DNA of 64,000 nucleotides from a bacterium. Its GTDB lineage: Bacteria; Hinthialibacterota; Hinthialibacteria; Hinthialibacterales; Hinthialibacteraceae. Made by a program: the position numbers and the translations under genes. Every line of letters begins with the position of its first letter. Position 1 is the first letter of the stretch. This document shows positions 1-64,000 of this stretch, piece after piece. The stretch is from the NCBI GenBank assembly GCA_963662285.2, contig CAXXMV010000006.1, forward strand, positions 1,120,001 to 1,184,000, read 5' to 3'. Below the pieces are notes generated by a model. The model was given only the letters and a program-made list of their open reading frames with translations. It was not told where the DNA came from and made no database searches.

Positions 1-113
1 ACATCATTTGTAATTTCTAGAGTTGGAGTGTTATCTAAGAATTCCCCCGCTATATTTGGTTTCGCAAAGATTAGAATTAAAGTTAAATCAAGAATGAATA
101 TTAAAATACGCAT
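1..113 (-). CDS. 5' end of a probable secreted protein (runs off the window edge)
   Basis: Manual reading of the minus strand: GAGGA RBS, then ATG at 113 giving MRILIFILDLTLILIFAKPNIAGEFLDNTPTLEITND, which is signal-peptide-like. Not in the ORF track because it is truncated. Confidence 0.55.
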   Translation of the reverse strand, partial: MRILIFILDLTLILIFAKPNIAGEFLDNTPTLEITND

Positions 114-226
114 AATTATTGGTTTTCCTCAGATTGATATAATAGAAGGGCTGATAATCTTTCAAGTAACCGGGATTTCCAATCCAATCCATAATACTGA
201 TGAGTCAACCAGTAACATCCAAAACT

Positions 227-266
227 AAAAAGCAGGGACGAACTGATTTGTTCCTCCCTGCATTTT
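227..266 (-). terminator. Intrinsic terminator after the aminotransferase gene
   Basis: GCAGGGA...TCCCTGC stem with an A-tract on the + strand (U-tract on the minus strand), just past the stop at 284. Confidence 0.65.
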
Positions 267-283
267 ATATATTATCAGATATC

Positions 284-1648
284 TCAACTAACGGCTTTAT
301 GGGCTTTGGTTATGGCGTCGATTACGCGGTCGTTCATTTCCCGGGTGAATTTTGGTCCGATCCTGACTTGGACGAAGGTATCGTTAATTCTGAGCGTCTG
401 CTTGCATGTATCAGGGCCGTACTGGATCGCCTTGCCTTCAGGGGAATTGAATGAAGGCCAGTTGGGGTGGCGGGTCTGTTTTTTCATGATTGATGATGCA
501 ATAGGCAGAAGCACTGAACCGGATATATTACCGGCGCCTACCCGCTGCTTTTTCATCTCTTCCTTAAACTTTTCACGCGCTTCTTTGTTCTTGGTTTCAA
601 TAAACACGGCGTATCCGATGTCGCCATCGGGATCAGGCCGCTTGCGCAGTTTGATGCCCGGCAGTTTCTTGATGCCGTCGCGCACGTAATTGCAGTTGCC
701 CCGCATATCTTTGATCATAGTATCGAGTTTGGGCAGTTGCGCCCCCAGCACGGCGCCGGTGAACTCGCTCATGCGGAAATTCTCTCCAGCGAAATCATCA
801 ACCTTGCTTTCGCCTAAACGGTCGGTGAAGACGCGCTGCATAACTCCCATATCATGGAAACGCGCCGCTCTTTCATAAATGATCGGATCGCTGGTAACTA
901 CCGCTCCACCTTCGCCGGAACTGATCATTTTGTGGTATTGGTAACTATAAATCCCCACATCGCCGATTGCTCCGAGTTTGGTTCCCTTGTACGAACCGCC
1001 CACGCACTGTGCGCAATCTTCTAAAACCTTGATGCCATGCTTCTTGGCGATAGCCATGATGGCGTCCATATCGCACGGGCCGCCCAGCAGATGAACCGGA
1101 ATAACTGCACGGGTTCTTGGCGTGATCTTGCGCTCAAAATCTTTGGGATCAAGGGTGATCGATTCATCAATATCAGCGAAAACCGGCAACGCTCCAGCGT
1201 TTATAACAGCAGTATAATCTGACCACCAGGTATAAGCGGGCATGATAACTTCATCGCCGGGGCCTATGCCCAAACCAGTCACCGCGCAATCCAACGCCGC
1301 TGTTCCCGATGTGACGCACAGGGGGTATTTGGCGCCGATATACTCGCCCCATCCGGTCTCAAAATCCTTGACTTTATGAGGTTTGCCCATCCCATAATAT
1401 CTGAAGGGAGATTTCTCTTTAAGCACGTCCATCAGGGCGTCGCCTTCAGTGTGGTCATAATATTGAGGCGAGATAAAAGTAGCATTGATATATGGGACTT
1501 CCGCAAATGCCGCACGGTTGTTAAGCGCGTTGCCCAGTACCGTGACTGAGCAAGCCGCCAATCCATTTTTGAGGAAACTACGCCGATGGATGCTTTGTTT
1601 TCCTGATTCTTTTTCTTTCAAATTCTGAGACATGAGATACCTCCCCAA
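284..1648 (-). CDS. DegT/DnrJ/EryC1/StrS family PLP-dependent aminotransferase with a Tat-like signal
   Basis: Motifs SGTAAL, GPGDEVI, EDCAQ, SYQYHK (PLP lysine), GEGG. N-terminal RRSFLK...AFA. Start may be MSQN. Confidence 0.9.
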   Translation of the reverse strand: MGRYLMSQNLKEKESGKQSIHRRSFLKNGLAACSVTVLGNALNNRAAFAEVPYINATFISPQYYDHTEGDALMDVLKEKSPFRYYGMGKPHKVKDFETGWGEYIGAKYPLCVTSGTAALDCAVTGLGIGPGDEVIMPAYTWWSDYTAVINAGALPVFADIDESITLDPKDFERKITPRTRAVIPVHLLGGPCDMDAIMAIAKKHGIKVLEDCAQCVGGSYKGTKLGAIGDVGIYSYQYHKMISSGEGGAVVTSDPIIYERAARFHDMGVMQRVFTDRLGESKVDDFAGENFRMSEFTGAVLGAQLPKLDTMIKDMRGNCNYVRDGIKKLPGIKLRKRPDPDGDIGYAVFIETKNKEAREKFKEEMKKQRVGAGNISGSVLLPIASSIMKKQTRHPNWPSFNSPEGKAIQYGPDTCKQTLRINDTFVQVRIGPKFTREMNDRVIDAITKAHKAVS

Positions 1649-1823
1649 CTTGTTTTAGGTTTAATCCATTATCTATGATTTCATATTATTGCATTTTCGT
1701 CAATTGGCTACGTCTCATATAGGTTTTGGAAGACCGGATGCTGTGGAACAACTTGGGTGTTTAAGTGGTTTTGATTGACTGAGAGATAAGTTGGCGTGCG
1801 CATAAAATCATAAGTGATTACAT

Positions 1824-1865
1824 CATGGGCTGACCGTTCTGCGGTCGCGCCCTTGGCGCTCCTAC
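1824..1865. repeat. Diverged REP-like palindrome (family A, CCAAGGGC...GCCCTTG type)
   Basis: Minus strand reads GTAGGAGCGCCAAGGGC-gcgaccgcagaacggtca-GCCCATG, similar to the copies at 14377 and 37748. Confidence 0.45.
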
Positions 1866-1892
1866 ACGGTGAATATGATTTTGATAATCGCT

Positions 1893-3266
1893 CTAATTGC
1901 GTAGACTATTGATCGGAGCGGGGATGTGACCGCCGTGGGCTATGAAGGCCTCGTTGCCGTCGGGGCAGGCGACATTGGTGATGCAGGATGAGCCGAAGAG
2001 TCCGCCGAAGTCAACGAAATCGCCGACTTTTTTGCCTGGCACGGGAATGACGCGCACGGCAGTGGTTTTGCCGCTGAAGACGCCAATGGCCGCTTCATCC
2101 ATGATAATTCCGCTGAGCGTCGCCGCGCTGATATCGCCGGGCAAGGCTACCATATCCAGACCGACCGAGCAGACGGCGGTCATGGCTTCCATCTTTTCAA
2201 CTGTAAGCCACTTTTGTTTGATGGCTTCTGCCAGGGCATGATCTTCCATAACCGGGATGAAGGCCCCGGATAATCCACCCACTGAAGAAGAGGCGAAGAT
2301 GCCGCCTTTTTTGATGGCGTCGTTGAGCATAGCGACTGCCGCAGTGGTTCCCGGAGCGCCGATTTTTGCAATGCCCATGGCCTGATAAATCTCGCCGACG
2401 CTATCGCCGACTTTGGGAGTCGGGGCCAGAGAGAGGTCGACCACTCCGAAACTGACGCCCAATTTAGAGGCCACTTCACGGCCAATCAATTCCCCGGTGC
2501 GGGTGACGCGGAAAGCGGTGTGTTTGGCTACTTCGGCGATTTCATCAAGTGAGACGTCGGGGTGATCCTTGACCAGGGTTTCGACGGCTCGCTTGACCAC
2601 TCCAGGGCCGCTGACGCCGACGTTGATGACGCAGGAACCTTCGCCGGCGCCGAGATAGGCGCCGGCCATGAAGGGATTATTCTCCGGGATGTTGGTGAAG
2701 ACTACTAACTTGGCGCAACCGAAGCCGTTATTGTCGCTGGTGGCAGCGGCAATTTTAAGAATCATGTCGCTGACGATGCGCACAGCATCGACGTTGATGC
2801 CCGCCTTGGATGTGCCTATATTAACCGAAGAACAGAGCCGTTTGGTCTGGCTTAATACTTCGGGCAGCGAGTTGATCAGAATGGCTTCGCCTTCGGTGAT
2901 ACCTTTGTGGACTAAAGCGGTATAACCGCCGATCAGGTCAACATTGACATCGGCGGCGGCCCGGTCTAAAGCGCGGGCCAGCTGCATGCCGTCTTTATCC
3001 CGGTGACCTTCAAGCAGTCGGCTGGCGGGAGAGACGGCCAGGCGCTTGTTGACGATGTTAAGACCGTATTTAGTGGAGAGGCTGTTGCATATCGAAACCA
3101 GGTCTTTGGCGCAGCTGTGAATTTTTTTATAGACCGATACCGAAGCCTTGGCGATATCGGGATTGGCGCAATCGTCGATATTGATGCCCATAGTGACCGT
3201 GCGGACATCCAGGTTGCCTTCTTCCAGCATTCGAACAGTATTGAGAATATCGTTTACTCGTCGCAT
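1893..3266 (-). CDS. UPF0210/DUF711 (PFL-like) family protein
   Basis: LDVRTVTMGI, CAKLVVF, NVGVSGPGVV, DLSLAPTP, VGGLSGAFIPV, CSVGLDM, and a C-terminal PAPINSLRN typical of DUF711. Confidence 0.92.
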   Translation of the reverse strand: MRRVNDILNTVRMLEEGNLDVRTVTMGINIDDCANPDIAKASVSVYKKIHSCAKDLVSICNSLSTKYGLNIVNKRLAVSPASRLLEGHRDKDGMQLARALDRAAADVNVDLIGGYTALVHKGITEGEAILINSLPEVLSQTKRLCSSVNIGTSKAGINVDAVRIVSDMILKIAAATSDNNGFGCAKLVVFTNIPENNPFMAGAYLGAGEGSCVINVGVSGPGVVKRAVETLVKDHPDVSLDEIAEVAKHTAFRVTRTGELIGREVASKLGVSFGVVDLSLAPTPKVGDSVGEIYQAMGIAKIGAPGTTAAVAMLNDAIKKGGIFASSSVGGLSGAFIPVMEDHALAEAIKQKWLTVEKMEAMTAVCSVGLDMVALPGDISAATLSGIIMDEAAIGVFSGKTTAVRVIPVPGKKVGDFVDFGGLFGSSCITNVACPDGNEAFIAHGGHIPAPINSLRN

Positions 3267-3847
3267 GGTTCCATCTTGAATAGTTGTCTTATTGAAAAGA
3301 TATCGTTGGCTACGCGGAATAGGTTTTCGTGCTGCAAAGTGGCCACTAAATCGATGGAAGAGACCAGGGTTTGCAGTTCGCCATACAGCTGTTTTATATC
3401 AATATGCTCCGGTACTGAAATTTCACCTATGTGGGTCACTTGGGTTCCCTGGATGGTGAAATAATAATCTTCGATATTGATATTGTTATCGGCCAGATAG
3501 GTGGTGACCGTCTTGATGATTCCCGGTCGGTCCCGGCCAGTCAGAGTCAGGATATAGCGGTCGGATTGTTTGGGGATATCGACCGCTTTTTCTTCGAAAT
3601 CGCGGACTATGACCGAGGCTTCGTTAGTATGGAAATTATCTTGTATCGCCTGGCTGATCTGTTCTTTGGAATAGGCCTGAGTGAATTTAGCCGTTAAGAT
3701 TACAGTGAAATATCCATGGATTACGGTTTGGCTCATTCCATCGATATCACCTCCCATATCAGTAATGGCGGAGGTGATGCGTTGAATGATTCCTATCCGG
3801 TCAGGCGCTAATAGAGATATGACGCATCGGGTTGATTCTGCAATCAC
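3254..3847 (-). CDS. Double ACT-domain protein (GcvR/UPF0237-like)
   Basis: Two ACT motifs (APDRIGII, GRDRPGII) and QHENLF near the C-terminus. Overlaps and precedes DUF711, a known pairing. Confidence 0.85.
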   Translation of the reverse strand: MIAESTRCVISLLAPDRIGIIQRITSAITDMGGDIDGMSQTVIHGYFTVILTAKFTQAYSKEQISQAIQDNFHTNEASVIVRDFEEKAVDIPKQSDRYILTLTGRDRPGIIKTVTTYLADNNINIEDYYFTIQGTQVTHIGEISVPEHIDIKQLYGELQTLVSSIDLVATLQHENLFRVANDIFSIRQLFKMEPCDE

Positions 3848-3962
3848 AATTTAATTCCCTGTCAAGCAATATGGTTTATTAAAGGATTTTGATTATTAAA
3901 ATAGATCATTACCGCATCTGATGCTGAAGGCAAGACCTTTAGAATACTTTGCATGTTTGCGT

Positions 3963-6900
3963 TTAGAGTTTGGAAACGACTTGTTTCAGTTTTTGGTATT
4001 CTTCATCCAGTTTGATTAATAATCCGGCAGCGGTTTGGAGGTCGTTGTTTTTTCCCGCCTGTTCGATGGCTTTAGATATATGACTGAGGGAGAGGGCGGA
4101 AATATTGGCCGAAGAGCCTTTCAGCGAATGAGCGGTTGATGCTAACAATTCGAGATCATTATTATGTATAGATTGATCGAGTTTTGTATAATAGTTCTTG
4201 AAATCATTAATAAAGAGGTTCATTAAATTCCGTAGGAATTCTTCATCGCCATCCACCCGTTCTAGCAATGAATTTTTATCGAATATGGGAAGATAATCTT
4301 CTTCATTGTTGTTCATGGCATCGTGAGAGTCGTTTCTTTTATGGTAAGTCCACTTTTCGATAGTGTCAACAAGTTTCTGGGGCTGAATAGGTTTAGAAAT
4401 GTAATCATCCATTCCGGCGTCAAGACAGCGTTTTTTATCGCCTGACATGGCGTGAGCGGTGATTGCGATAATAGGGATATGGTTTCTATTCTCTTTTTCG
4501 AAATTGCGTATAGCTTCAGTTGCTTCAAAACCATCCATTTCCGGCATTTGAATGTCCATCAGGATCAAGTCGAATTTATTGCTGGTATACTTTTCGATAG
4601 CTTCTTGACCATTGTTAGCGATATCTGATTTATAGCCAATTTTATTGATGATTTTTTGGACGATTTTCTGGTTAATTATGTTATCTTCGGCGATTAGAAT
4701 TGAGATATTGCGTTTTTGGTTCTCTTTAATGGAATATTTGGTTATTAAATATGAGGATTCATGGTTGGTTGGCTTGGCGTCTAATCCAATGGCTGTAGTT
4801 AAACAATTAAAAAGTAGAGACTGTCTAATCGGTTTGGTAAGATAAGCGGAGAAGCCGGCCAGTAGCATACGGGCGGCGTCGCCTTTTTGACCCATAGATG
4901 TCAACATTACCAGAGTGGTATTGTTTATGTGAGAATCATTTTTAATGATTTTACCGAGAGTTTCTCCATCCATCTCCGGCATCATCATATCGAGAATGGC
5001 AATATTAAACGGATCATTATGTTTAAGAGCCAGATGCATTTTACTCAAAGCTTCGATGCCATTCTCCGCTTCATCGCATCTAACCTGCCAGGTATGCAAC
5101 TGTTCTTTCAAGACCAATCGATTGGTTTTATTATCGTCAACAATGAGAATGCGTTTGTTTTTGATGCTTTCAGGAATTATGAAATCAGTTTGAGCGTCAG
5201 AGGATTGTTTTTGAAAAACAGTAGTAAACCAGAAAGTTGAGCCTACTCCTTCTTTACTTTCAACGCCAATGTCGCCTTTCATCATAAGCGTAAGTTCTTT
5301 TGATATTGCCAGTCCCAGCCCGGTTCCGCCATATTGGCGGGTAGTTGAACTATCTATTTGAGAGAATGATTGGAAAAGATGGTTGATGCGATCATGAGGA
5401 ATGCCAATGCCGGTGTCATGGATTTCAAAACGCAGTAAAACATCATTATCGGTCTCTTTTACTAATGTAACGCGAATACCAACTTCTCCGGCGTCGGTGA
5501 ATTTGACGGCATTGCCAGTTAGATTAATGAGGATTTGGCGCAGTCGGCTTGGATCGCCATGCAACAGGCTGGGAACAGTATGGTGTATCAGGCAAGTGAA
5601 TTCCAGTTCTTTTTCGGTTGTTTTTAGAGAGAATAAATCAACTAGTGATTCCATGCATGACCGGAGATTGAAATCAATATTCTCCAGATCAAGTTTTCGC
5701 GCTTCGATTTTTGAATAATCCAGGATATCGTTGATAACTTTTAAGAGAGAATTCGCCGAATCGTGAATGGAGTTTGAATATTCGCGTTGTTCTTGATTCA
5801 AGTCAGTTTCCAGTAAAAGGCCTGTCATTCCAATAACGCCATTCATGGGCGTACGGATTTCATGGCTCATGTTGGCCAGAAAGTTACTCTTGGCTTTACT
5901 GGCCGCTTCGGCTTCCAGTTTGGCCAGACGGAGTTCTTCTTCAGAATGTTTGCGGTGAGTGATATTGTTGATGGATAAAAGAACATGCAGTTGATCGTTG
6001 ATGGTTAATGGATCGGCGCTGATTTCCAACCATAATTCAACTGGATTGTCATTGATTACAAGCGTTCGGATTATTTCGCTGTTATGAACAGCTTGATTGG
6101 TATGATAGACCTGATTGATGATTTTCCGTATCGGGCAGCCTTGGCATGATAATCCCTTGCCGCAGCCTTTTTCTGATTCGAGGGAGTTGATACAGCAGAG
6201 ACCATTTCCTAAGGTATCATTTAACAAATCGTCAATATCTTTTTTAACTATTTTGGCGGCGACGTTATTAACTTCTATAATAGAAAAATCCTTATCAACC
6301 AGCATCATACCAATATTAGTGGTATGGAAGATAGTTTGAAGGTTATTCCTTTCCTTTTTCAGCATGTCATCGGCTGTTTGGGTCAGGATCACATGGCTGG
6401 TAGTAATAGCAATTGTTTCGAGTATCTTTTCTTCCTGGGGAGTAACGATTTTTTTACTGAATAATGCCAGTACGCCGATGGGGATTCTTTCTGAAGAAAG
6501 CAGCCGGAAACCGGCAAAAGAAACAAGGCCAATTTCTTTGGCCCACAGGGGATCGTGAATCCTTGGGTCGTTTTGAGCATTATTTGTGATGAATTTGGCT
6601 TCTTTATACGATGCCATTAAACCGGTTTCATGACATCCAAATGGAATACGCCTATGATTTTTGCCATCAATATGAGTGTAACGACCTGCACTGGCGATGA
6701 GATGAAGGCAGCGATCTTTGTGCTGGCATACATTAGAAGCATCAGTTGAATTTGGGTGGATGCATTCTGATTCACAGATGTCGCCTGGTTTGATTATCCA
6801 GATTCGGGCAAAATCCGCATCAAAAAATTCAACAATCCATTGAACAATCAGGTTCATCTTTTCTGGCAGTGAACCGGGGTGAAGCAGGCTTTCTTTCAGA

Positions 6901-7475
6901 TTAATTATTTGGTTAAGAGAGAAATCAATTTGTTTTTTTTCAGTAATATCTCTCCAGATACTTATAATATTTCCAGTTTTTGAATTATCTTTATGGTTGT
7001 GAATAATTGAAGCATCGACTGAAAAAAACTGTTTTTTATTATCTTTTGTATGAGTGAATTCAATGTTCTTACATTCACCATGCAAGGATAGTGAATTCTC
7101 AAGCCCCGCCCACTTTTCCTGAGCGTCGCCGCCCAGTTGGCTGAGCCAGTCGTTTAGATTATTAAAACTGTTTTTCGGGCAACCGGGGTCAGATAAATCG
7201 TCGAAAGCCTTATTTGAGAGGAGAATATTATGATTCTCATCAGTGATTAGGCTGGCGTTAGGTGATGATTTGAACAGAGTCTCAAAGGAATCAATCATCT
7301 GATAAGTGGTCCTTGTCTTTTTTAACAATGAGAATGAATCAATGGGTATCAAGATGTATAAAACAAGTTTTTCACTTTGTGAATATAAACATTTTGTTGA
7401 TATAGAATTTTCGCGAACACAAGAAAATAGAGCAACAATATTATTTATATCATGTAATTTGATTTTTGTCGCCAT
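3963..7475 (-). CDS. Hybrid sensor histidine kinase (PAS-GAF-PAS-HisKA-HATPase-REC-REC-HPt)
   Basis: [16 protein letters not shown]-box, NAVKFT, DTGIGI, GGTGLGL, two receiver domains (LDMMMP, MDIQMP), HPt AHSLKGSS. True start is probably the ATG at 7298, which has AAGGA upstream. Confidence 0.95.
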
Positions 7476-7811
7476 GCTCCGATGGTTTATTGATAATTAT
7501 TGAAAAATTCTATTCCAAGCCAATTATCAGCCTGATGGTTATGTCTAAACCGATATACTTTGATCACAACATGATTTCAGCAGCGATTTTTTTAATTTTA
7601 CCTTATTACAAATGAAGATCAAATAAACTACAAGGATATATTTAATGGTTAGAATTTTGTACAATTTCAAAATACGTTTTTGTTTCCGAACTGGTTTAGT
7701 GGGATAAAAAAGACATTGATAAACTTGTAGCCCGGTATTATTATCCAGGGTGAATAATTAGGGAAATTAAATTCGATTAAAATACGATAAATTGTTCATG
7801 GGAGAAAAGAT

Positions 7812-9698
7812 GTGACGAAATTTAAAATGCCTTTCTTTTTTATTCTTATGGCATCATTTGTCTTTGAGTGTATTCCCGGTCTGGTTTGGGGATTAGAAAA
7901 CGATGCGCCTCTTTCGCCGGAATCCATAATTGAATCTTTGGAAAACAATACTTTATATATTGCAGAGAAAACAGCTTGCCAGATTGCTGTGTTTGACGCT
8001 GAATCTGCTATCGTGCGCTCAAGCATCTGTGTTCCTTCTGAACCGACGGGTTTGGCGCTTTCCCGTGATTCAAAGATACTTTATGTGACATGCTCTGGCG
8101 ACGAAGGGACTCTGTGTATTATCGATGTAGAAACAGAAAAAATTTTTGGTTCAGTAAAGGTGGGGCTGGGCGCTTGCAGCCCGGTTGTACGAAATGATGA
8201 CCAACGCATTTATGTTTGCAACCGTTTTGAGAATAGCGTCTCCGTAGTTGATCCTGAAGCGCGCCAAGAGGTTGCACGTTTTGCCGCGGACCGTGAACCG
8301 CAAGCAGCGGTATTATCAGCGGATGGCAAGTTTTTATTTGTGGCGCATCATATCCCTGCGGGACGCGCTAATCAGGCCAAGGTCTCAAGTACGGTTCAGG
8401 TTATCCAGACTCAGGGACTGCAAACTATAGAAAAAATCAGCCTGCCCAGCGGCAGCACCTGTTTGAAGGGTATCTGCATAACGCCGGATGGCCGTTATAT
8501 TTTTGTGACTCATATCCTGGCCCATTTTCAAATGCCCGCCACCCAGCTGGAGCGCGGATGGATCAACACCAACGCCTTAACCATCATCGACGCCAATAAC
8601 CATAGTTATGTAAATACAGTTTTGCTGGATGATGTGGATCGCGGCGCCGCTAATCCCTGGAGCGTCAAATGCAGCCCCGATGGGAAATATCTTGGCGTGG
8701 TTCATTCTGGCATGCATGAACTAAGTCTGATTGATTTACCTGCTTTTATAGAAAAACTAGAAAATCTTCCGGAAGAATCACAAGGTTCAGGATATGGTTA
8801 TTCCAGCGGTGATGGTGGATATACTACCAGCATTGCTGACGCTCCGACTGATCTTACCTTTATGGTGAAAATTCGCAGCCGTATTAAACTTCAGGGTAGC
8901 GGCCCCCGTGGGCTGGCTTTTCTTGGTTCGAGGGTTTATGTACCTAATTATTTCTCTGACAACCTTAATGTTATTGATCTGCAAGCCAAGCGCATAAAAG
9001 TGACGCAATCTATCGCCTTAGGAGAAGAGATGGAGCGATCCATCCAACGATGGGGCGAGGAATTGTTCCATGATGCATCCATCTGTTTTCAAGGCTGGCA
9101 GAGTTGTTCCAGTTGTCATCCTGACGCCAGGGTAGACGGTTTGAACTGGGATTTGCTCAACGATGGAATAGGCAACCCCAAAAATTCAAAAAGCATGTTG
9201 CTGGCGCATCGAACTCCTCCCGCCATGAGCACTGGAGTGCGGCCCGATGCGGAATATGCAGTGCGCAGTGGATTGCGCCATATACTGTTTGTCGAACGTC
9301 CCAAGGAAGAAGCCGAGGCGATGGATGAATATCTCAAGTCGATGAAGCCGATGGATAGTCCAATCAAGCGTGATAAAGCTTTCGCCTCAAAAATCCAAAA
9401 TGGGAAAAGATTATTCTTCAGCCCGGAAACCCGTTGCGCGTCTTGCCATAGCGGCCCGTTATTCACCGATATGCAATTGTATGACGTTGGTTTGCAGGGG
9501 TCTTATGATAAACAAGGGAAATTTGATAATCCCAGTTTGATTGAACTATGGCGCACCGGCCCATACTTACATGATGGCCGCGCGGCGACTTTGCGTGATG
9601 TCATATCCACCTGGAATCCTGAAGACCGCCATGGGCGTACCTCGCAACTTAGCGAAGAAGAGATGGCTGATCTGGAAGCCTTTTTGCTGTCTTTGTGA
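7812..9698 (+). CDS. Secreted YVTN-type beta-propeller fused to a di-haem cytochrome c peroxidase/MauG-like domain
   Basis: Signal peptide, repeated S/TPDG..YV propeller blades, haem motifs CSSCH and CASCH, and PSL..LWRTGPYLHDG. Confidence 0.85.
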   Translation: MTKFKMPFFFILMASFVFECIPGLVWGLENDAPLSPESIIESLENNTLYIAEKTACQIAVFDAESAIVRSSICVPSEPTGLALSRDSKILYVTCSGDEGTLCIIDVETEKIFGSVKVGLGACSPVVRNDDQRIYVCNRFENSVSVVDPEARQEVARFAADREPQAAVLSADGKFLFVAHHIPAGRANQAKVSSTVQVIQTQGLQTIEKISLPSGSTCLKGICITPDGRYIFVTHILAHFQMPATQLERGWINTNALTIIDANNHSYVNTVLLDDVDRGAANPWSVKCSPDGKYLGVVHSGMHELSLIDLPAFIEKLENLPEESQGSGYGYSSGDGGYTTSIADAPTDLTFMVKIRSRIKLQGSGPRGLAFLGSRVYVPNYFSDNLNVIDLQAKRIKVTQSIALGEEMERSIQRWGEELFHDASICFQGWQSCSSCHPDARVDGLNWDLLNDGIGNPKNSKSMLLAHRTPPAMSTGVRPDAEYAVRSGLRHILFVERPKEEAEAMDEYLKSMKPMDSPIKRDKAFASKIQNGKRLFFSPETRCASCHSGPLFTDMQLYDVGLQGSYDKQGKFDNPSLIELWRTGPYLHDGRAATLRDVISTWNPEDRHGRTSQLSEEEMADLEAFLLSL

Positions 9699-9728
9699 TG
9701 TAGTAATTAATGATTGATAAAAACGCAA

Positions 9729-9762
9729 CCCACCTCTAACTCCCCCCAAACTTGGGGGGAGG
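9729..9762. repeat. REP-like palindrome family C (CTCTAACTCCCCCC-N-TTGGGGGGAG)
   Basis: Near-identical copies at 39191-39223 and 60848-60881. Confidence 0.75.
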
Positions 9763-9781
9763 GTTTAATCCTATCAAACAT

Positions 9782-9807
9782 GTAGGGTGCGCCTCTTATA
9801 GGCGCCC
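9782..9807. repeat. GTAG-type REP palindrome
   Basis: GTAGGGTGCGCCTCTTATAGGCGCCC. A related copy is on the minus strand at 37667-37692. Confidence 0.55.
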
Positions 9808-9830
9808 GAATCTCCCAATAATCATGGGCA

Positions 9831-11072
9831 TCACTTGGTTTGATTAATAAGCGCATCAAACGTGGTTGCGTCATGAGTCGCCAGACGCAGGATGTCGTTA
9901 TCGCCGTCGCCATCCAAATCGCCTACCTGACCGTTATAGATTCCATCGTTGGTTAATAATTGTTTCTTCCATTTCAGGTTGTCGCCCTGATTGAGAAAGA
10001 TATAGACTGGCGTTTCTTTCTCGCCTAATCCTATAGCGCGGCTTTTGTTGAATCCCGCCAGAACGTCATAGTCTCCATCGCAATCCATATCAAATACCTG
10101 GATAGTATGGGTGGCCGTCATGTTTTCAGCGATGACATGCTCTTCCCATGGACCATTCCTGGGGTCCTTGGCGCTATACCATGCAAGCGGGTATTCTTTG
10201 CGCTCCGAATGTGAAATGAAAATTTCTACCCGTCCATCGCCATTGATGTCGCGGCAGAAATGCTTGGTTGCGTTTTTGGACCAGTCTCCTGTCTGGTTAT
10301 GCCATTTCGGATCGATAGTGCGCACCGTCCAATCTGCGAGAAGGTCGGCCCCGGGATTTTCAATCCAATATCCATTGACGGCAATATCAACATCGCCGTC
10401 TCCGTCAATGTCGCCCACGTCCATTCCTTCATGCAGGTTCTTGATGGTGAAATCCTGGGCTTTGATCCATTTGTCGGGTGCATCCTGGCGGAAGATGGTT
10501 ATGTTATTTTCTACGTAGGATATGACAACCAGATCAAGTTTTTTATCGTTATTAAAATCAACCAGGTTTACATCTTTGATGAAGTCGGGAGACTGCCCGA
10601 TGCGGTGAGCTTTCCATGATGGATTCTCGAACCAATAGGCCGTTGTGGGATCGCCGCCTTTATCCCATTCGCCGGGGTGCTCAAAACCGAGGATATCCAG
10701 ATCGCCATCATTGTCGATGTCGCCGATATCCAGATCGCCGCAGGAAAAAGTTTCACCGCCCGGGGCTTTCTCCGCGATAATATGCTGCACCCATGATTTT
10801 CCGCCATCACGGGATTCAAGCCAGCCCAGCCAGCCGCCGTGACCGTTATCATTTTGCAGCGCGATATCCTGGAGACCGTCACCGTTGATGTCTCCCAAGG
10901 CTCGCGCCCACCATAAATTGGCGCTGGTGGAGATGGGATAGGTTTTGAATTCCACATCGGCGCATCCCATCATGGGCGTGAAGGTGACTACGTGAAAGAG
11001 CAGGGCGCAAAAAAGACAAATAGCTGTTAGTTTTTGATTGTAGAGTAGTTTCATAATATTCTTTCCATGCAC
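9831..11072 (-). CDS. FG-GAP/VCBS repeat beta-propeller protein, secreted
   Basis: Multiple GDIDxDGDxD repeats and an N-terminal hydrophobic signal. Confidence 0.9.
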   Translation of the reverse strand: MHGKNIMKLLYNQKLTAICLFCALLFHVVTFTPMMGCADVEFKTYPISTSANLWWARALGDINGDGLQDIALQNDNGHGGWLGWLESRDGGKSWVQHIIAEKAPGGETFSCGDLDIGDIDNDGDLDILGFEHPGEWDKGGDPTTAYWFENPSWKAHRIGQSPDFIKDVNLVDFNNDKKLDLVVISYVENNITIFRQDAPDKWIKAQDFTIKNLHEGMDVGDIDGDGDVDIAVNGYWIENPGADLLADWTVRTIDPKWHNQTGDWSKNATKHFCRDINGDGRVEIFISHSERKEYPLAWYSAKDPRNGPWEEHVIAENMTATHTIQVFDMDCDGDYDVLAGFNKSRAIGLGEKETPVYIFLNQGDNLKWKKQLLTNDGIYNGQVGDLDGDGDNDILRLATHDATTFDALINQTK

Positions 11073-11126
11073 AATTATAATTTTTAAGGATCAACAAGGA
11101 TTTGAGTACTTTTAAATAATTTTTTT

Positions 11127-11278
11127 TGTCTGAATCAGGATAACCAGGATGATAGGATGCTCTTGATAAGTGAATCTATAATTAATCACCTCAGAATCAG
11201 AATAAGCAACGAGAAACCATATGCTTTTGATGTGAAATCCTGAATATCCGGTAAATCCAGAGTATCCTGATTCAGACA
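11127..11278. repeat. Inverted-repeat-bounded element with ~9-nt periodic ATCC subrepeats
   Basis: TGTCTGAATCAGGATA (11127-11142) is the exact reverse complement of TATCCTGATTCAGACA (11263-11278), with internal GGAT/ATCC repeats. Confidence 0.6.
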
Positions 11279-11505
11279 TTATTAATTTAACCTCAATTAA
11301 TAAGTATCCACTTTCGAGATGAACCATTTTCAATTATAAATCTAGCAGATTATTCACTATGCGATAGTCTAGGTTAGTATTATAGTAGTATTTTGATAAG
11401 GTTCAGATTATATGCATGTCCTTGCAATAGATAATTATCTATGTTACTTTCAGCCGCTAGTAGGGATTTGTTTATATCAAATCAACAAATAGAGAGGGAT
11501 TCATT

Positions 11506-14316
11506 ATGGTTTGGAACACAAGTATGATGATTCGGAATATAAAATCAAAATGGATTATGTTAGGTATGTGTTTGGTTATGTTTCTATCAACTTTTTCATC
11601 ATGGGCGGCTATGGATTTCAAGTATGATGCAACTTTTGTTGAAGGATGCACTTATGATGACAGCGTTCCAAATCCAGATAAAATCCTGGGCTATCCAGTG
11701 GGAACTCAAGCGGCGACTTATCAGGAGATGTTGAATTATTTTGAAGCGCTCAGTGAATCGTGTGAGCATGTTCAATTATTTCAGTACGGCGAAACCCATG
11801 AAGGACGCAAACTGATTTATCTGGTAGTATCGTCTCCAGATAATATGCGCCAGTTGGAAGCGATTAAATCTAAGATACGTAAGTTGGCTAATCCACCAGG
11901 CGACAGTGATAAAGTTGAAGCCGCATCTATTATTGATAAAACACCCGCCATTGGCTGGCTGGGATACAGCATTCATGGCGATGAACTTTCATCTACCGAT
12001 GCAGCTATCTGGGTGGCTTATCAACTGGCGGCGGGCCAGGATGAGGTTACTAAACAGATATGCAAAGAGACGGTAGTATGCATTGATCCTCTGCAAAATC
12101 CTGACGGGCGGGAGCGCTTTCTTACCCAGATGCGCATGTTTAACGGTAAGGTGATGAATCCCGACGTGCAGAGCGCCAATCATGCAGGCATGTGGCCTTG
12201 GGGCAGAGGCAACCATTACCTGTTTGACCTAAACCGGGATTTTATTATTTTTTCTCAGCCGGAAACAGTCGCCAGGATTAAGATATGGCGCGAGTATAAT
12301 CCTCAGATATTCGTCGATTCGCATGAGATGGGTGGATTGGATACATATCTATTTTCGCCGGCTCGTGAACCGATCAATCCATTTCTGCCGCCTACGCTGG
12401 AGAAATGGTCGAATGTTTTTGCACAGGATCAGGCCGCCGCTTTCGATAAACATGGCTGGAGTTATTATTCCCGCGAATGGCTTGATAACTGGTATCCCGG
12501 TTATACCGATTGGATATCCTATACCGGGGCCATATCCATATTATACGAACAAGCGGGAGTGGATGGTTCTGCGATCAGGCGGCAAGACGGAAGCGCCATG
12601 ACTTTTCGTGAATCAGTGCATCATCATATTACCAGTTCGTTAGCTAACCTGCATACTTTGGCGCAACGCAGGAAAGAGATTATGCGCGATTATGCGACCC
12701 TCAAGTTGAATAATATCCAGCCATGCGGCAAAGATGAAATCTGCGCTTACATTATTGAACCGGGAAAGAATGCGAGCCGCGACTCACAGTTTATCGAACA
12801 TCTACAGTTGCAAGGCATCGAAGTATTCAAGACTACTAAATCTCTCAAAATGGCTCAGGTGAGTTCCAGGTTTGGAGAAATAATAACAGACAAAGAGTTT
12901 CCCATCGGAAGTTGGGTTGTTTACACGCGGCAGCAGATGAAAAACCTGATCAATGCGGTAATGGAATTTGATCCCCGCATGACGGATGAATTTCTGCAGC
13001 AGGAACGTTTTTATCTGGAAAAGAAAAACCAGTCCAGGTTGTATGATGTATCCAGCTGGTCTATGCCTATCGCCCATGCGGTGCAATGCTATTCGGCTAC
13101 CATGCCGGTTGAAATTGATCGGGCAAAAGAGAGTTCCCTTAAAATTAAACCAATTTTTCCATCTACGGTTCCGGCTTATGGATATGTGTTAGATGGCGAT
13201 GATGATGCAACAACTTTCGCCGTGTCTCAATTGCTGGAGAAGGGAATCGCTGTACGGACTGCGGAAAAAGCATTTAACGCGGCGGGGCGTGATTTCCCAC
13301 GAGGCAGTTTTTTGATTCGAAAAGTGGAAAACAGGGATGGCATGAATGAAATCATCAAACAAATCGCCCTGAAAAACAAGGTGCATGTTTATGGCGCCGA
13401 TACCGCGCTTGATCTGGATATGGTGGATTTAGGCGGTCGGTATTTTGGATTGCTGACCTGTCCACGCATTGCTATTGCCATGGGGCGCGGCGTTAATGCG
13501 AATTCTTATGGGGCATTGTGGAATCTATTGGATGCCAAATATCAAATTCGCGCTTCATCGCTCAATGCGGAAGTTTTATCTTCTTTTGATTTGAGAAAAT
13601 ATAATGTGCTGATTTTGCCATCCGGTACATACGAAGAAAGCGTTCTCCCGACGCTGAAGCAATGGGTCAATAATGGCGGGACGCTTATCGCCTTAGACAG
13701 CGCAGTGTCATTTTTCACCAAAGAAAAATCAGACATGTCTTCGGTGCGTGAGAGAATAGATGTGCTGGATAAACTTGAAGAATATGAAGAAGCTGTAGAG
13801 CATGAAGAAAATGCGCTGACCGCCTCAGCCAGTCAGAAGGATGTTTGGGATTACCGTGCGGAAGATATCAAAGAAGCGACTCCCGTCGAGAAGAAGGACA
13901 AATTAGTAAAAGAGAAACTGAAACGCATCGATGCATGGGAAAGACGTTTCAGTCCCCATGGAACATTCTTGAAAACCAAGATCGACGCTTATCACTGGTT
14001 GACCTATGGCGTCAATGATCCACTGGCGGTTATGGTTGGTTCTGGTCAATCTTATTTATCCAAACCTCCAGTAGAGACTCCCGTGCGTTTTACGGATCAA
14101 GCCTCTATCCGGGTAAGTGGATTATTGTGGCCCGAAGCGCGACGACGGTTTGCCAAAACCGCCTATTTGACCAGGGAAAGCGTGGGAAAAGGCCAGGTGA
14201 TTTTGTTCCCGTTTGAACCTGCATTTAGAGGTTATTATCACGAAACCGCTCGGCTGTTATGGAACGCAATCTTCCTGGGCCCGGGATTAGGCGCCCAGAC
14301 GCAGATTCCCTGGTAA
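11506..14316 (+). CDS. M14 family zinc carboxypeptidase with a C-terminal GATase-like domain, secreted
   Basis: HGDE zinc motif, NPDGRE, DLNRD, DSHEM, and a signal peptide. Confidence 0.9.
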   Translation: MVWNTSMMIRNIKSKWIMLGMCLVMFLSTFSSWAAMDFKYDATFVEGCTYDDSVPNPDKILGYPVGTQAATYQEMLNYFEALSESCEHVQLFQYGETHEGRKLIYLVVSSPDNMRQLEAIKSKIRKLANPPGDSDKVEAASIIDKTPAIGWLGYSIHGDELSSTDAAIWVAYQLAAGQDEVTKQICKETVVCIDPLQNPDGRERFLTQMRMFNGKVMNPDVQSANHAGMWPWGRGNHYLFDLNRDFIIFSQPETVARIKIWREYNPQIFVDSHEMGGLDTYLFSPAREPINPFLPPTLEKWSNVFAQDQAAAFDKHGWSYYSREWLDNWYPGYTDWISYTGAISILYEQAGVDGSAIRRQDGSAMTFRESVHHHITSSLANLHTLAQRRKEIMRDYATLKLNNIQPCGKDEICAYIIEPGKNASRDSQFIEHLQLQGIEVFKTTKSLKMAQVSSRFGEIITDKEFPIGSWVVYTRQQMKNLINAVMEFDPRMTDEFLQQERFYLEKKNQSRLYDVSSWSMPIAHAVQCYSATMPVEIDRAKESSLKIKPIFPSTVPAYGYVLDGDDDATTFAVSQLLEKGIAVRTAEKAFNAAGRDFPRGSFLIRKVENRDGMNEIIKQIALKNKVHVYGADTALDLDMVDLGGRYFGLLTCPRIAIAMGRGVNANSYGALWNLLDAKYQIRASSLNAEVLSSFDLRKYNVLILPSGTYEESVLPTLKQWVNNGGTLIALDSAVSFFTKEKSDMSSVRERIDVLDKLEEYEEAVEHEENALTASASQKDVWDYRAEDIKEATPVEKKDKLVKEKLKRIDAWERRFSPHGTFLKTKIDAYHWLTYGVNDPLAVMVGSGQSYLSKPPVETPVRFTDQASIRVSGLLWPEARRRFAKTAYLTRESVGKGQVILFPFEPAFRGYYHETARLLWNAIFLGPGLGAQTQIPW

Positions 14317-14376
14317 TATAAAGATTAGCAAAATATGGTGTGGTGAAGATGTAGAACGGTTTATAATTAAAGGTGT

Positions 14377-14534
14377 GGGCGCCAAGGGCAGTGTTCTTTC
14401 TGCCCTTGACTGATAACCATGTAGCAACGAAAACAATCCTATGATACTCTGTCTTACGTGTGGGTCGCTAGTAGAAATTCTGGAAATTAGAGTAGACTCA
14501 ATCAAGGGCAGAAAATACACTGCCCTTGGCACCC
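14377..14534. repeat. REP doublet (REPIN-like), family A
   Basis: Two inverted CAAGGGCAG...CTGCCCTTG hairpins around a ~90-bp spacer. The whole unit is homologous in reverse orientation to 60654-60808. Confidence 0.8.
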
Positions 14535-14619
14535 GGCCACCCAATATAAGGTGAGGGCGATTCTAAAATAATTGGCTGATCTATTACTTGTTTTTAATGT
14601 TGAGTATTTAACGTAGTTC

Positions 14620-17109
14620 TTGATGACTATCAAGTGGAGAGTAATCATGGGGCGTAAACAAGGTTGTTATTGGATATTTTGTCAATTGGGAATTGCTCTT
14701 CTGATTTCGATTGGTTCAATAGCGTATGCCGCAGAAGAAATAGTTGCTCTTAATCTAAAGACTGAATGGCAGAATCAGTTTAGTGAACTTAAACGGCAAA
14801 TTGATAATCGTGATGCCTTAAACCGGCTGGCGCATCAAACCTTTAACTGTGAGTCGTTGATCGATCCCGGCGACCGTGATCCGGTTGATGTAGTGGTTCG
14901 ACGCACTTGCGCTCTCTTGGATGATATAAAGGGTAACCTTAAACAAGATATAGTAGTGGAGTTTCAACAGAGAATAGAAGAAATAATAGCAGCTAAATCG
15001 CAAATTGATATAAGCCAATCCCTCCAGCGTTATGCTGTGTATCTGGATATATGTCAGTTACGAAGAGATATTGCGTTCCAGAATCCATTATTGGATTTTG
15101 ATAAGTTGCTTTTTATCAAGCGCCATAGGTCTGTTGCTCCAGACGAACACATGTGCGACCAGTTCTATGGTTGTTTCGCCTGTGCGGGCGGTGGATTATT
15201 TGAGTTGCGCAACCCCTTCAGCGATAAGCCGTCGTTGCGTGATATTTTGAGAGACAGTCAGGTTGAGCGGGGACGCTTAGCGGGAAAATGTCTTGCTCAA
15301 GGATCGTTTCTTTCTCCCGATTTGTCTTATGATGGACGTTCTATATTATTCGCCTATACCGAGAATAATTTGATGGCCAAACCGAAGAATGAGCCTTTCC
15401 CCGAAAATGATGACCGATGGACCAATGGTCGCAGTTACCATTTATTTAAGGTAGATGTTGATGGATCGAATCTGGAACAGCTGACCGATGGAACCTGCAA
15501 TGATTTTGATCCATGCTGGCTGCCCAGTGGACGGATTGCCTTTATATCTGAACGGCGTGGAGGATTCTTGCGTTGCGGTTTCCGCCCTTGTCCGGTTTAT
15601 ACCCTGCATAGCATGAACGCCGATGGCAGGGATATTGTACCCCTTAGTTTTCATGAAACCCATGAATGGCATCCCAGCGTTAATCATGACGGCATGATCG
15701 TTTATACCCGATGGGATTATGTTGACCGTGATACCAATGTGGCCCACCATCCCTGGATCACTACGCCTGATGGCCGTGATGCGCGGGCTTTGCAGGGCAA
15801 CTACCCCACTCAGCGGCAGCTGCGTCCCTGGATGGAGATGGATATCCGCGCTATTCCCGGATCGCATAAGTATGTTGCGACTTCAGCGCCGCATCATGGT
15901 CAGGCCTATGGTTCACTGGTTATATGCGACCCGACGGTTAATGATGACGGCGCCATGGCCCCGTTGAAGCGGTTAACGCCGGAAATTCCTTTTCCTGAAG
16001 CTGAATATAAAAAGCAAGGCATCCGCCCCAATGAGGTCTATGCAACAGCATGGCCTTTGAGTGAAGATTATCATTTGTGCGCCTATGACCCCCAGGCGGA
16101 GAACTATGGCGTCTATCTTATAGATTCGTTCGGCAACAGGATTCTATTATATAGAGATGAAAGCATTCCCTGTTTAAGTCCCATGCCGTTAATGGTGAGA
16201 ACCAAACCGCCAGTACTGCCTCATAAAACGTCTGTGGGGAAACCGGATGGAGTTCTGGTTCAAGCCAGTAATTCAGAAACAATACACGTAGTCAATGTTT
16301 ACGACAGCCAGTTTGAATGGCCCGAAGCAACCAGGATCACCGACTTGCGCATCATCCAGGTGCTGCCCAAGACAACCCCTACTAATAATGTTCCCCGGAT
16401 TGGCGTCGCCTCTCAGACCAATGCGCGAGCGGTGCTTGGTACTGTTCCGGTTGAAAAAGATGGCAGCGTCTATTTTAAGGCGCCGGTCAATAAACCTATT
16501 TACTTTCAGGCCTTAAATAAAGATGGTTTGGCTATCCAGTCGATGCGTTCACTTACTTATGTACATAAGGGAGAAACGCTCAGTTGTCAGGGATGTCATG
16601 AATCACGTTACGCGGCGCCCCAAAATTCAAGTTTAACTTCTTTGGCGCTACGCCGGGCGCCATCCATTATTAAAGCAGAGGTGGACGGCTCTAATCCATT
16701 CAATTATCCACGTTTAGTGCAATCGGTGCTCGATAAAAACTGTGTGGACTGTCATGCAAAACATGAAAAAGCCCCGAATCTGAGCGGCGTCCCTGGTGAT
16801 GATAAAGATGGCTATACTCCTTCATACCGCAGTCTGGCTGAAAAATATGGTTTTTATTTCAATGTCTCCAATGGATCATTCAATGATCCTCATCCCATAG
16901 GCGGGGCGCGTACTGTTGCCGGGCAATTTGGAGCGCAGGCTTCAAAACTATATCAGATGTTAAAGGCAGGTCATCATGACGTGCAGCTGTCGAAAGAGGA
17001 TATGCACCGCATAACCCTGTGGCTTGATTGCAACTCGGATTTCTATGGTTCCTATGAGAACACGCTGGCGCAAAGCAGAGGCGAAGTTGTTTTCCCGATT
17101 CTTGAATAG
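14620..17109 (+). CDS. HzsA-related protein (TolB-like propeller, hydrazine synthase alpha middle domain, c-type haems)
   Basis: SYDGRSILFA, DFDPCWLPSGRIAFIS, YTRWDYVDR, LGTVPVEKDGSVYFKAP...FQALN...MRS, CQGCHE, CVDCH. Start is probably the ATG at 14647. Confidence 0.85.
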   Translation: MMTIKWRVIMGRKQGCYWIFCQLGIALLISIGSIAYAAEEIVALNLKTEWQNQFSELKRQIDNRDALNRLAHQTFNCESLIDPGDRDPVDVVVRRTCALLDDIKGNLKQDIVVEFQQRIEEIIAAKSQIDISQSLQRYAVYLDICQLRRDIAFQNPLLDFDKLLFIKRHRSVAPDEHMCDQFYGCFACAGGGLFELRNPFSDKPSLRDILRDSQVERGRLAGKCLAQGSFLSPDLSYDGRSILFAYTENNLMAKPKNEPFPENDDRWTNGRSYHLFKVDVDGSNLEQLTDGTCNDFDPCWLPSGRIAFISERRGGFLRCGFRPCPVYTLHSMNADGRDIVPLSFHETHEWHPSVNHDGMIVYTRWDYVDRDTNVAHHPWITTPDGRDARALQGNYPTQRQLRPWMEMDIRAIPGSHKYVATSAPHHGQAYGSLVICDPTVNDDGAMAPLKRLTPEIPFPEAEYKKQGIRPNEVYATAWPLSEDYHLCAYDPQAENYGVYLIDSFGNRILLYRDESIPCLSPMPLMVRTKPPVLPHKTSVGKPDGVLVQASNSETIHVVNVYDSQFEWPEATRITDLRIIQVLPKTTPTNNVPRIGVASQTNARAVLGTVPVEKDGSVYFKAPVNKPIYFQALNKDGLAIQSMRSLTYVHKGETLSCQGCHESRYAAPQNSSLTSLALRRAPSIIKAEVDGSNPFNYPRLVQSVLDKNCVDCHAKHEKAPNLSGVPGDDKDGYTPSYRSLAEKYGFYFNVSNGSFNDPHPIGGARTVAGQFGAQASKLYQMLKAGHHDVQLSKEDMHRITLWLDCNSDFYGSYENTLAQSRGEVVFPILE

Positions 17110-17125
17110 GAAGATCAGGATTAAC

Positions 17126-17485
17126 TTATTCCTGGAATGGAAGAAATGAGCGTACTTTTTCTTTAAGAGCAGTTAAGTCGCTCGATTTGATAACAAAGGC
17201 ATCCGCATTCCAACTCATGAAATTGTCCTGATATTGTGGATAGGCTGAGTTGATAATAATCGGTCGTTTGCGGTCATGATCCAGTATTCTGGAAATAGCG
17301 TCTAATCCATCCATCCCCGGCATTCTGATGTCGATAACCACTAAATCAGGATTCTCGCTTTTACATAAATCAATGCCTTCAAATCCATTCTTGGCCAGAA
17401 CCACTTGATAACCTTCTTCGGTGAATTCTGTTTGATATAACTGGCGAAGGTTAACTTCATCTTCAATGATCAGAATCTTTTTCAT
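17126..17485 (-). CDS. Single-domain response regulator receiver
   Basis: ILIIEDE, DIRMPGMDG, conserved Lys (VIKS). Overlaps the upstream kinase gene. Confidence 0.93.
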   Translation of the reverse strand: MKKILIIEDEVNLRQLYQTEFTEEGYQVVLAKNGFEGIDLCKSENPDLVVIDIRMPGMDGLDAISRILDHDRKRPIIINSAYPQYQDNFMSWNADAFVIKSSDLTALKEKVRSFLPFQE

Positions 17486-19661
17486 TTGGCGCCTCCAATT
17501 CTTTTGGCAGCCGGATTTCTATTTCGGTTCCTTCTCCTGGTTGGCTATTTACATGTATCGAACCGCCATGGTTTTGTATAATCCGTTGTGAAACATGCAT
17601 TCCCAAACCTGTACCGGTATGTTTTGTAGAGTAGAAAGGTTCAAATATGAGGCTAAGGTTTTTGGGCGCTATGCCAATACCTGTGTCGCATACTTTTATG
17701 CTGATGTCACTGTTATCTTCACATAATCTAATAGTAATTCTACCTCCATTTTCGATGGATTGAATACTATTTTGAAGAATATTTATTAACACTTGCCGCA
17801 TCTGGTTGCGGTCAAAGGGAAACATAGGAATATAATCCCGTTCTATATCGATGGATACGTCATATTCCTCACATTCCGCCTCAAGAAGAGCTACAACGTA
17901 GTCAATCAGTGCATTCATATCATGCAATTCTTTAAATGGAGAATTGGGCCGCGCATAGAATAAAAGCCGGTTAAGTACGTCCTCCATACGCAACGCTTCA
18001 TCTTTGACAATTTTCATGTGGGAATATTCCGCATCTCCTGGCCCGCGTTTTTTCAACATCATGTTTATAAAGCCGCCGATTGCAACTAGCGGCGTTCTAA
18101 TTTCATGGGCCACCGTAGCCGCCATTTGTCCTAAAGCAGCAAATTTACTCGCTTCAATCAGTTTTTCCTGGCTGGCGCGGAGTTCAGAATAGGCCATTTC
18201 GGTCTCTTGCATTTTTTTAGCCAGCTGCTCCATAGCGTCGGCGTGAGCAATAGCTAAAGCTGCTTGAGAGACCAGGATATCGAGGAATTGAATATCTTCT
18301 TCATTGATGGGACGTTTAGTAATGACGTTGTCTGCAATCAGAACGCCGACCGGTTCGTCTTGAACCATCATAGGAAAAACAGCGAAATTGTCGTTGCCTA
18401 ACTGTCGGATTATCTCTTGATTGAAATGGACGTCGGTAACTCCATTTTTGACAAGGAAAGAACGTTTTTGTATAATGGATAGTACCAAAATAGAGGATTC
18501 ATCTGTCAGAGGAACGGAAAGTATTTGAACAATCTGATTGGCGCGTTGTTCTCCGGAACCGGCGTTTTCCAGATATGATAACAACGTATCGGAGAGCGAT
18601 TCTGATCGTGGAATCCCTAATATTCTGTTCCACACCATATTGGCTTCTTCAGGGCTGGATGGTCCAAAGGCAATTCTTCCTATTAAATATTGCTTGGATT
18701 TATCAGTCAGCAACAGGAAAGCCCGGTTGAAACGGAAAACTTCATCAGCGGTTGCTGATATCAGTAACAGACGCAAGCGTTTTTCCAACGTTTCGGTGCT
18801 ATGAAAAAGCTGAGTGATATCGTGTAGGTTTGATAGCGACTTGGTTCGATCTACTACCAGACGTTCCAGATTTTCTGAATAATGCAGTAATTGTTGCTGG
18901 ATTCTTTTCCTTTCGGTGATATTCCTTTGAACGCAGATGAAGCCGAAGACCTGTTGTTCCTCCATTAAAATGGGGGTCATGCGAACTTCAACATCGTATA
19001 GCGACTGGTTGCTTTGCATCCAAGTCATCTCTCCAAACCAGGGTCGCGCCTGGTGGATGCATTGCCAGATTTCGTTATGTTTTTCAGAAGAATCTTTATC
19101 GCTCCAAAAGCATTGCAGTTCGCATCCCAGTATTTTTTCCTGCGACAAACCAACCTGTTTTTCGAATGCTGGATTAGAAAAAAAGATCATTCCATCTTTA
19201 TCGAAGAGCAATATCGCATCGGCAGCTGAGTTAATTGCAGTTTTGAAACTACGCAGTTCCTGCTCAAGCGTCAAAATTTTGCTGCAATCTTCCAGATATA
19301 GGCAAATAAAAGAACCGATGCGGCATGAAATGATCTGGACTTCTATTTCGTTTCCTGAATAGGAATTTATTTTAATCAGTTTTGGCGTAACGGATGGAGA
19401 ATGCATTAACGAGAGAAATAATTCTTTTTCAGCATCATTTTGTACTAATTCTTCTAAATGGCGTCCATCTAAACTTCCGGGATTTTCTAATATTTGAGAT
19501 GCTTTTTTATTGGATCGAACAATAATGCCACCATCATTAATAATGATTATTCCCAATGGGGCATGTTGAATAACTGCATCGAAAACAGCCTCTTGAGCGG
19601 GATTCAGGGTAGAACCGAGATCGCCAGTATTATCATTTCCCAGATCATACGGCATAGCCAA
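17463..19661 (-). CDS. PAS/PAS/GAF sensor histidine kinase
   Basis: VAHEIRTPL H-box, QVLINILQNS, DTGIGI, PFYSTK..GTGLG. Confidence 0.93.
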   Translation of the reverse strand: MAMPYDLGNDNTGDLGSTLNPAQEAVFDAVIQHAPLGIIIINDGGIIVRSNKKASQILENPGSLDGRHLEELVQNDAEKELFLSLMHSPSVTPKLIKINSYSGNEIEVQIISCRIGSFICLYLEDCSKILTLEQELRSFKTAINSAADAILLFDKDGMIFFSNPAFEKQVGLSQEKILGCELQCFWSDKDSSEKHNEIWQCIHQARPWFGEMTWMQSNQSLYDVEVRMTPILMEEQQVFGFICVQRNITERKRIQQQLLHYSENLERLVVDRTKSLSNLHDITQLFHSTETLEKRLRLLLISATADEVFRFNRAFLLLTDKSKQYLIGRIAFGPSSPEEANMVWNRILGIPRSESLSDTLLSYLENAGSGEQRANQIVQILSVPLTDESSILVLSIIQKRSFLVKNGVTDVHFNQEIIRQLGNDNFAVFPMMVQDEPVGVLIADNVITKRPINEEDIQFLDILVSQAALAIAHADAMEQLAKKMQETEMAYSELRASQEKLIEASKFAALGQMAATVAHEIRTPLVAIGGFINMMLKKRGPGDAEYSHMKIVKDEALRMEDVLNRLLFYARPNSPFKELHDMNALIDYVVALLEAECEEYDVSIDIERDYIPMFPFDRNQMRQVLINILQNSIQSIENGGRITIRLCEDNSDISIKVCDTGIGIAPKNLSLIFEPFYSTKHTGTGLGMHVSQRIIQNHGGSIHVNSQPGEGTEIEIRLPKELEAPNEKDSDH

Positions 19662-19813
19662 TTTCCTTATTTTTCAGATTATTTTTATGCCTGTATATTA
19701 TAGAACGTTTATAAAAATAATGTTTGTTTATATTTAAGATGGTTCAAGGCAGAGCAATCACCCCCTTTAAGAACCATATATATAATATATTAATTTACAA
19801 ATCAGCAAAAAAA

Positions 19814-19868
19814 TTGAATTATTTAATTGACAAATTGAATAATTCAATATAAAGTTTGAATTATTACA
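19814..19868 (+). promoter_or_regulatory. Sigma70 promoter overlapped by three phased palindromic operators
   Basis: TTGACA (19827-19832)-N17-TAAAGT (19850-19855). Boxes TTGAATTATTTAA (19814), TTGAATAATTCAA (19835) and TTGAATTATTACA (19856) start exactly 21 bp apart. Confidence 0.75.
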
Positions 19869-20228
19869 ATGAAAACTAAACAATTAGTATCTCTTTGCCC
19901 TGTATGTGGAGATAAATTGCGAATCTCCAAGATGACCTGCGGATCATGCTCGACTCAGATCGATTCGGAGATCGAGGCGCCTGCGTTTTTCCGTCTGCCC
20001 GATGATCTTCAAGAATTTGTTTTGGTCTTTCTACGCCGCCGGGGAAATATCCGTGAGGTTGAGAAGGAACTCGGAATCTCGTATCCCACGGTTTGTAAGA
20101 AATTAGATAAGGTCAATGAATTGCTGGGTAATACAGATAAAAAAATAGATCGTCTTGAAATTTTGGAGCGGCTGGAGCGCGGCGAGATAAGCGCTCAACA
20201 GGCCGCTCAATTATTACGCGAGAGGTGA
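19869..20228 (+). CDS. DUF2089 family Zn-ribbon/HTH regulator with a C-terminal SHOCT-like helix pair
   Basis: CPVCG...CGSC, RGNIREVEKELGISYPTV, and C-terminal RLEILERLERGEISAQQAAQLL. Confidence 0.9.
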   Translation: MKTKQLVSLCPVCGDKLRISKMTCGSCSTQIDSEIEAPAFFRLPDDLQEFVLVFLRRRGNIREVEKELGISYPTVCKKLDKVNELLGNTDKKIDRLEILERLERGEISAQQAAQLLRER

Positions 20229-21083
20229 GAAAAATGGATATGATAACTTATGAAAAAGCCTTTCATGAACATGGCATTATTGAAATTATTATGTTGTTTT
20301 CTATTCTTATACCAATTTTCGGATCGATTGCAGTTGTTCCAGTCTACCGTAATTTTCTTAAAACAAGTTTTTTCAAGTCTTTAGGATTAAGTATATTATG
20401 CTTGATATTAGCGGTATGGTTCAATACGCATTATTTGGCTATGAATCATCTGATACTAATGCCGTTTTTTTTTGGATTGGACGCTTAATCCATTTTTTTC
20501 CGTCACGCGATGCATCACGCCGGGTTTTTTCGTCCTGTTTTTTATTCCATTCATGATATTTTTTTATAAGAAATGGTTTCTTAATGAGACTACCGAAGAA
20601 GAGCGGAAACTGGATATGGATGGCGTCCGCGCCTGGCTACGGCCCATGAATTTGTTCTTCAGCCTAGGACTTTCATTTACTTATTGGAAAACCTTCGCTC
20701 CGGGTGAATCAAGGGATGAAATTTTCGCTGCCTTCTCCGTTCCCCTGTTGATGCTGGTTGCTTATCCAATTGGGATTAATCTTGCGAAAAGGAAATCAGA
20801 GCGTTCCAATAAGGGAGAGAAAGAGAATCGCTCGATGGTTCAGAAAAAGATACTTGATCTGCTTGAATCGGGCAAGATCAATCCGAATGAATGCGTTGAA
20901 CTGCTTGGTGCGGTGAGCAAAGCGAAACCGGCTAATCTAAACACCCGGCAGGAAACTTCAGCGCCCGAACATGAAGCAGCCGCGCCGATGCCTCCGGAGC
21001 CGCCAACTCCACCGCCTATCGATAGCACTGTTAATGATAAACCTACTTCAACCAACTGTAATGAAATAGCGCCGGAACATTAA
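20225..21083 (+). pseudogene. Multi-TM membrane protein with a SHOCT-like tail, split by a frameshift in a T9 tract (ORFs 20225-20488 and 20472-21083)
   Basis: Removing one T at 20465-20473 joins the ORFs (PFF-LDWT). The joined protein aligns with 21451-22152 across the junction (YRNFLKTSFFKS vs YRDYLKITWLKA; KKW..TEEE...DGVRAWL vs RKW..TEQE...EGFKAWL). Confidence 0.7.
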
Positions 21084-21106
21084 ATAATAATGGCTTAGTC
21101 AGGGAG

Positions 21107-21421
21107 ATGAAAACGATGAAACCGAATCAAATTAGAATAGAAATTTTTGACCAAAACAGCCTCTATATACTTGGTTATCTTTTGTTATTGAGCATTTTTA
21201 TTGTAATTTGCATCTTGATTTATAAAAAATATTTTAAAACAACTTGGGGAAAAGTATCAGAAAGAAACGAGAATCACGCCATTGTTCAGCAAAAGATACT
21301 TGATCTGCTTGAATCTGGTAAAGTCAATCCACAAGAATGCGCTGAATTGCTTGGGGCTGTGAGTGAAACTAAAGAAGAGCATGGGGATAACCAGCAGGAA
21401 ACGCAAACACCGGAACATTAA
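21107..21421 (+). CDS. Short paralog: single TM helix plus SHOCT-like domain
   Basis: TM helix, YKKYFKTTW, then QQKILDLLESGKVNPQECAELLGAV. DNA 21284-21363 is highly similar to 20838-20917. Confidence 0.75.
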   Translation: MKTMKPNQIRIEIFDQNSLYILGYLLLLSIFIVICILIYKKYFKTTWGKVSERNENHAIVQQKILDLLESGKVNPQECAELLGAVSETKEEHGDNQQETQTPEH

Positions 21422-21450
21422 AGTAATTGCTTAATCAGTGAGGTGAAAAA

Positions 21451-22152
21451 ATGCAATCGAATCTTGGCGTAGATGTTTTCAAATCAAGTTCTATCGATCC
21501 AACTATATTTGTTTATCTTTTATGTTTATGCATTATCGTAGTTTTGTTCACTATGATTTATAGAGATTATCTTAAGATAACCTGGTTAAAAGCATTTTTG
21601 TTCTCTTTGTTTTGCGTAGCATCCGCCGGGGCGGTTTTTTACTATAATGTTTGGATATATGAATCCAGTCATGTAAAAGTGTCTCCTCAGCAAATGACGC
21701 AGAAAATCATTCCTAATATGTTATTGGTTTTATTCGCCTTTCCATTAATCGTGCAGTTAATTCGCAAGTGGACCGGTAAACTGACAGAGCAGGAGAAAAT
21801 GGTCGGCCCGGAAGGATTCAAAGCGTGGTTGACTGTGGGGAATCTGGTTTGCTGCGTCGGCATTTCGCTATGTTATGGCGCTATGCAAGAAGATGGCTCT
21901 TTTATCGCCGTGTTGATTGCGCTTTGCGTGACAATCGCCATTGTTTTGATTTATCCATTTGTTAATTGGATCGCCCAAGATAGAAACCAGATTGACGCAC
22001 CATCATCAGGGGATGATATGTCCGCCGCGCAGGTGAAAATTATTAAAATGCTGGAAGAAGGCAAAATCAGTTCCCAGGAGTGTGGGGATTTATTGACGGC
22101 CTTGAATAATCCTGCCAAAGAACCTCAAGATAACGAATCTCCTCAGGCGTAA
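21451..22152 (+). CDS. Multi-TM membrane protein with a C-terminal SHOCT-like domain
   Basis: About 5 hydrophobic segments, KIIKMLEEGKISSQECGDLL, and a GAGGTG RBS. Confidence 0.85.
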   Translation: MQSNLGVDVFKSSSIDPTIFVYLLCLCIIVVLFTMIYRDYLKITWLKAFLFSLFCVASAGAVFYYNVWIYESSHVKVSPQQMTQKIIPNMLLVLFAFPLIVQLIRKWTGKLTEQEKMVGPEGFKAWLTVGNLVCCVGISLCYGAMQEDGSFIAVLIALCVTIAIVLIYPFVNWIAQDRNQIDAPSSGDDMSAAQVKIIKMLEEGKISSQECGDLLTALNNPAKEPQDNESPQA

Positions 22153-22366
22153 CATGCCCTGAATATGGGCTTTTTTACACCAATCGTGATTAATCTACCT
22201 ATTTCTGAAAAAGCGCCCGTTTTTACCAATTAAGTCGTTGTCAGGGCGCCTATCTTTAATTCTTGTTTTCGTATAAATATAGTATCTCTTTAGTAAAATG
22301 AATAATTATCTTGATGCTTATAATATTTTTATTCAACTATATTTAATAAGAAAGCGAGTATTACTA

Positions 22367-24841
22367 ATGTCAAATTGGAAAAAAATGGGATTTCTCCTCA
22401 GTGTGATTTTTGCCGTCGGTATTTTGCCTGTCGCGGCGTTAGAGAATGCGCCTTATCCGGTGACTCCTGTATCTCCAATTACGGTGGAAATCGGTGTTCT
22501 GGCTCCTCTTTCCGGATCTCTTACCGAGTTGGGCGCTACTGCGTTAGCCACCTTGGAAATAGCCAAGGATGATTTTCAAAAAGTATTTCCTACAGTGACA
22601 ATCAATGAAACGGTGGTCGATACAAAATCCGATCCCCAAGTAGCTTTGCAGGAGTTGCAGGCGTTATCCCAAAAGGGAATCAGGGTATTTATCGGGCCGT
22701 TTTCCAGTGAGGAACTGTTGGCTGTCAAATCATTCGCCGATCAAAACGATATTATTTTGATTTCTCCGACCAGTACGGCGCCTTCTTTGTCACTGGATGA
22801 TAATATCTTTCGGATCAGTCCCGATGATTCCCGCCAATCAATGGCGCTGGCCACTTTTGTCAGCAGTCGACAGATAGATTATATCGTTCCTGTAGTGCGC
22901 GATGATATTTATGGTAATGAGTTTATCGAACAGTTTCAGCCGCAGTTTCAGGGATTGGGTGGCGAGACGGTTTCCCCCATCGTTTACAATACCTCGAACA
23001 CAGATTTTGAGCCGGTAGTCGCTCAAGTGAAAACTGCGGTGCAAGAAATTCTGCAACAGGCGCCTGATGCCGTTGTGGGAGTTTTGGCGGTTTCGTTTGA
23101 TGAAATAGTGGGTATATTCAACGCCGCATCCGGCGACGAACTACTGTCTGGATTGTCGTGGTTCGGCGCTGATGGCGTCGCTCAAAATGAAAGCATCAAT
23201 GCGGATGCGGTAGCGGCGGCATTCGCGGAAACGGTTGATTTTACTGCTTCCACTTTTTCCTATAACGCCATTTCCCACCCCTATCTGCCTTTTTCGCAGC
23301 ATTTAGAGAATTTGATTACCAAGGTTTTGCAAAATTATGCGACTCCACAAACAACGCAAATCCCCGCGATTTACGATGGGCTGTGGTTGGCCGGAATCAT
23401 GCAGTTTGATGCCGGTGTAACCGACCTTAATCAAGAATTGGTGCGAATTTCCAGGCAATTGGTAGGAATAATCGGCACGATAGATTTTAACGATACCGGT
23501 GACCGTGATTATGGATTCTATGGATTCTATCGTTTTGGCAACGCCAAATGGACTTTAATTGCGGCTTATCGTTTTTCCAAGTATGGATCAATCGAACCTT
23601 TCACCGATTTCACCTTCAATATTGAGGCTCAAGATAAAATCGTCAAAATGGGTTTGCTCTTGCCTTTATCTGGAGATAATTACTCTGCCGGAGCCAGTAT
23701 CAGTACCGCGATTGAAAAAGCTGAAATAGATATCAATGCGGTGTTACAGCGTTATTACACTCCAGATTCCAAGTTGGAACTTGTAGTGGGCAATACCAAT
23801 TCCGATCCGGAAACCGCCTATCAGAAATTGGTGGAGATGAAAGAACAAGGCGTTCAGTTTGTGATCGGTCCTGTAAATAGCGCGGAACTGGAACGGGTGG
23901 CGCCCTATGCCAATGAACAGAATATGATTCTACTTTCTCCTGCCAGTACATCCATGTCGTTGGCGAAAAAGGATAATGTATTCCGTTTGGCCTTGAATGA
24001 TGAAAAACAATCCAAAGCCCTGGCGATATTGGTGAAGGATCAGGGTTATTCGTATGTGGAAATACTGTATCGCGACGATATTTATGGCCAGGAATTAAAG
24101 CAGTATTTTACTCAGCATTTTGAAGCATTGGGCGGCGTATGCGGCGCCGGAATTGCGTATGATACAGAATCCCCTGATTTTCCAGGCCTTATATCTCAAG
24201 CGGAAACTGAAGTTTCTTCGGCGGCTTCCACCTATGGTCAAAGCAAAACAGCTGTCTTGTTGATTGCTTTTGATGAAGTAGGGCTGCTGTTTGATGCGAT
24301 TCCTACGGATTCCATCCTGGGTAATTACCGCTGGTTTGGAACGGATGGATTCGCCCAGAGTTTCATTTTCTCCGAACTGCCCAGAGCGATTGAATTCGCC
24401 ATGAAAACCGATCTGACTGCTTCCATTATGGGTACGGGAACCGATGTTATGGTGACGCCTACGGAAACTATGGTCAAAGATTTGACCGATCTCTTCGGAT
24501 TTGCGGCTAAGGCATTCGATATAAATGGTTATGACGCAGCCTGGATTTTCACCTTATATTCAATCTACCAGGATAGTCATCCTCTGTCAGATCCAACTCA
24601 GTTGATTGAAGATTTTGATTTATTAACCAAGAAAACCAATGGCTATCTGTCTCCCAATTTCCTGGATGAGGCTGGCGACCGTATGTTCGGAGACATTGAA
24701 TTCTTCAAACTGCGTCCATCGGGTAATTCGATTACCTGGGATAAGTACGCGTCCTACGTCTATTTCATCAACGAAACAGGACCTTTCTACTTCCAGGATA
24801 CTTCGACCTCCTTTGCGAAGATTGGTCCCTATTTGCGATAG
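22367..24841 (+). CDS. Secreted protein with two tandem type-I periplasmic-binding (LivJ/ANF-like) domains
   Basis: Duplicated motifs: IGVLAPLSG/MGLLLPLSG, FIGPFSS/VIGPVNS, SPTST/SPAST, RDDIYG twice, WFGADG/WFGTDG, GDR twice. Signal peptide from MSNWKK at 22367. Confidence 0.85.
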   Translation: MSNWKKMGFLLSVIFAVGILPVAALENAPYPVTPVSPITVEIGVLAPLSGSLTELGATALATLEIAKDDFQKVFPTVTINETVVDTKSDPQVALQELQALSQKGIRVFIGPFSSEELLAVKSFADQNDIILISPTSTAPSLSLDDNIFRISPDDSRQSMALATFVSSRQIDYIVPVVRDDIYGNEFIEQFQPQFQGLGGETVSPIVYNTSNTDFEPVVAQVKTAVQEILQQAPDAVVGVLAVSFDEIVGIFNAASGDELLSGLSWFGADGVAQNESINADAVAAAFAETVDFTASTFSYNAISHPYLPFSQHLENLITKVLQNYATPQTTQIPAIYDGLWLAGIMQFDAGVTDLNQELVRISRQLVGIIGTIDFNDTGDRDYGFYGFYRFGNAKWTLIAAYRFSKYGSIEPFTDFTFNIEAQDKIVKMGLLLPLSGDNYSAGASISTAIEKAEIDINAVLQRYYTPDSKLELVVGNTNSDPETAYQKLVEMKEQGVQFVIGPVNSAELERVAPYANEQNMILLSPASTSMSLAKKDNVFRLALNDEKQSKALAILVKDQGYSYVEILYRDDIYGQELKQYFTQHFEALGGVCGAGIAYDTESPDFPGLISQAETEVSSAASTYGQSKTAVLLIAFDEVGLLFDAIPTDSILGNYRWFGTDGFAQSFIFSELPRAIEFAMKTDLTASIMGTGTDVMVTPTETMVKDLTDLFGFAAKAFDINGYDAAWIFTLYSIYQDSHPLSDPTQLIEDFDLLTKKTNGYLSPNFLDEAGDRMFGDIEFFKLRPSGNSITWDKYASYVYFINETGPFYFQDTSTSFAKIGPYLR

Positions 24842-24869
24842 AGATTACCGTATTAAAGATTACAGTATT

Positions 24870-24911
24870 AAAAAAAGCCGGAGCAGGATGAAAACCTTGC
24901 TCCGGCTTTTT
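24870..24911. terminator. Bidirectional intrinsic terminator
   Basis: A7-GCCGGAGCA...TGCTCCGGC-T5 between convergent genes. Confidence 0.85.
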
Positions 24912-24946
24912 GGTTGTATAGAGGTTAAGAAAAAGTTACCTGTTAT

Positions 24947-26311
24947 TTACAAAGTCCAGCCTTTTCTGAACTCCGGTTTGATAATCCTGTCGGCTTCTGA
25001 AACGTTTTTAACTTTCATGTTTTTCGCATCCCAGAATAAACGTTGATCTTTGAGTTGCATGGCCATGACGCCCAGCAACGCCATTTCGGTTAAGGCGCCG
25101 CCATAACTGAAATTTGAACTGGCTGGTTTGCCGTCTTTGCAGGCGCGAACCCAATCCTGCGCATGTCCACCCTGGCCTCCCGGCACCCGTGACAATGATC
25201 TAGGCGGTTCTTTATATTTATCACCAGAATATAACTCGATTTTCAAACCGCCTGCGCCATGCGAACCGTGGGTGATAACGCCTTTTTCACCAATAAATAA
25301 GGCGCCATTGTTACCAAGTTTGATGCGATTTTCCATGCCTTCAGGAACAGGCGGCAGCAACCTGCCATCATACCAGGTAAGTTTTACTGGAGGCATATTG
25401 CCCCGCGCCGGGAACTTATAACGGACGATTGCGGCGCGTGGATACGTCTCACTGCTAACTTCAGGAAGCCAATGGGTTGTAGAAGCTTCTACGTATTCAG
25501 GGGAACCTAATTTCAAAGCCCAAAACGCGGGATCCATGATATGGCAGCCCATATCGCCAATAGCGCCCGTCCCGAAGGCAAGCCAGCTGCGCCAGGTAGT
25601 GGGACAGTAGCAGGGATGATAGGGGCGGAATTTCACTGGCCCCAGCCAAAGGTCCCAGTTAAGGTTATCAGGTATCGGCGGGGTGTCTTTGGGGCGGCTG
25701 CGGACGTCAAAGTTAGACCAGGGATCGCCGCCGACCGGACGGTCGCTCCAGGCGTTTACTTCCCGGATGTCGCCAATGGCATTATCATCGATCCATTCAT
25801 GTAATTGTCTGATTTCATCAGAAGAGTGTCCCTGGTTGCCCATTTGGGTTTGGACGCCATATTGACGCGCGGTTTCGGTCAAGACGCGGGTTTCATAGAT
25901 TGAGTGCGCCAATGGTTTTTGGCAGAATACATGTTTTTTGGATTTTAAGGCGCGCATGGCTGCAACGCCGTGACAGTGATCCGGAGTAGAAACAACCACC
26001 GCATCAAACTCGTTTTCGATCTTATCAAACATCACCCGGAAATCGGTGAACTTTTTGGCTTTGGGGAATCGTTCAAATGAACCCGCAGCGTTTTTAGAGT
26101 CTACATCACACATTGCAACGATATTCTCGGTGCTGACGTCACGGATATCTCCGCCGCCCTTGCCGCCCACGCCTATACCGGCGATGTTTAATTTATCGCT
26201 GGGAGCGGTGTGTCCCTCACGGCCTAATGTCTGGCTCGATAAAAATAACAGTGATGAATATTTCCCGGTTGTGCGGATAAATTGCCGACGATTTGAAGGT
26301 TTTGTATCCAT
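24947..26311 (-). CDS. Gfo/Idh/MocA family oxidoreductase with a twin-arginine leader
   Basis: NRRQFI, IGVGGKG, STPDHCH, CQKPL, QMGNQ, WDLWLGP, GDMGCH. Confidence 0.92.
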   Translation of the reverse strand: MDTKPSNRRQFIRTTGKYSSLLFLSSQTLGREGHTAPSDKLNIAGIGVGGKGGGDIRDVSTENIVAMCDVDSKNAAGSFERFPKAKKFTDFRVMFDKIENEFDAVVVSTPDHCHGVAAMRALKSKKHVFCQKPLAHSIYETRVLTETARQYGVQTQMGNQGHSSDEIRQLHEWIDDNAIGDIREVNAWSDRPVGGDPWSNFDVRSRPKDTPPIPDNLNWDLWLGPVKFRPYHPCYCPTTWRSWLAFGTGAIGDMGCHIMDPAFWALKLGSPEYVEASTTHWLPEVSSETYPRAAIVRYKFPARGNMPPVKLTWYDGRLLPPVPEGMENRIKLGNNGALFIGEKGVITHGSHGAGGLKIELYSGDKYKEPPRSLSRVPGGQGGHAQDWVRACKDGKPASSNFSYGGALTEMALLGVMAMQLKDQRLFWDAKNMKVKNVSEADRIIKPEFRKGWTL

Positions 26312-26393
26312 TATTTGGTTCTTTCTTTTAAGTTTTTTTCATTCTTTCATAGAACTGATAAACATACAAGAAGAGAAAAGAGTATTTTTTCTG

Positions 26394-26509
26394 TTAGAGT
26401 GATTCTCAAAAATATATGCGTACTGAAAACGTTAGATTTGTTAAAAGTCCCATCTTTCGGGAACTTTTAACAACCACATAGACTTACGCTATTTTGAGAA
26501 TCGCTCTAA
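26394..26509. mobile_element. MITE-like element (~116 bp)
   Basis: Terminal inverted repeats TTAGAGTGATTCTCAAAA / TTTTGAGAATCGCTCTAA (17 of 18 match), plus an internal inverted repeat TTGTTAAAAGTCCC...GGGAACTTTTAACAA. Confidence 0.6.
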
Positions 26510-26550
26510 TAGTACGACTGGTTTCTTTTGTCAGGTGTTTTTTTGTAATT

Positions 26551-26610
26551 CCCCCTCACCCTAGCCCTTTCCTGCCGGGCTACTCTCCGGTCACAAATAA
26601 GGAGAGGAGA
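26551..26610. repeat. Degenerate REP-like family B copy (CCCTCACCCTAGCCCT...GGAGAGG)
   Basis: Same 5' end as 39770-39804 and 42138-42171, with an inserted loop. Confidence 0.5.
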
Positions 26611-26635
26611 ATGAAACGGGGAGCATCATAGAGCA

Positions 26636-26958
26636 GGGAGCATCGGCTTCTAGCCGGTGTGTCAAATAGAATAGAATGGTCCCCATGACGCATAATCATT
26701 TCCATGGAAATAGGGGGATGAAAAATGAATAACCGATTTGTGTTGTGATGCCGGATCACGTGCAGATCCTCCTGACGCCATTGGAAATTCCAAACCTTGG
26801 ATATCATTCGATCTCAACAATACTTCATAGCATTAAAAGTTATTCATCAATAGAAGCAAACCGGTTAGGAAGGGATTGGTTGAAGTGGTGGAAGAGTATT
26901 CGTTTTTGTATGAAGAGAACCGAAGGGATTGGCGCACCGGCTAGAAGCCGATGCTCCC
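26636..26958 (+). pseudogene. Internally deleted RAYT (REP-associated Y1 tyrosine transposase) remnant flanked by a 24-bp perfect inverted repeat
   Basis: VMPDHVQILL...LHSIKSYSS..ANR, then in a shifted frame PVRKGLVEVVEEYSF. IR GGGAGCATCGGCTTCTAGCCGGTG at 26636-26659 and 26935-26958. Confidence 0.75.
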
Positions 26959-27182
26959 CTTTTTGATACTCTCTGGTTATTGGTAGAGTGTTTTTTCAGT
27001 TTATCATAGGTAGGTGCATTGCCACTGCTTCAATTTCATAACAATGTGTACGGAGCGTAGCCCTAAGGGGATAGGGAACAACAATGATAACTTAATAACA
27101 TTGCCACCGATCCCAAGAGGGCGATGAGTACCATATCAGGCGTCCAGCCCTGTTTGCATGTTTCAATCTTTTGAACATATCA

Positions 27183-30100
27183 TTACGACTTTTTTCTCAT
27201 GAACCATGTGGATATAAGGACGAAGAACAAGGGGATGAAGATCAGGTCGATGAACGTGGCCGAGCACATCCCGCCGGTAACAGCCGTTCCAATGGCCGAC
27301 ATCGCGCCAGCGCCGGCGCCCGAGGCAATCGCCAGCGGTAGAGTGCCGAAGAAAAACGCCAGGGAGGTCATGATGACGGGGCGGAAACGGATTTTCACGG
27401 CGGACAAGGTCGCATCAACCAACCCTAAACCATTACTCATCTCTTCCTTGATGAATTGGATGATCAGAATGGCGTTTTTAGTCGATAGTCCCAGCGTTGT
27501 CAGGAATCCGATCTGGAAGTACACATCGTTGTTCATCCCCCTGCAATACGTGGCCAGCAGCGCGCCGAATACACCGAGGGGCAGCATTAAAAGGTTGACG
27601 ATGGGGATGGTCCAACTTTCGTACAACGCCGCCACGCAGAGGAAAATAACCAGGATGGAGAACGCATAGAGCAACGGCCCTTGAGCTGTTGCTATTCGCT
27701 CTTGATAGGAAAGTCCCGTCCAGTCATAACCAATCCCCTCTGGTAGTTTGGCGACGATATCTTCCATGGCCTGCATAGCTTCGCCGGTGCTATGTCCCGG
27801 CGCCGCTTCGCCCAGTATGTTCAATGACGAGAATCCGTTGAAGCGCTCCAAACGGGGAGATCCGGAATTCCAGCGGCAGGTAGCAAACGAAGAGAATGGA
27901 GTCATCTTTCCAACGTTATTGCGCACGTATAGTTTTTCCAGGTCTTGAGGAAGCATGCGATATGGAGCGTCGGCCTGGACGTAGACCCTCTTGACGCGCC
28001 CGGCTTGAATGAAATCGTTGACGTAAGAACTTCCGAAAGCCGCCGCGATGGTATTATGAATCGAGGTAATGGGTAAACCCAACGCGCCAGATTTTTCCCA
28101 ATCCACATCGATTCGGTATTCGGGAACGTCTTCCATACCGTTGGGCCGAACTCGCACTAACCTGCTGTCTTTTTTCGCTAGGTCAAGGAACTGATTTCTG
28201 GCATCCATAAAAGCGGCGTGACCTAGACCGCCGCGATCTATCAACTCGAATTCAACACCCTGGGCTGTACCCAACTCGATAACTGGGGGCGGCGGGAAAG
28301 TAAAGACCGTGGCATTGAGCATTTTTGCAAATTCTTCCATTGCCCTGCCCGCGATGGCCTTGGCCCTTAAATCGGGACGGTCGCGAAGGTTCCAATCCTT
28401 TAGTTTGACGAATACCATGCCGTTATTCTGAGCTCGACCGGAAAACCCCATACCGGCGATCGTCAGACTGGATTCCACCGCTTCTTTTTCGTTCTCTACG
28501 AAATAGCGACCGACGTAATCCGAAACCTCTTGTGTTTGCTCGATGGTGGCGCCGATCGGCATGAGGATTTGGGTAAATAGAATTCCTTGATCTTCATTGG
28601 GAAGGTAAGCGGTCGGCAACTGAAAGAATAGATATCCAATTACTCCTACGATGATTGCGTAAAGGAACAGATAGCGGAGTTTCTTTGCGAGAGAATGTCC
28701 GACCATATCGACGTATTGATCCCTAATCCAGAAAAAGATATAGTCGAACCATCTGAAAAATGGACGCAGAAAGAAGATCGCGTTTTCTGATGGTTCATGC
28801 CCTTTTGCCACCGGTTTGAGAAGCGACGCGCATAGAACCGGTGTTAGGATCAACGCCACAAATACCGATAGGAGCATGGAGGCAATTATCGTTATAGAGA
28901 ACTGGCGGTAGATTACGCCGGTCGATCCCGGGAAAAACGCCATTGGGCCAAACACCGCCGAAAGCACTAATCCAATACCGATCAAAGCGCTTGTAATCTG
29001 GTCCATCGATTTGGCGGTGGCTTCGCGGGGCGAAAGTCCTTCTTCGGCCATGATTCGTTCGACGTTTTCCACGACGACGATGGCATCGTCTACCAACAGT
29101 CCGATAGCCAATACCATAGCGAACATGGTCAGCATGTTGATGGAATATCCAAACGCTCCCATTACAGCAAAAGTTCCCAGAAGAACCACCGGAACGGCAA
29201 TGGTGGGAATCGCGGTGGCGCGGATATTACCCATGAAGAGCCACATGACCAGAAACACGAGAAAGACGGCTTCGAATAACGTTTTAACCACCTCGTGAAT
29301 GGCGACCTGGATAAATGGAGTCGTGTCGTAGGGATAGACAACCTTAATTCCCGGTGGGAAGAAGCGGCTCATCTCTTCCATTTTCTTTTTGACGGATTCT
29401 GCGGTCTCTAAGGCATTAGCGCCGGGCGCCTGGCGAATCGCCAGCGCGGCGGTGGGCCTGCCATTATGGAATGCCTGAATATCGTAGGACTCGGCTCCTA
29501 ATTCCGTCCGTCCAACATCCTTGATCCGCACGACGGAGCCATCGGGATTGGTGCGAATGGGGATATTGGCGAACTCATCCGGGGTTTGCAGCAAGTTCTG
29601 AATGACGATGGATGCGTTCAGGCGTTGTCCGGGAACGGCTGGCATTCCGCCAAGCTGTCCAGCGGATATCTCTACATTGTAGGCCTTCAGCGCCAGAATG
29701 ACTTCTTCGATGGTAAGATTGTAGTTGGTGAGTTTGTCGGGATTTAGCCAGACCCGCATAGCATACTGGGAGCCAAAGCACGTTACTTCGCCGACTCCAG
29801 GAGCGCGGGCCAGTACTTTTTCCAGCTTGGATTGGGCGTAATCCCGTAAATCTTTACCATCCATGCTGCCGTCTTCAGAAATCAAACCTACAATAATCAA
29901 GTAATTCCGAGTGGATTTGCTCACCATAACCCCGGAACGCTGGACCACGTCGGGAAGACTAGCCATTGCCAGTTGGAGTTTGTTTTGCACCTTGGCCCAC
30001 GCCAGGTCGGGATCGGTTCCCGCTTTAAAAGTTAATTCGAGACGTGATGCCCCTGACGAGTCGCTGGCGCCGGAGAGATACAACATATCGTCAAAACCCG

Positions 30101-30311
30101 TCATCTTCTGTTCGATGATCTGGGTTACGCTGTTTTCCACCGTTTCCGCCGAGGCGCCGGGATAAAAGGAGTCTATGGCGATAGATGGTGGAGCGATAGG
30201 CGGATATTGCGATATGGGTAAATTGTAAATCGACAGTCCACCTAAAACCATAATGGCGATCGCGATGACCCAGGCAAAAACCGGTCTATCGAGAAAAAAT
30301 CGTGATAACAT
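27183..30311 (-). CDS. acrB: HAE1 RND efflux permease (AcrB/MexB family)
   Basis: FFLDRPVFAWVIAI, QYPPIAPP, GLLVDDAIVVVENVER, KNAILI, RFRPVIMTSLAF. 1042 aa. Confidence 0.97.
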   Translation of the reverse strand: MLSRFFLDRPVFAWVIAIAIMVLGGLSIYNLPISQYPPIAPPSIAIDSFYPGASAETVENSVTQIIEQKMTGFDDMLYLSGASDSSGASRLELTFKAGTDPDLAWAKVQNKLQLAMASLPDVVQRSGVMVSKSTRNYLIIVGLISEDGSMDGKDLRDYAQSKLEKVLARAPGVGEVTCFGSQYAMRVWLNPDKLTNYNLTIEEVILALKAYNVEISAGQLGGMPAVPGQRLNASIVIQNLLQTPDEFANIPIRTNPDGSVVRIKDVGRTELGAESYDIQAFHNGRPTAALAIRQAPGANALETAESVKKKMEEMSRFFPPGIKVVYPYDTTPFIQVAIHEVVKTLFEAVFLVFLVMWLFMGNIRATAIPTIAVPVVLLGTFAVMGAFGYSINMLTMFAMVLAIGLLVDDAIVVVENVERIMAEEGLSPREATAKSMDQITSALIGIGLVLSAVFGPMAFFPGSTGVIYRQFSITIIASMLLSVFVALILTPVLCASLLKPVAKGHEPSENAIFFLRPFFRWFDYIFFWIRDQYVDMVGHSLAKKLRYLFLYAIIVGVIGYLFFQLPTAYLPNEDQGILFTQILMPIGATIEQTQEVSDYVGRYFVENEKEAVESSLTIAGMGFSGRAQNNGMVFVKLKDWNLRDRPDLRAKAIAGRAMEEFAKMLNATVFTFPPPPVIELGTAQGVEFELIDRGGLGHAAFMDARNQFLDLAKKDSRLVRVRPNGMEDVPEYRIDVDWEKSGALGLPITSIHNTIAAAFGSSYVNDFIQAGRVKRVYVQADAPYRMLPQDLEKLYVRNNVGKMTPFSSFATCRWNSGSPRLERFNGFSSLNILGEAAPGHSTGEAMQAMEDIVAKLPEGIGYDWTGLSYQERIATAQGPLLYAFSILVIFLCVAALYESWTIPIVNLLMLPLGVFGALLATYCRGMNNDVYFQIGFLTTLGLSTKNAILIIQFIKEEMSNGLGLVDATLSAVKIRFRPVIMTSLAFFFGTLPLAIASGAGAGAMSAIGTAVTGGMCSATFIDLIFIPLFFVLISTWFMRKKS

Positions 30312-30323
30312 TCTAATCCTCCA

Positions 30324-31739
30324 TTAATTTGTTTTGGTGACCGGTTGGGGTGTTGTATCTGATTCTGTTTTTTCTTTCTGGCTATCATCCGAAGAAACAA
30401 CCTTGACGGAGTCGCCAGAGCGAACTTTTTGCTTTCCTTCAATGACAATAGAATCCCCGGGGGCAAGCCCCGATTCGACGAGCCACTTATCGCCAATGGC
30501 GCGGCCGAGAGTGAGCGTAAGCTGTTGAATCTTGTTTTCCTCATCAACGAGAAGCACAGTGGGATTTCCTTTCGGATCGCGGGTGATGGCTTGTTGCGGA
30601 ATCAGGATTGCTTTCTCATCAACCCCTTCTTTCAGGATGGCCCGCACGAACATGCCTGGCAAGAGAATTCCATCGGGATTGGGAAGAACGATCCGCAAAA
30701 TAAAGGAGCCGGTCGTAGGATCGACCGTGATATCACTGAATAGCAAGGTTCCTTCTTGGGAATACGGCGTACCATCTTCCAATAAAAGTTGAATCTGCTG
30801 GTGGGCTGCTCCATTCTGATTCAACTTGCCGTCTTCCAGGTTGCGCCGCAACCGCAGCAGTTCCGTGGTAGATTGAGGGACGTCCACGTAAATGGGATCG
30901 ATTTGTTGAATCGTCGCTAGCGCCGTGGGTTGATAGGCCGTTGCCAGCGCCCCTTGGGTAACATTTGATTTTCCGATTCGACCGGAAATGGGAGCGGTAA
31001 TTTTGGTATAACCTAAATTGATCTGCGCCGTTTTGATTGCCGCTTCGGCCTGTTTAATGGCTGCTTGCGCGACGGCCACCGATTCCCGGTCGCTTTCGAC
31101 CTGCGCTTCAGCCGCCCGTAGGGAGGCCTCGGCTACCTCGGCTTCGGTCACAGACTGGTCGCGTATGATGGCGGTAACAGATTTTTCTTTGAATAATTTC
31201 TCATACCGGTCGCGGTTTGTTTTAGCGAGTTTCAAGGTCGCCTTTTGACATTCGACTCCGGCGATGCTAGCCATCAACGCCGCCCGCGCCCGATCAGCCG
31301 TCTTTCGCATGGCGGTCAGGTTTGCTTGAGCATTATCGAGCACCGCCTGGAGGGGCGCTGGATCGATCTGGTATAGCACCTGTCCGGCTGTGACCTTGGC
31401 CCCTTCTGTAAACAACCGTTCTTGAATAAGGCCGTTCACCTGGGGACGGATTTCCGCAACAAGATAGGCGGAGGTGCGTCCTGGCAATTCTGTTGTAAGA
31501 AGAACGGATTCTGGTTGAATCTTAAAGACGGCGACTTCTGGAGTCGTAACCGGCGGAGCTTCCTGCGTGGGTTCACAGCCTCTCAGAAATAGATTCCCTG
31601 CTAGAATCGTCGAAATCACCGACCATCGAACTACTTTATATATGCTTTTGTCAAGTTGCATTAGTACCTCCATACTATTTGTATGTGGATTGTTTTTTTT
31701 ATATGTTGCAAGGTAATCACGAGGTGATGAGACCTTCAA
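30324..31739 (-). CDS. acrA: RND periplasmic adaptor (AcrA/MexA family)
   Basis: TELPGRT..AEIRPQVNG, LYQIDPAP, APISGRIGKS, VDPTTGS, LLPGMFVRA, with a long coiled-coil hairpin. True start is likely downstream (MEVLMQ). Confidence 0.93.
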   Translation of the reverse strand: MKVSSPRDYLATYKKNNPHTNSMEVLMQLDKSIYKVVRWSVISTILAGNLFLRGCEPTQEAPPVTTPEVAVFKIQPESVLLTTELPGRTSAYLVAEIRPQVNGLIQERLFTEGAKVTAGQVLYQIDPAPLQAVLDNAQANLTAMRKTADRARAALMASIAGVECQKATLKLAKTNRDRYEKLFKEKSVTAIIRDQSVTEAEVAEASLRAAEAQVESDRESVAVAQAAIKQAEAAIKTAQINLGYTKITAPISGRIGKSNVTQGALATAYQPTALATIQQIDPIYVDVPQSTTELLRLRRNLEDGKLNQNGAAHQQIQLLLEDGTPYSQEGTLLFSDITVDPTTGSFILRIVLPNPDGILLPGMFVRAILKEGVDEKAILIPQQAITRDPKGNPTVLLVDEENKIQQLTLTLGRAIGDKWLVESGLAPGDSIVIEGKQKVRSGDSVKVVSSDDSQKEKTESDTTPQPVTKTN

Positions 31740-32340
31740 ATAGGATATTCAAAATTGTATCCGGATTTTCCGGATACGGATGACGTTCGGGATTTTCGAG
31801 CCATAGAAACAGAAAAGTATTTACAATATTGTCGAGAGAAGCGGCCAGGTAATATGGCTCGGCGATCTTTTTAAAGCGTCCGTTATTGATTCCGCTCTTA
31901 AAAATGGCGGCGATTTGCTCCAGATTATCGCAGTATCCCTTACGGACCTCTTCATCCAGGTTGGCTTTAAAATTGTAACTCAATCCTCTGTTTTCGGTTA
32001 AATACAAGCGGATTAATTGGAGGTCATTACGAAACAATTCACCTTTGGTGCGAACAAAATTCCTCAGTTTCTCCACTTCATCTCCCGACTCTTCGAGCGC
32101 CCGCATAATCTCATCGTGGAAACTCTGGGAATGTTCTAAAATTATATCTTTGTAGAGATGTTCCTTGTTCTGGAAAAACTTATATAGCGTTCCAATGGCG
32201 AATTCGGACTTTTCCGCAATCTCTTGCATGGAAACGTTTTGGAATCCCTTCTCAGAGAATAGATCGACTGCCGCATTGAGAATCTCTTGCCGTTGCCAAA
32301 GTTTCTCTCTCTCGCGTCTTGAAAGAGTTTCTTTTTCCAT
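31717..32340 (-). CDS. TetR/AcrR family transcriptional regulator
   Basis: LFSEKGF..VSMQEIAEKSEFAIGTLYKFFQNKEHL HTH. Confidence 0.95.
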   Translation of the reverse strand: MEKETLSRREREKLWQRQEILNAAVDLFSEKGFQNVSMQEIAEKSEFAIGTLYKFFQNKEHLYKDIILEHSQSFHDEIMRALEESGDEVEKLRNFVRTKGELFRNDLQLIRLYLTENRGLSYNFKANLDEEVRKGYCDNLEQIAAIFKSGINNGRFKKIAEPYYLAASLDNIVNTFLFLWLENPERHPYPENPDTILNILFEGLITS

Positions 32341-32375
32341 TTTCTAACCTCATAAAAAAGGTTACGTTCAAAAAG

Positions 32376-32403
32376 TGAATCAATATTCATATTATATAAT
32401 ATG
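32376..32403 (-). promoter_or_regulatory. Candidate TetR operator and -10 box
   Basis: Palindrome TGAAT-caat-ATTCA (32376-32389) and perfect palindrome CATATTATATAATATG (32388-32403), which contains a minus-strand TATAAT, upstream of tetR. Confidence 0.5.
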
Positions 32404-32555
32404 GCGTCATAATACGAAGGTGTGATTCATACATTTTTGTTTTTGAAAAATATACTAAGGATAATTCAGAACGTGGGGGATTGATCCAATTCTCAGAACT
32501 CCTGACTCGCCAAAATCATGTACATTTTAAGAACAATCAGTTGGTTTATTGGAAA

Positions 32556-33173
32556 TCAAAGAAAAGCGTCTTGTTTGGGGTGTTCTCCTAAAAAGTCAAC
32601 TTGGCCGGTTTCAACTTGATATATTGCAGCTTCAACTCTTAATTTATTATGCTTGATTCGCTCACTAATCAATTCGCTCTCGCATATTAATTGTTCTATT
32701 CCTTGCATGATGTTTAACAAAACGGATTTTTTGATGATATCTTCTTCGCTTGAATCAGGATTACTGCGTCTTATCATCTCCACCGGTTTGGAAACAGATT
32801 CAATGACTGTTGAGATGAATCCTTCTCCTTGCACTCCTTGAACTGCGGCAGTGATCGCTCCGCACCGGGTATGCCCCATCATAATCATCAGAGGCGTTTC
32901 CAGGAAACCAATGCCATATTCTATAGAACCTAAACCCATGTCATAGCAACGGTTTCCAGCAGTGCGGACAGTGAATAAATCTCCCAGGCCAACATCAAAG
33001 ATGTGTTCAGGGGAGACTCGTGAATCAGAACAACACAAAATAGTTGCTAAGGGATTTTGTCCGTCGGCGATTTCTGCAACTCTCGGTTGGTCTTGCCGCA
33101 GATAAGTTCTTTCGTCGGTTACAAATCGTTGGTTGCCTTGCTTCAGCATTTCAAGAATTTGCTCTGCATTCAT
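32556..33173 (-). CDS. Beta-class carbonic anhydrase
   Basis: GNQRF, CSDSRV, GDLFTVRTAGN, GHTRCGA. Confidence 0.95.
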   Translation of the reverse strand: MNAEQILEMLKQGNQRFVTDERTYLRQDQPRVAEIADGQNPLATILCCSDSRVSPEHIFDVGLGDLFTVRTAGNRCYDMGLGSIEYGIGFLETPLMIMMGHTRCGAITAAVQGVQGEGFISTVIESVSKPVEMIRRSNPDSSEEDIIKKSVLLNIMQGIEQLICESELISERIKHNKLRVEAAIYQVETGQVDFLGEHPKQDAFL

Positions 33174-33348
33174 CTTAACATCTCCAGTATTAATTCTTGA
33201 ACTATAATATTAAGATGGAATTTTACCTATATTATGATAATAAGATAGAGTAATTCTCGAAAAATGAGTAAAGTTAGTGAATTTTTTAACTTTTATATTT
33301 TTTATATATATATTGATTAAAGAGTATCTTCTTCTTTATAAAATAACG

Positions 33349-33378
33349 TTGACAATATCCAATTCTCTGTGTGATAAT
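33349..33378 (+). promoter_or_regulatory. Sigma70-like promoter
   Basis: TTGACA (33349-33354)-N18-GATAAT (33373-33378) with a TGn extension. Confidence 0.6.
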
Positions 33379-33384
33379 CAATTT

Positions 33385-33650
33385 TCCCAAATGAAATAAG
33401 GGCAGATTCTCTTTTCATCCGAGTAATCCAGGTTCATTGGAGTGGATGCTCTTTCATTTGTACTGCTCAATTCAACAATTTGTGGAGAAAACCATGCTGT
33501 GTGAAAGCAAGGCCGCAATAGTGAGAGGAGGAACCGGAAAAGGTATGGGGCGCAGTACGATATCACCCCAGGATATTACCGAAGGCGTTGCCTTCCTCTG
33601 AACAGAGGAAGGCAGGTTCATATCGGGAGCAATACCACCATATTTGTATC
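33385..33650 (+). ncRNA. Candidate structured 5' leader or small RNA
   Basis: Higher-GC island in an AT-rich intergenic region with several stems (see findings). No confident family assignment. Confidence 0.35.
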
Positions 33651-33700
33651 GTTAAGTTGTTTAGATTTAAGTAAAACACTTTTTATTCAGGAGTCTGATT

Positions 33701-35251
33701 ATGAAGATAACTAAATGTGCAATATTCTGCTTTCTGTTTTCTACCAGTATCATTGGTTTCTGTGCAGATACTTTATTAGACGTACCTATATATGTTACAG
33801 GTGGTTTTTCAGAACCTTCTTGGGAACCTGGTAATGGCGCCGTACCTAATGGTGCGATAGAGGATCTACGGTTATTTGATGATGGCCAGTCAAATGGCGA
33901 TATAGTTGCAGATGATGGAATCTGGACCTGTGTTGTTTCCGGATTAGAGCCTTTTCAAGAATTTGATTGGAAAATCGCCAGTCCTGGTTGGAGTCCTGTC
34001 AATGTCCCCGACTCAGCTCCAACAAATCTTTGGGCTATTGCTGATGAAAATGGTACAGTTTCTTTCATGTTCGATACGAATTTCCAAAATGATGGTTTGC
34101 TGCCCGATGTTGGACAACCCAATAGTATTGGATTTGCCTATTCAGAATCGACCTGGGATGCGCTTCAACCCATAGACACTATTTCGTTAACCGGAAATTT
34201 CCAGACTCAGTTGGGAGGAGATATCGATTGGGATTTTTACAATGAAGAATCGCAAATCTTATTACGGGATGATGGTAACGGTTTTGATCAAATCGAGGGA
34301 GATGATATCTTTACCGGCTCGGTAACTGGATTGCAAAACGGTACGTATGAATACCGGGGAATAATTGAGTTTGATGATGTGTACTTTCCAGAATTTACTG
34401 CCATTGGATTAGCGAATGCTGAGCGGAATCTAAAGTTTAATGTTCTCGACAGTTCTGAGGAGATTGTATTTCAGTTGGATGCAAAAAAATCCCGCTTAGG
34501 TCCGATTGGGGATTCTTCTTCCCCTGGACCTCCATTCTACGCTCATTCAGCCGCTTGGGGGAATAGTTTTACTAATACAGAGGATATGGGAAACGCATTG
34601 GATTTGGTGTATCGAAAAATATTTACCGTCGTTGAACCAAACAATTATACAGTGCGAATACGCGACAAATCATTGAAAGAATATCCTGTATCAGGGAGTT
34701 ATCCGTTTACCACCACTGAGCCAAACCAGGAAGTTCAAGTAGTGTTTGATCAAAACCAATACGAAGATGATTACGAACCTTCATCAAATATTGTTTTTAT
34801 AGTTGATAACAAGACAAAATCACCATTGAACCAATGGGAATACGTACAGCTTGTCGGTGATTGTATGATTGATTTTGGTGGAGAATCGGACTGGAATGCG
34901 GACGATAGTGGATTTGAAGCTTTTGATCAAGGGATCGTTTCAGAGGGTGACCAAGTTGCCGATGATGGCGTTTTCGCTATCCGTATCCAAACAGACGCCA
35001 CGGCGGCTAACAAGCAGTTGAAAGCTGTTGGTAGAAGGCTTGATATGGGTGACGGGCAGTGGGATATTCAGATTGGTGGGCCAGGGGAAGGATTGACCAT
35101 CAACACAACCAATACGAATATTCCTTTCAGTTACACACCGGGTGAATACACTATCCAAATCGATACATTGACTGGTCGCGTCGGTGTAGGAAGCATACCA
35201 CCGGAACGTATGTCGTTTGAGGTTTCTGTAGGTGGATGGGAATTACATTAA
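33701..35251 (+). CDS. Secreted acidic protein with three choice-of-anchor-X-like (DDG..GD..A.DG) repeats and a C-terminal W motif
   Basis: Signal peptide; LFDDGQSNGDIVADDGIWT, LRDDGNGFDQIEGDDIFT, FDQGIVSEGDQVADDGVFA; ends VSVGGWELH. Confidence 0.75.
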   Translation: MKITKCAIFCFLFSTSIIGFCADTLLDVPIYVTGGFSEPSWEPGNGAVPNGAIEDLRLFDDGQSNGDIVADDGIWTCVVSGLEPFQEFDWKIASPGWSPVNVPDSAPTNLWAIADENGTVSFMFDTNFQNDGLLPDVGQPNSIGFAYSESTWDALQPIDTISLTGNFQTQLGGDIDWDFYNEESQILLRDDGNGFDQIEGDDIFTGSVTGLQNGTYEYRGIIEFDDVYFPEFTAIGLANAERNLKFNVLDSSEEIVFQLDAKKSRLGPIGDSSSPGPPFYAHSAAWGNSFTNTEDMGNALDLVYRKIFTVVEPNNYTVRIRDKSLKEYPVSGSYPFTTTEPNQEVQVVFDQNQYEDDYEPSSNIVFIVDNKTKSPLNQWEYVQLVGDCMIDFGGESDWNADDSGFEAFDQGIVSEGDQVADDGVFAIRIQTDATAANKQLKAVGRRLDMGDGQWDIQIGGPGEGLTINTTNTNIPFSYTPGEYTIQIDTLTGRVGVGSIPPERMSFEVSVGGWELH

Positions 35252-35315
35252 AGAAATCGATACGAATACATAAATTCAATCGGTATTTTCGGTCATAGCA
35301 TGAAAGGAACTTTCA

Positions 35316-36452
35316 ATGTCACGATTGTTCAGTAAATTGATTATTGCTTTTATTGGCATCAGTGTTTTTTTAAGTTTAGTGTATGCGGAGCCACAGGTTC
35401 ATGTTATTAAAAATATGGATGTATATCGTGAGAAAGGGCGGTTTGGCGGGTGGCCTGCCAATCATGGGATGTGGCATTGGGGGAATGAGATTCTGGTTGG
35501 ATTCAGCCGGGGGTATTATAAGGATTTAGGTGACCGGCACCATATTGACAGGGAGAAGCCCGAAGAGCATCTTTTTGCCCGAAGCAAGGATGGCGGTATG
35601 TCCTGGAGTATTGAAGATCCTTCCAAGGTTATCGTTCCTAGAGGGAATACGCTTCATGGAATTAAGCCACCTCATCTTATTCCCGTTAAACCAGTTAAAA
35701 ATCAAACTCCAATTAATTTCACCCATCCGGATTTTGCGATGACGCTACGGATGCTGGATGTTAATTCAGGACCTTCTTTGTTTTATTATTCCCACGACCG
35801 TGGACGCAACTGGAAAGGGCCGTTTGAACTTATAATTAATGGTGTTAAAGGTATCGCCGCAAGGACCGATTATCTGGTTGATTCTTCCAAAGATTGCATG
35901 GCTTTCTTAACATGCGCCAAGGAGAATGGCCAGGAAGGACGCCCTTTTTGCGCCCGAACTCAGGATGGCGGCGTCACATGGAACCTTGTATCCCGGATCG
36001 GCCCGGAACCGGAGGGATTCTCAATTATGCCTTCATCAGTTCGGCTCTCTGAGACAGAATTACTTAGTGCAGTGAGACGGCGTGAAGGAGATAAACGCTG
36101 GATTGAAATTTACCGGTCGACCAGTAACGGTTCAAATTGGAGTTTATATAGCACTCCGACTGATAACATCGGTATCGGGAATCCGCCAAGTATGATTCAA
36201 TTACACGATGGCCGGATTTGCTTAACCTATGGTTACAGGGCTGAGCCGTTTAGCATCCGAACTCAGTTAAGTGATGATAAAGGGAAAACCTGGAGCAAAC
36301 CAATTAGCCTGCGCTCAGATGGAGCCAGCCGGGATCTTGGTTATCCACGGACCCTTCAACTGCCTGATGGCGTTATTGTGACGGTTTATTATTTTTGCGA
36401 TCATCTTTCTCCGGAACGGTATATTGGAGCAACTTTGTGGAGAGTAGAGTAG
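35316..36452 (+). CDS. Sialidase-like BNR/Asp-box beta-propeller, secreted
   Basis: Asp-boxes SKDGGMSW, SHDRGRNW, TQDGGVTW, STSNGSNW, SDDKGKTW; DLGYP; signal peptide. Confidence 0.88.
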   Translation: MSRLFSKLIIAFIGISVFLSLVYAEPQVHVIKNMDVYREKGRFGGWPANHGMWHWGNEILVGFSRGYYKDLGDRHHIDREKPEEHLFARSKDGGMSWSIEDPSKVIVPRGNTLHGIKPPHLIPVKPVKNQTPINFTHPDFAMTLRMLDVNSGPSLFYYSHDRGRNWKGPFELIINGVKGIAARTDYLVDSSKDCMAFLTCAKENGQEGRPFCARTQDGGVTWNLVSRIGPEPEGFSIMPSSVRLSETELLSAVRRREGDKRWIEIYRSTSNGSNWSLYSTPTDNIGIGNPPSMIQLHDGRICLTYGYRAEPFSIRTQLSDDKGKTWSKPISLRSDGASRDLGYPRTLQLPDGVIVTVYYFCDHLSPERYIGATLWRVE

Positions 36453-36490
36453 TATTCTAATCTTTCATTAAAAAAAGGAATGGATGGATT

Positions 36491-37600
36491 ATGCCCGAAT
36501 CTGAGAAAAAAGAACTACTGTGGAGTAAGTTGGTTTTACGCTGGACGCTAATTCTGATGGGCGTGATAGCTATAGTTTGGGTATTGTATTGGAGCATATC
36601 AACTCTGGTGCTATTGGCGTTTAGCTTTTTGTTAGCCTACTTGCTTAATCCATTAGTTACAAAGTTAACTCAGCAGGGAGCGCCACGGACTGCATCGATT
36701 ATGATGTTGTTGTTTTTCTTTTTGATTGTAACCATTGGATTTACGCTATACATTGTTCCTAAAATCTCTGATGAAGCGGCGCGATTGATTAATCATAATG
36801 AGGCCTTTGCCAGCGCTACGGAGTGGATAAGCAATAATGTGAATCCCAAATTAGAGAAAATTGGAATCGAAGCATGGGGAGAAGAAGAACTTAGGACAAA
36901 AATCAATTATCTATTCTCTTTGATCAATAGTTATTATCCACAATGGATCAGGCCGACCTTTAACGCTTTTCATTCCATGTTTTCTGGCATAGCCAGTTTT
37001 ATAGTTGGTTTGTTAAGTTTGATGCTGGTTCCTGTGTTTACCTTTTATCTACTACGGGATTTTCCCAAGATCAGCCAATCGTTTTTTGAAATGATTCCTC
37101 CACATTGGCGGGCGATTGTCTCTGACTGGGGAGGCGAACTGGATCATGTCGTTGGTGGTTATATCCGAGGGCAATTCAGCATCGCTCTGTTTTTGGCGAC
37201 CATCAATGCTATCGGCTTGACAATATTGGGCGTCCCGTTCGGCTTCCTGATAGGATTTGTGGCTGGTATGGCTAACATGGTTCCCTATATGAGCATCGTG
37301 GTTGGCCTGATTCCGGCATTGATAATATCATTCCTGGATAAGCCGGAAATTTGGCGCTTGATCTGGATACTAATGATTTTCGGCGGCTCGCAGATGTTGG
37401 AGGGATTTTACCTGAGTCCACGGATTATGGGGCATGAAATTGGTTTGCATCCCGTGTTGATTATGCTGTCTATAATATTAGGCGGTTCAATATTTGGTCT
37501 TGTCGGTATTATACTGGCTGTGCCTACAATGGCGGTTCTTAAGGTAGTCGCAGTTCGGGCGCATCATGAATGGAAGAAAAAGTGGCCTCAGGAGGCTTAG
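36491..37600 (+). CDS. AI-2E (PerM/TqsA) family transporter
   Basis: LAYLLNPLV, FYLLRD, GYIRGQ, VPY, PRIMG...LHPV, GIILAVP. Confidence 0.93.
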   Translation: MPESEKKELLWSKLVLRWTLILMGVIAIVWVLYWSISTLVLLAFSFLLAYLLNPLVTKLTQQGAPRTASIMMLLFFFLIVTIGFTLYIVPKISDEAARLINHNEAFASATEWISNNVNPKLEKIGIEAWGEEELRTKINYLFSLINSYYPQWIRPTFNAFHSMFSGIASFIVGLLSLMLVPVFTFYLLRDFPKISQSFFEMIPPHWRAIVSDWGGELDHVVGGYIRGQFSIALFLATINAIGLTILGVPFGFLIGFVAGMANMVPYMSIVVGLIPALIISFLDKPEIWRLIWILMIFGGSQMLEGFYLSPRIMGHEIGLHPVLIMLSIILGGSIFGLVGIILAVPTMAVLKVVAVRAHHEWKKKWPQEA

Positions 37601-37666
37601 GTGGATTAAGCGCCCTTATTAGTTTGTTCCGCTTTGTTTTTTTGTATTCGTTATTGATTGTCATAT

Positions 37667-37692
37667 AGGGCGCCCATGAAGGACGCCCCTAC
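37667..37692. repeat. GTAG-type REP palindrome
   Basis: Minus strand GTAGGGGCGTCCTTCATGGGCGCCCT. Confidence 0.55.
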
Positions 37693-37747
37693 TGGTTTTA
37701 TTTCGTGTTTCTTTTAGTAAAGGTTCTTTTTTGTATCATAGTATTAG

Positions 37748-37780
37748 TCAAGGGCAGAAAGGACACTGCCCTTGGCGTCC
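37748..37780. repeat. Single REP family A copy
   Basis: TCAAGGGCAGAAAGGACACTGCCCTTGGC, identical to the arm at 60776-60804. Confidence 0.8.
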
Positions 37781-37843
37781 TTTTAGCATTATATTAGGTT
37801 GTATTGATAAGATTTAAGATGAATGTTTTAATGGAGATTATTA

Positions 37844-38803
37844 ATGTCTGGTACTGAAATGAACTATGTTTCGCTGGGGCGTTGCGGGATGAAAGTGAGC
37901 CGGTTTGCTCTTGGTGGATGGACTACATTCGGTGATAGCGTGGCCGATAAGCCCATAATCCGGAATATCCTGCAAACCGCTTTTGATAGCGGAATTAATT
38001 ATTTTGATATAAGTGATATATACAACCGGGGAGAGACCGAACGGGCTATGGGTTCTGTGCTGGCTGATTTTCCCCGGCATGAGATCGTGATAGCCAGTAA
38101 GGTCTTTTTCCCCATGAGTGATGATGTCAATGACCGGGGCTTGTCACGTAAACATATCATGGAATCGATCGAAAAAAGCCTTCAGCGTATTGGAACTGAT
38201 TATCTGGATATCTATTTTTGCCATCGCTTTGATGTTGAGACGCCTATTGAAGAGACAGTCCGCGCTATGGATGATCTGGTGCATCAAGGCAAGATTCTAT
38301 ATTGGGGAACCAGCGAATGGACTGGCGAACAAATAAATCAGGCTCATGAAATATGCGATAAGCGGAACCTCTATTTCTCTCAAGTCGAGCAGCCGGTCTA
38401 TAATCTTTTAACCCGTAATGCTTTTGAGAATGATGTGCAACCAACCGCTACCCGGTTGGGTAAGGGATTGGTTACTTTTAGTCCATTGGCCTATGGAGTT
38501 TTGACGGGGAAATATGATAACGGAATTCCCCAAGGTACAAGATTAGATCAAATTGAGTGGCTGCGGGACCGGTATTATAATGAAGAGTGTCTTAACCGGG
38601 TGCGCCAAATGGAAACCTATGCTAAGCAACTTGGATGCACCAGAGCGCAGCTGGCTTTGGCCTGGATTGCAGCCAATCCTGCGGTTTCGAGCGTTATAAC
38701 CGGAGCGACCAGCGTTGATCAACTCAAAGATAATCTAGGCGCTATCAAGGTTAAACTTGATAGTTCCATGATTGATAATCTCAATAGGCTGTTTCCTCTA
38801 TGA
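37844..38803 (+). CDS. Aldo/keto reductase (Kv-beta-like subfamily)
   Basis: LGRCGMKVS..LGGWTTFG, GLSRKHI, TDYLDIYFCHRFD, YWGTSEW, FSPLA.G.LTGKY. Confidence 0.95.
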   Translation: MSGTEMNYVSLGRCGMKVSRFALGGWTTFGDSVADKPIIRNILQTAFDSGINYFDISDIYNRGETERAMGSVLADFPRHEIVIASKVFFPMSDDVNDRGLSRKHIMESIEKSLQRIGTDYLDIYFCHRFDVETPIEETVRAMDDLVHQGKILYWGTSEWTGEQINQAHEICDKRNLYFSQVEQPVYNLLTRNAFENDVQPTATRLGKGLVTFSPLAYGVLTGKYDNGIPQGTRLDQIEWLRDRYYNEECLNRVRQMETYAKQLGCTRAQLALAWIAANPAVSSVITGATSVDQLKDNLGAIKVKLDSSMIDNLNRLFPL

Positions 38804-39190
38804 TTCTAAAAACGTCAATTAGATTATAATTCAAAAGTCAATTGAAAAATCTATAGTTTTAGAAAACAACCCCCTCTTGGGAGAGGTTAGGAGAGGGTTG
38901 ATATTAATCACTCTCGCAAAGAAAAAACCAGCAATATGAGATTAACTTTTTAGGTGAAATGAAACAATATTGTGTTATCATACTGATTACAAATGATTTA
39001 TTTAATTATTTGTAAATTAACCTCCGTTTTTTAGGATGATGCAAGATATGAAAAATCGATATAAAACTACTGTAAGTAATGTTAATGGATCGCAAGACAA
39101 GCGATCCATTGCTGCTCTTCATTGATTGAGATGGAATTGGTATTAAAATCATATTAATAGGTTAGAAGGGATTGATCCGTCGAAGAGCAA

Positions 39191-39223
39191 CCCCCCTCTA
39201 ACTCCCCCCCAACTTGGGGGGAG
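39191..39223. repeat. REP-like family C copy
   Basis: CCCCCCTCTAACTCCCCCCCAACTTGGGGGGAG. Confidence 0.75.
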
Positions 39224-39269
39224 AATTTTTGTTTTACCTAATTCAACATATATAAAGGATTGACATAGT

Positions 39270-39683
39270 TTGACAGACGCTAAACTGACTGAAAATAAAC
39301 AGGTTGTAGAATTTCGTGTTCGATACAGCGAGACGGATCAGATGGGTGGAATATATAACGCCCGCGTGTTGGAATGGTTTGAAGTCGGGCGCACGGAGTG
39401 GTTTCGCGGTAAGGGATTGGCATATACTGAAGTCGAAAAGAGGGGTATTTTCCTGCCCCTGGTTGAAGCGCATGTCGAGTATAAGGGACATGCTGAGTAT
39501 GATGATTTGCTCAAAATGACGGTTACTGGCTGCATCGCTGGTAAAGTCCGGCTGCGTTGCGATCATGAGATTGTTCATAGCGACAGCGGTAATCCTGTTG
39601 CGCAGGGTTATACAATACATGCCTGTTTGAATGAATCGGGCAAGCCGGTTCGGCTTCCGGAATGGCTGTTGGAGATAGTTTGA
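39270..39683 (+). CDS. YbgC/4HBT-family acyl-CoA thioesterase
   Basis: RVRYSETDQMG..YNA..LEWFEVGRTE hot-dog fold motif. Confidence 0.9.
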   Translation: MTDAKLTENKQVVEFRVRYSETDQMGGIYNARVLEWFEVGRTEWFRGKGLAYTEVEKRGIFLPLVEAHVEYKGHAEYDDLLKMTVTGCIAGKVRLRCDHEIVHSDSGNPVAQGYTIHACLNESGKPVRLPEWLLEIV

Positions 39684-39769
39684 TTGGATAGGTTATATCA
39701 AGTGTTAGACTGATTGGTGTAAGTCTTTAATATGGAGTGTTTTATTTGTAGTTTATTTTTGTGGATTTA

Positions 39770-39804
39770 CCCCTCACCCTAGCCCTCTCCCGTGGGGAGA
39801 GGGG
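39770..39804. repeat. REP-like family B copy
   Basis: CCCTCACCCTAGCCCTCTCCCGTGGGGAGAGGGG, one mismatch from 42138-42171. Confidence 0.8.
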
Positions 39805-39910
39805 ACTTGGTTGTCCGATTTTATAGAGTGAATTTATATTAAAATTAGTTTAAATCATATAAAGTTAGAACAAATCTAGAGTTTGAAAAATATATGTCTG
39901 TGAGAGCGTT

Positions 39911-41545
39911 ATGAAAATATCTGACCGAATGTTATTGAGTGGAAATGAAGCAATCGCGCTGGCTGCCTATAAATCTAAAGTGGCTTTAGGCGCTGGTTAT
40001 CCAGGGACGCCATCTACTGAAATATTAGAGAATTTTTCAGAATTCGGCGGGCAGGCGCAATGGTCGCCCAACGAGAAAGTGGCGCTTGAAGTGGCCATTG
40101 GAGCGGCGTTCGGTAAGACGCGGGCTATGGCGACTATGAAGCATGTGGGATTGAATGTCGCCGCTGATCCATTGTTCACCGCCGCCTATACCGGAGTACA
40201 GGGCGCTTTGGTTATTATCTGCGCCGATGATCCGGGAATGGCTTCGAGTCAGAACGAGCAGGATAACCGCAACTACGCCTCCGCCGCCGGACTGCCTATG
40301 CTGGAACCTTCTGATTCTCAGGAAGCCTATGATTTTACTGTGGCTGCTTTTGAACTATCCGAAAAGTGGAATATCCCGGTCATCCTGCGGGTGACGACGC
40401 GCATCTGTCATTCCAAAACGGTTGTTAATGTTAAGGATATTGAGGCGCCCTCTTATGAAGCGGATTTCGTGCGGGATATTAAAGGGCGGGTTATGATCCC
40501 GGCTTACGCCCGTATCGCTCATAAAAAACTACGTCAGAAACTTGATGATATCGCCGCGTGGAATGAAACAAGTGATTTGAACCAGGTGTTTGAAGGCGAT
40601 AAGTCTCTGGGAGTGATTGCATCGGGCATCTCTTTTCAGCATTCACGCGAGGCGGCGCCGGGGGCCAGTTTATTTAAGCTGAGCGTCAGTTATCCATTGC
40701 CATTAGAGAAATTACGTAAATTCGCCGCATCGGTGGATCGTTGCGTGGTTATAGAAGAGGGCGACCCCTATCTAGAAAAAGCTATACTGGCGGAAGGCGT
40801 CAAAGTTGAAGGCAAAGCGCAGATGTACCGCTTTGGAGAATTAAACGTTGACCGGGTTTGTCGAATAATCGCTGGCGACGAGTCTCCCGAAGCCGTTCCT
40901 GCGCCGGGTAAACCGCCTCAGTTATGTCAGGGATGCGCGCACCGCACCGTCTTTCAAATATTGAGCGATCTGGATTGCATTGTATCCGGCGATATCGGAT
41001 GTTATACGCTGGGCGTGCTGCCTCCATTTAGTGCGATGGATTCGTGCGTATGCATGGGCGCCAGCGTCAGCATCGGATTGGGATTGCGCCATGTGCTTCC
41101 CGATGAACAAGCCAAACGCGTGGTTAGCGTAATCGGGGATAGCACCTTCATGCATAGCGGCATCACTGGTCTGGTGGATATGGTTTACAACAAACCCAAA
41201 ACCGGACATGTAGTGATTATTCTGGATAACGGAACTACAGCCATGACCGGTTTACAGGAACATCCGGGAACAGGTCGTCTGCTGGATCATTCCGCCTCCG
41301 CCAAAATCGATTATGAGGCGCTGGGTAAATCAATTGGCATCCAGAATGTCCATACCATTGATCATGTGAAATTTGAGGATGAGTTCAAAAAACTGTTGAT
41401 GGAAGCATTAGAGAAAAATGAACCATCACTTCTAATAGCCCGGAAAGAATGCGTCCTTGCCGTGCGGAAAATTAGGCAATATGAAAAAGAGGCCGCTGAA
41501 AAATCGAAATGTGAGCGCCAGTGTCAATGTGAAGGGCAGGAGTAA
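39911..41545 (+). CDS. iorA: Indolepyruvate:ferredoxin oxidoreductase alpha subunit
   Basis: GNEAIA, YPGTPSTEI, NEKVALE, MKHVGLNVAAD, SSQNEQD, LCQGCAHR, GDIGCY, GDSTF.HSG, DNGTTAMTG.Q. Confidence 0.95.
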   Translation: MKISDRMLLSGNEAIALAAYKSKVALGAGYPGTPSTEILENFSEFGGQAQWSPNEKVALEVAIGAAFGKTRAMATMKHVGLNVAADPLFTAAYTGVQGALVIICADDPGMASSQNEQDNRNYASAAGLPMLEPSDSQEAYDFTVAAFELSEKWNIPVILRVTTRICHSKTVVNVKDIEAPSYEADFVRDIKGRVMIPAYARIAHKKLRQKLDDIAAWNETSDLNQVFEGDKSLGVIASGISFQHSREAAPGASLFKLSVSYPLPLEKLRKFAASVDRCVVIEEGDPYLEKAILAEGVKVEGKAQMYRFGELNVDRVCRIIAGDESPEAVPAPGKPPQLCQGCAHRTVFQILSDLDCIVSGDIGCYTLGVLPPFSAMDSCVCMGASVSIGLGLRHVLPDEQAKRVVSVIGDSTFMHSGITGLVDMVYNKPKTGHVVIILDNGTTAMTGLQEHPGTGRLLDHSASAKIDYEALGKSIGIQNVHTIDHVKFEDEFKKLLMEALEKNEPSLLIARKECVLAVRKIRQYEKEAAEKSKCERQCQCEGQE

Positions 41546-41551
41546 ATTAAG

Positions 41552-42031
41552 ATGACTAATAAAGTTACCAACGTCGTGGTGGCCGGATTAGGTGGTCAGG
41601 GCGTACTTAAAGCGTCTGATATTTTGGCGGAAGCGGTGTTTGGCGCTGGATTCGATATAAAAAAAGCTGAAGTGCATGGCATGAGCCAGCGCGGCGGCTC
41701 GGTGAACAGCGACGTCCGTTTTGGCGACCGGGTTGATAGCCCGATGGTTCCCGATGGCCAGGCTGATTATCTGGTGGTGTTATCCGAAGACCAGATTGAT
41801 AATAATCTTGATCGTTTGCGTGAAGGCGGCGTATTGATCGTACCGGATAATATTGACAAGAAAGCTTTGTCTAATCCAAAAAGTTTGAACGTGGCGCTGC
41901 TGGGCGTTTTGAGTTCTCATCTGGGTATTGATGAAAAATTCTGGATAGAATCGATTTTGGCGAATCTTCCAGAGAAAATTCATGAAGTGAATAAAGCGGC
42001 GTTTGCTTTAGGTAAAGAAAGCGTTTCATGA
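41552..42031 (+). CDS. iorB: Indolepyruvate:ferredoxin oxidoreductase beta subunit
   Basis: GLGGQGV, EVHGMSQRGGSV, N..AF..G. Confidence 0.93.
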   Translation: MTNKVTNVVVAGLGGQGVLKASDILAEAVFGAGFDIKKAEVHGMSQRGGSVNSDVRFGDRVDSPMVPDGQADYLVVLSEDQIDNNLDRLREGGVLIVPDNIDKKALSNPKSLNVALLGVLSSHLGIDEKFWIESILANLPEKIHEVNKAAFALGKESVS

Positions 42032-42137
42032 TTCTGAAATTGCTGGGAAAGTTGCCTGGATAAGTGCCCACCTATCTTTTTTCATGAGGAATGTGTGTTA
42101 TATTAGAATGGATGGCCGGGGCATGTTGCAAATTTCG

Positions 42138-42171
42138 CCCTCACCCTATCCCTCTCCCGTGGGGAGAGGGG
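42138..42171. repeat. REP-like family B copy
   Basis: CCCTCACCCTATCCCTCTCCCGTGGGGAGAGGGG. Confidence 0.8.
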
Positions 42172-42253
42172 ACATGCAGGAATACGTAAACATAAATGTC
42201 GGAATAACTATGCTGGGATTTAATAATATTCTGTCTAATGGTGGGAAAGATAC

Positions 42254-43591
42254 ATGAAAGAACAATGGAATGACCGACCTGGTGGATTTCATCCGGCCAG
42301 TACGCCTGATTATCTACCCAAGACGCAACTGGAAGACCTGCAACTTCGTCGGCTTATATCGGTAGTCGAACTTTCGTATGAGAACGTACCAATGTTTCGT
42401 CAGCGAATGGAAGAACGGAAACTCACTCCAGATGATATTAAATCATTGGATGATATCCGGCGTCTTCCATTTACTATGAAAGCAGACCTGCGCGACTCAT
42501 ATCCATTTGGTTTATTCGCCCGGCCAATGGATGAGGTGGTTCGTCTTCATGCTTCGAGCGGAACTACCGGCAAGCCTACCGTTGTGGCATATACCCAAGA
42601 GGATATTGATGTCTGGTCGAGCGTCATGGTGCGAACCTTTGCGGCTTGCGGGCTGCATCGCGGCGATATCATTCAAAACGCCTATGGTTATGGGTTGTTT
42701 ACCGGAGGCTTGGGCGCTCATTATGGCGCTGAGGGACTTGGGGCGACGGTTATTCCCATATCGGGCGGCAACACTGACCGGCAGATAATGATCATGAAGG
42801 ATTTCGGAGTTTCCGCATTATGCTGCACTCCCAGTTATTTTCTTCATATCGTAGATCGCGCGGAAGAGATGGGGATTGATATCCGCGAGTTGCCCATCCG
42901 CGCAGGCATATTCGGCGCTGAGCCATGGTCTGAATCGATGCGCACCAGGTTGGAGAGCGGCGGCGGGATCAAAGCTTACGATATTTATGGACTATCGGAG
43001 ATTATCGGTCCTGGAGTAGCCAGCGAATGCGAGGCGCAGTCCGGGCTGCATATATTTGAAGATCATTTCTACCCCGAAATCATTGATCCAGAAACTGGCG
43101 ACCCGGTTCCTGATGGAGAAGAAGGCGAATTGGTCTTCACTACTCTGAGCAAGAGGGCGATGCCCGTCATCCGTTATAGGACCAGGGACATTACTTCAAT
43201 CATCACCGAACCCTGCGCTTGCGGACGTATTGTCCGGCGGATTAAACGCATCGGCCGCCGCAGCGATGATATGTTTATTATTCGTGGAGTTAACGTCTTC
43301 CCGTCACAGGTTGAAGTAGCCCTTTTGTCGATTGAAGACACGCTGCCTCATTATCAGATTATCCTGGAGCGGGTAAAAGACCTGGATATCATGACGGTTG
43401 AAGTTGAAGTGACCGCCAAATATTTCAGCGACAAAGTGCGGGCTATCGAAGAACTGCATCAGAAATTATCCCATGCCATAGAACAGACATTGGGAGTGAA
43501 GGTAAACCTGCGTTTGGTGGAACCGCATACCATTCAGAGAAGTGAAGGGAAAGCGAAGCGCGTCATAGATAATCGTGATCTCAATGCGTAA
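42254..43591 (+). CDS. paaK: Phenylacetate-CoA ligase
   Basis: [64 protein letters not shown]. Confidence 0.95.
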
Positions 43592-43647
43592 AATTTTATA
43601 TAGAAGATAGTATGTAGTTAACTTCTATAAACCGGGGATTAAATATT

Positions 43648-44091
43648 ATGAAAATTCATCAATTATCTCTGTTTATCGAGAATAAAGCCGGTCAATTGAC
43701 TGAACCGTGCGCTTTGCTGGCAGATGCAGGCATCAATATCTTAACCTTGATGCTGGCGGATACTCAACAGTTCGGCATCCTGCGCCTGATTGTGCGTGAT
43801 TGGGATAAAACCAAGACGCTATTGGAAGATAATGGTCATGTGGTTAATGTAACCGAGGTGGTTGCCATTGAAGTGCCTGACCGTCCTGGCGGCATTAAGG
43901 AAATCATCGAGATCATTGATACGGAAAGCCTGAATATTGAATATATGTATGCTTTTACTTCGGGCCGAAAAGATAAATCCGTTATTATCTTCCGTTTTGA
44001 GGATGTGGATAACGCTATTGAGGTTTTAAAGGACAAAGGCGTTAATGTTATTGGAAGCATCGATTTGTTTGACCAGGTCGAAAATAGTTGA
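43648..44091 (+). CDS. ACT domain protein (paaK-associated family)
   Basis: QLSLFIENKAG, ADT..FGILRLIV, PDRPGG, NIEYMYAF. Confidence 0.92.
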   Translation: MKIHQLSLFIENKAGQLTEPCALLADAGINILTLMLADTQQFGILRLIVRDWDKTKTLLEDNGHVVNVTEVVAIEVPDRPGGIKEIIEIIDTESLNIEYMYAFTSGRKDKSVIIFRFEDVDNAIEVLKDKGVNVIGSIDLFDQVENS

Positions 44092-44131
44092 TATTAATAA
44101 TCTGCTGATTTATTGGAGTTGTTTTTGAATC

Positions 44132-45478
44132 ATGAGCATTACGAAAACGGAACATCATACATCCTTTGTTATAGACAATAAAATATGGGACCCGGCGGAG
44201 ACGCTGTCGAGGTCTCAATTACGTGAATTGCAAGCAGTCCGTTTAAGGGAAATCGTCGCCCGCGTGGCGGATGTGCCTTTTTATAGTGATGCTTTCAAAG
44301 AGAGAAATATCTCACCGGACTCCATTCAAAGCGTGGATGATCTTCATAAACTGCCTTTTACGAATAAATCTGACCTAAGGGATCATTATCCCCTGGGATT
44401 CCTGGCCGTGCCGCGGGAAAAGCTGGTTCGTCTGCATGGTTCTTCTGGTACTACCGGCAAGCCGACCTTCGTGGGGTATACACCCAAAGATATGAAGATG
44501 TGGTCTGATATCTGCGCCCGGTTTCTCACCGCTGGGGGATTACGGCCTGAGCATACCGTCCAAATCGCTTTTGGTTATGGATTGTTTACCGGCGGCTTCG
44601 GTTTGCATTACGGCGTTGAAAAAGTCGGCGCCCTGGTGATTCCTGTGGGCGGCGGTAACACAGAGCGTCAGTTATCCCTGATGATGGACCTTAATACCGA
44701 AGTCCTGGTTTGCACCCCCAGTTATGCGCTTTATCTGGCCGAGTACGCCAGAGAAAAAGGCATCGGGCCGGATGAACTGCCCTTGCAATACGCTCATTTA
44801 GGCGGCGAACCCTGGACCGAAGATATGCGTATTGAAATCGAACGTCAAATGGGTTTGTATGCCTTCAATAATTATGGATTGAGCGAAGTTATCGGTCCCG
44901 GCGTCAGCGGTGAATGCGCCGCCCGATGCGGAATGCATATTCAGGAAGATCATTTCCTGGTTGAGTGTTTGAACCCCGATACTTTAGAACCTGTGGCTGA
45001 AGGTGAAAAGGGTGAGTTGGTTTTCACTACGCTTACTAAAAAGGCCATGCCTTTGATTCGATACCGCACCAGGGATATTGCATCACTGGATTCAAGTCCC
45101 TGCGTATGCGGTCGTACCACCGTCAGAATGAGCCGGGTGGTTGGACGTACGGATGATATGATGATTATCCGTGGAGTTAACGTCTTTCCTTCTCAGATCG
45201 AGGAAGCTCTGCTGCGGGTGGAAGGAACTGCGCCGCACTATCAAATTATAATTTCCCGTCCCCAGGCATTAGATGAAGTGACGGTTCGTGTGGAAATGCG
45301 TCCTGAAGATTTCTCGGATATGATGACGAAAATGCAGGATTTGAAGATGCGCATCATCAAGGAAATTCAACATGTGGCTAACATCAGGGCTAATGTTGAG
45401 TTGGTTGATCCCCACACGCTGGAGCGCTTCCAGGGCAAAGCCCAGCGCGTAGTTGACAACCGGCAAGATCAGGCTTGA
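44132..45478 (+). CDS. paaK: Phenylacetate-CoA ligase, second paralog
   Basis: Same motifs as 42254-43591 ([30 protein letters not shown]). Confidence 0.93.
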   Translation: MSITKTEHHTSFVIDNKIWDPAETLSRSQLRELQAVRLREIVARVADVPFYSDAFKERNISPDSIQSVDDLHKLPFTNKSDLRDHYPLGFLAVPREKLVRLHGSSGTTGKPTFVGYTPKDMKMWSDICARFLTAGGLRPEHTVQIAFGYGLFTGGFGLHYGVEKVGALVIPVGGGNTERQLSLMMDLNTEVLVCTPSYALYLAEYAREKGIGPDELPLQYAHLGGEPWTEDMRIEIERQMGLYAFNNYGLSEVIGPGVSGECAARCGMHIQEDHFLVECLNPDTLEPVAEGEKGELVFTTLTKKAMPLIRYRTRDIASLDSSPCVCGRTTVRMSRVVGRTDDMMIIRGVNVFPSQIEEALLRVEGTAPHYQIIISRPQALDEVTVRVEMRPEDFSDMMTKMQDLKMRIIKEIQHVANIRANVELVDPHTLERFQGKAQRVVDNRQDQA

Positions 45479-45507
45479 TCGATTAGGTCTTTCATTGAAT
45501 AAATCTC

Positions 45508-45539
45508 AAAACGCCCGATTCTGTTGGGCGTTTTTTTTT
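45508..45539 (+). terminator. Intrinsic terminator
   Basis: CGCCCGA-ttctg-TTGGGCG followed by T9. Confidence 0.85.
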
Positions 45540-45550
45540 AAGTAAACTAT

Positions 45551-46747
45551 ATGTCAAATAAATGGATGTCCTGGACAATCTGGTTGATTGGCGCCGGGTG
45601 GATAATGTGGGATTTGCCTTACATTGTCCTGGTGCTGCCCAACGATTTTGATTACTACCTGAAAGCGGCGATCGATTTGGCGTCAGGTCAGAATATTTAT
45701 TATGATTGGATGGCCGAATCGGTGCGGGAAGGCATCGGGTCCTGGTATTTATATCCGCCTTATTTCGCCGCTGCGCTTTATCCCCTGACTTTTTTTGGAC
45801 AAATTATCGCGGAAGTGATCTTCGCTGTTTTGGTTATCTTATCAATACTGGGAGTTGATTATGGATTGATTCGTTTAAGGCGCAGAATTTTTCCTGATGC
45901 GCATCGCATTGATCTTTTAGTGCATAGTCTGGTCTTCTTCGCCATGCCTACCCGGTTGCTGGTCGGTTCTTTACAGGTTGAGGGCTTGTTGTTTTTATTG
46001 TTTTTGATTGCCTTGATATCGATGATCGAAAGATGGAGCGCATGGACAAGTGGAGCGGCGATTACTTTGGGCGTATTAATAAAAATATGGCCTACGCCGT
46101 ATATTGCATCCATGTACGGCGTGTTGCGATGGCGTATGATTTATCCGGTTATTATAGTAAGCGGTATAATCATTGCGCTGTTTACATTATTGTTTGGAGC
46201 GAAACCGCAATGGATTTTTATATTTGATATCTTCCCCGTTCTTATGTCTTACGCCGATGCATATAAAGATAACCAGTCATTGACGTTGTTCGCTCAACAG
46301 CACTTGTTTTTATCAGAAAATATAATGCGCCTGGTCAGGTGGTCGATACTGGCGAGTTATCTTTATATGACCTATCGTTCCAGAAAAGCTTTGCAGCATT
46401 ATGATTCAAGCGCTATTGTGATTAACGCATCTTTGTTTTTGTCCGCATCACTCTTGATCACTCCAACCGCCTGGACTGCCAGTCATATACGATTGCTGCT
46501 GCCTATCATGTTGTTATGTGGGTTGTGTTCAGAAAGAGGACGTCAATCTACATGGTTATCTTGGGTGACATTATCGGCTATTGTATTTTACATATATCCA
46601 CAAGAGCTATTGAAAAAATACCTGCCCATCTGGATCGACCGGTTCCCCATGCTTTATGCGGCGGGTATATTATATATTATTTTTCTGACCCTCTCTTTTT
46701 ATAGAACTAAGAATATTTGTGATAATCCTCCAAGTCCAAAGCAATGA
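45551..46747 (+). CDS. GT87/DUF2029-like polytopic membrane glycosyltransferase
   Basis: NDF..Y..A, YLYPP, Q....L, IKIWP, NQSL, P.AW..H, many TM helices. Confidence 0.75.
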   Translation: MSNKWMSWTIWLIGAGWIMWDLPYIVLVLPNDFDYYLKAAIDLASGQNIYYDWMAESVREGIGSWYLYPPYFAAALYPLTFFGQIIAEVIFAVLVILSILGVDYGLIRLRRRIFPDAHRIDLLVHSLVFFAMPTRLLVGSLQVEGLLFLLFLIALISMIERWSAWTSGAAITLGVLIKIWPTPYIASMYGVLRWRMIYPVIIVSGIIIALFTLLFGAKPQWIFIFDIFPVLMSYADAYKDNQSLTLFAQQHLFLSENIMRLVRWSILASYLYMTYRSRKALQHYDSSAIVINASLFLSASLLITPTAWTASHIRLLLPIMLLCGLCSERGRQSTWLSWVTLSAIVFYIYPQELLKKYLPIWIDRFPMLYAAGILYIIFLTLSFYRTKNICDNPPSPKQ

Positions 46748-46801
46748 ACCTGGAGGATGAAAAGGTTTACGTTACTTTTAACGATAAGTTTGTTGTGTGA
46801 G

Positions 46802-46996
46802 TTATCCTAGCCACTTAACATCTGAGTCGTTTGATTTTGCTTTTTCAATGCGTACTTCAATTCCGCGATTTTCCAGAAATTTCGCAAAGCGTTGTAAGCG
46901 TTCTGTGGTTGCTGGCTGTTCACTGTCGCCAAGAGAAGTTTTTCCGATATCTGTCCGGTTAAAATTGGGTCGTGAGGCATATCGATTAGCATACAT
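46802..46996 (-). CDS. Small hypothetical protein (64 aa)
   Basis: GGAG RBS 9 nt upstream of the ATG, in an otherwise empty gap. Confidence 0.45.
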   Translation of the reverse strand: MYANRYASRPNFNRTDIGKTSLGDSEQPATTERLQRFAKFLENRGIEVRIEKAKSNDSDVKWLG

Positions 46997-47382
46997 GATT
47001 TATACTCCATATTTCCTTATTTGCTTTTTTCTCATATCACTTATAACGAAGAGATCGTATTGATTATTGAGTCAACTAAAGATGATTTTTGTTTAATGCT
47101 GTTTATGAATACAAAGAAACCATTTAAGTATTGACTTTAACTAAACGAATTATATTCAAATTAATTTGATGTAGAAATTTTGAAAACGCATTGTGGAATT
47201 TGAGATTGAAAAATTGCTCGATAGCGTTTTGTTTATCTCTCTACATCTTATTACGATCTTTCTGTCAAAAAGTTTCATTTATTTTTTAATTTTTTAAAAA
47301 AACTCATACCATTATTTATTTCGAATAGACAGATAGAATTATTATGGGTCAATAAAGTTATCAAGAAACATGGAGCAAACTG

Positions 47383-48378
47383 ATGAAAAACATGAATGAT
47401 AAGAGAACCCAATCCCTTGATAGAAGGAAGTTTCTGGAAATCTCGGCAGCTGTTACTGCCAGTGGAGAAAGCCTCTCTTGCATTGCTCAGGCGAGTGATA
47501 ATAGCAAGGGCGAATTGATCCACAAGAACGAACGTCCAACAATGACTTATCGATGTTTGGGTCGAACCAATTTCATGAGCAGCCGTCTGGTATTCGGCTG
47601 CGGCGCAGCTTTACGCGGAGGACATGCCTTCAATTTATTAGAACGGGCCTTTGAAGCGGGAATTAACCATTTCGACACCGGGAGACCCTATGGAGATAGC
47701 GAGCGGCAACTGGCGCCTTTTCTGAAATCACATCGTGATGAGATTTGGATTACTTCTAAGGCGGCGCACATGGGATGGCCTAGTATGAAGGTTACTCCCG
47801 ATCAGGGAAAAGAAGCAGCCAAACTTTATACGGATCAGCTGGAAGAGAGCCTCAGGGAATTGAAGACTGATTACATCGATTGCTATATGTTAATGATGAT
47901 TGATGATCCAGGCTTTGTTAAGAACGAAGAATTACACAACGCTTTCTTGAATGCAAAAAAGGCGGGTAAGGTGGGATGCTTTGGCGTTAGTACTCACAAA
48001 AATGCTCAAAAGGTTTTAGAGGCAGCTATTGAGACGGGGTGGTATAGCCTCGTTATGCCGGCCATCACTCCTGCTGGATGGTACGATTATGAAACCAAAG
48101 AACTATCGGTGAAAACTGTTCCTCTATTGAATCTTCAACCACTGCTTAAAAAAGCCAGCGAAGCCGGGATCGGATTGATCGCCATGAAGGCGGCGCGTAT
48201 GCTCGAAAAGCAACCGGAAATCTTTGATCAATATTATCCGGAAGAATTGAAAATGAAATCGCTGACGCCGTTTCAACGATCTTATACCTATATTTTGGAA
48301 AACGGTTTTGACGCCGCCAATTCTCATATGCCCAATAATTCCATATTACAGGATAACCTGCAAGTGGTTCGGGCTTAA
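47383..48378 (+). CDS. Aldo/keto reductase with a twin-arginine leader
   Basis: DRRKFL, YRCLGRT, GINHFDT...YG.SE, SL..LKTDYID, GVSTH, AMK. Confidence 0.88.
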   Translation: MKNMNDKRTQSLDRRKFLEISAAVTASGESLSCIAQASDNSKGELIHKNERPTMTYRCLGRTNFMSSRLVFGCGAALRGGHAFNLLERAFEAGINHFDTGRPYGDSERQLAPFLKSHRDEIWITSKAAHMGWPSMKVTPDQGKEAAKLYTDQLEESLRELKTDYIDCYMLMMIDDPGFVKNEELHNAFLNAKKAGKVGCFGVSTHKNAQKVLEAAIETGWYSLVMPAITPAGWYDYETKELSVKTVPLLNLQPLLKKASEAGIGLIAMKAARMLEKQPEIFDQYYPEELKMKSLTPFQRSYTYILENGFDAANSHMPNNSILQDNLQVVRA

Positions 48379-48516
48379 ATAAAATCGTAGTTATTAATAT
48401 TGCGTTTAGCAGAAAATAAAATCATAAAATATATCTAATAAGCCTAGTAATTGATAAGTTTATGTGAGTAGAATAATTGAGTCTTATGTATTATAAAAAA
48501 AAAGGAGAAAAGGGAA

Positions 48517-49533
48517 ATGAGAAAAGTTTTGTTTTTGCTACTGCTGTGCGCAGCTCCGTTGATGACTCAGGCGCAACTATTTGAACCTGGTAATGTTATC
48601 TTTGCTGATCCATTTTATTCACCAGATGGTCAAATTGTTGAGTTGAAGATCACTGGTAATGAAGCTGAAGTAATCAATGTCGTCCGGTGGGATTTGGGCG
48701 ACACAGATCGCCGTCGCGCTTTGGGATTGGATGTTGATCCCAGCGGCAATGTCTGGGTAGGTCTGACTGCCGCTTATGGTGATGACAGCGAATTCCCTGA
48801 AGGAATCGGCGAAATTCTACGCATCGACAGTCAAGGCAACCAGCAAATATTTCAGACCGATATAACAAAAGTAACTTTCCTTACTGCTGTCGGTACTGAC
48901 GAAGTTATTATTCAGAGTAATGTTGCGACTGATAATTTTGCTCTGGGTTATAAGGTCGAAAATGGTGAAGTAGTAGATTCTCCCTATTATGAAAAAACAG
49001 GTTATGGTGAAGCTCTGCTGCTGCCTGACGGTCGCTTGCTGATGGGTGATCATGTTACTGGTGGAATTCTATTATTTGATAAAGCTGGTGGAGCATCTAC
49101 TGGCATGTTCTCTGAAGTTTTGGGTGCTGATGGTAATGCAAGAACGGTCCGTTCGCTGACCTATAATAATGAGATAGGCGCGGTTATCGCTTCTCTGCAA
49201 GATCAACACACCTTCCTGCGTATAAACTTGAATGGTGAGATCGAAGAAGAATATAATGGAACCGCTGATGGATTTACCGGAGTGTGGGGCGTCGCGCAGA
49301 TACCTGGAACAACCCAGTTCATAACTGGAAACCATAATGTTGCAGATTTAGCTAATACTTTGGCTATTTTTGATGCCAATGATCTGGCTGCCGGTCCACG
49401 CTTGATTGAAATTACATCTGGTTTTGAGCAAGCTGGTTTGGAAGCTGGAACCTCGTTCCAATCATTCTTTAACATCGCTGTAGTACCAGGCGCTGAATTC
49501 CCGGTTGGCCTTGCTGAATGGCAATTGTTCTAA
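48517..49533 (+). CDS. Secreted beta-propeller-like protein with a C-terminal W motif
   Basis: Signal peptide (…TQA), blades GLDVDPSGNVWV and LLPDGRLL; ends VGLAEWQLF. Confidence 0.75.
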   Translation: MRKVLFLLLLCAAPLMTQAQLFEPGNVIFADPFYSPDGQIVELKITGNEAEVINVVRWDLGDTDRRRALGLDVDPSGNVWVGLTAAYGDDSEFPEGIGEILRIDSQGNQQIFQTDITKVTFLTAVGTDEVIIQSNVATDNFALGYKVENGEVVDSPYYEKTGYGEALLLPDGRLLMGDHVTGGILLFDKAGGASTGMFSEVLGADGNARTVRSLTYNNEIGAVIASLQDQHTFLRINLNGEIEEEYNGTADGFTGVWGVAQIPGTTQFITGNHNVADLANTLAIFDANDLAAGPRLIEITSGFEQAGLEAGTSFQSFFNIAVVPGAEFPVGLAEWQLF

Positions 49534-49555
49534 GAAACAATAGTTTATAGAAAAT

Positions 49556-49588
49556 GATGGGACGCGCTGACGCTTTGTTCCATACTAC
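49556..49588. repeat. GTAG-type REP-like palindrome
   Basis: Minus strand GTAGTATGGAACAAAGCGTCAGCGCGTCCCATC. Confidence 0.4.
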
Positions 49589-49597
49589 AATAGCTAC

Positions 49598-49631
49598 AAA
49601 AGCGGGCTGGAGATTATCTTCAGCCCGCTTT
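49598..49631. terminator. Bidirectional intrinsic terminator
   Basis: AAAGCGGGCTGGAG-attat-CTTCAGCCCGCTTT between convergent genes. Confidence 0.8.
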
Positions 49632-49645
49632 CATATATGCTATGC

Positions 49646-50659
49646 TTAATTTTTTGATGTATCGCTGATGATGCGGTAGGCTTCTGGATTCCGGTCGCTG
49701 AGGACGCTGTCGCGGAACATTTCGCCCTGTTGGCCGGATGAGAAGCCGGGGGCGATGCGTCGGCGGTTCAGGTCTATATCGGTAATGATCATCCCCGCTT
49801 CGTAGCCCGCATTGGATAGTATCTGACCATAGGGATCGACGATGCCGCTGCGCCCGATGGGGTCTCTGGGTCTCCAACCATTACCGTCTTGTACTCCCCG
49901 GCTGACGACGGCTAGATACTGGTCATTGTCGATAGCCCGGCTGCGGATCACTATCCAATCCAACTCCTGTCCCCAACCCGACCACCAGGTAGGCCAGAAA
50001 ACCAGTTCGGCGCCTTTTAACATAAAGACGCGGCTGGATTCAGGAAAACTAAGGTCATGGCAGATTTGTATGCCGATTGTTCCGAAATCGAGTTTGAATA
50101 CGGGGAAATAATCGCCGCGTACTACTCCTTTTTTGAGTTCCGTCTGGGTGGGATGAACTTTGTCGTAGTATCCAGTGATGGAACCGTCGCGCCCAACAAC
50201 AATGGCGGTGTTGCGCCTGGTTCCGTCTCTCTCGGCGACCACGGGGAAGATGATGTGCATCTTATGTTTTCTGGCGTTATCTCTGATGGAGTTCAAGGCC
50301 GTGAAATCCGGTATCTTCAGCCCTTCCATATTAATGGCGCCCTCACCCAGACAGGCGATATCGGCGTGGGCTTTTCCTGCTTGATCCAAATGTTGTAATA
50401 TCCATTTCATCTGCCAGGCGCGGATTGCTTCAGGAGTTTCGCCTTCCTCCCAACACGGTTGTTGAAGGATGGCGACCTTAACTATACGTTTTTTAGATTG
50501 CTCAGCTGATTCGGCTGTATTAAGAGAAATTACCAATAATGAACAAGTAAATAGAACTAAGGTAATAGGTATGAGTAAGCGATGAGTTTTGGAATGTAAA
50601 CATGTTTTAATTAGTCGTCTAAACAATCGGGTAAGAACTTTATGATATTGGTTTTTCAT
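49646..50659 (-). CDS. Carbon-nitrogen hydrolase (nitrilase superfamily) with an N-terminal TM/signal segment
   Basis: Catalytic triad context: CLGE, YDKVH, ICHD..FPE; also RAIDN. Confidence 0.9.
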   Translation of the reverse strand: MKNQYHKVLTRLFRRLIKTCLHSKTHRLLIPITLVLFTCSLLVISLNTAESAEQSKKRIVKVAILQQPCWEEGETPEAIRAWQMKWILQHLDQAGKAHADIACLGEGAINMEGLKIPDFTALNSIRDNARKHKMHIIFPVVAERDGTRRNTAIVVGRDGSITGYYDKVHPTQTELKKGVVRGDYFPVFKLDFGTIGIQICHDLSFPESSRVFMLKGAELVFWPTWWSGWGQELDWIVIRSRAIDNDQYLAVVSRGVQDGNGWRPRDPIGRSGIVDPYGQILSNAGYEAGMIITDIDLNRRRIAPGFSSGQQGEMFRDSVLSDRNPEAYRIISDTSKN

Positions 50660-51105
50660 GAGGTTTACTCCGCTTTTTTAGTTTATAAGTTTTTCACTAC
50701 GGATCATTACATTAATATATAATGATCCGTAGTGGATTGAATAGGAGTGTATAGTGATTGTGTAGTAAGCGTATGTTATCCGATTAGAGAGTTTTTTATA
50801 ATTATGTTCCGTAATTCGCATTTCTAAAAAAGCCGAAAAAGAAATCCTTCTTTTCTTATTATCACCCAAAAACATAAATTATCCTCATTACTATAATCAT
50901 CCATTTTGTATAGTAAATATACAAAAAGTAACGAAAAAAGGTTTTATTGATATTTTTGTATTGATATATATATTGGTCTATCGAAAAAATAAATAAATAC
51001 TGTTGACTTCTCAATTGTAATGGATAAGTTCCTCTAGATAAAGTATTAATATCTGCTTGGAGACGCATAATGGAAAACAGACAAATTCAGGAAGGTTATT
51101 GACTA

Positions 51106-52920
51106 ATGAAGAAAGTATTTGATATTTATCTACCTTTCATCGTGTTTGGTTTTTGTGTGTGTATGGTCTTTCTGGTTCCATTGGCAATGGCGCAAGATGT
51201 GGAAGACGAGATTCCTACGGCGGTGATTCAACTTCAGGCAGTAACTGAGCAAGACCTCACTGATAATGGGATCACCACGGGTCGAGCTACAGGTTTACCC
51301 GTAGTCGGTTATGGAACCACCGTTTATCTTTTGGGTAGTGGAATACCAGTGGAAGAAACCGAGATCATAGGATACCAATGGACCATCACTGGTGATGATT
51401 TCTTATTCGACTCAACCGAGCAGAATCCAACTTTTGTTCCTGCAGTCGTAGGAACCTACAAAGTCGAGTTGGTAGTAACGGATTCTGCTGGAGAAAAGAG
51501 TAAACCGGCTAGCTTGGATATCACGGCGGCGAAATGGCTAGGGGTTGCGAATTGCGCGATATGTCATTCTGACACCCCTCTCAAACTGGGTAACCGATTC
51601 GAAGAATGGAGCATGACGGGTCATGCTGCGTTTTTCGCGGAAAATATCGATCACGGCGCAGCTTATTATGGTGAGCGTTGCATCCATTGCCACACGGTTG
51701 GATACGATGAACTGGTCGATAATGGAGGTTTTGACGATGTAGCCAGGAAATTAGGCTGGACATACCCCGAAACCAAGGAAGCAGGGAACTGGGCAAAAAT
51801 GCAAATGGATTACCCTGATCTAGCCAATTTGGCTAATATTCAATGCGAAAACTGCCATGGACCGGGAGGTTCGCATTACGGCAACAGATTTAAGATTGCC
51901 ACCACTTTCGATTCCGGGATGTGCGGTTTCTGTCACGATGCGCGTGGCGGCGGTAATCATGTCAAAAACTACCAATGGGATACGTCTAATCATGCGAGTT
52001 TCCCCCCGATTCGTTCTGGTCCAGGCAGTGAAAGCTGCGTACCATGTCATACCGGTATCGGCTTTGTGATGACGCACGATGAAGATTACGCAACTCATAA
52101 GCTCTCGACTGAACCCTCAGCTATTGGTTGCGCTGTTTGTCACGATCCGCATAATGAGGATAACGAGCATCAAGTGCGCGTGGTTAAAGATGTCACGCTT
52201 GGAAACGGAGTCGTGGTGACGGCGGAAGAAGCTGGATTAGGCGCTCTCTGCATAAACTGCCATAAAGCGCGAACCAATGTGGATGAATATGCTTTGGAAT
52301 ATCACAGCCGCTTCGGACCCCATCACGGACCGCAAGGCGATTTGGTCAAAGGCACGGGTGGTTATGAATATCCTGATATTACCTATACCTCTTTTTCGCC
52401 TCACATGAAGGTAACTGGTGATTCATGCGTGACCTGTCACATGGCTGAACCGCCTGAAGATGCTCCAGATCGAGCTGTTGGACTCCACACCTTCCGAATG
52501 TCGGCTGCAGCAGGGGAAATTGAAGGAGTCACTGAAGACGTCGTCAACACGAACGCCTGCGCGAGATGTCATGGTGAAATGGAATCGATCAATTATATGG
52601 CTAAAGGCGACTATGACGGAGACAACGTGCGGGAAGGCATCCAGGACGAAGTTAGCGGCTTGATGGAATTAGTTGGTCATCTGCTTCCTCCATACGGTTC
52701 TCCCGATGTCGCTGTGGCGGATACTTACACCGATGCCGAACTGAAAGCGGCGTATAACCATATCTTTCTAGAAGAAGATAGAAGCCAAGGCGTCCATAAT
52801 CCGCAATACGCTGTGCAACTCTTGCAAAGCTCTTACTTCTCGATGACCGGCCAGAATATTCCTAATGCATATATGCTCATTGAATGGACGACGCCTGTGG
52901 ATAATTGGTCGATATACTAA
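51106..52920 (+). CDS. Secreted nonahaem c-type cytochrome with a PKD-like N-domain and a C-terminal W motif
   Basis: Nine CxxCH motifs (CAICH, CIHCH, CENCH, CGFCH, CVPCH, CAVCH, CINCH, CVTCH, CARCH), DRSQGVHNP near the C-terminus, signal peptide; ends TPVDNWSIY. Confidence 0.9.
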   Translation: MKKVFDIYLPFIVFGFCVCMVFLVPLAMAQDVEDEIPTAVIQLQAVTEQDLTDNGITTGRATGLPVVGYGTTVYLLGSGIPVEETEIIGYQWTITGDDFLFDSTEQNPTFVPAVVGTYKVELVVTDSAGEKSKPASLDITAAKWLGVANCAICHSDTPLKLGNRFEEWSMTGHAAFFAENIDHGAAYYGERCIHCHTVGYDELVDNGGFDDVARKLGWTYPETKEAGNWAKMQMDYPDLANLANIQCENCHGPGGSHYGNRFKIATTFDSGMCGFCHDARGGGNHVKNYQWDTSNHASFPPIRSGPGSESCVPCHTGIGFVMTHDEDYATHKLSTEPSAIGCAVCHDPHNEDNEHQVRVVKDVTLGNGVVVTAEEAGLGALCINCHKARTNVDEYALEYHSRFGPHHGPQGDLVKGTGGYEYPDITYTSFSPHMKVTGDSCVTCHMAEPPEDAPDRAVGLHTFRMSAAAGEIEGVTEDVVNTNACARCHGEMESINYMAKGDYDGDNVREGIQDEVSGLMELVGHLLPPYGSPDVAVADTYTDAELKAAYNHIFLEEDRSQGVHNPQYAVQLLQSSYFSMTGQNIPNAYMLIEWTTPVDNWSIY

Positions 52921-52973
52921 CGTTAACAAAGAAGAAATAATCTATTCAGATTATTTCTATTGTCTCTCTAGGG

Positions 52974-53007
52974 AAAAAACCCTCGCCTTTAGGCGAGGGC
53001 TTTTTTT
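52974..53007 (+). terminator. Intrinsic terminator
   Basis: CCCTCGCCT-tt-AGGCGAGGG followed by c and T7. Confidence 0.88.
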
Positions 53008-53094
53008 ATTTGTAAGCGTTAACATTTTTATTTGTGATCGTTTAACCTTCTGAACGATAAAGTAGACTTCGTAATAAGTTTCTGGGGAGAGATA

Positions 53095-55539
53095 TTGATT
53101 ATGAAGCGAATTGCTCTTTGTTTAGGTGTATTTGTAATTCTTCTGCTGCTGATAATATCGATCATCAAGTTTGATAATATTTCAACAACTACTAATGAAA
53201 TAAATCAAAGAATTTCAACGCCTAATAATGTGGAACAACCACTTCTGACTCAACCGGATGATGCCAAAAATCACAATAGTGCTATTCAATCTAGACCTAG
53301 TCAAATATCTGCGTTATTAAATACACCCACTCCCGCAGAAATCATTCCTCAAACAATAACCATTAATGGTTTAGTGGTTGATGAGAAAAATGAAGCAGTA
53401 TCTAACGCTGATGTTTCTGTAGAAATATATAAAAAGGCAGATTTGAAGAAGACGGAGAAGCGTAAATCATTGGATGATGGTTCTTTTAATTTCAAACTAA
53501 ACGATGCGCAAACCTACAAACTAATCGTAAGTCATGAAGGTTATATTCCGTCTAAATATACTGGAGGTTTTACGGATCACAATCCACGGATCATATTGAA
53601 GCGCCTGGGTAAATTCATTGGCCGGGTGGTTGATGAGTTAGAAAAACCCGTGCAATTCGCCAATGTTGTGATCAAGCCCGTCACAGGCGCAGCCCGGATT
53701 CTGTTGAATTTACAGACGGATCAGGGTGGCGCGTTTGCAACAGAGGAAATTTTACCCCCTGGTGAATATGAAATTGCTGCAACCCAGGATGAATATCATG
53801 ATGTTGGTGAGGGAAGTCTTAAACAGGAAATAACGCATCCTGTGGAAAAGGTAACGTTGAGGCTGCTTTCTGAGGTGTTTGAACTGCAAGGCCGCGTGAT
53901 TGATTACAGAACGAAAAATGGCGTTCCAGGAATGAAAGTCGTCATGCAGTCATGGGGATATGGTGGAACATATTCAGGTCAAGTAGGCGAAGAGACCAGT
54001 GATGATAAGGGGGCGTTTCATTTTAAGAATATTCCTCCCGGAGAATATGTAGTGAGCGGATGGAAGCCAGCTGACGATTCCAATCCATACCGTTTTGCGG
54101 ATCGATGCAGGTCGGTGGTTGCTTCAATGCGCCATAAATCCATGAATGAAATAATTCTTTATGCAGCCAAATCAATCGAAATTTCGGGTAAAGTCATTGA
54201 TGCAAAACGAAAACCAGTTTCCGGCGCTAAAATCATCTGCGCTGAACCAGGTGGAGGAATGGATGCAACGACGGATAAATCAGGTCAATTCAAGCTGATA
54301 TTTCCACCGTCTGAGTTGCACAAACCATCCCGCTACCGGCTTCTGGCCAGTAAAAAAGTAGATGACAAAACCAGGTATTCATTTAGCCAATGGCTGGTGA
54401 GTGAGAATGGTGATCCTATTCGTAATGTTGTGTTGACCTTGGAGGAAGGGATAACCTTGAAAGGCCGGGTGCTATCGCGCCAAGGGGCGCCTATTCCTGA
54501 TGCGGCGTTGAAAATTAAGAATAGATATACCAGTGAATCTTCTGAGACGAAATCAGACGATGCCGGAGCGTATGAATTTTTAGATATCATGCCTGTGAGT
54601 TTGATCGACAACGCTTATCAAAATGCATATTGGCTAAAGGCCAATGCTGAGAATTATTCAGAAGCATTGCATTTTCTTAACCCTTCAAGCGATCAGCAAG
54701 AGATGATCCGCGATATCATTCTTGATGAATCATTAATGATAAAAGGCAAAGTCACCGATTCTGAAAACAGGCCTATTAAAGATGTCTGGGTCGATGCCAG
54801 CCTTCCCGGACAACCGGGCAAATCGGAAATGACTGACGCCGATGGTCTATATGAATTTAAGAATTTACCTTCCGGGCGTTATGATCTGATGTTTCAATAT
54901 ACCAAAAGACCAATGAGATCAGGTTATTTATGGGGGGTGCAGGCGGGTGAAGAGAATGCTGATATTAAACTTACGTTCCAACCAATTTCTTTAAATGTAA
55001 GTCTGGATATTCATGAAGACGTTGACCGGGCGGCGCCGATATCAGCCAATATATATAGAAAAATGGAGGATGGATCATTGGCGGAACGCAATGGAGTTAA
55101 GGTTTCGCTATCTTCATCCTCATTATCCATAATGATGTGGGAGCCGGGCATATATCATTTGCGCTGTTATGTTCCAAATTGTCCTATGGCGGGCGCCTGG
55201 GTGGTGGTAGAGCAGGATATGGAGGAAGATGTAATTGAGATAACTGTTCCGATTGGCCCGCCGAAACCGATGAATTCCATCACGGGAATTATCCAACAGA
55301 TGGAAGGATTTACCTGTCGTTTTATCCAAAGTCCTTTATGGAACCAAGCGCCTGTCGGACCTTCGGGAGAGTTTAGTTTGACCGATATTCCTGATGGATT
55401 GGTTGATCTGGTTTTATGGGTATACGACGACCAAAGAGGAATGCCCATTAATGTTGATGCGTTGATGAATATGCGGGTTGAAGGCGGCCGGACAATTAAT
55501 ATTGGAGAGATATCCGTCGCTGATTTCTTTCATCCATGA
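53095..55539 (+). CDS. Membrane-anchored protein with repeated carboxypeptidase-regulatory-like (CnaB/transthyretin-like) domains
   Basis: N-terminal TM and repeats of G.V.D....PV..A.V...TD..G.F....PPG.Y. Confidence 0.85.
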   Translation: MIMKRIALCLGVFVILLLLIISIIKFDNISTTTNEINQRISTPNNVEQPLLTQPDDAKNHNSAIQSRPSQISALLNTPTPAEIIPQTITINGLVVDEKNEAVSNADVSVEIYKKADLKKTEKRKSLDDGSFNFKLNDAQTYKLIVSHEGYIPSKYTGGFTDHNPRIILKRLGKFIGRVVDELEKPVQFANVVIKPVTGAARILLNLQTDQGGAFATEEILPPGEYEIAATQDEYHDVGEGSLKQEITHPVEKVTLRLLSEVFELQGRVIDYRTKNGVPGMKVVMQSWGYGGTYSGQVGEETSDDKGAFHFKNIPPGEYVVSGWKPADDSNPYRFADRCRSVVASMRHKSMNEIILYAAKSIEISGKVIDAKRKPVSGAKIICAEPGGGMDATTDKSGQFKLIFPPSELHKPSRYRLLASKKVDDKTRYSFSQWLVSENGDPIRNVVLTLEEGITLKGRVLSRQGAPIPDAALKIKNRYTSESSETKSDDAGAYEFLDIMPVSLIDNAYQNAYWLKANAENYSEALHFLNPSSDQQEMIRDIILDESLMIKGKVTDSENRPIKDVWVDASLPGQPGKSEMTDADGLYEFKNLPSGRYDLMFQYTKRPMRSGYLWGVQAGEENADIKLTFQPISLNVSLDIHEDVDRAAPISANIYRKMEDGSLAERNGVKVSLSSSSLSIMMWEPGIYHLRCYVPNCPMAGAWVVVEQDMEEDVIEITVPIGPPKPMNSITGIIQQMEGFTCRFIQSPLWNQAPVGPSGEFSLTDIPDGLVDLVLWVYDDQRGMPINVDALMNMRVEGGRTINIGEISVADFFHP

Positions 55540-55682
55540 CAAAACCTATCTGCAATGGCTTTCATACTTTCTGCAAGTAACTCTTATAGTTCAATAAAAG
55601 ATACTTTAATCCGCCTCTATATGATAAAATATTAATAGAAGATTGTATGAGCAATAACACTGGTTTTACATGGAGAACGACC

Positions 55683-56033
55683 ATGAAGATACCGGCTCAA
55701 GCGGAACTGCTTAGAATCTATATTGGCGAGAATGATAAATATAAAGGCAAGCCGCTCTATGAAGCGATTGTCGACCGGGCGCGGGAAGAGAAACTGGCGG
55801 GCGCCACGGTGCTGCGCGGCCTGTTGGGGTTCGGCGCCCACAACCGGATGCATACCCATAAAATTCTGCGCCTGTCAGAAGACCTTCCCTTGGTTATAGA
55901 AATAGTTGATTATCCAGAAAAGATCGCCCAATTCGCTCCACTGCTCGATGATATGATCGAGGAAGGATACGTCACCTTGGAGAAGGTGAATGTTATTGCT
56001 TACCGGGTCGGGGATGATAAGAAGGATGTTTGA
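55683..56033 (+). CDS. DUF190 family PII-like protein
   Basis: LLRIYIGE.D...GKPLYEAIV, GATVLRG..GFG, LSEDLP.VIEIVD. GGAGA RBS before the ATG at 55683. Confidence 0.93.
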   Translation: MKIPAQAELLRIYIGENDKYKGKPLYEAIVDRAREEKLAGATVLRGLLGFGAHNRMHTHKILRLSEDLPLVIEIVDYPEKIAQFAPLLDDMIEEGYVTLEKVNVIAYRVGDDKKDV

Positions 56034-56234
56034 TGACGTAATACTCAGTAGGCTAAAGAATGATGATGGTTGTTAATTTTAACCAGTAAAATTACTCATT
56101 GCCTCTTTTCGGGGGAATGAGCTAAAAACCCCTTTATGCTTTCTTCCCTAATCTTTTTGCAAATCATTACATCTCTATCATACATGTATTCATGATTTGA
56201 TTGATAATAACGTTATCAAATAAACGTCACTAAC

Positions 56235-58261
56235 ATGTCTGGAGGTGACAACATGTATGTTAAAAGGCGTATTCATCAAAGAAGGAAAATGATATTTAGA
56301 ATAAATGGAATTTTAACTTTTCAAATATTAATAATTCTTATTGCTATAGTAGCGTCACAGGGAATTTGCTCTGAAATTGAAACCATCCACAATCCCTTAT
56401 TAACTATTCCACCCGGGTACTCAAAAGGGGTAACTTCCGTCGTTGTTTTTTCAGATGATTCTCGAATCATAACGGGGTCTGGTGATGGCGTGATTATATA
56501 CTGGGATAGTATATCCCTCGAGATGATTAGAATGTTCTTTGATCATGAAGGCGGCGTGACTGCTTTGGCTATTTCGGCGGATGAGGGGAAATTTTTATCC
56601 GGCAGTGGAGACAATAGCGCAAAACTATGGGATTTGGAAACAGGAGAAATCATCAGTCAATTCGAAGGGCACTTAGGCGCAGTAAACAGCGTGGCTTTCT
56701 CGCCAAAGGGCGAATATGTACTTACCAGCAGCAATGATGGGACTGCCAAACTGTGGAATAGTACTAATGCTAAAGTAGTGCATACATTTAGTGGACATGA
56801 AGATTCTGTAAATTCTGCGGTTTTCTCTCCTGATGGGTCTCATGTTATCACTGGATCACAAGATCAGACAGCGCGTATTTGGAACTTGGAGAAACCAGAC
56901 CAACCAATCAGGATTATAGAACATACAGGAAGCATAAATAATGTCGAGTTCTCTCCTGATGGAACTAAATTCCTTACTTGTGGGCAAAATGTTATCCTAT
57001 GGGAGTTGCATAGCGGGAAACCTCTTCATGAATGGTCAACATCAAATTCTTTTACTCCTTGCGCTTTTTCAAAAGATGGTAAGCAGGTTTTTGTTGGTTT
57101 TAATTTGTATGATGTTGAGAGTGGAAATCTAGTTGAGTCATTTTTTAATCATTCTTATACTCCACGAAGCAATGCTTTTGTTCATGATGGGAAATCTTAT
57201 GTAAACGGTTTTACTATATGGAATCTAATACAGGGAAATCTGAACAACCTACCTTTATTCGCGGTTTATATCTTGCGCACATTGCAAACGCTGTATTTTC
57301 ACCTAATGGAAGGACTGTTCTTTTTGCTTCTGGTCGTTCAGGGCAAAAACCGATTGATCATTCAAAGCAATTAACTCCGGAAAGTGGTGAAATATCTGTA
57401 GGTTCAGTGACAATGTGGGACATTATTACCGGGGAATTGTTATTGACTCTTCCCGATCATGCTTATCCTACTGCAATTGCGTTTTCTAGAGACGGCGCAA
57501 AGATTGCGACAGGCGAATCTTGTAAATATGAGCGTCCCCATCTGCGTGTGTGGAGCGCTCAAACCGGGGAATTATTACAGGCTTTTCCCTCTTTCTCTGG
57601 CATGGTGAAAAAATTGTCGTTTTCACCAGATGTTCATAAGATTGTTATCATACATTTCAGTGAAAATCGTGAAATGGCGGAAATTTGGGATGTAGAGAGT
57701 GGTGAACTGATTCAACAATTAACAGTGGATGATATACCTCTAACGGATATTTCTTTCTCGCCCGATGGAAAGAAGGTTCTCGCAGGAGACTATGACGGAA
57801 ATCTTAAACTATGGGATGCGGAGACGGGTGAATTACTAAAAATGTGGATTGGGCATGATCCAAATAAAGTTACCACAGTCGGTTTCTCACCAGATGGAAC
57901 AAAAATGGCTTCAGGAGGTGAGGACGATATGGTGAAGGTATGGGATATGAAAACAGGCCAACTTCTTCAGACCTTATACCAAGTAACTATTTACTCTTTA
58001 GCCTTCTCTCCCGATGGAAACTATCTTCTTGGTGGATCTTATTCCTCATCTTCAAGCGATTCTGGCGATATTTTTATATGGGATGTAAACAGTGGTGAGC
58101 AATTGGTCCGTTTTCGTGGGAACCATATATTATCGAGATCGGTAGCATTTTCGCCCGATGGAGGGCTAATTGTGACCAGTGGAAGTGATGGTTCAGCGAA
58201 AATATGGGACGTAAGCGAATTCATCAAGGATTCTTTTGTTCAAAGGTGGAGTTTATATTAA
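56235..58261 (+). pseudogene. Secreted WD40-repeat protein split by a single-base frameshift near 57221 (ORFs 56235-57374 and 57218-58261)
   Basis: Both ORFs carry GH..V..VAFSPDG..GS.D.TAK.WD repeats. Adding one G at ATATGG^AATCT gives ...FTIW-ESNTGK... and a continuous protein with a signal peptide, ending SFVQRWSLY. Confidence 0.75.
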
Positions 58262-58319
58262 ACGCTCCGTACCAATTATAGCGGTTAACAAAAGTATAGG
58301 CGTATTGATAGTGGTGGTT

Positions 58320-60623
58320 TTACTCAGTAGGCGTAAGCACATTGATGGTTGCCTTATCGACTCTTCCATCATTGGTCATACATGATATAGCGTGGCTGCC
58401 GGATTGTAGTTTTAGGTACATGGGATTATCAACCGTCGCTTCACCCAGATATTTTGTTTCATAATACCAATGGATGGAGCCATCCTTATCCAGGGATGTT
58501 TTGAGTTGGATGCGGTCTGCATTATCTTCTCCAGTTAATATAAATTCCGAGCGGTCAGTGGGGGAAAGGATGCGCAACTCTTTGGAGATCACTGCGCCGC
58601 TGGATTTGGATTGAGCGATATATGGAGATGTGATGTTGGATAAATCCCAGCCCTGGGGTGACGCAGGCCAGCGCTCGATAATTGCATTGGCGCTTGGCGA
58701 CTGGTTCGGAGCGGGATAGTGAATGTCGCATTTCCGGTTAAGAAACTGGCTTTTGGGTAGATGCTCCACATGGGTGTGAGGGCACCAATTAGATGCAGGC
58801 AATCCGCTGCGGGAACAAATCTGGACTTCCTGAAAATCTCCCTGAACGCCGGGCCATTCGGCGCGGTTCAGCCGGGGCAGCATGGTGAACAACTTACGGG
58901 CCAGCGGCAGGGCGCTGCGTGAACCGACCAGCAGCCGTGATGCGCGGCCGTCATTGTTGCCCAGCCAGACTGCTACGGTGTATTGTTGATTGAACATTAC
59001 CGTCCAGGCGTCGCGGTATCCCTGCGATGTTCCTGTTTTCCAGCATACACGCGGCGCCATTGAAATCCGGTCGGGGTTTGCGGCCAGGGGATCATTCTGC
59101 AAAGGCGCTTCCAGCATCTCATAGGTTTTGATGCAAACGCCCCGCGATAATGATCGAAATGGCGGCGCCGTTTTTTGATCTTTGAAATATTTCAACACGC
59201 GGTATTCACCCAGATTGGCCAACATGGCGTAAGCCGTAGCCAATTCTTCTAATTTAACTTCGCAGTTGCCGATGATTATGCCTAGGCCGTAATGTTCGGC
59301 TGAACGGTGCAGGGAACTGAATTTGATGCTTTGCAAATAACTATGGAAGGATTGTTGGCCGATACGTTCTAAAACAGTTATGCACGGCACATTGCGCGAA
59401 GTCTGCAAGACGCTGCCAGCGGTGATCAAGCCTTGGTAGGATTGGTCGAAATTCTCTGGATTGTAGATTCCCTGATCCCATGAATCATCCAGCAGAATCT
59501 CGCAGGGATAGAGTTGGTTTTTTTTCATGGCCAAGGCGAACAACAACGGTTTGAGCGTCGAACCTGGAGAGCGTTCGGCCTGACAGATATCAAATTGTCC
59601 ATCGATTTCCTGATTAGCAAAATCTACTGAACCAACCCGCGCCAACACTTCCGCATTAGAAGAATCAATGATGATAGCGGCGGCGTTTTCTATCTGCCCC
59701 CATGTACGTTTTACCGTTTCCTGAATTATTTGTTCGGTTTTAAGTTGGATGGAGTAATCGAGCGTAGTGACAAGTTTATTGCTATCATTGAGTTTATCGC
59801 GGTATTGCATCGCCAGATGGGGCGAAAGTTTGGGGAAATCGCGCCAAGTAGTGTTGATCCATTTTCGTTTGGCTTCATTGTATTCCTGGGTGGTTATCAA
59901 ATCTTCCTGCAACATACGGACTAAAACAAAATCGCGTCTTTTCTTGGCCTGCATCAAATGCAAGCGTGGATTATATTTGCTGGGCGCTTTGGGTAATCCA
60001 GCTAATAGGGCGGCTTCATCAAGGTTGAGTTCGTTGGAAGGTTTACCAAAATAACGCCGTGAAGCGGCTTCGCAGCCAATTAAGTTTCCTCCATAGGGCG
60101 CGTTATTGAGGTACGACCAGAGGATTTGTTCTTTGCTTGCTCTCAGCCGTAGGCGTATAGCCTGCAACTGTTGGTAGAGTTTAGTCTTGATGGAACTCTG
60201 GTGACCGTGACGCAGTTTGATTACCTGCATGGTTAGAGTCGATGCGCCGGATACGGTTCGACCATGCCGCATGTTTTGATAGAGGGCGCGCAGTACTGCG
60301 ATGGGATCGACGCCGGGATGATAATCAAAACGATGATCCTCAACGGCCAGCGTGGCCTGGATCAGTTTGGGGCTGATTTGATCCAGCGGGCGCTCAAAGC
60401 ACCAGTTATCATCGGAGTTCAAAACCGGATAAAGTAATTGTCCATTGCGGTCATGCAGTTCTCCAGATGAATTGGTTTTTAGATAGAATCCCACATCCAT
60501 AGGCCATAGCAAGATTGTGCAGACTATCAGCAATGATACGCATACGACTAGTATCAATGCTTTGCGCTGTTTACGCAGATAGTCTATAAGGCGTCTGGCT
60601 ATGTTGGAGAATCTTTGCTTCAT
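58320..60623 (-). CDS. pbpC: Penicillin-binding protein 1C
   Basis: EDHRF..HPGVD, SGASTLTMQ, RSPGSTLKP (SxxK), SRN, KTGTS, C-terminal BiPBP-like domain. Downstream of alpha-2-macroglobulin. Confidence 0.93.
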   Translation of the reverse strand: MKQRFSNIARRLIDYLRKQRKALILVVCVSLLIVCTILLWPMDVGFYLKTNSSGELHDRNGQLLYPVLNSDDNWCFERPLDQISPKLIQATLAVEDHRFDYHPGVDPIAVLRALYQNMRHGRTVSGASTLTMQVIKLRHGHQSSIKTKLYQQLQAIRLRLRASKEQILWSYLNNAPYGGNLIGCEAASRRYFGKPSNELNLDEAALLAGLPKAPSKYNPRLHLMQAKKRRDFVLVRMLQEDLITTQEYNEAKRKWINTTWRDFPKLSPHLAMQYRDKLNDSNKLVTTLDYSIQLKTEQIIQETVKRTWGQIENAAAIIIDSSNAEVLARVGSVDFANQEIDGQFDICQAERSPGSTLKPLLFALAMKKNQLYPCEILLDDSWDQGIYNPENFDQSYQGLITAGSVLQTSRNVPCITVLERIGQQSFHSYLQSIKFSSLHRSAEHYGLGIIIGNCEVKLEELATAYAMLANLGEYRVLKYFKDQKTAPPFRSLSRGVCIKTYEMLEAPLQNDPLAANPDRISMAPRVCWKTGTSQGYRDAWTVMFNQQYTVAVWLGNNDGRASRLLVGSRSALPLARKLFTMLPRLNRAEWPGVQGDFQEVQICSRSGLPASNWCPHTHVEHLPKSQFLNRKCDIHYPAPNQSPSANAIIERWPASPQGWDLSNITSPYIAQSKSSGAVISKELRILSPTDRSEFILTGEDNADRIQLKTSLDKDGSIHWYYETKYLGEATVDNPMYLKLQSGSHAISCMTNDGRVDKATINVLTPTE

Positions 60624-60653
60624 TGTTTAAGCCTTATTCATGATCTTAGTGGC

Positions 60654-60808
60654 GGGTGCCAAGGGCAGTGTATTTTCTGCCCTTGATTCAGTCTCCTCAT
60701 ATTTCCAGAATTCTCACTAACGATCTATCGAAAGACAGGGTCATAAGGTGGATTTCGTTTTGCTATGGTTGTACGTCAAGGGCAGAAAGGACACTGCCCT
60801 TGGCACCC
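60654..60808. repeat. REP doublet (REPIN-like), family A
   Basis: Reverse-complement homolog of 14377-14534, including the spacer. Confidence 0.8.
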
Positions 60809-60847
60809 AAACAACCGTGGAATCCAGAGTAATGTCAGAAAGCACAA

Positions 60848-60881
60848 CCCCACTCTAACTCCCCCCAGGCTTGGGGGGAGA
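60848..60881. repeat. REP-like family C copy
   Basis: CCCCACTCTAACTCCCCCCAGGCTTGGGGGGAGA. Confidence 0.75.
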
Positions 60882-60898
60882 ATTCTAAACTCAATACT

Positions 60899-63800
60899 TT
60901 ATTCCACCGTGATCGTTTTAGGTAATGATGAAGAGCGGATTTTTGCGTCGTACATGCATTCGGCCTGGATTGGTGGATATTGATAGCGTCCCTTGGTTAC
61001 GGCTCGCACCAGGTAGTAGAAATGATGGGTTCCCCGGTGTAATTGGTTGAACGCCAGAACTACACGGTCGTCACGGATTTCCATATGAGACGGCAACACT
61101 GCTTCTTTTAGGCTGCCGGATGGAACCGCGTTTGGATCAAGCCGGGGATTTTCGATTTCCAAGCCGGCTGGTAATAAGTCGGATACCAGAACATAATCTA
61201 AGGTATTGGGACAATCGATCTGGATATCGACTACATATAATTCACCCTGATCGAAGTGCGAGCCTTCGAACTCTTCATTGCCTAACATTAACTGACGTTT
61301 AACGCGGATTCCTTCATTAACCTCTTCAGGCGTAGCGTCTTGAGGGATGCCATGCGATGTCAGACTGACGTACATCGGGGTGGAACCTGTGTTGGTTACT
61401 TTGCCTTGGATTAAAACACCCTCTTCTTTGGCTGAGAATATCTCCGTTCCCTCGATTGATTCATTGGTTGATTCAAATTGAATATTCGCTGAAGCCTTAG
61501 TGATGCCTTGGGCCATGTCGGATAGATATCCACTCAGGGCGGTGACGATAAAGGCGGTCTCCTGGGTGTTGCCATAGCGGTGTTGTTCGAGGAAGGAGAT
61601 CAGTTTTTCCGCCAGTAATGCGATTTTTTCCGGTTCTCCACCCATCTGTTGTAGGGCCATTAACTCCACTGCATCATTACGGATTTCTGATCCGAAAACA
61701 GCGCTGTTATAAGGCGAATCGAATTGTTTGGTTGGCGTCTTGCTCAGGTAGAATTTGATGCGTTCCTGATCGTTGGTATTCATGGCTAACGCCGCCGCCA
61801 GCAGATAGCGAACCGTAGTGGGCAGGGCGATGGCGTCAAAGCGCTGGATTTGTTCCAATGCTTCAGAATCGCCGCCCAGCGCCAGAACATACAGGGCGTA
61901 GGCGCGGATATACATATCGTGATCTGAACGCTTGTTCCACTCCTGGCTGATGGAGCGCACGTACTTTTTCAAGGCGTCATAATTGGCTTCGGGGATTTTA
62001 TATTCCCGGTCATTTTTGATTAACGTCAAAAAATGAAATGCATAAATTGAGCCGTATACATGAGGTCTGGTATCTCCACTCCAGTAGCCTAATCCTCCCG
62101 ACGAGGTTTGCATGGAGAGCAGGCGTTCGATTCCGATACGGATGTACTCATCTATCCGGCTGTCTTCCAGCGAGGCTTTGAGCAGCGTCTGGTTCTTGCG
62201 CAGCAGGAACATGGGCAGCAGCCTGGATGTGGTTTGTTCCACGCATCCGTGGGGATAGCCCACCAGGAAGGCTAATGCGTCTTTAAGTCGCAGCAGCGAA
62301 TTGGCGCTGACCATTATCTCCATTTTATTGCGTGGATCGGCGATCATCTCACTGTTATCGAACGAGAATGTTTCTCCCGCCGGAAGAACCTTAAGAGCAT
62401 GTCGGGCTTGAAATGCCAATGGAGGATAGACCGGAATAGGCAGTTGTTCGCTAACCTCTTCGATAGAGTTTCCACTCTCATCAAAGAATTCAGCCTTCCA
62501 GTTTACATATCCCTGTCCGACCAGTTTTTTGGTTATCAGGTTGGCTGAATAGGCTTTTTCGGCATGAGCCGGAATTTCCAACTCAATCGCGCCTTGGGTA
62601 TCCTGCAGGGTTCCAGATGTAGACCAGGTTAATTTGACCAGGCAGTCCTGATCGGTCTGGTTGAATACTACAGCGCTGCTTTGGATTGAATCATTGGGCA
62701 GCAAAAAGCGGGGCAGGCTGGTGCGCAGCATGTAGGGACGCCGCACGAATATATTGTCGCTGATGGAACCTGTGGCGGTGGCGTTTCTAACCACTGCGTC
62801 CATTCTTAATTGACCGGTATATTCGGGGATATCCATTTCGATGGTGACCAGTCCATTCTCGTCGCTGGTTACCATGCCCGACCATACCGCTACCGGTTTA
62901 ATCCAATTCTTCAATGGAGGAGCGGCCACCCGCGAGGCTAACGCCATATCGCCGCCGCCGGGCAGCAGCTTTTCGAAATCATATACCACCCTATCGTAGT
63001 AGTGGTTGTAGCGTAAATCCGGGCGCCGCAAGCGGGCGAAATGAGAGTATGGATCAGGGCTTTGGTAACTGGTCAGACCATGAATCCCTTCATCCACCGC
63101 CGCCAGGGTTAACTCCGTCTTCACTGGTTGCCCGTCATGATCTGTGATGGAAAGCGTGAAACTATGTTTCTGCGCCGGACGGATTTCTTCCGGCAATTCT
63201 GTGAATGCAACATTCAGTTTCCGATTGGGATCATTAACCTTGATGGTCTTGGCGGTAAAACTTGAGAATGGATAGACCTGTGATTTCTTGGAATCCACTT
63301 CATGGATGACCGATGCTTCGATCCAGATATTTGGATAATCCTTCTCTGTGAGTTCAAGGCTGAACTGACCCACATTATCTTTGATGCTAACGGGAATCAT
63401 TTTCTGAATCTCATCGGTTTGTATTACAACCAGACCTTGTCCGTTGAAGGGAGACTCAATGCGGAAGACCGCTTCATCTCCCACGTTATAACTCGATTGG
63501 TCGGCTTGTATCTTAACCAGACTGGGTTGGGAAGATTTTACCGGGAAACATTGTCTACCGTTGCAATAAAAGTGTAATGTGCTGAATTGAGGCGTAGCAT
63601 CGCTGTGAACTCTGATACGGTACTGTCCATAATCTTTAACGTCGAAATAGGTTTGTCCTTTTCCCTCTGTTAAAGGTATCGATACAGTCTTGATAATTTG
63701 ATATTTTTTGGTCCAGTTGGGCGAGTTGTAACTGTAATAACGGCGCACGTAATAATCCCATGTCTCCTTTTCCAGTGTGACCGAGGCGTAACTAATCTGC

Positions 63801-64000
63801 GCAGCAGCCTGATCCGGCTGAATGGCGGCGGCGAACACATCAATACCCCCGGCGCCTTTGTTGGGCGTAGCGGCAATGCCCAGGATAGTCGTACTTGGGA
63901 AAAAGGTTGCGTTGGCTTTGGCGGCGACCGAACGTCCGCCCAGCTCGGATACTTCGCCGATCACTACGGCCTGCATTGGAAATGTGACGTCATTACCGGG
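60899..64000 (-). CDS. Bacterial alpha-2-macroglobulin (YfhM-like); 5' part lies outside the window
   Basis: AAVDEGI, PRFL.P.D, thioester YPHGCVEQTTS, NTQE, DLLPAGLEIEN, EIRDDR, AECMY. The reading frame is open to the window edge. Confidence 0.93.
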   Translation of the reverse strand, partial: PGNDVTFPMQAVVIGEVSELGGRSVAAKANATFFPSTTILGIAATPNKGAGGIDVFAAAIQPDQAAAQISYASVTLEKETWDYYVRRYYSYNSPNWTKKYQIIKTVSIPLTEGKGQTYFDVKDYGQYRIRVHSDATPQFSTLHFYCNGRQCFPVKSSQPSLVKIQADQSSYNVGDEAVFRIESPFNGQGLVVIQTDEIQKMIPVSIKDNVGQFSLELTEKDYPNIWIEASVIHEVDSKKSQVYPFSSFTAKTIKVNDPNRKLNVAFTELPEEIRPAQKHSFTLSITDHDGQPVKTELTLAAVDEGIHGLTSYQSPDPYSHFARLRRPDLRYNHYYDRVVYDFEKLLPGGGDMALASRVAAPPLKNWIKPVAVWSGMVTSDENGLVTIEMDIPEYTGQLRMDAVVRNATATGSISDNIFVRRPYMLRTSLPRFLLPNDSIQSSAVVFNQTDQDCLVKLTWSTSGTLQDTQGAIELEIPAHAEKAYSANLITKKLVGQGYVNWKAEFFDESGNSIEEVSEQLPIPVYPPLAFQARHALKVLPAGETFSFDNSEMIADPRNKMEIMVSANSLLRLKDALAFLVGYPHGCVEQTTSRLLPMFLLRKNQTLLKASLEDSRIDEYIRIGIERLLSMQTSSGGLGYWSGDTRPHVYGSIYAFHFLTLIKNDREYKIPEANYDALKKYVRSISQEWNKRSDHDMYIRAYALYVLALGGDSEALEQIQRFDAIALPTTVRYLLAAALAMNTNDQERIKFYLSKTPTKQFDSPYNSAVFGSEIRNDAVELMALQQMGGEPEKIALLAEKLISFLEQHRYGNTQETAFIVTALSGYLSDMAQGITKASANIQFESTNESIEGTEIFSAKEEGVLIQGKVTNTGSTPMYVSLTSHGIPQDATPEEVNEGIRVKRQLMLGNEEFEGSHFDQGELYVVDIQIDCPNTLDYVLVSDLLPAGLEIENPRLDPNAVPSGSLKEAVLPSHMEIRDDRVVLAFNQLHRGTHHFYYLVRAVTKGRYQYPPIQAECMYDAKIRSSSLPKTITVE

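Follow-up and report, generated by a model that had tools for sequence, protein, structure and literature searches.

A conserved C-terminal tail on four exported proteins

The window, that is, the whole 64,000-nucleotide stretch of DNA analysed here, contains four genes on the + strand whose products end in a similar short C-terminal tail. The first (33701–35251) encodes an exported choice-of-anchor X protein of 516 aa, composed of a signal peptide, a Pro-rich linker, an X25-like beta-sandwich and the tail VSVGGWELH (35222–35248). The choice-of-anchor repeats previously noted in this protein were recovered with the choice_anch_X model (NF041940; E 7.3e-11, 41.6 bits, cut-off 25, three stretches), and it is the only one of the four window carriers that matches such a model above cut-off. 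The second gene (48517–49533) codes for an exported 338-aa beta-propeller protein of no assigned family, with a signal-peptide-like start, propellers as its best PDB matches and the tail VGLAEWQLF (49504–49530). The third (51106–52920) encodes an exported PKD-containing multihaem c-type cytochrome of 604 aa, which also has a signal-peptide-like start and terminates in TPVDNWSIY (52891–52917). The fourth is a WD40 propeller gene (56235–58261) present as two overlapping ORFs (56235–57374 and 57218–58261), with a frame change near 57216–57235; the downstream ORF ends in SFVQRWSLY (58232–58258).

These four C-termini read exactly as given in the preliminary description, which had also assigned an N-terminal signal peptide to all four proteins. 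This assignment holds for the first three, whereas the hydrophobic N-terminus of the WD40 protein lies on the separate upstream ORF. Likewise, the four proteins, announced as different folds, do belong to four unrelated sequence families, but with a beta-sandwich, propellers and a cytochrome they represent three fold classes. None of the other called genes in the window ends with the motif, as had been claimed for the cytoplasmic proteins. The product of 35316–36452 has a Trp at position -4 (..ATLWRVE), the full motif being absent.

In the AF2 model of the choice-of-anchor protein (pLDDT 84.9) the final strand stops at residue 496 and residues 508–516 have pLDDT values below 50; in that of the 48517–49533 propeller (pLDDT 92.6) residues 323–338 are coil and residues 334–338 fall below 50. 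The tail is thus predicted to be left unstructured in two unrelated, well-modelled folds. It is preceded by a linker rich in Pro and Gly whose length varies among orthologs in both families, and the tail itself is conserved. In the family of the choice-of-anchor protein (A1), with identity down to 32%, all 13 members retain W-x-[LVM]-x at their end (exactly terminal in 10, followed by one extra residue in two, and ending in W in one), and W513 is invariant. In the propeller family, 33 of the 37 members end in W-x-[LIV]-[YFH], and 36 present W-x-[LIV]-x at the end or one residue off.

The tail marks signal-peptide proteins throughout the genome

The genome (7.3 Mb) was scanned at protein ends using gene calls and a signal-peptide test generated with simple scripts of our own. 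Among the 5399 called proteins, 130 end in W-x-[LIVM]-[YFHW], compared with 2.3 expected from the internal frequency of the same 4-mer (W.[LIVM][YFHW]); the tail is therefore not confined to the four window proteins. This strict set (n=130) and an extended set (n=169, about 170 proteins or about 3% of the proteome) were used hereafter. A few chance matches occur in the tail set, such as a cytoplasmic NTP transferase ending in WKIW. The strict carriers fall into 99 full-length families, or 76 components when any local similarity is considered.

The logo of the 130 tails yields the consensus T-x-V-x-[DNE]-W-x-[LIM]-[YFH]-COOH, with -9, -7, -4, -2 and -1 as key positions, S, E, M or Q at -3, and D, N or E at -5. 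The last residue is Y in 85 tails, F in 24, H in 20 and W in one. Conservation begins at -10/-9, with none further upstream, and the chain stops at the aromatic residue, the logo containing no hydrophobic stretch, in agreement with the earlier statement that neither a TM helix with a basic tail nor a large domain is present. Trp occurs at -4 in 247 of the 5399 proteins (2.99x background), whereas at -3 and -5 it reaches only 1.2–1.5x. The motif lies directly at the C-terminus in 130 cases and one residue before it in 29 proteins, that single extra residue being polar, while at distances of 2–11 residues from the end only 0–6 motifs per distance were found, against 2.2 expected per position. 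Enrichment is thus limited to the chain end or one extra polar residue. At the T, V, S and L positions of the tail all synonymous codons are in use, indicating that selection acts at the protein level.

The proposed contrast between exported and cytoplasmic proteins was borne out: 118 of the 1760 proteins with a signal peptide and no TM segment carry the strict tail, compared with 12 of the 3639 others (odds ratio 21.7, p 8e-45). Lipobox-like signals (6/169 vs 123/1607) and TAT-like signals (3/169 vs 107/1607) are rarer in tail proteins than in other signal-peptide proteins. Some carriers belong to the Peripla_BP_6/ANF_receptor, CotH and beta-lactamase families; their destination is not obvious, and we count them, together with the extra residue allowed in 29 proteins, against a sorting role for the tail.

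Database searches revealed no existing sorting model for the tail, either in NCBIfam with the four full window proteins (E up to 1) and 12 sixty-residue ends (E up to 10), or in Pfam, where no model covered the tail in the window proteins.

Distribution in two phyla

Genomes were scored as positive when they contained at least 10 DNA-pattern matches and at least three times as many as the reversed-pattern control. The tail was found in two phyla: 28 of 35 species genomes were positive in the phylum of the host, the reversed-pattern control being 5–10x lower in these 28, and 29 of 75 in a second phylum that includes records labelled Candidatus Sumerlaeota. The preliminary description had mentioned similar tails in Sumerlaeota/OLB16 proteomes, with which their presence in this second phylum agrees.

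The tail lies where cytochrome homologs carry a type IX sorting domain

Among the best 150 homologs of the window cytochrome (51106–52920), 58 look T9SS-like at the end, and TIGR04183 was located at the extreme C-terminus in 45 of the 48 scanned; at least 45 of the 150 therefore carry a T9SS sorting domain. The tail holds the very position that the T9SS domain holds on homologs in other phyla, which fits a sorting role for the tail. Counted against such a role is a close homolog, P0061, in which the tail is followed by three further residues. The host genome itself contains a single match to the T9SS domain (TIGR04183/PF18962), at 26.1 bits and under the cut-off of 27, and genomes of the second phylum contain at most one marginal match each. 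Neither TIGR04183 nor PF18962 matched the window proteins or the 12 sixty-residue ends. SprA_N gave no matches in the host genome, and the control genomes likewise gave none.

Linkage to pseudopilin-like genes

The host genome encodes eight secretins, three T2SS-like clusters and about 148 GspG-like pseudopilin paralogs. A GspC with a PDZ domain was seen in none of the three clusters, which we count against a sorting role. A GspG-like gene is immediately adjacent to 28 of the 169 tail genes, compared with 8.4±2.8 for random genes and 11.9±3.2 for random signal-peptide genes, and none of 500 draws reached 28. In the second phylum, a prepilin motif follows within 300 nt of 12 of 106 tail sites, against 0.28 expected under uniform placement, or about 1–2 by our estimate allowing for gene order. 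Moreover, at least one prepilin-motif protein (C2:782878-783636) itself ends in the tail (..SRVSQWSLYD). Counted against a sorting role, secreted proteins that lack the tail are also partnered by pseudopilin-like genes (26 vs 15, same-strand upstream neighbours).

A further point against is that, in the 75 second-phylum genomes, the candidate machinery components did not track the tail: prepilin-motif genes number 28–94 in each, tail-free genomes included, a TPR-secretin is present in 70, and the GspK marker is found in 62 and is strongest in tail-free ones. An uncharacterised protein adjoining a secretin was found in none of the 75.

The host genome also encodes several PDZ proteins and four S41 peptidases, of which three are tricorn-like (about 1100–1200 aa). 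This set looks housekeeping (HtrA in two copies, RseP and CtpA), and no PDZ partner specific to the tail was found among the PDZ proteins of the genome. One tricorn-like gene adjoins a tail gene.

A candidate sorting tag and its alternatives

The preliminary description had interpreted the tail as a sorting or anchoring signal, a view that gains partial support from its enrichment, its breadth, the lack of a known model and the positional equivalence with the T9SS domain. Placed where relatives carry a secretion domain, the tail looks like an undescribed address label. We tentatively propose, with a confidence just short of even, that it serves as a sorting tag, short and free at the C-terminus, on soluble proteins that a diderm host exports through Sec, and that a receptor would read it to route them beyond the periplasm. 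Cargo would be exported by Sec and fold in the periplasm, including haem attachment in the case of the cytochrome; a dedicated receptor requiring the chain end would then bind the unstructured tail; and the cargo would be sent across or onto the outer membrane. The tail would thereby do the job of the approximately 75-residue T9SS C-terminal domain on homologous cargo of other phyla. We infer that the tail is read, and it may drive outer-membrane export or surface attachment. The most likely route would be a type IV-filament/T2SS-type apparatus, to whose GspG-like paralogs the cargo genes are linked. Machines of the type II/type IV-filament kind are not known to recognise signals other than folded, conformational ones. 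A bolder version, in which the tail would act as a linear signal for such export, read at its free end by cargo-adjacent pseudopilin paralogs or another putative receptor, seems to us rather doubtful.

Unlikely, yet the most probable of the rival explanations, is that the tail serves docking instead of export, as a miniature-dockerin-like, non-covalent tether that fixes soluble exported proteins to a carrier. This carrier could be the GspG-like pilin paralogs, which are anchored in the membrane, or the filament they form; alternatively, it could be a component of the outer membrane or the surface. The linkage seen in both phyla between tail genes and pseudopilin-like genes, the presence of the tail on at least one prepilin-motif protein, the free position of the tail behind a linker, and carriers such as the binding-protein families and the cytochrome, which would need to remain cell-bound, are all consistent with a tether. 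However, such a neighbour accompanies only 28 of 169 tail genes, and pseudopilin-like genes are equally abundant in tail-free genomes and also paired with tail-less proteins. The homologs, moreover, have a translocation signal at the tail position, although the T9SS domain also ends in surface attachment.

The strict chain-end position and the aromatic last residue would also suit a mark for C-terminal processing or turnover, read through PDZ domains by CtpA/Prc-type or tricorn-like S41 enzymes or by HtrA, whereby the tail would be removed or would trigger degradation or stress signalling, as the YxF ends of OMPs do for DegS. The peptidases and PDZ proteins described above, and the tricorn-like gene beside a tail gene, speak for this idea. 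It is nevertheless improbable: those proteins resemble the usual housekeeping set, tolerance of one extra polar residue seems at odds with the classic PDZ pocket, and it is difficult to see why about 3% of the proteome should keep a degradation tag that does not vary among orthologs.

A purely structural role, in which the tail would cap the fold or supply the final beta-strand of a small domain common to its carriers and signal nothing, would be in keeping with the strand-like alternation of T at -9 and V at -7, but is largely refuted, and very improbable, given the conservation boundary at -10, the 76 unrelated architectures, the variable Pro/Gly-rich linker and the unpacked tail in two AF2 folds. 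Finally, our own gene calls and a few chance matches speak for an artefact, whether of composition, of the gene calls or of a DNA element that overlaps stop codons. This explanation is refuted by the 130 tails seen against 2.3 expected, the reversed-pattern controls, the freely varying synonymous codons and a C-terminus independent of start-codon choice, leaving it a negligible probability.

Significance and comparison with known C-terminal signals

We know of two designs of bacterial C-terminal sorting signal, a motif with a following membrane helix and basic tail, and a folded domain of 70–80 residues; if the sorting-tag reading is true, a free tail of nine residues, present on about 3% of one proteome and conserved across two phyla, would be a third. 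For these uncultured polymer degraders, a simple end-of-protein rule would make it possible to annotate which proteins are exported or reach the surface, the tail set would provide training data for a curated model, and a synthetic tail peptide could serve as bait for the receptor. A T2SS-type route would bear on the long-open question of how the T2SS chooses its cargo, for whose substrates we know of no sequence definition. Should the linear-signal version hold, T2SS parts would supply two uncultured phyla with a 'tag and export' system of the T9SS kind.

The T9SS type A domain (TIGR04183/PF18962) resembles the tail in ending the chain of folded, unrelated cargo exported by Sec and in being shared, within one genome, by dozens or even hundreds of proteins, but it is folded, spans about 72–75 residues instead of nine, and has an unlike sequence. 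The LPXTG/sortase, PEP-CTERM/exosortase, GlyGly-CTERM/rhombosortase and MYXO-CTERM signals are likewise C-terminal, lineage-specific and found on many unrelated exported proteins; GlyGly-CTERM marks T2SS cargo, and sortase-type tripartite signals also occur on choice-of-anchor domain families. These signals, however, need a motif, a TM helix and a basic tail, whereas the tail proteins stop 1–4 residues past the Trp. The WxL domain shares a W-x-L near the C-terminus of surface proteins, but spans some 150 residues or more and contains two motifs, occurs in Gram-positive monoderm Firmicutes and had no Pfam match in the window proteins. The beta-signal or YxF end of OMPs (BamA/BamD, DegS-PDZ) is, like the tail, a short free C-terminal motif with an aromatic last residue on exported proteins of diderms. 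It places hydrophobic residues at -1, -3, -5 and -7 on beta-barrels, as opposed to the tail, which lacks alternating hydrophobics at -3/-5/-7 and is carried by soluble propellers, beta-sandwiches and cytochromes; a native OMP of the host genome ends in ..ATLMYKF. The tail would work like the eukaryotic signals PTS1 (-SKL, read by the TPR domain of PEX5) and KDEL, in which a few residues at the free end of folded proteins are read by a soluble receptor, although kingdom, compartment and sequence all differ.

Four window proteins share a C-terminal tail

The preliminary description reported four signal-peptide proteins of the window with C-termini ending in register, and the window translations read as it claimed. 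The choice-of-anchor X and X25-like protein encoded at 33701-35251 (scoring 41.6 bits on NCBIfam model NF041940, cut-off 25) ends in VSVGGWELH; the product of 48517-49533, a beta-propeller by model with no family in NCBIfam or Pfam, ends in VGLAEWQLF; the protein of 51106-52920, which joins a PKD domain to a multihaem cytochrome, ends in TPVDNWSIY; and the 3' open reading frame (57218-58261) of a WD40 propeller gene ends in SFVQRWSLY. The four had been said to have different folds: their sequence families are unrelated, but two of them, the 48517-49533 and WD40 proteins, are both propellers. The WD40 gene (56235-58261) consists of two open reading frames, 56235-57374, which carries the hydrophobic N-terminus, and 57218-58261, with a single frame change near 57216-57235 that reflects either a pseudogene or an assembly error. 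Elsewhere its WD40 paralogs are uninterrupted, with lengths of 583-679 aa, and the tail of some is a Y/F variant (for example ..EVTNYELYR). Separately, three adjacent small membrane proteins of the window (20472-21083, 21107-21421 and 21451-22152) have in common the C-terminal stretch ..ILDLLESGK[IV]NPxECxELLGAVS...

The tail is enriched in signal-peptide proteins and bound to the chain end

The genome (G000; 7.29 Mb, 8 contigs, 44% GC), in which the window occupies C6:1120001-1184000, yielded 5399 genes (87.6% coding) with our own dicodon-based caller; gene calls, signal-peptide classes and families are likewise our own heuristics. Trp occupies position -4 in 247 of the 5399 proteins, 2.99 times background, compared with 1.2-1.5 times at the adjacent positions. 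Strict tails, that is, ends of the form W.[LIVM][YFHW], occur in 130 of the 5399 proteins, against 2.3 predicted from the internal rate of the same 4-mer, and 114 proteins match the stricter pattern of the preliminary description. If one further residue is permitted, or W may be replaced by F/Y, the set extends to 169 genes, about 3% of the proteome, and the tail is thus not limited to the four window proteins. The association with export also held: strict tails terminate 118 of the 1760 proteins classed as having a signal peptide and no further TM segment, against 12 of the 3639 others (odds ratio 21.7, p 8e-45), under a crude signal-peptide test whose use of alternative starts makes it lenient (44% of the proteome is flagged). 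Among the 12 exceptions, several are gene fragments or carry frameshifts, and one, a cytoplasmic NTP transferase ending in WKIW, is a chance match of the expected kind.

The motif is position-bound. It lies flush with the C-terminus in 130 copies and is followed by exactly one residue (mostly E, D, N, Q, R or K) in 29, and each distance from 2 to 11 residues holds 0-6 copies versus 2.2 expected. Moreover, TGA stops are scarce in tail genes (TAA 83, TAG 35 and TGA 12 of 130) relative to all genes (TAA 2683, TAG 1260 and TGA 1456 of 5399; odds ratio for TGA 0.27, p 6e-7), an avoidance possibly due to high expression or to selection for a precisely defined chain end.

Anatomy and predicted structure of the tail

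Residue counts over the 130 strict tails give the consensus T-x-V-x-[DNE]-W-x-[LIM]-[YFH]-COOH. After a weak preference for P or G at -10, upstream of which the information content stays below 0.35 bit, position -9 is T (84) or V (24); -8 is S, P, A, D or N; -7 is V (98) or I (22); -5 is D (39), N (26) or E (22); -4 is W (130); -3 is S (47), E (27), M (19) or Q (10); -2 is L (79), I (30), M (12) or V (9); and -1 is Y (85), F (24) or H (20). The conserved positions draw on every synonymous codon (T as ACC 30, ACA 20, ACG 17 and ACT 17; S at -3 as TCN and as AGT; L by six codons), so it is the peptide and not the DNA that is under selection.

In the two families examined, a linker of variable length and composition (PPERPSL.., or GAEFP / EIT / AATSGGS) separates the last conserved strand from the tail. 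Additionally, AlphaFold2 models of the 33701-35251 protein (pLDDT 84.9, pTM 0.77) and the 48517-49533 protein (pLDDT 92.6, pTM 0.88) leave their last nine and last five residues, respectively, below pLDDT 50 and devoid of secondary structure. The variable linker and the unstructured ends of these models indicate that the tail behaves as a free linear motif. Taken together, the observations fit a C-terminal address or docking tag that would be recognised at the chain end once the protein has been exported and has folded. For the window cytochrome, haem must be attached in the periplasm, as is established for the maturation of c-type cytochromes.

Proteins that carry the tail

The 130 strict carriers represent 99 full-length families, or 76 components when any local similarity is counted, and their median length is 528 aa versus 395 aa for other signal-peptide proteins. 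Lipobox-like signals (6 of 169 versus 123 of 1607) and TAT-like signals (3 of 169 versus 107 of 1607) are rarer in carriers. A Pfam scan of 32 carriers (the four from the window, eight selected because a pseudopilin gene lies next to them, and 20 drawn at random from the 169) returned GH42-like, Laminin_G_3 (three domains), CBM9 (three proteins), CotH with LTD (three), beta-lactamase (two), Peripla_BP_6/ANF_receptor (two), fn3, CAP, and WD40 and other propeller families; 13 of the 32 had no Pfam family at the thresholds used. Tail genes also cluster, with another within three genes for 58 of 169 versus 28.9±6.3 in random sets.

For the GH42-like tail protein at G000:C6:51545-54265 (locus L016), none of the eight homologs found has a tail. 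Six GH42-like/DUF3604 homologs from other metagenomes (P0053-P0058) have in common a different short end motif, ..[IVF]FLPLV[LM][RK]N(W)(S), perhaps a second C-terminal tag that likewise has no name.

Conservation and phylogenetic range

Trp is kept in all 13 members of the choice-of-anchor X family of the 33701-35251 protein, at identities down to 32%; ten end in W-x-[LVM]-[YFH], two have one extra residue and one ends in W. In the propeller family, 33 of 37 members end in W-x-[LIV]-[YFH], two in Q and one with an extra E, and one has no tail.

Other genomes were surveyed in two phyla by DNA-pattern counts with a reversed-pattern control, related genomes not being independent. The pattern V-x-x-W-x-L-Y-stop gives 43 matches in G000 versus 7 with the reversed pattern; a broader pattern, RTN..NTNYWYTRR, was dropped as too noisy. 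In the phylum of G000, which comprises 35 species in one class, the bar of 10 or more matches and three or more times the control is reached by 28 genomes, and G001, G002, G024, G026, G027, G029 and G030 fall below it. The preliminary description had mentioned similar tails in Sumerlaeota/OLB16 proteomes, and loci of the choice-of-anchor X family indeed come from records titled 'Candidatus Sumerlaeota bacterium', in a distinct phylum of 75 species. In this second phylum, 29 of 75 genomes clear this bar when the pattern is widened slightly (for instance G101, 55 versus 3; G097, 51 versus 3; G098, 38 versus 4), not counting G046, which was left out because it does so only via a repeat with an in-frame stop; 19 of the 75 have at most two matches, and the tail-free clades comprise the G041-G058 block and G104-G111. 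In one low-count genome, G106, no recurrent end motif was seen by eye among 98 signal-peptide-like proteins of at least 200 aa in 400 kb. Some homologs are labelled Omnitrophica/Omnitrophota, and PMC9324843 states that OLB16 was formerly placed in that group, which gives indirect support for assigning the phylum of G000 to Hinthialibacterota/OLB16.

At least eight large secreted proteins (L040-L047) of the deep-branching relative G001 (family f4) end in a variant of the tail, [VI]-x-x-W-R-[LV]-[YF], with 7 matches to W-R-[LV]-[YF] versus 0 in the control. The variant is restricted to two or three paralog groups of large proteins, whose similarity reaches upstream of the end, and would point only weakly to receptor co-evolution.

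Tail genes are linked to GspG-like pseudopilin genes

The organism is a diderm: it has eight secretin genes, one Omp85 match and a DcaP-like porin whose end reads ..ATLMYKF. Besides three T2SS-like clusters (F, G, H, J, K, L/M-like, D), its genome encodes one type IV pilus and one Tad cluster. One secretin, of 1057 aa with an N-terminal TPR region and an STN domain (G000:C8:420422-429567, L004), neighbours a PilM/PilN fusion, a cohesin-domain protein (PF00963, E 6.9e-8), a FliG-like gene and a pseudopilin. At another locus, a methyltransferase-family gene (G000:C6:874111-874776, L002; 221 aa, signal-peptide-like N-terminus) closes a T2SS-like cluster and adjoins the DcaP-like porin gene.

Prepilin-motif proteins (GFTLIELL, ~200 aa) are expanded to about 148; the GspG model scores 49-58 bits on the nine scanned (cut-off 88.85), and the GspG-like paralogs have conserved LTTPVxYMSxxPxDxF and SNGLxSxGDI motifs. 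A GspG-like gene lies directly adjacent to 28 of the 169 tail genes, compared with 8.4±2.8 for random genes and 11.9±3.2 for random tail-less signal-peptide genes, and 28 was reached in 0 of 500 draws. This is the only gene family enriched beside tail genes in the genome, where the neighbour search found nothing else general; family 1040 was rejected as a local duplication. In most pairs both genes share a strand and the tail gene comes first, with gaps of -3 to about 250 nt, and 37% of the secreted same-strand upstream neighbours of GspG-like genes carry the tail, versus 10% genome-wide. In the second-phylum genomes G101 and G097 together, a prepilin motif follows within 300 nt on the same strand at 12 of 106 tail-pattern sites (0.28 expected under uniform placement, about 1-2 by our rough estimate assuming that the next gene usually follows) and lies within 2.5 kb of 27 of 106 (8.8 expected). 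A prepilin-motif protein of 252 aa (G000:C2:782878-783636), adjoining another tail gene, itself ends in the tail plus one residue, ..SRVSQWSLYD.

The analyses establish the tag, its position rule, carriers and range, its positional equivalence to the T9SS domain and the gene linkage; receptor, route and destination are inferred, and among the readings we favour export or surface sorting by a T2SS-type route, which the tail could well serve. A straightforward interpretation is weakened by further observations: pseudopilin-like genes pair with tail-less secreted proteins too, and no candidate's presence follows the tail across the 75 second-phylum genomes, where the tests were uninformative or negative. 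The prepilin motif PF07963 occurs 28-94 times per genome in all 75 and does not co-vary with the tail; nor do the GspK marker PF21687 and the N-terminal TPR part of the 1057-aa secretin, the latter present in 70 of 75. An uncharacterised 642-aa protein encoded beside a secretin is found in none of the 75. Pure docking to pilin-like or envelope carriers ranks below T2SS-type export and seems rather doubtful. Complex prediction for the GspG-like g4018 (residues 27-202, nine-row alignment) and the last 60 residues of the translationally coupled tail protein g4019 (12-row alignment) scored 0.00, with controls not run, and counts neither in favour of binding nor against it. A processing or turnover mark is improbable: four S41 peptidases, about eight PDZ proteins and the one Omp85 are possible readers of C-termini in the genome, nothing tail-specific was seen among them, and, apart from three tricorn-like enzymes, the PDZ and S41 proteins resemble the usual complement. 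Structural or artefactual readings, along with the unknown, take the remainder.

The tail and known sorting signals

The tail matches no existing sorting model in NCBIfam 20.0 or Pfam. It is not described in the open-access literature searched, which included PMC9324843 and PMC8092238.

A phmmer search with the window cytochrome (51106-52920) against 1.84 billion representatives gave 3167 matches at E up to 1e-3. Classed by regular expression, the ends of the best 150 of these 3167 comprise 58 T9SS-domain-like ends, 36 at or close to where the cytochrome domain finishes, 12 ..F[YF]RV.. ends, nine W-tail-like ends and 35 others. In the closest full-length representative (P0061; 602 aa, 59% identity), three residues follow the tail (..VPVGEWSLYGVE), which either breaks the position rule or stems from a sequence error. 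The 12 ..F[YF]RV(x)2-5 ends follow an extra C-terminal module (P0062, P0084, P0102, P0104, P0105, P0122, P0123, P0138, P0144, P0148, P0172 and P0207), for which NCBIfam gave no sorting model in the ten scanned.

TIGR04183, the T9SS type A sorting domain, is sub-threshold at its one match in G000 and gives at most one marginal match per genome, in 10 of the 75 second-phylum genomes, a search that led us to reject T9SS as a substitute in tail-free genomes there; a SprA_N search, run without a positive control, gave 0 matches.

The defining features of tripartite sortase-type signals and of the OMP beta-signal are absent from the tail, as are those of the T9SS domain. Among the cytochrome homologs, TIGR04183 was absent from 12 others scanned with NCBIfam and missed in P0198, P0193 and P0189, and it lies at the extreme C-terminus of 45 of the 48 shortest of the 58 T9SS-domain-like proteins. 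On homologous cargo, therefore, the nine-residue tail occupies the position that in other phyla belongs to an established signal for outer-membrane export and attachment.
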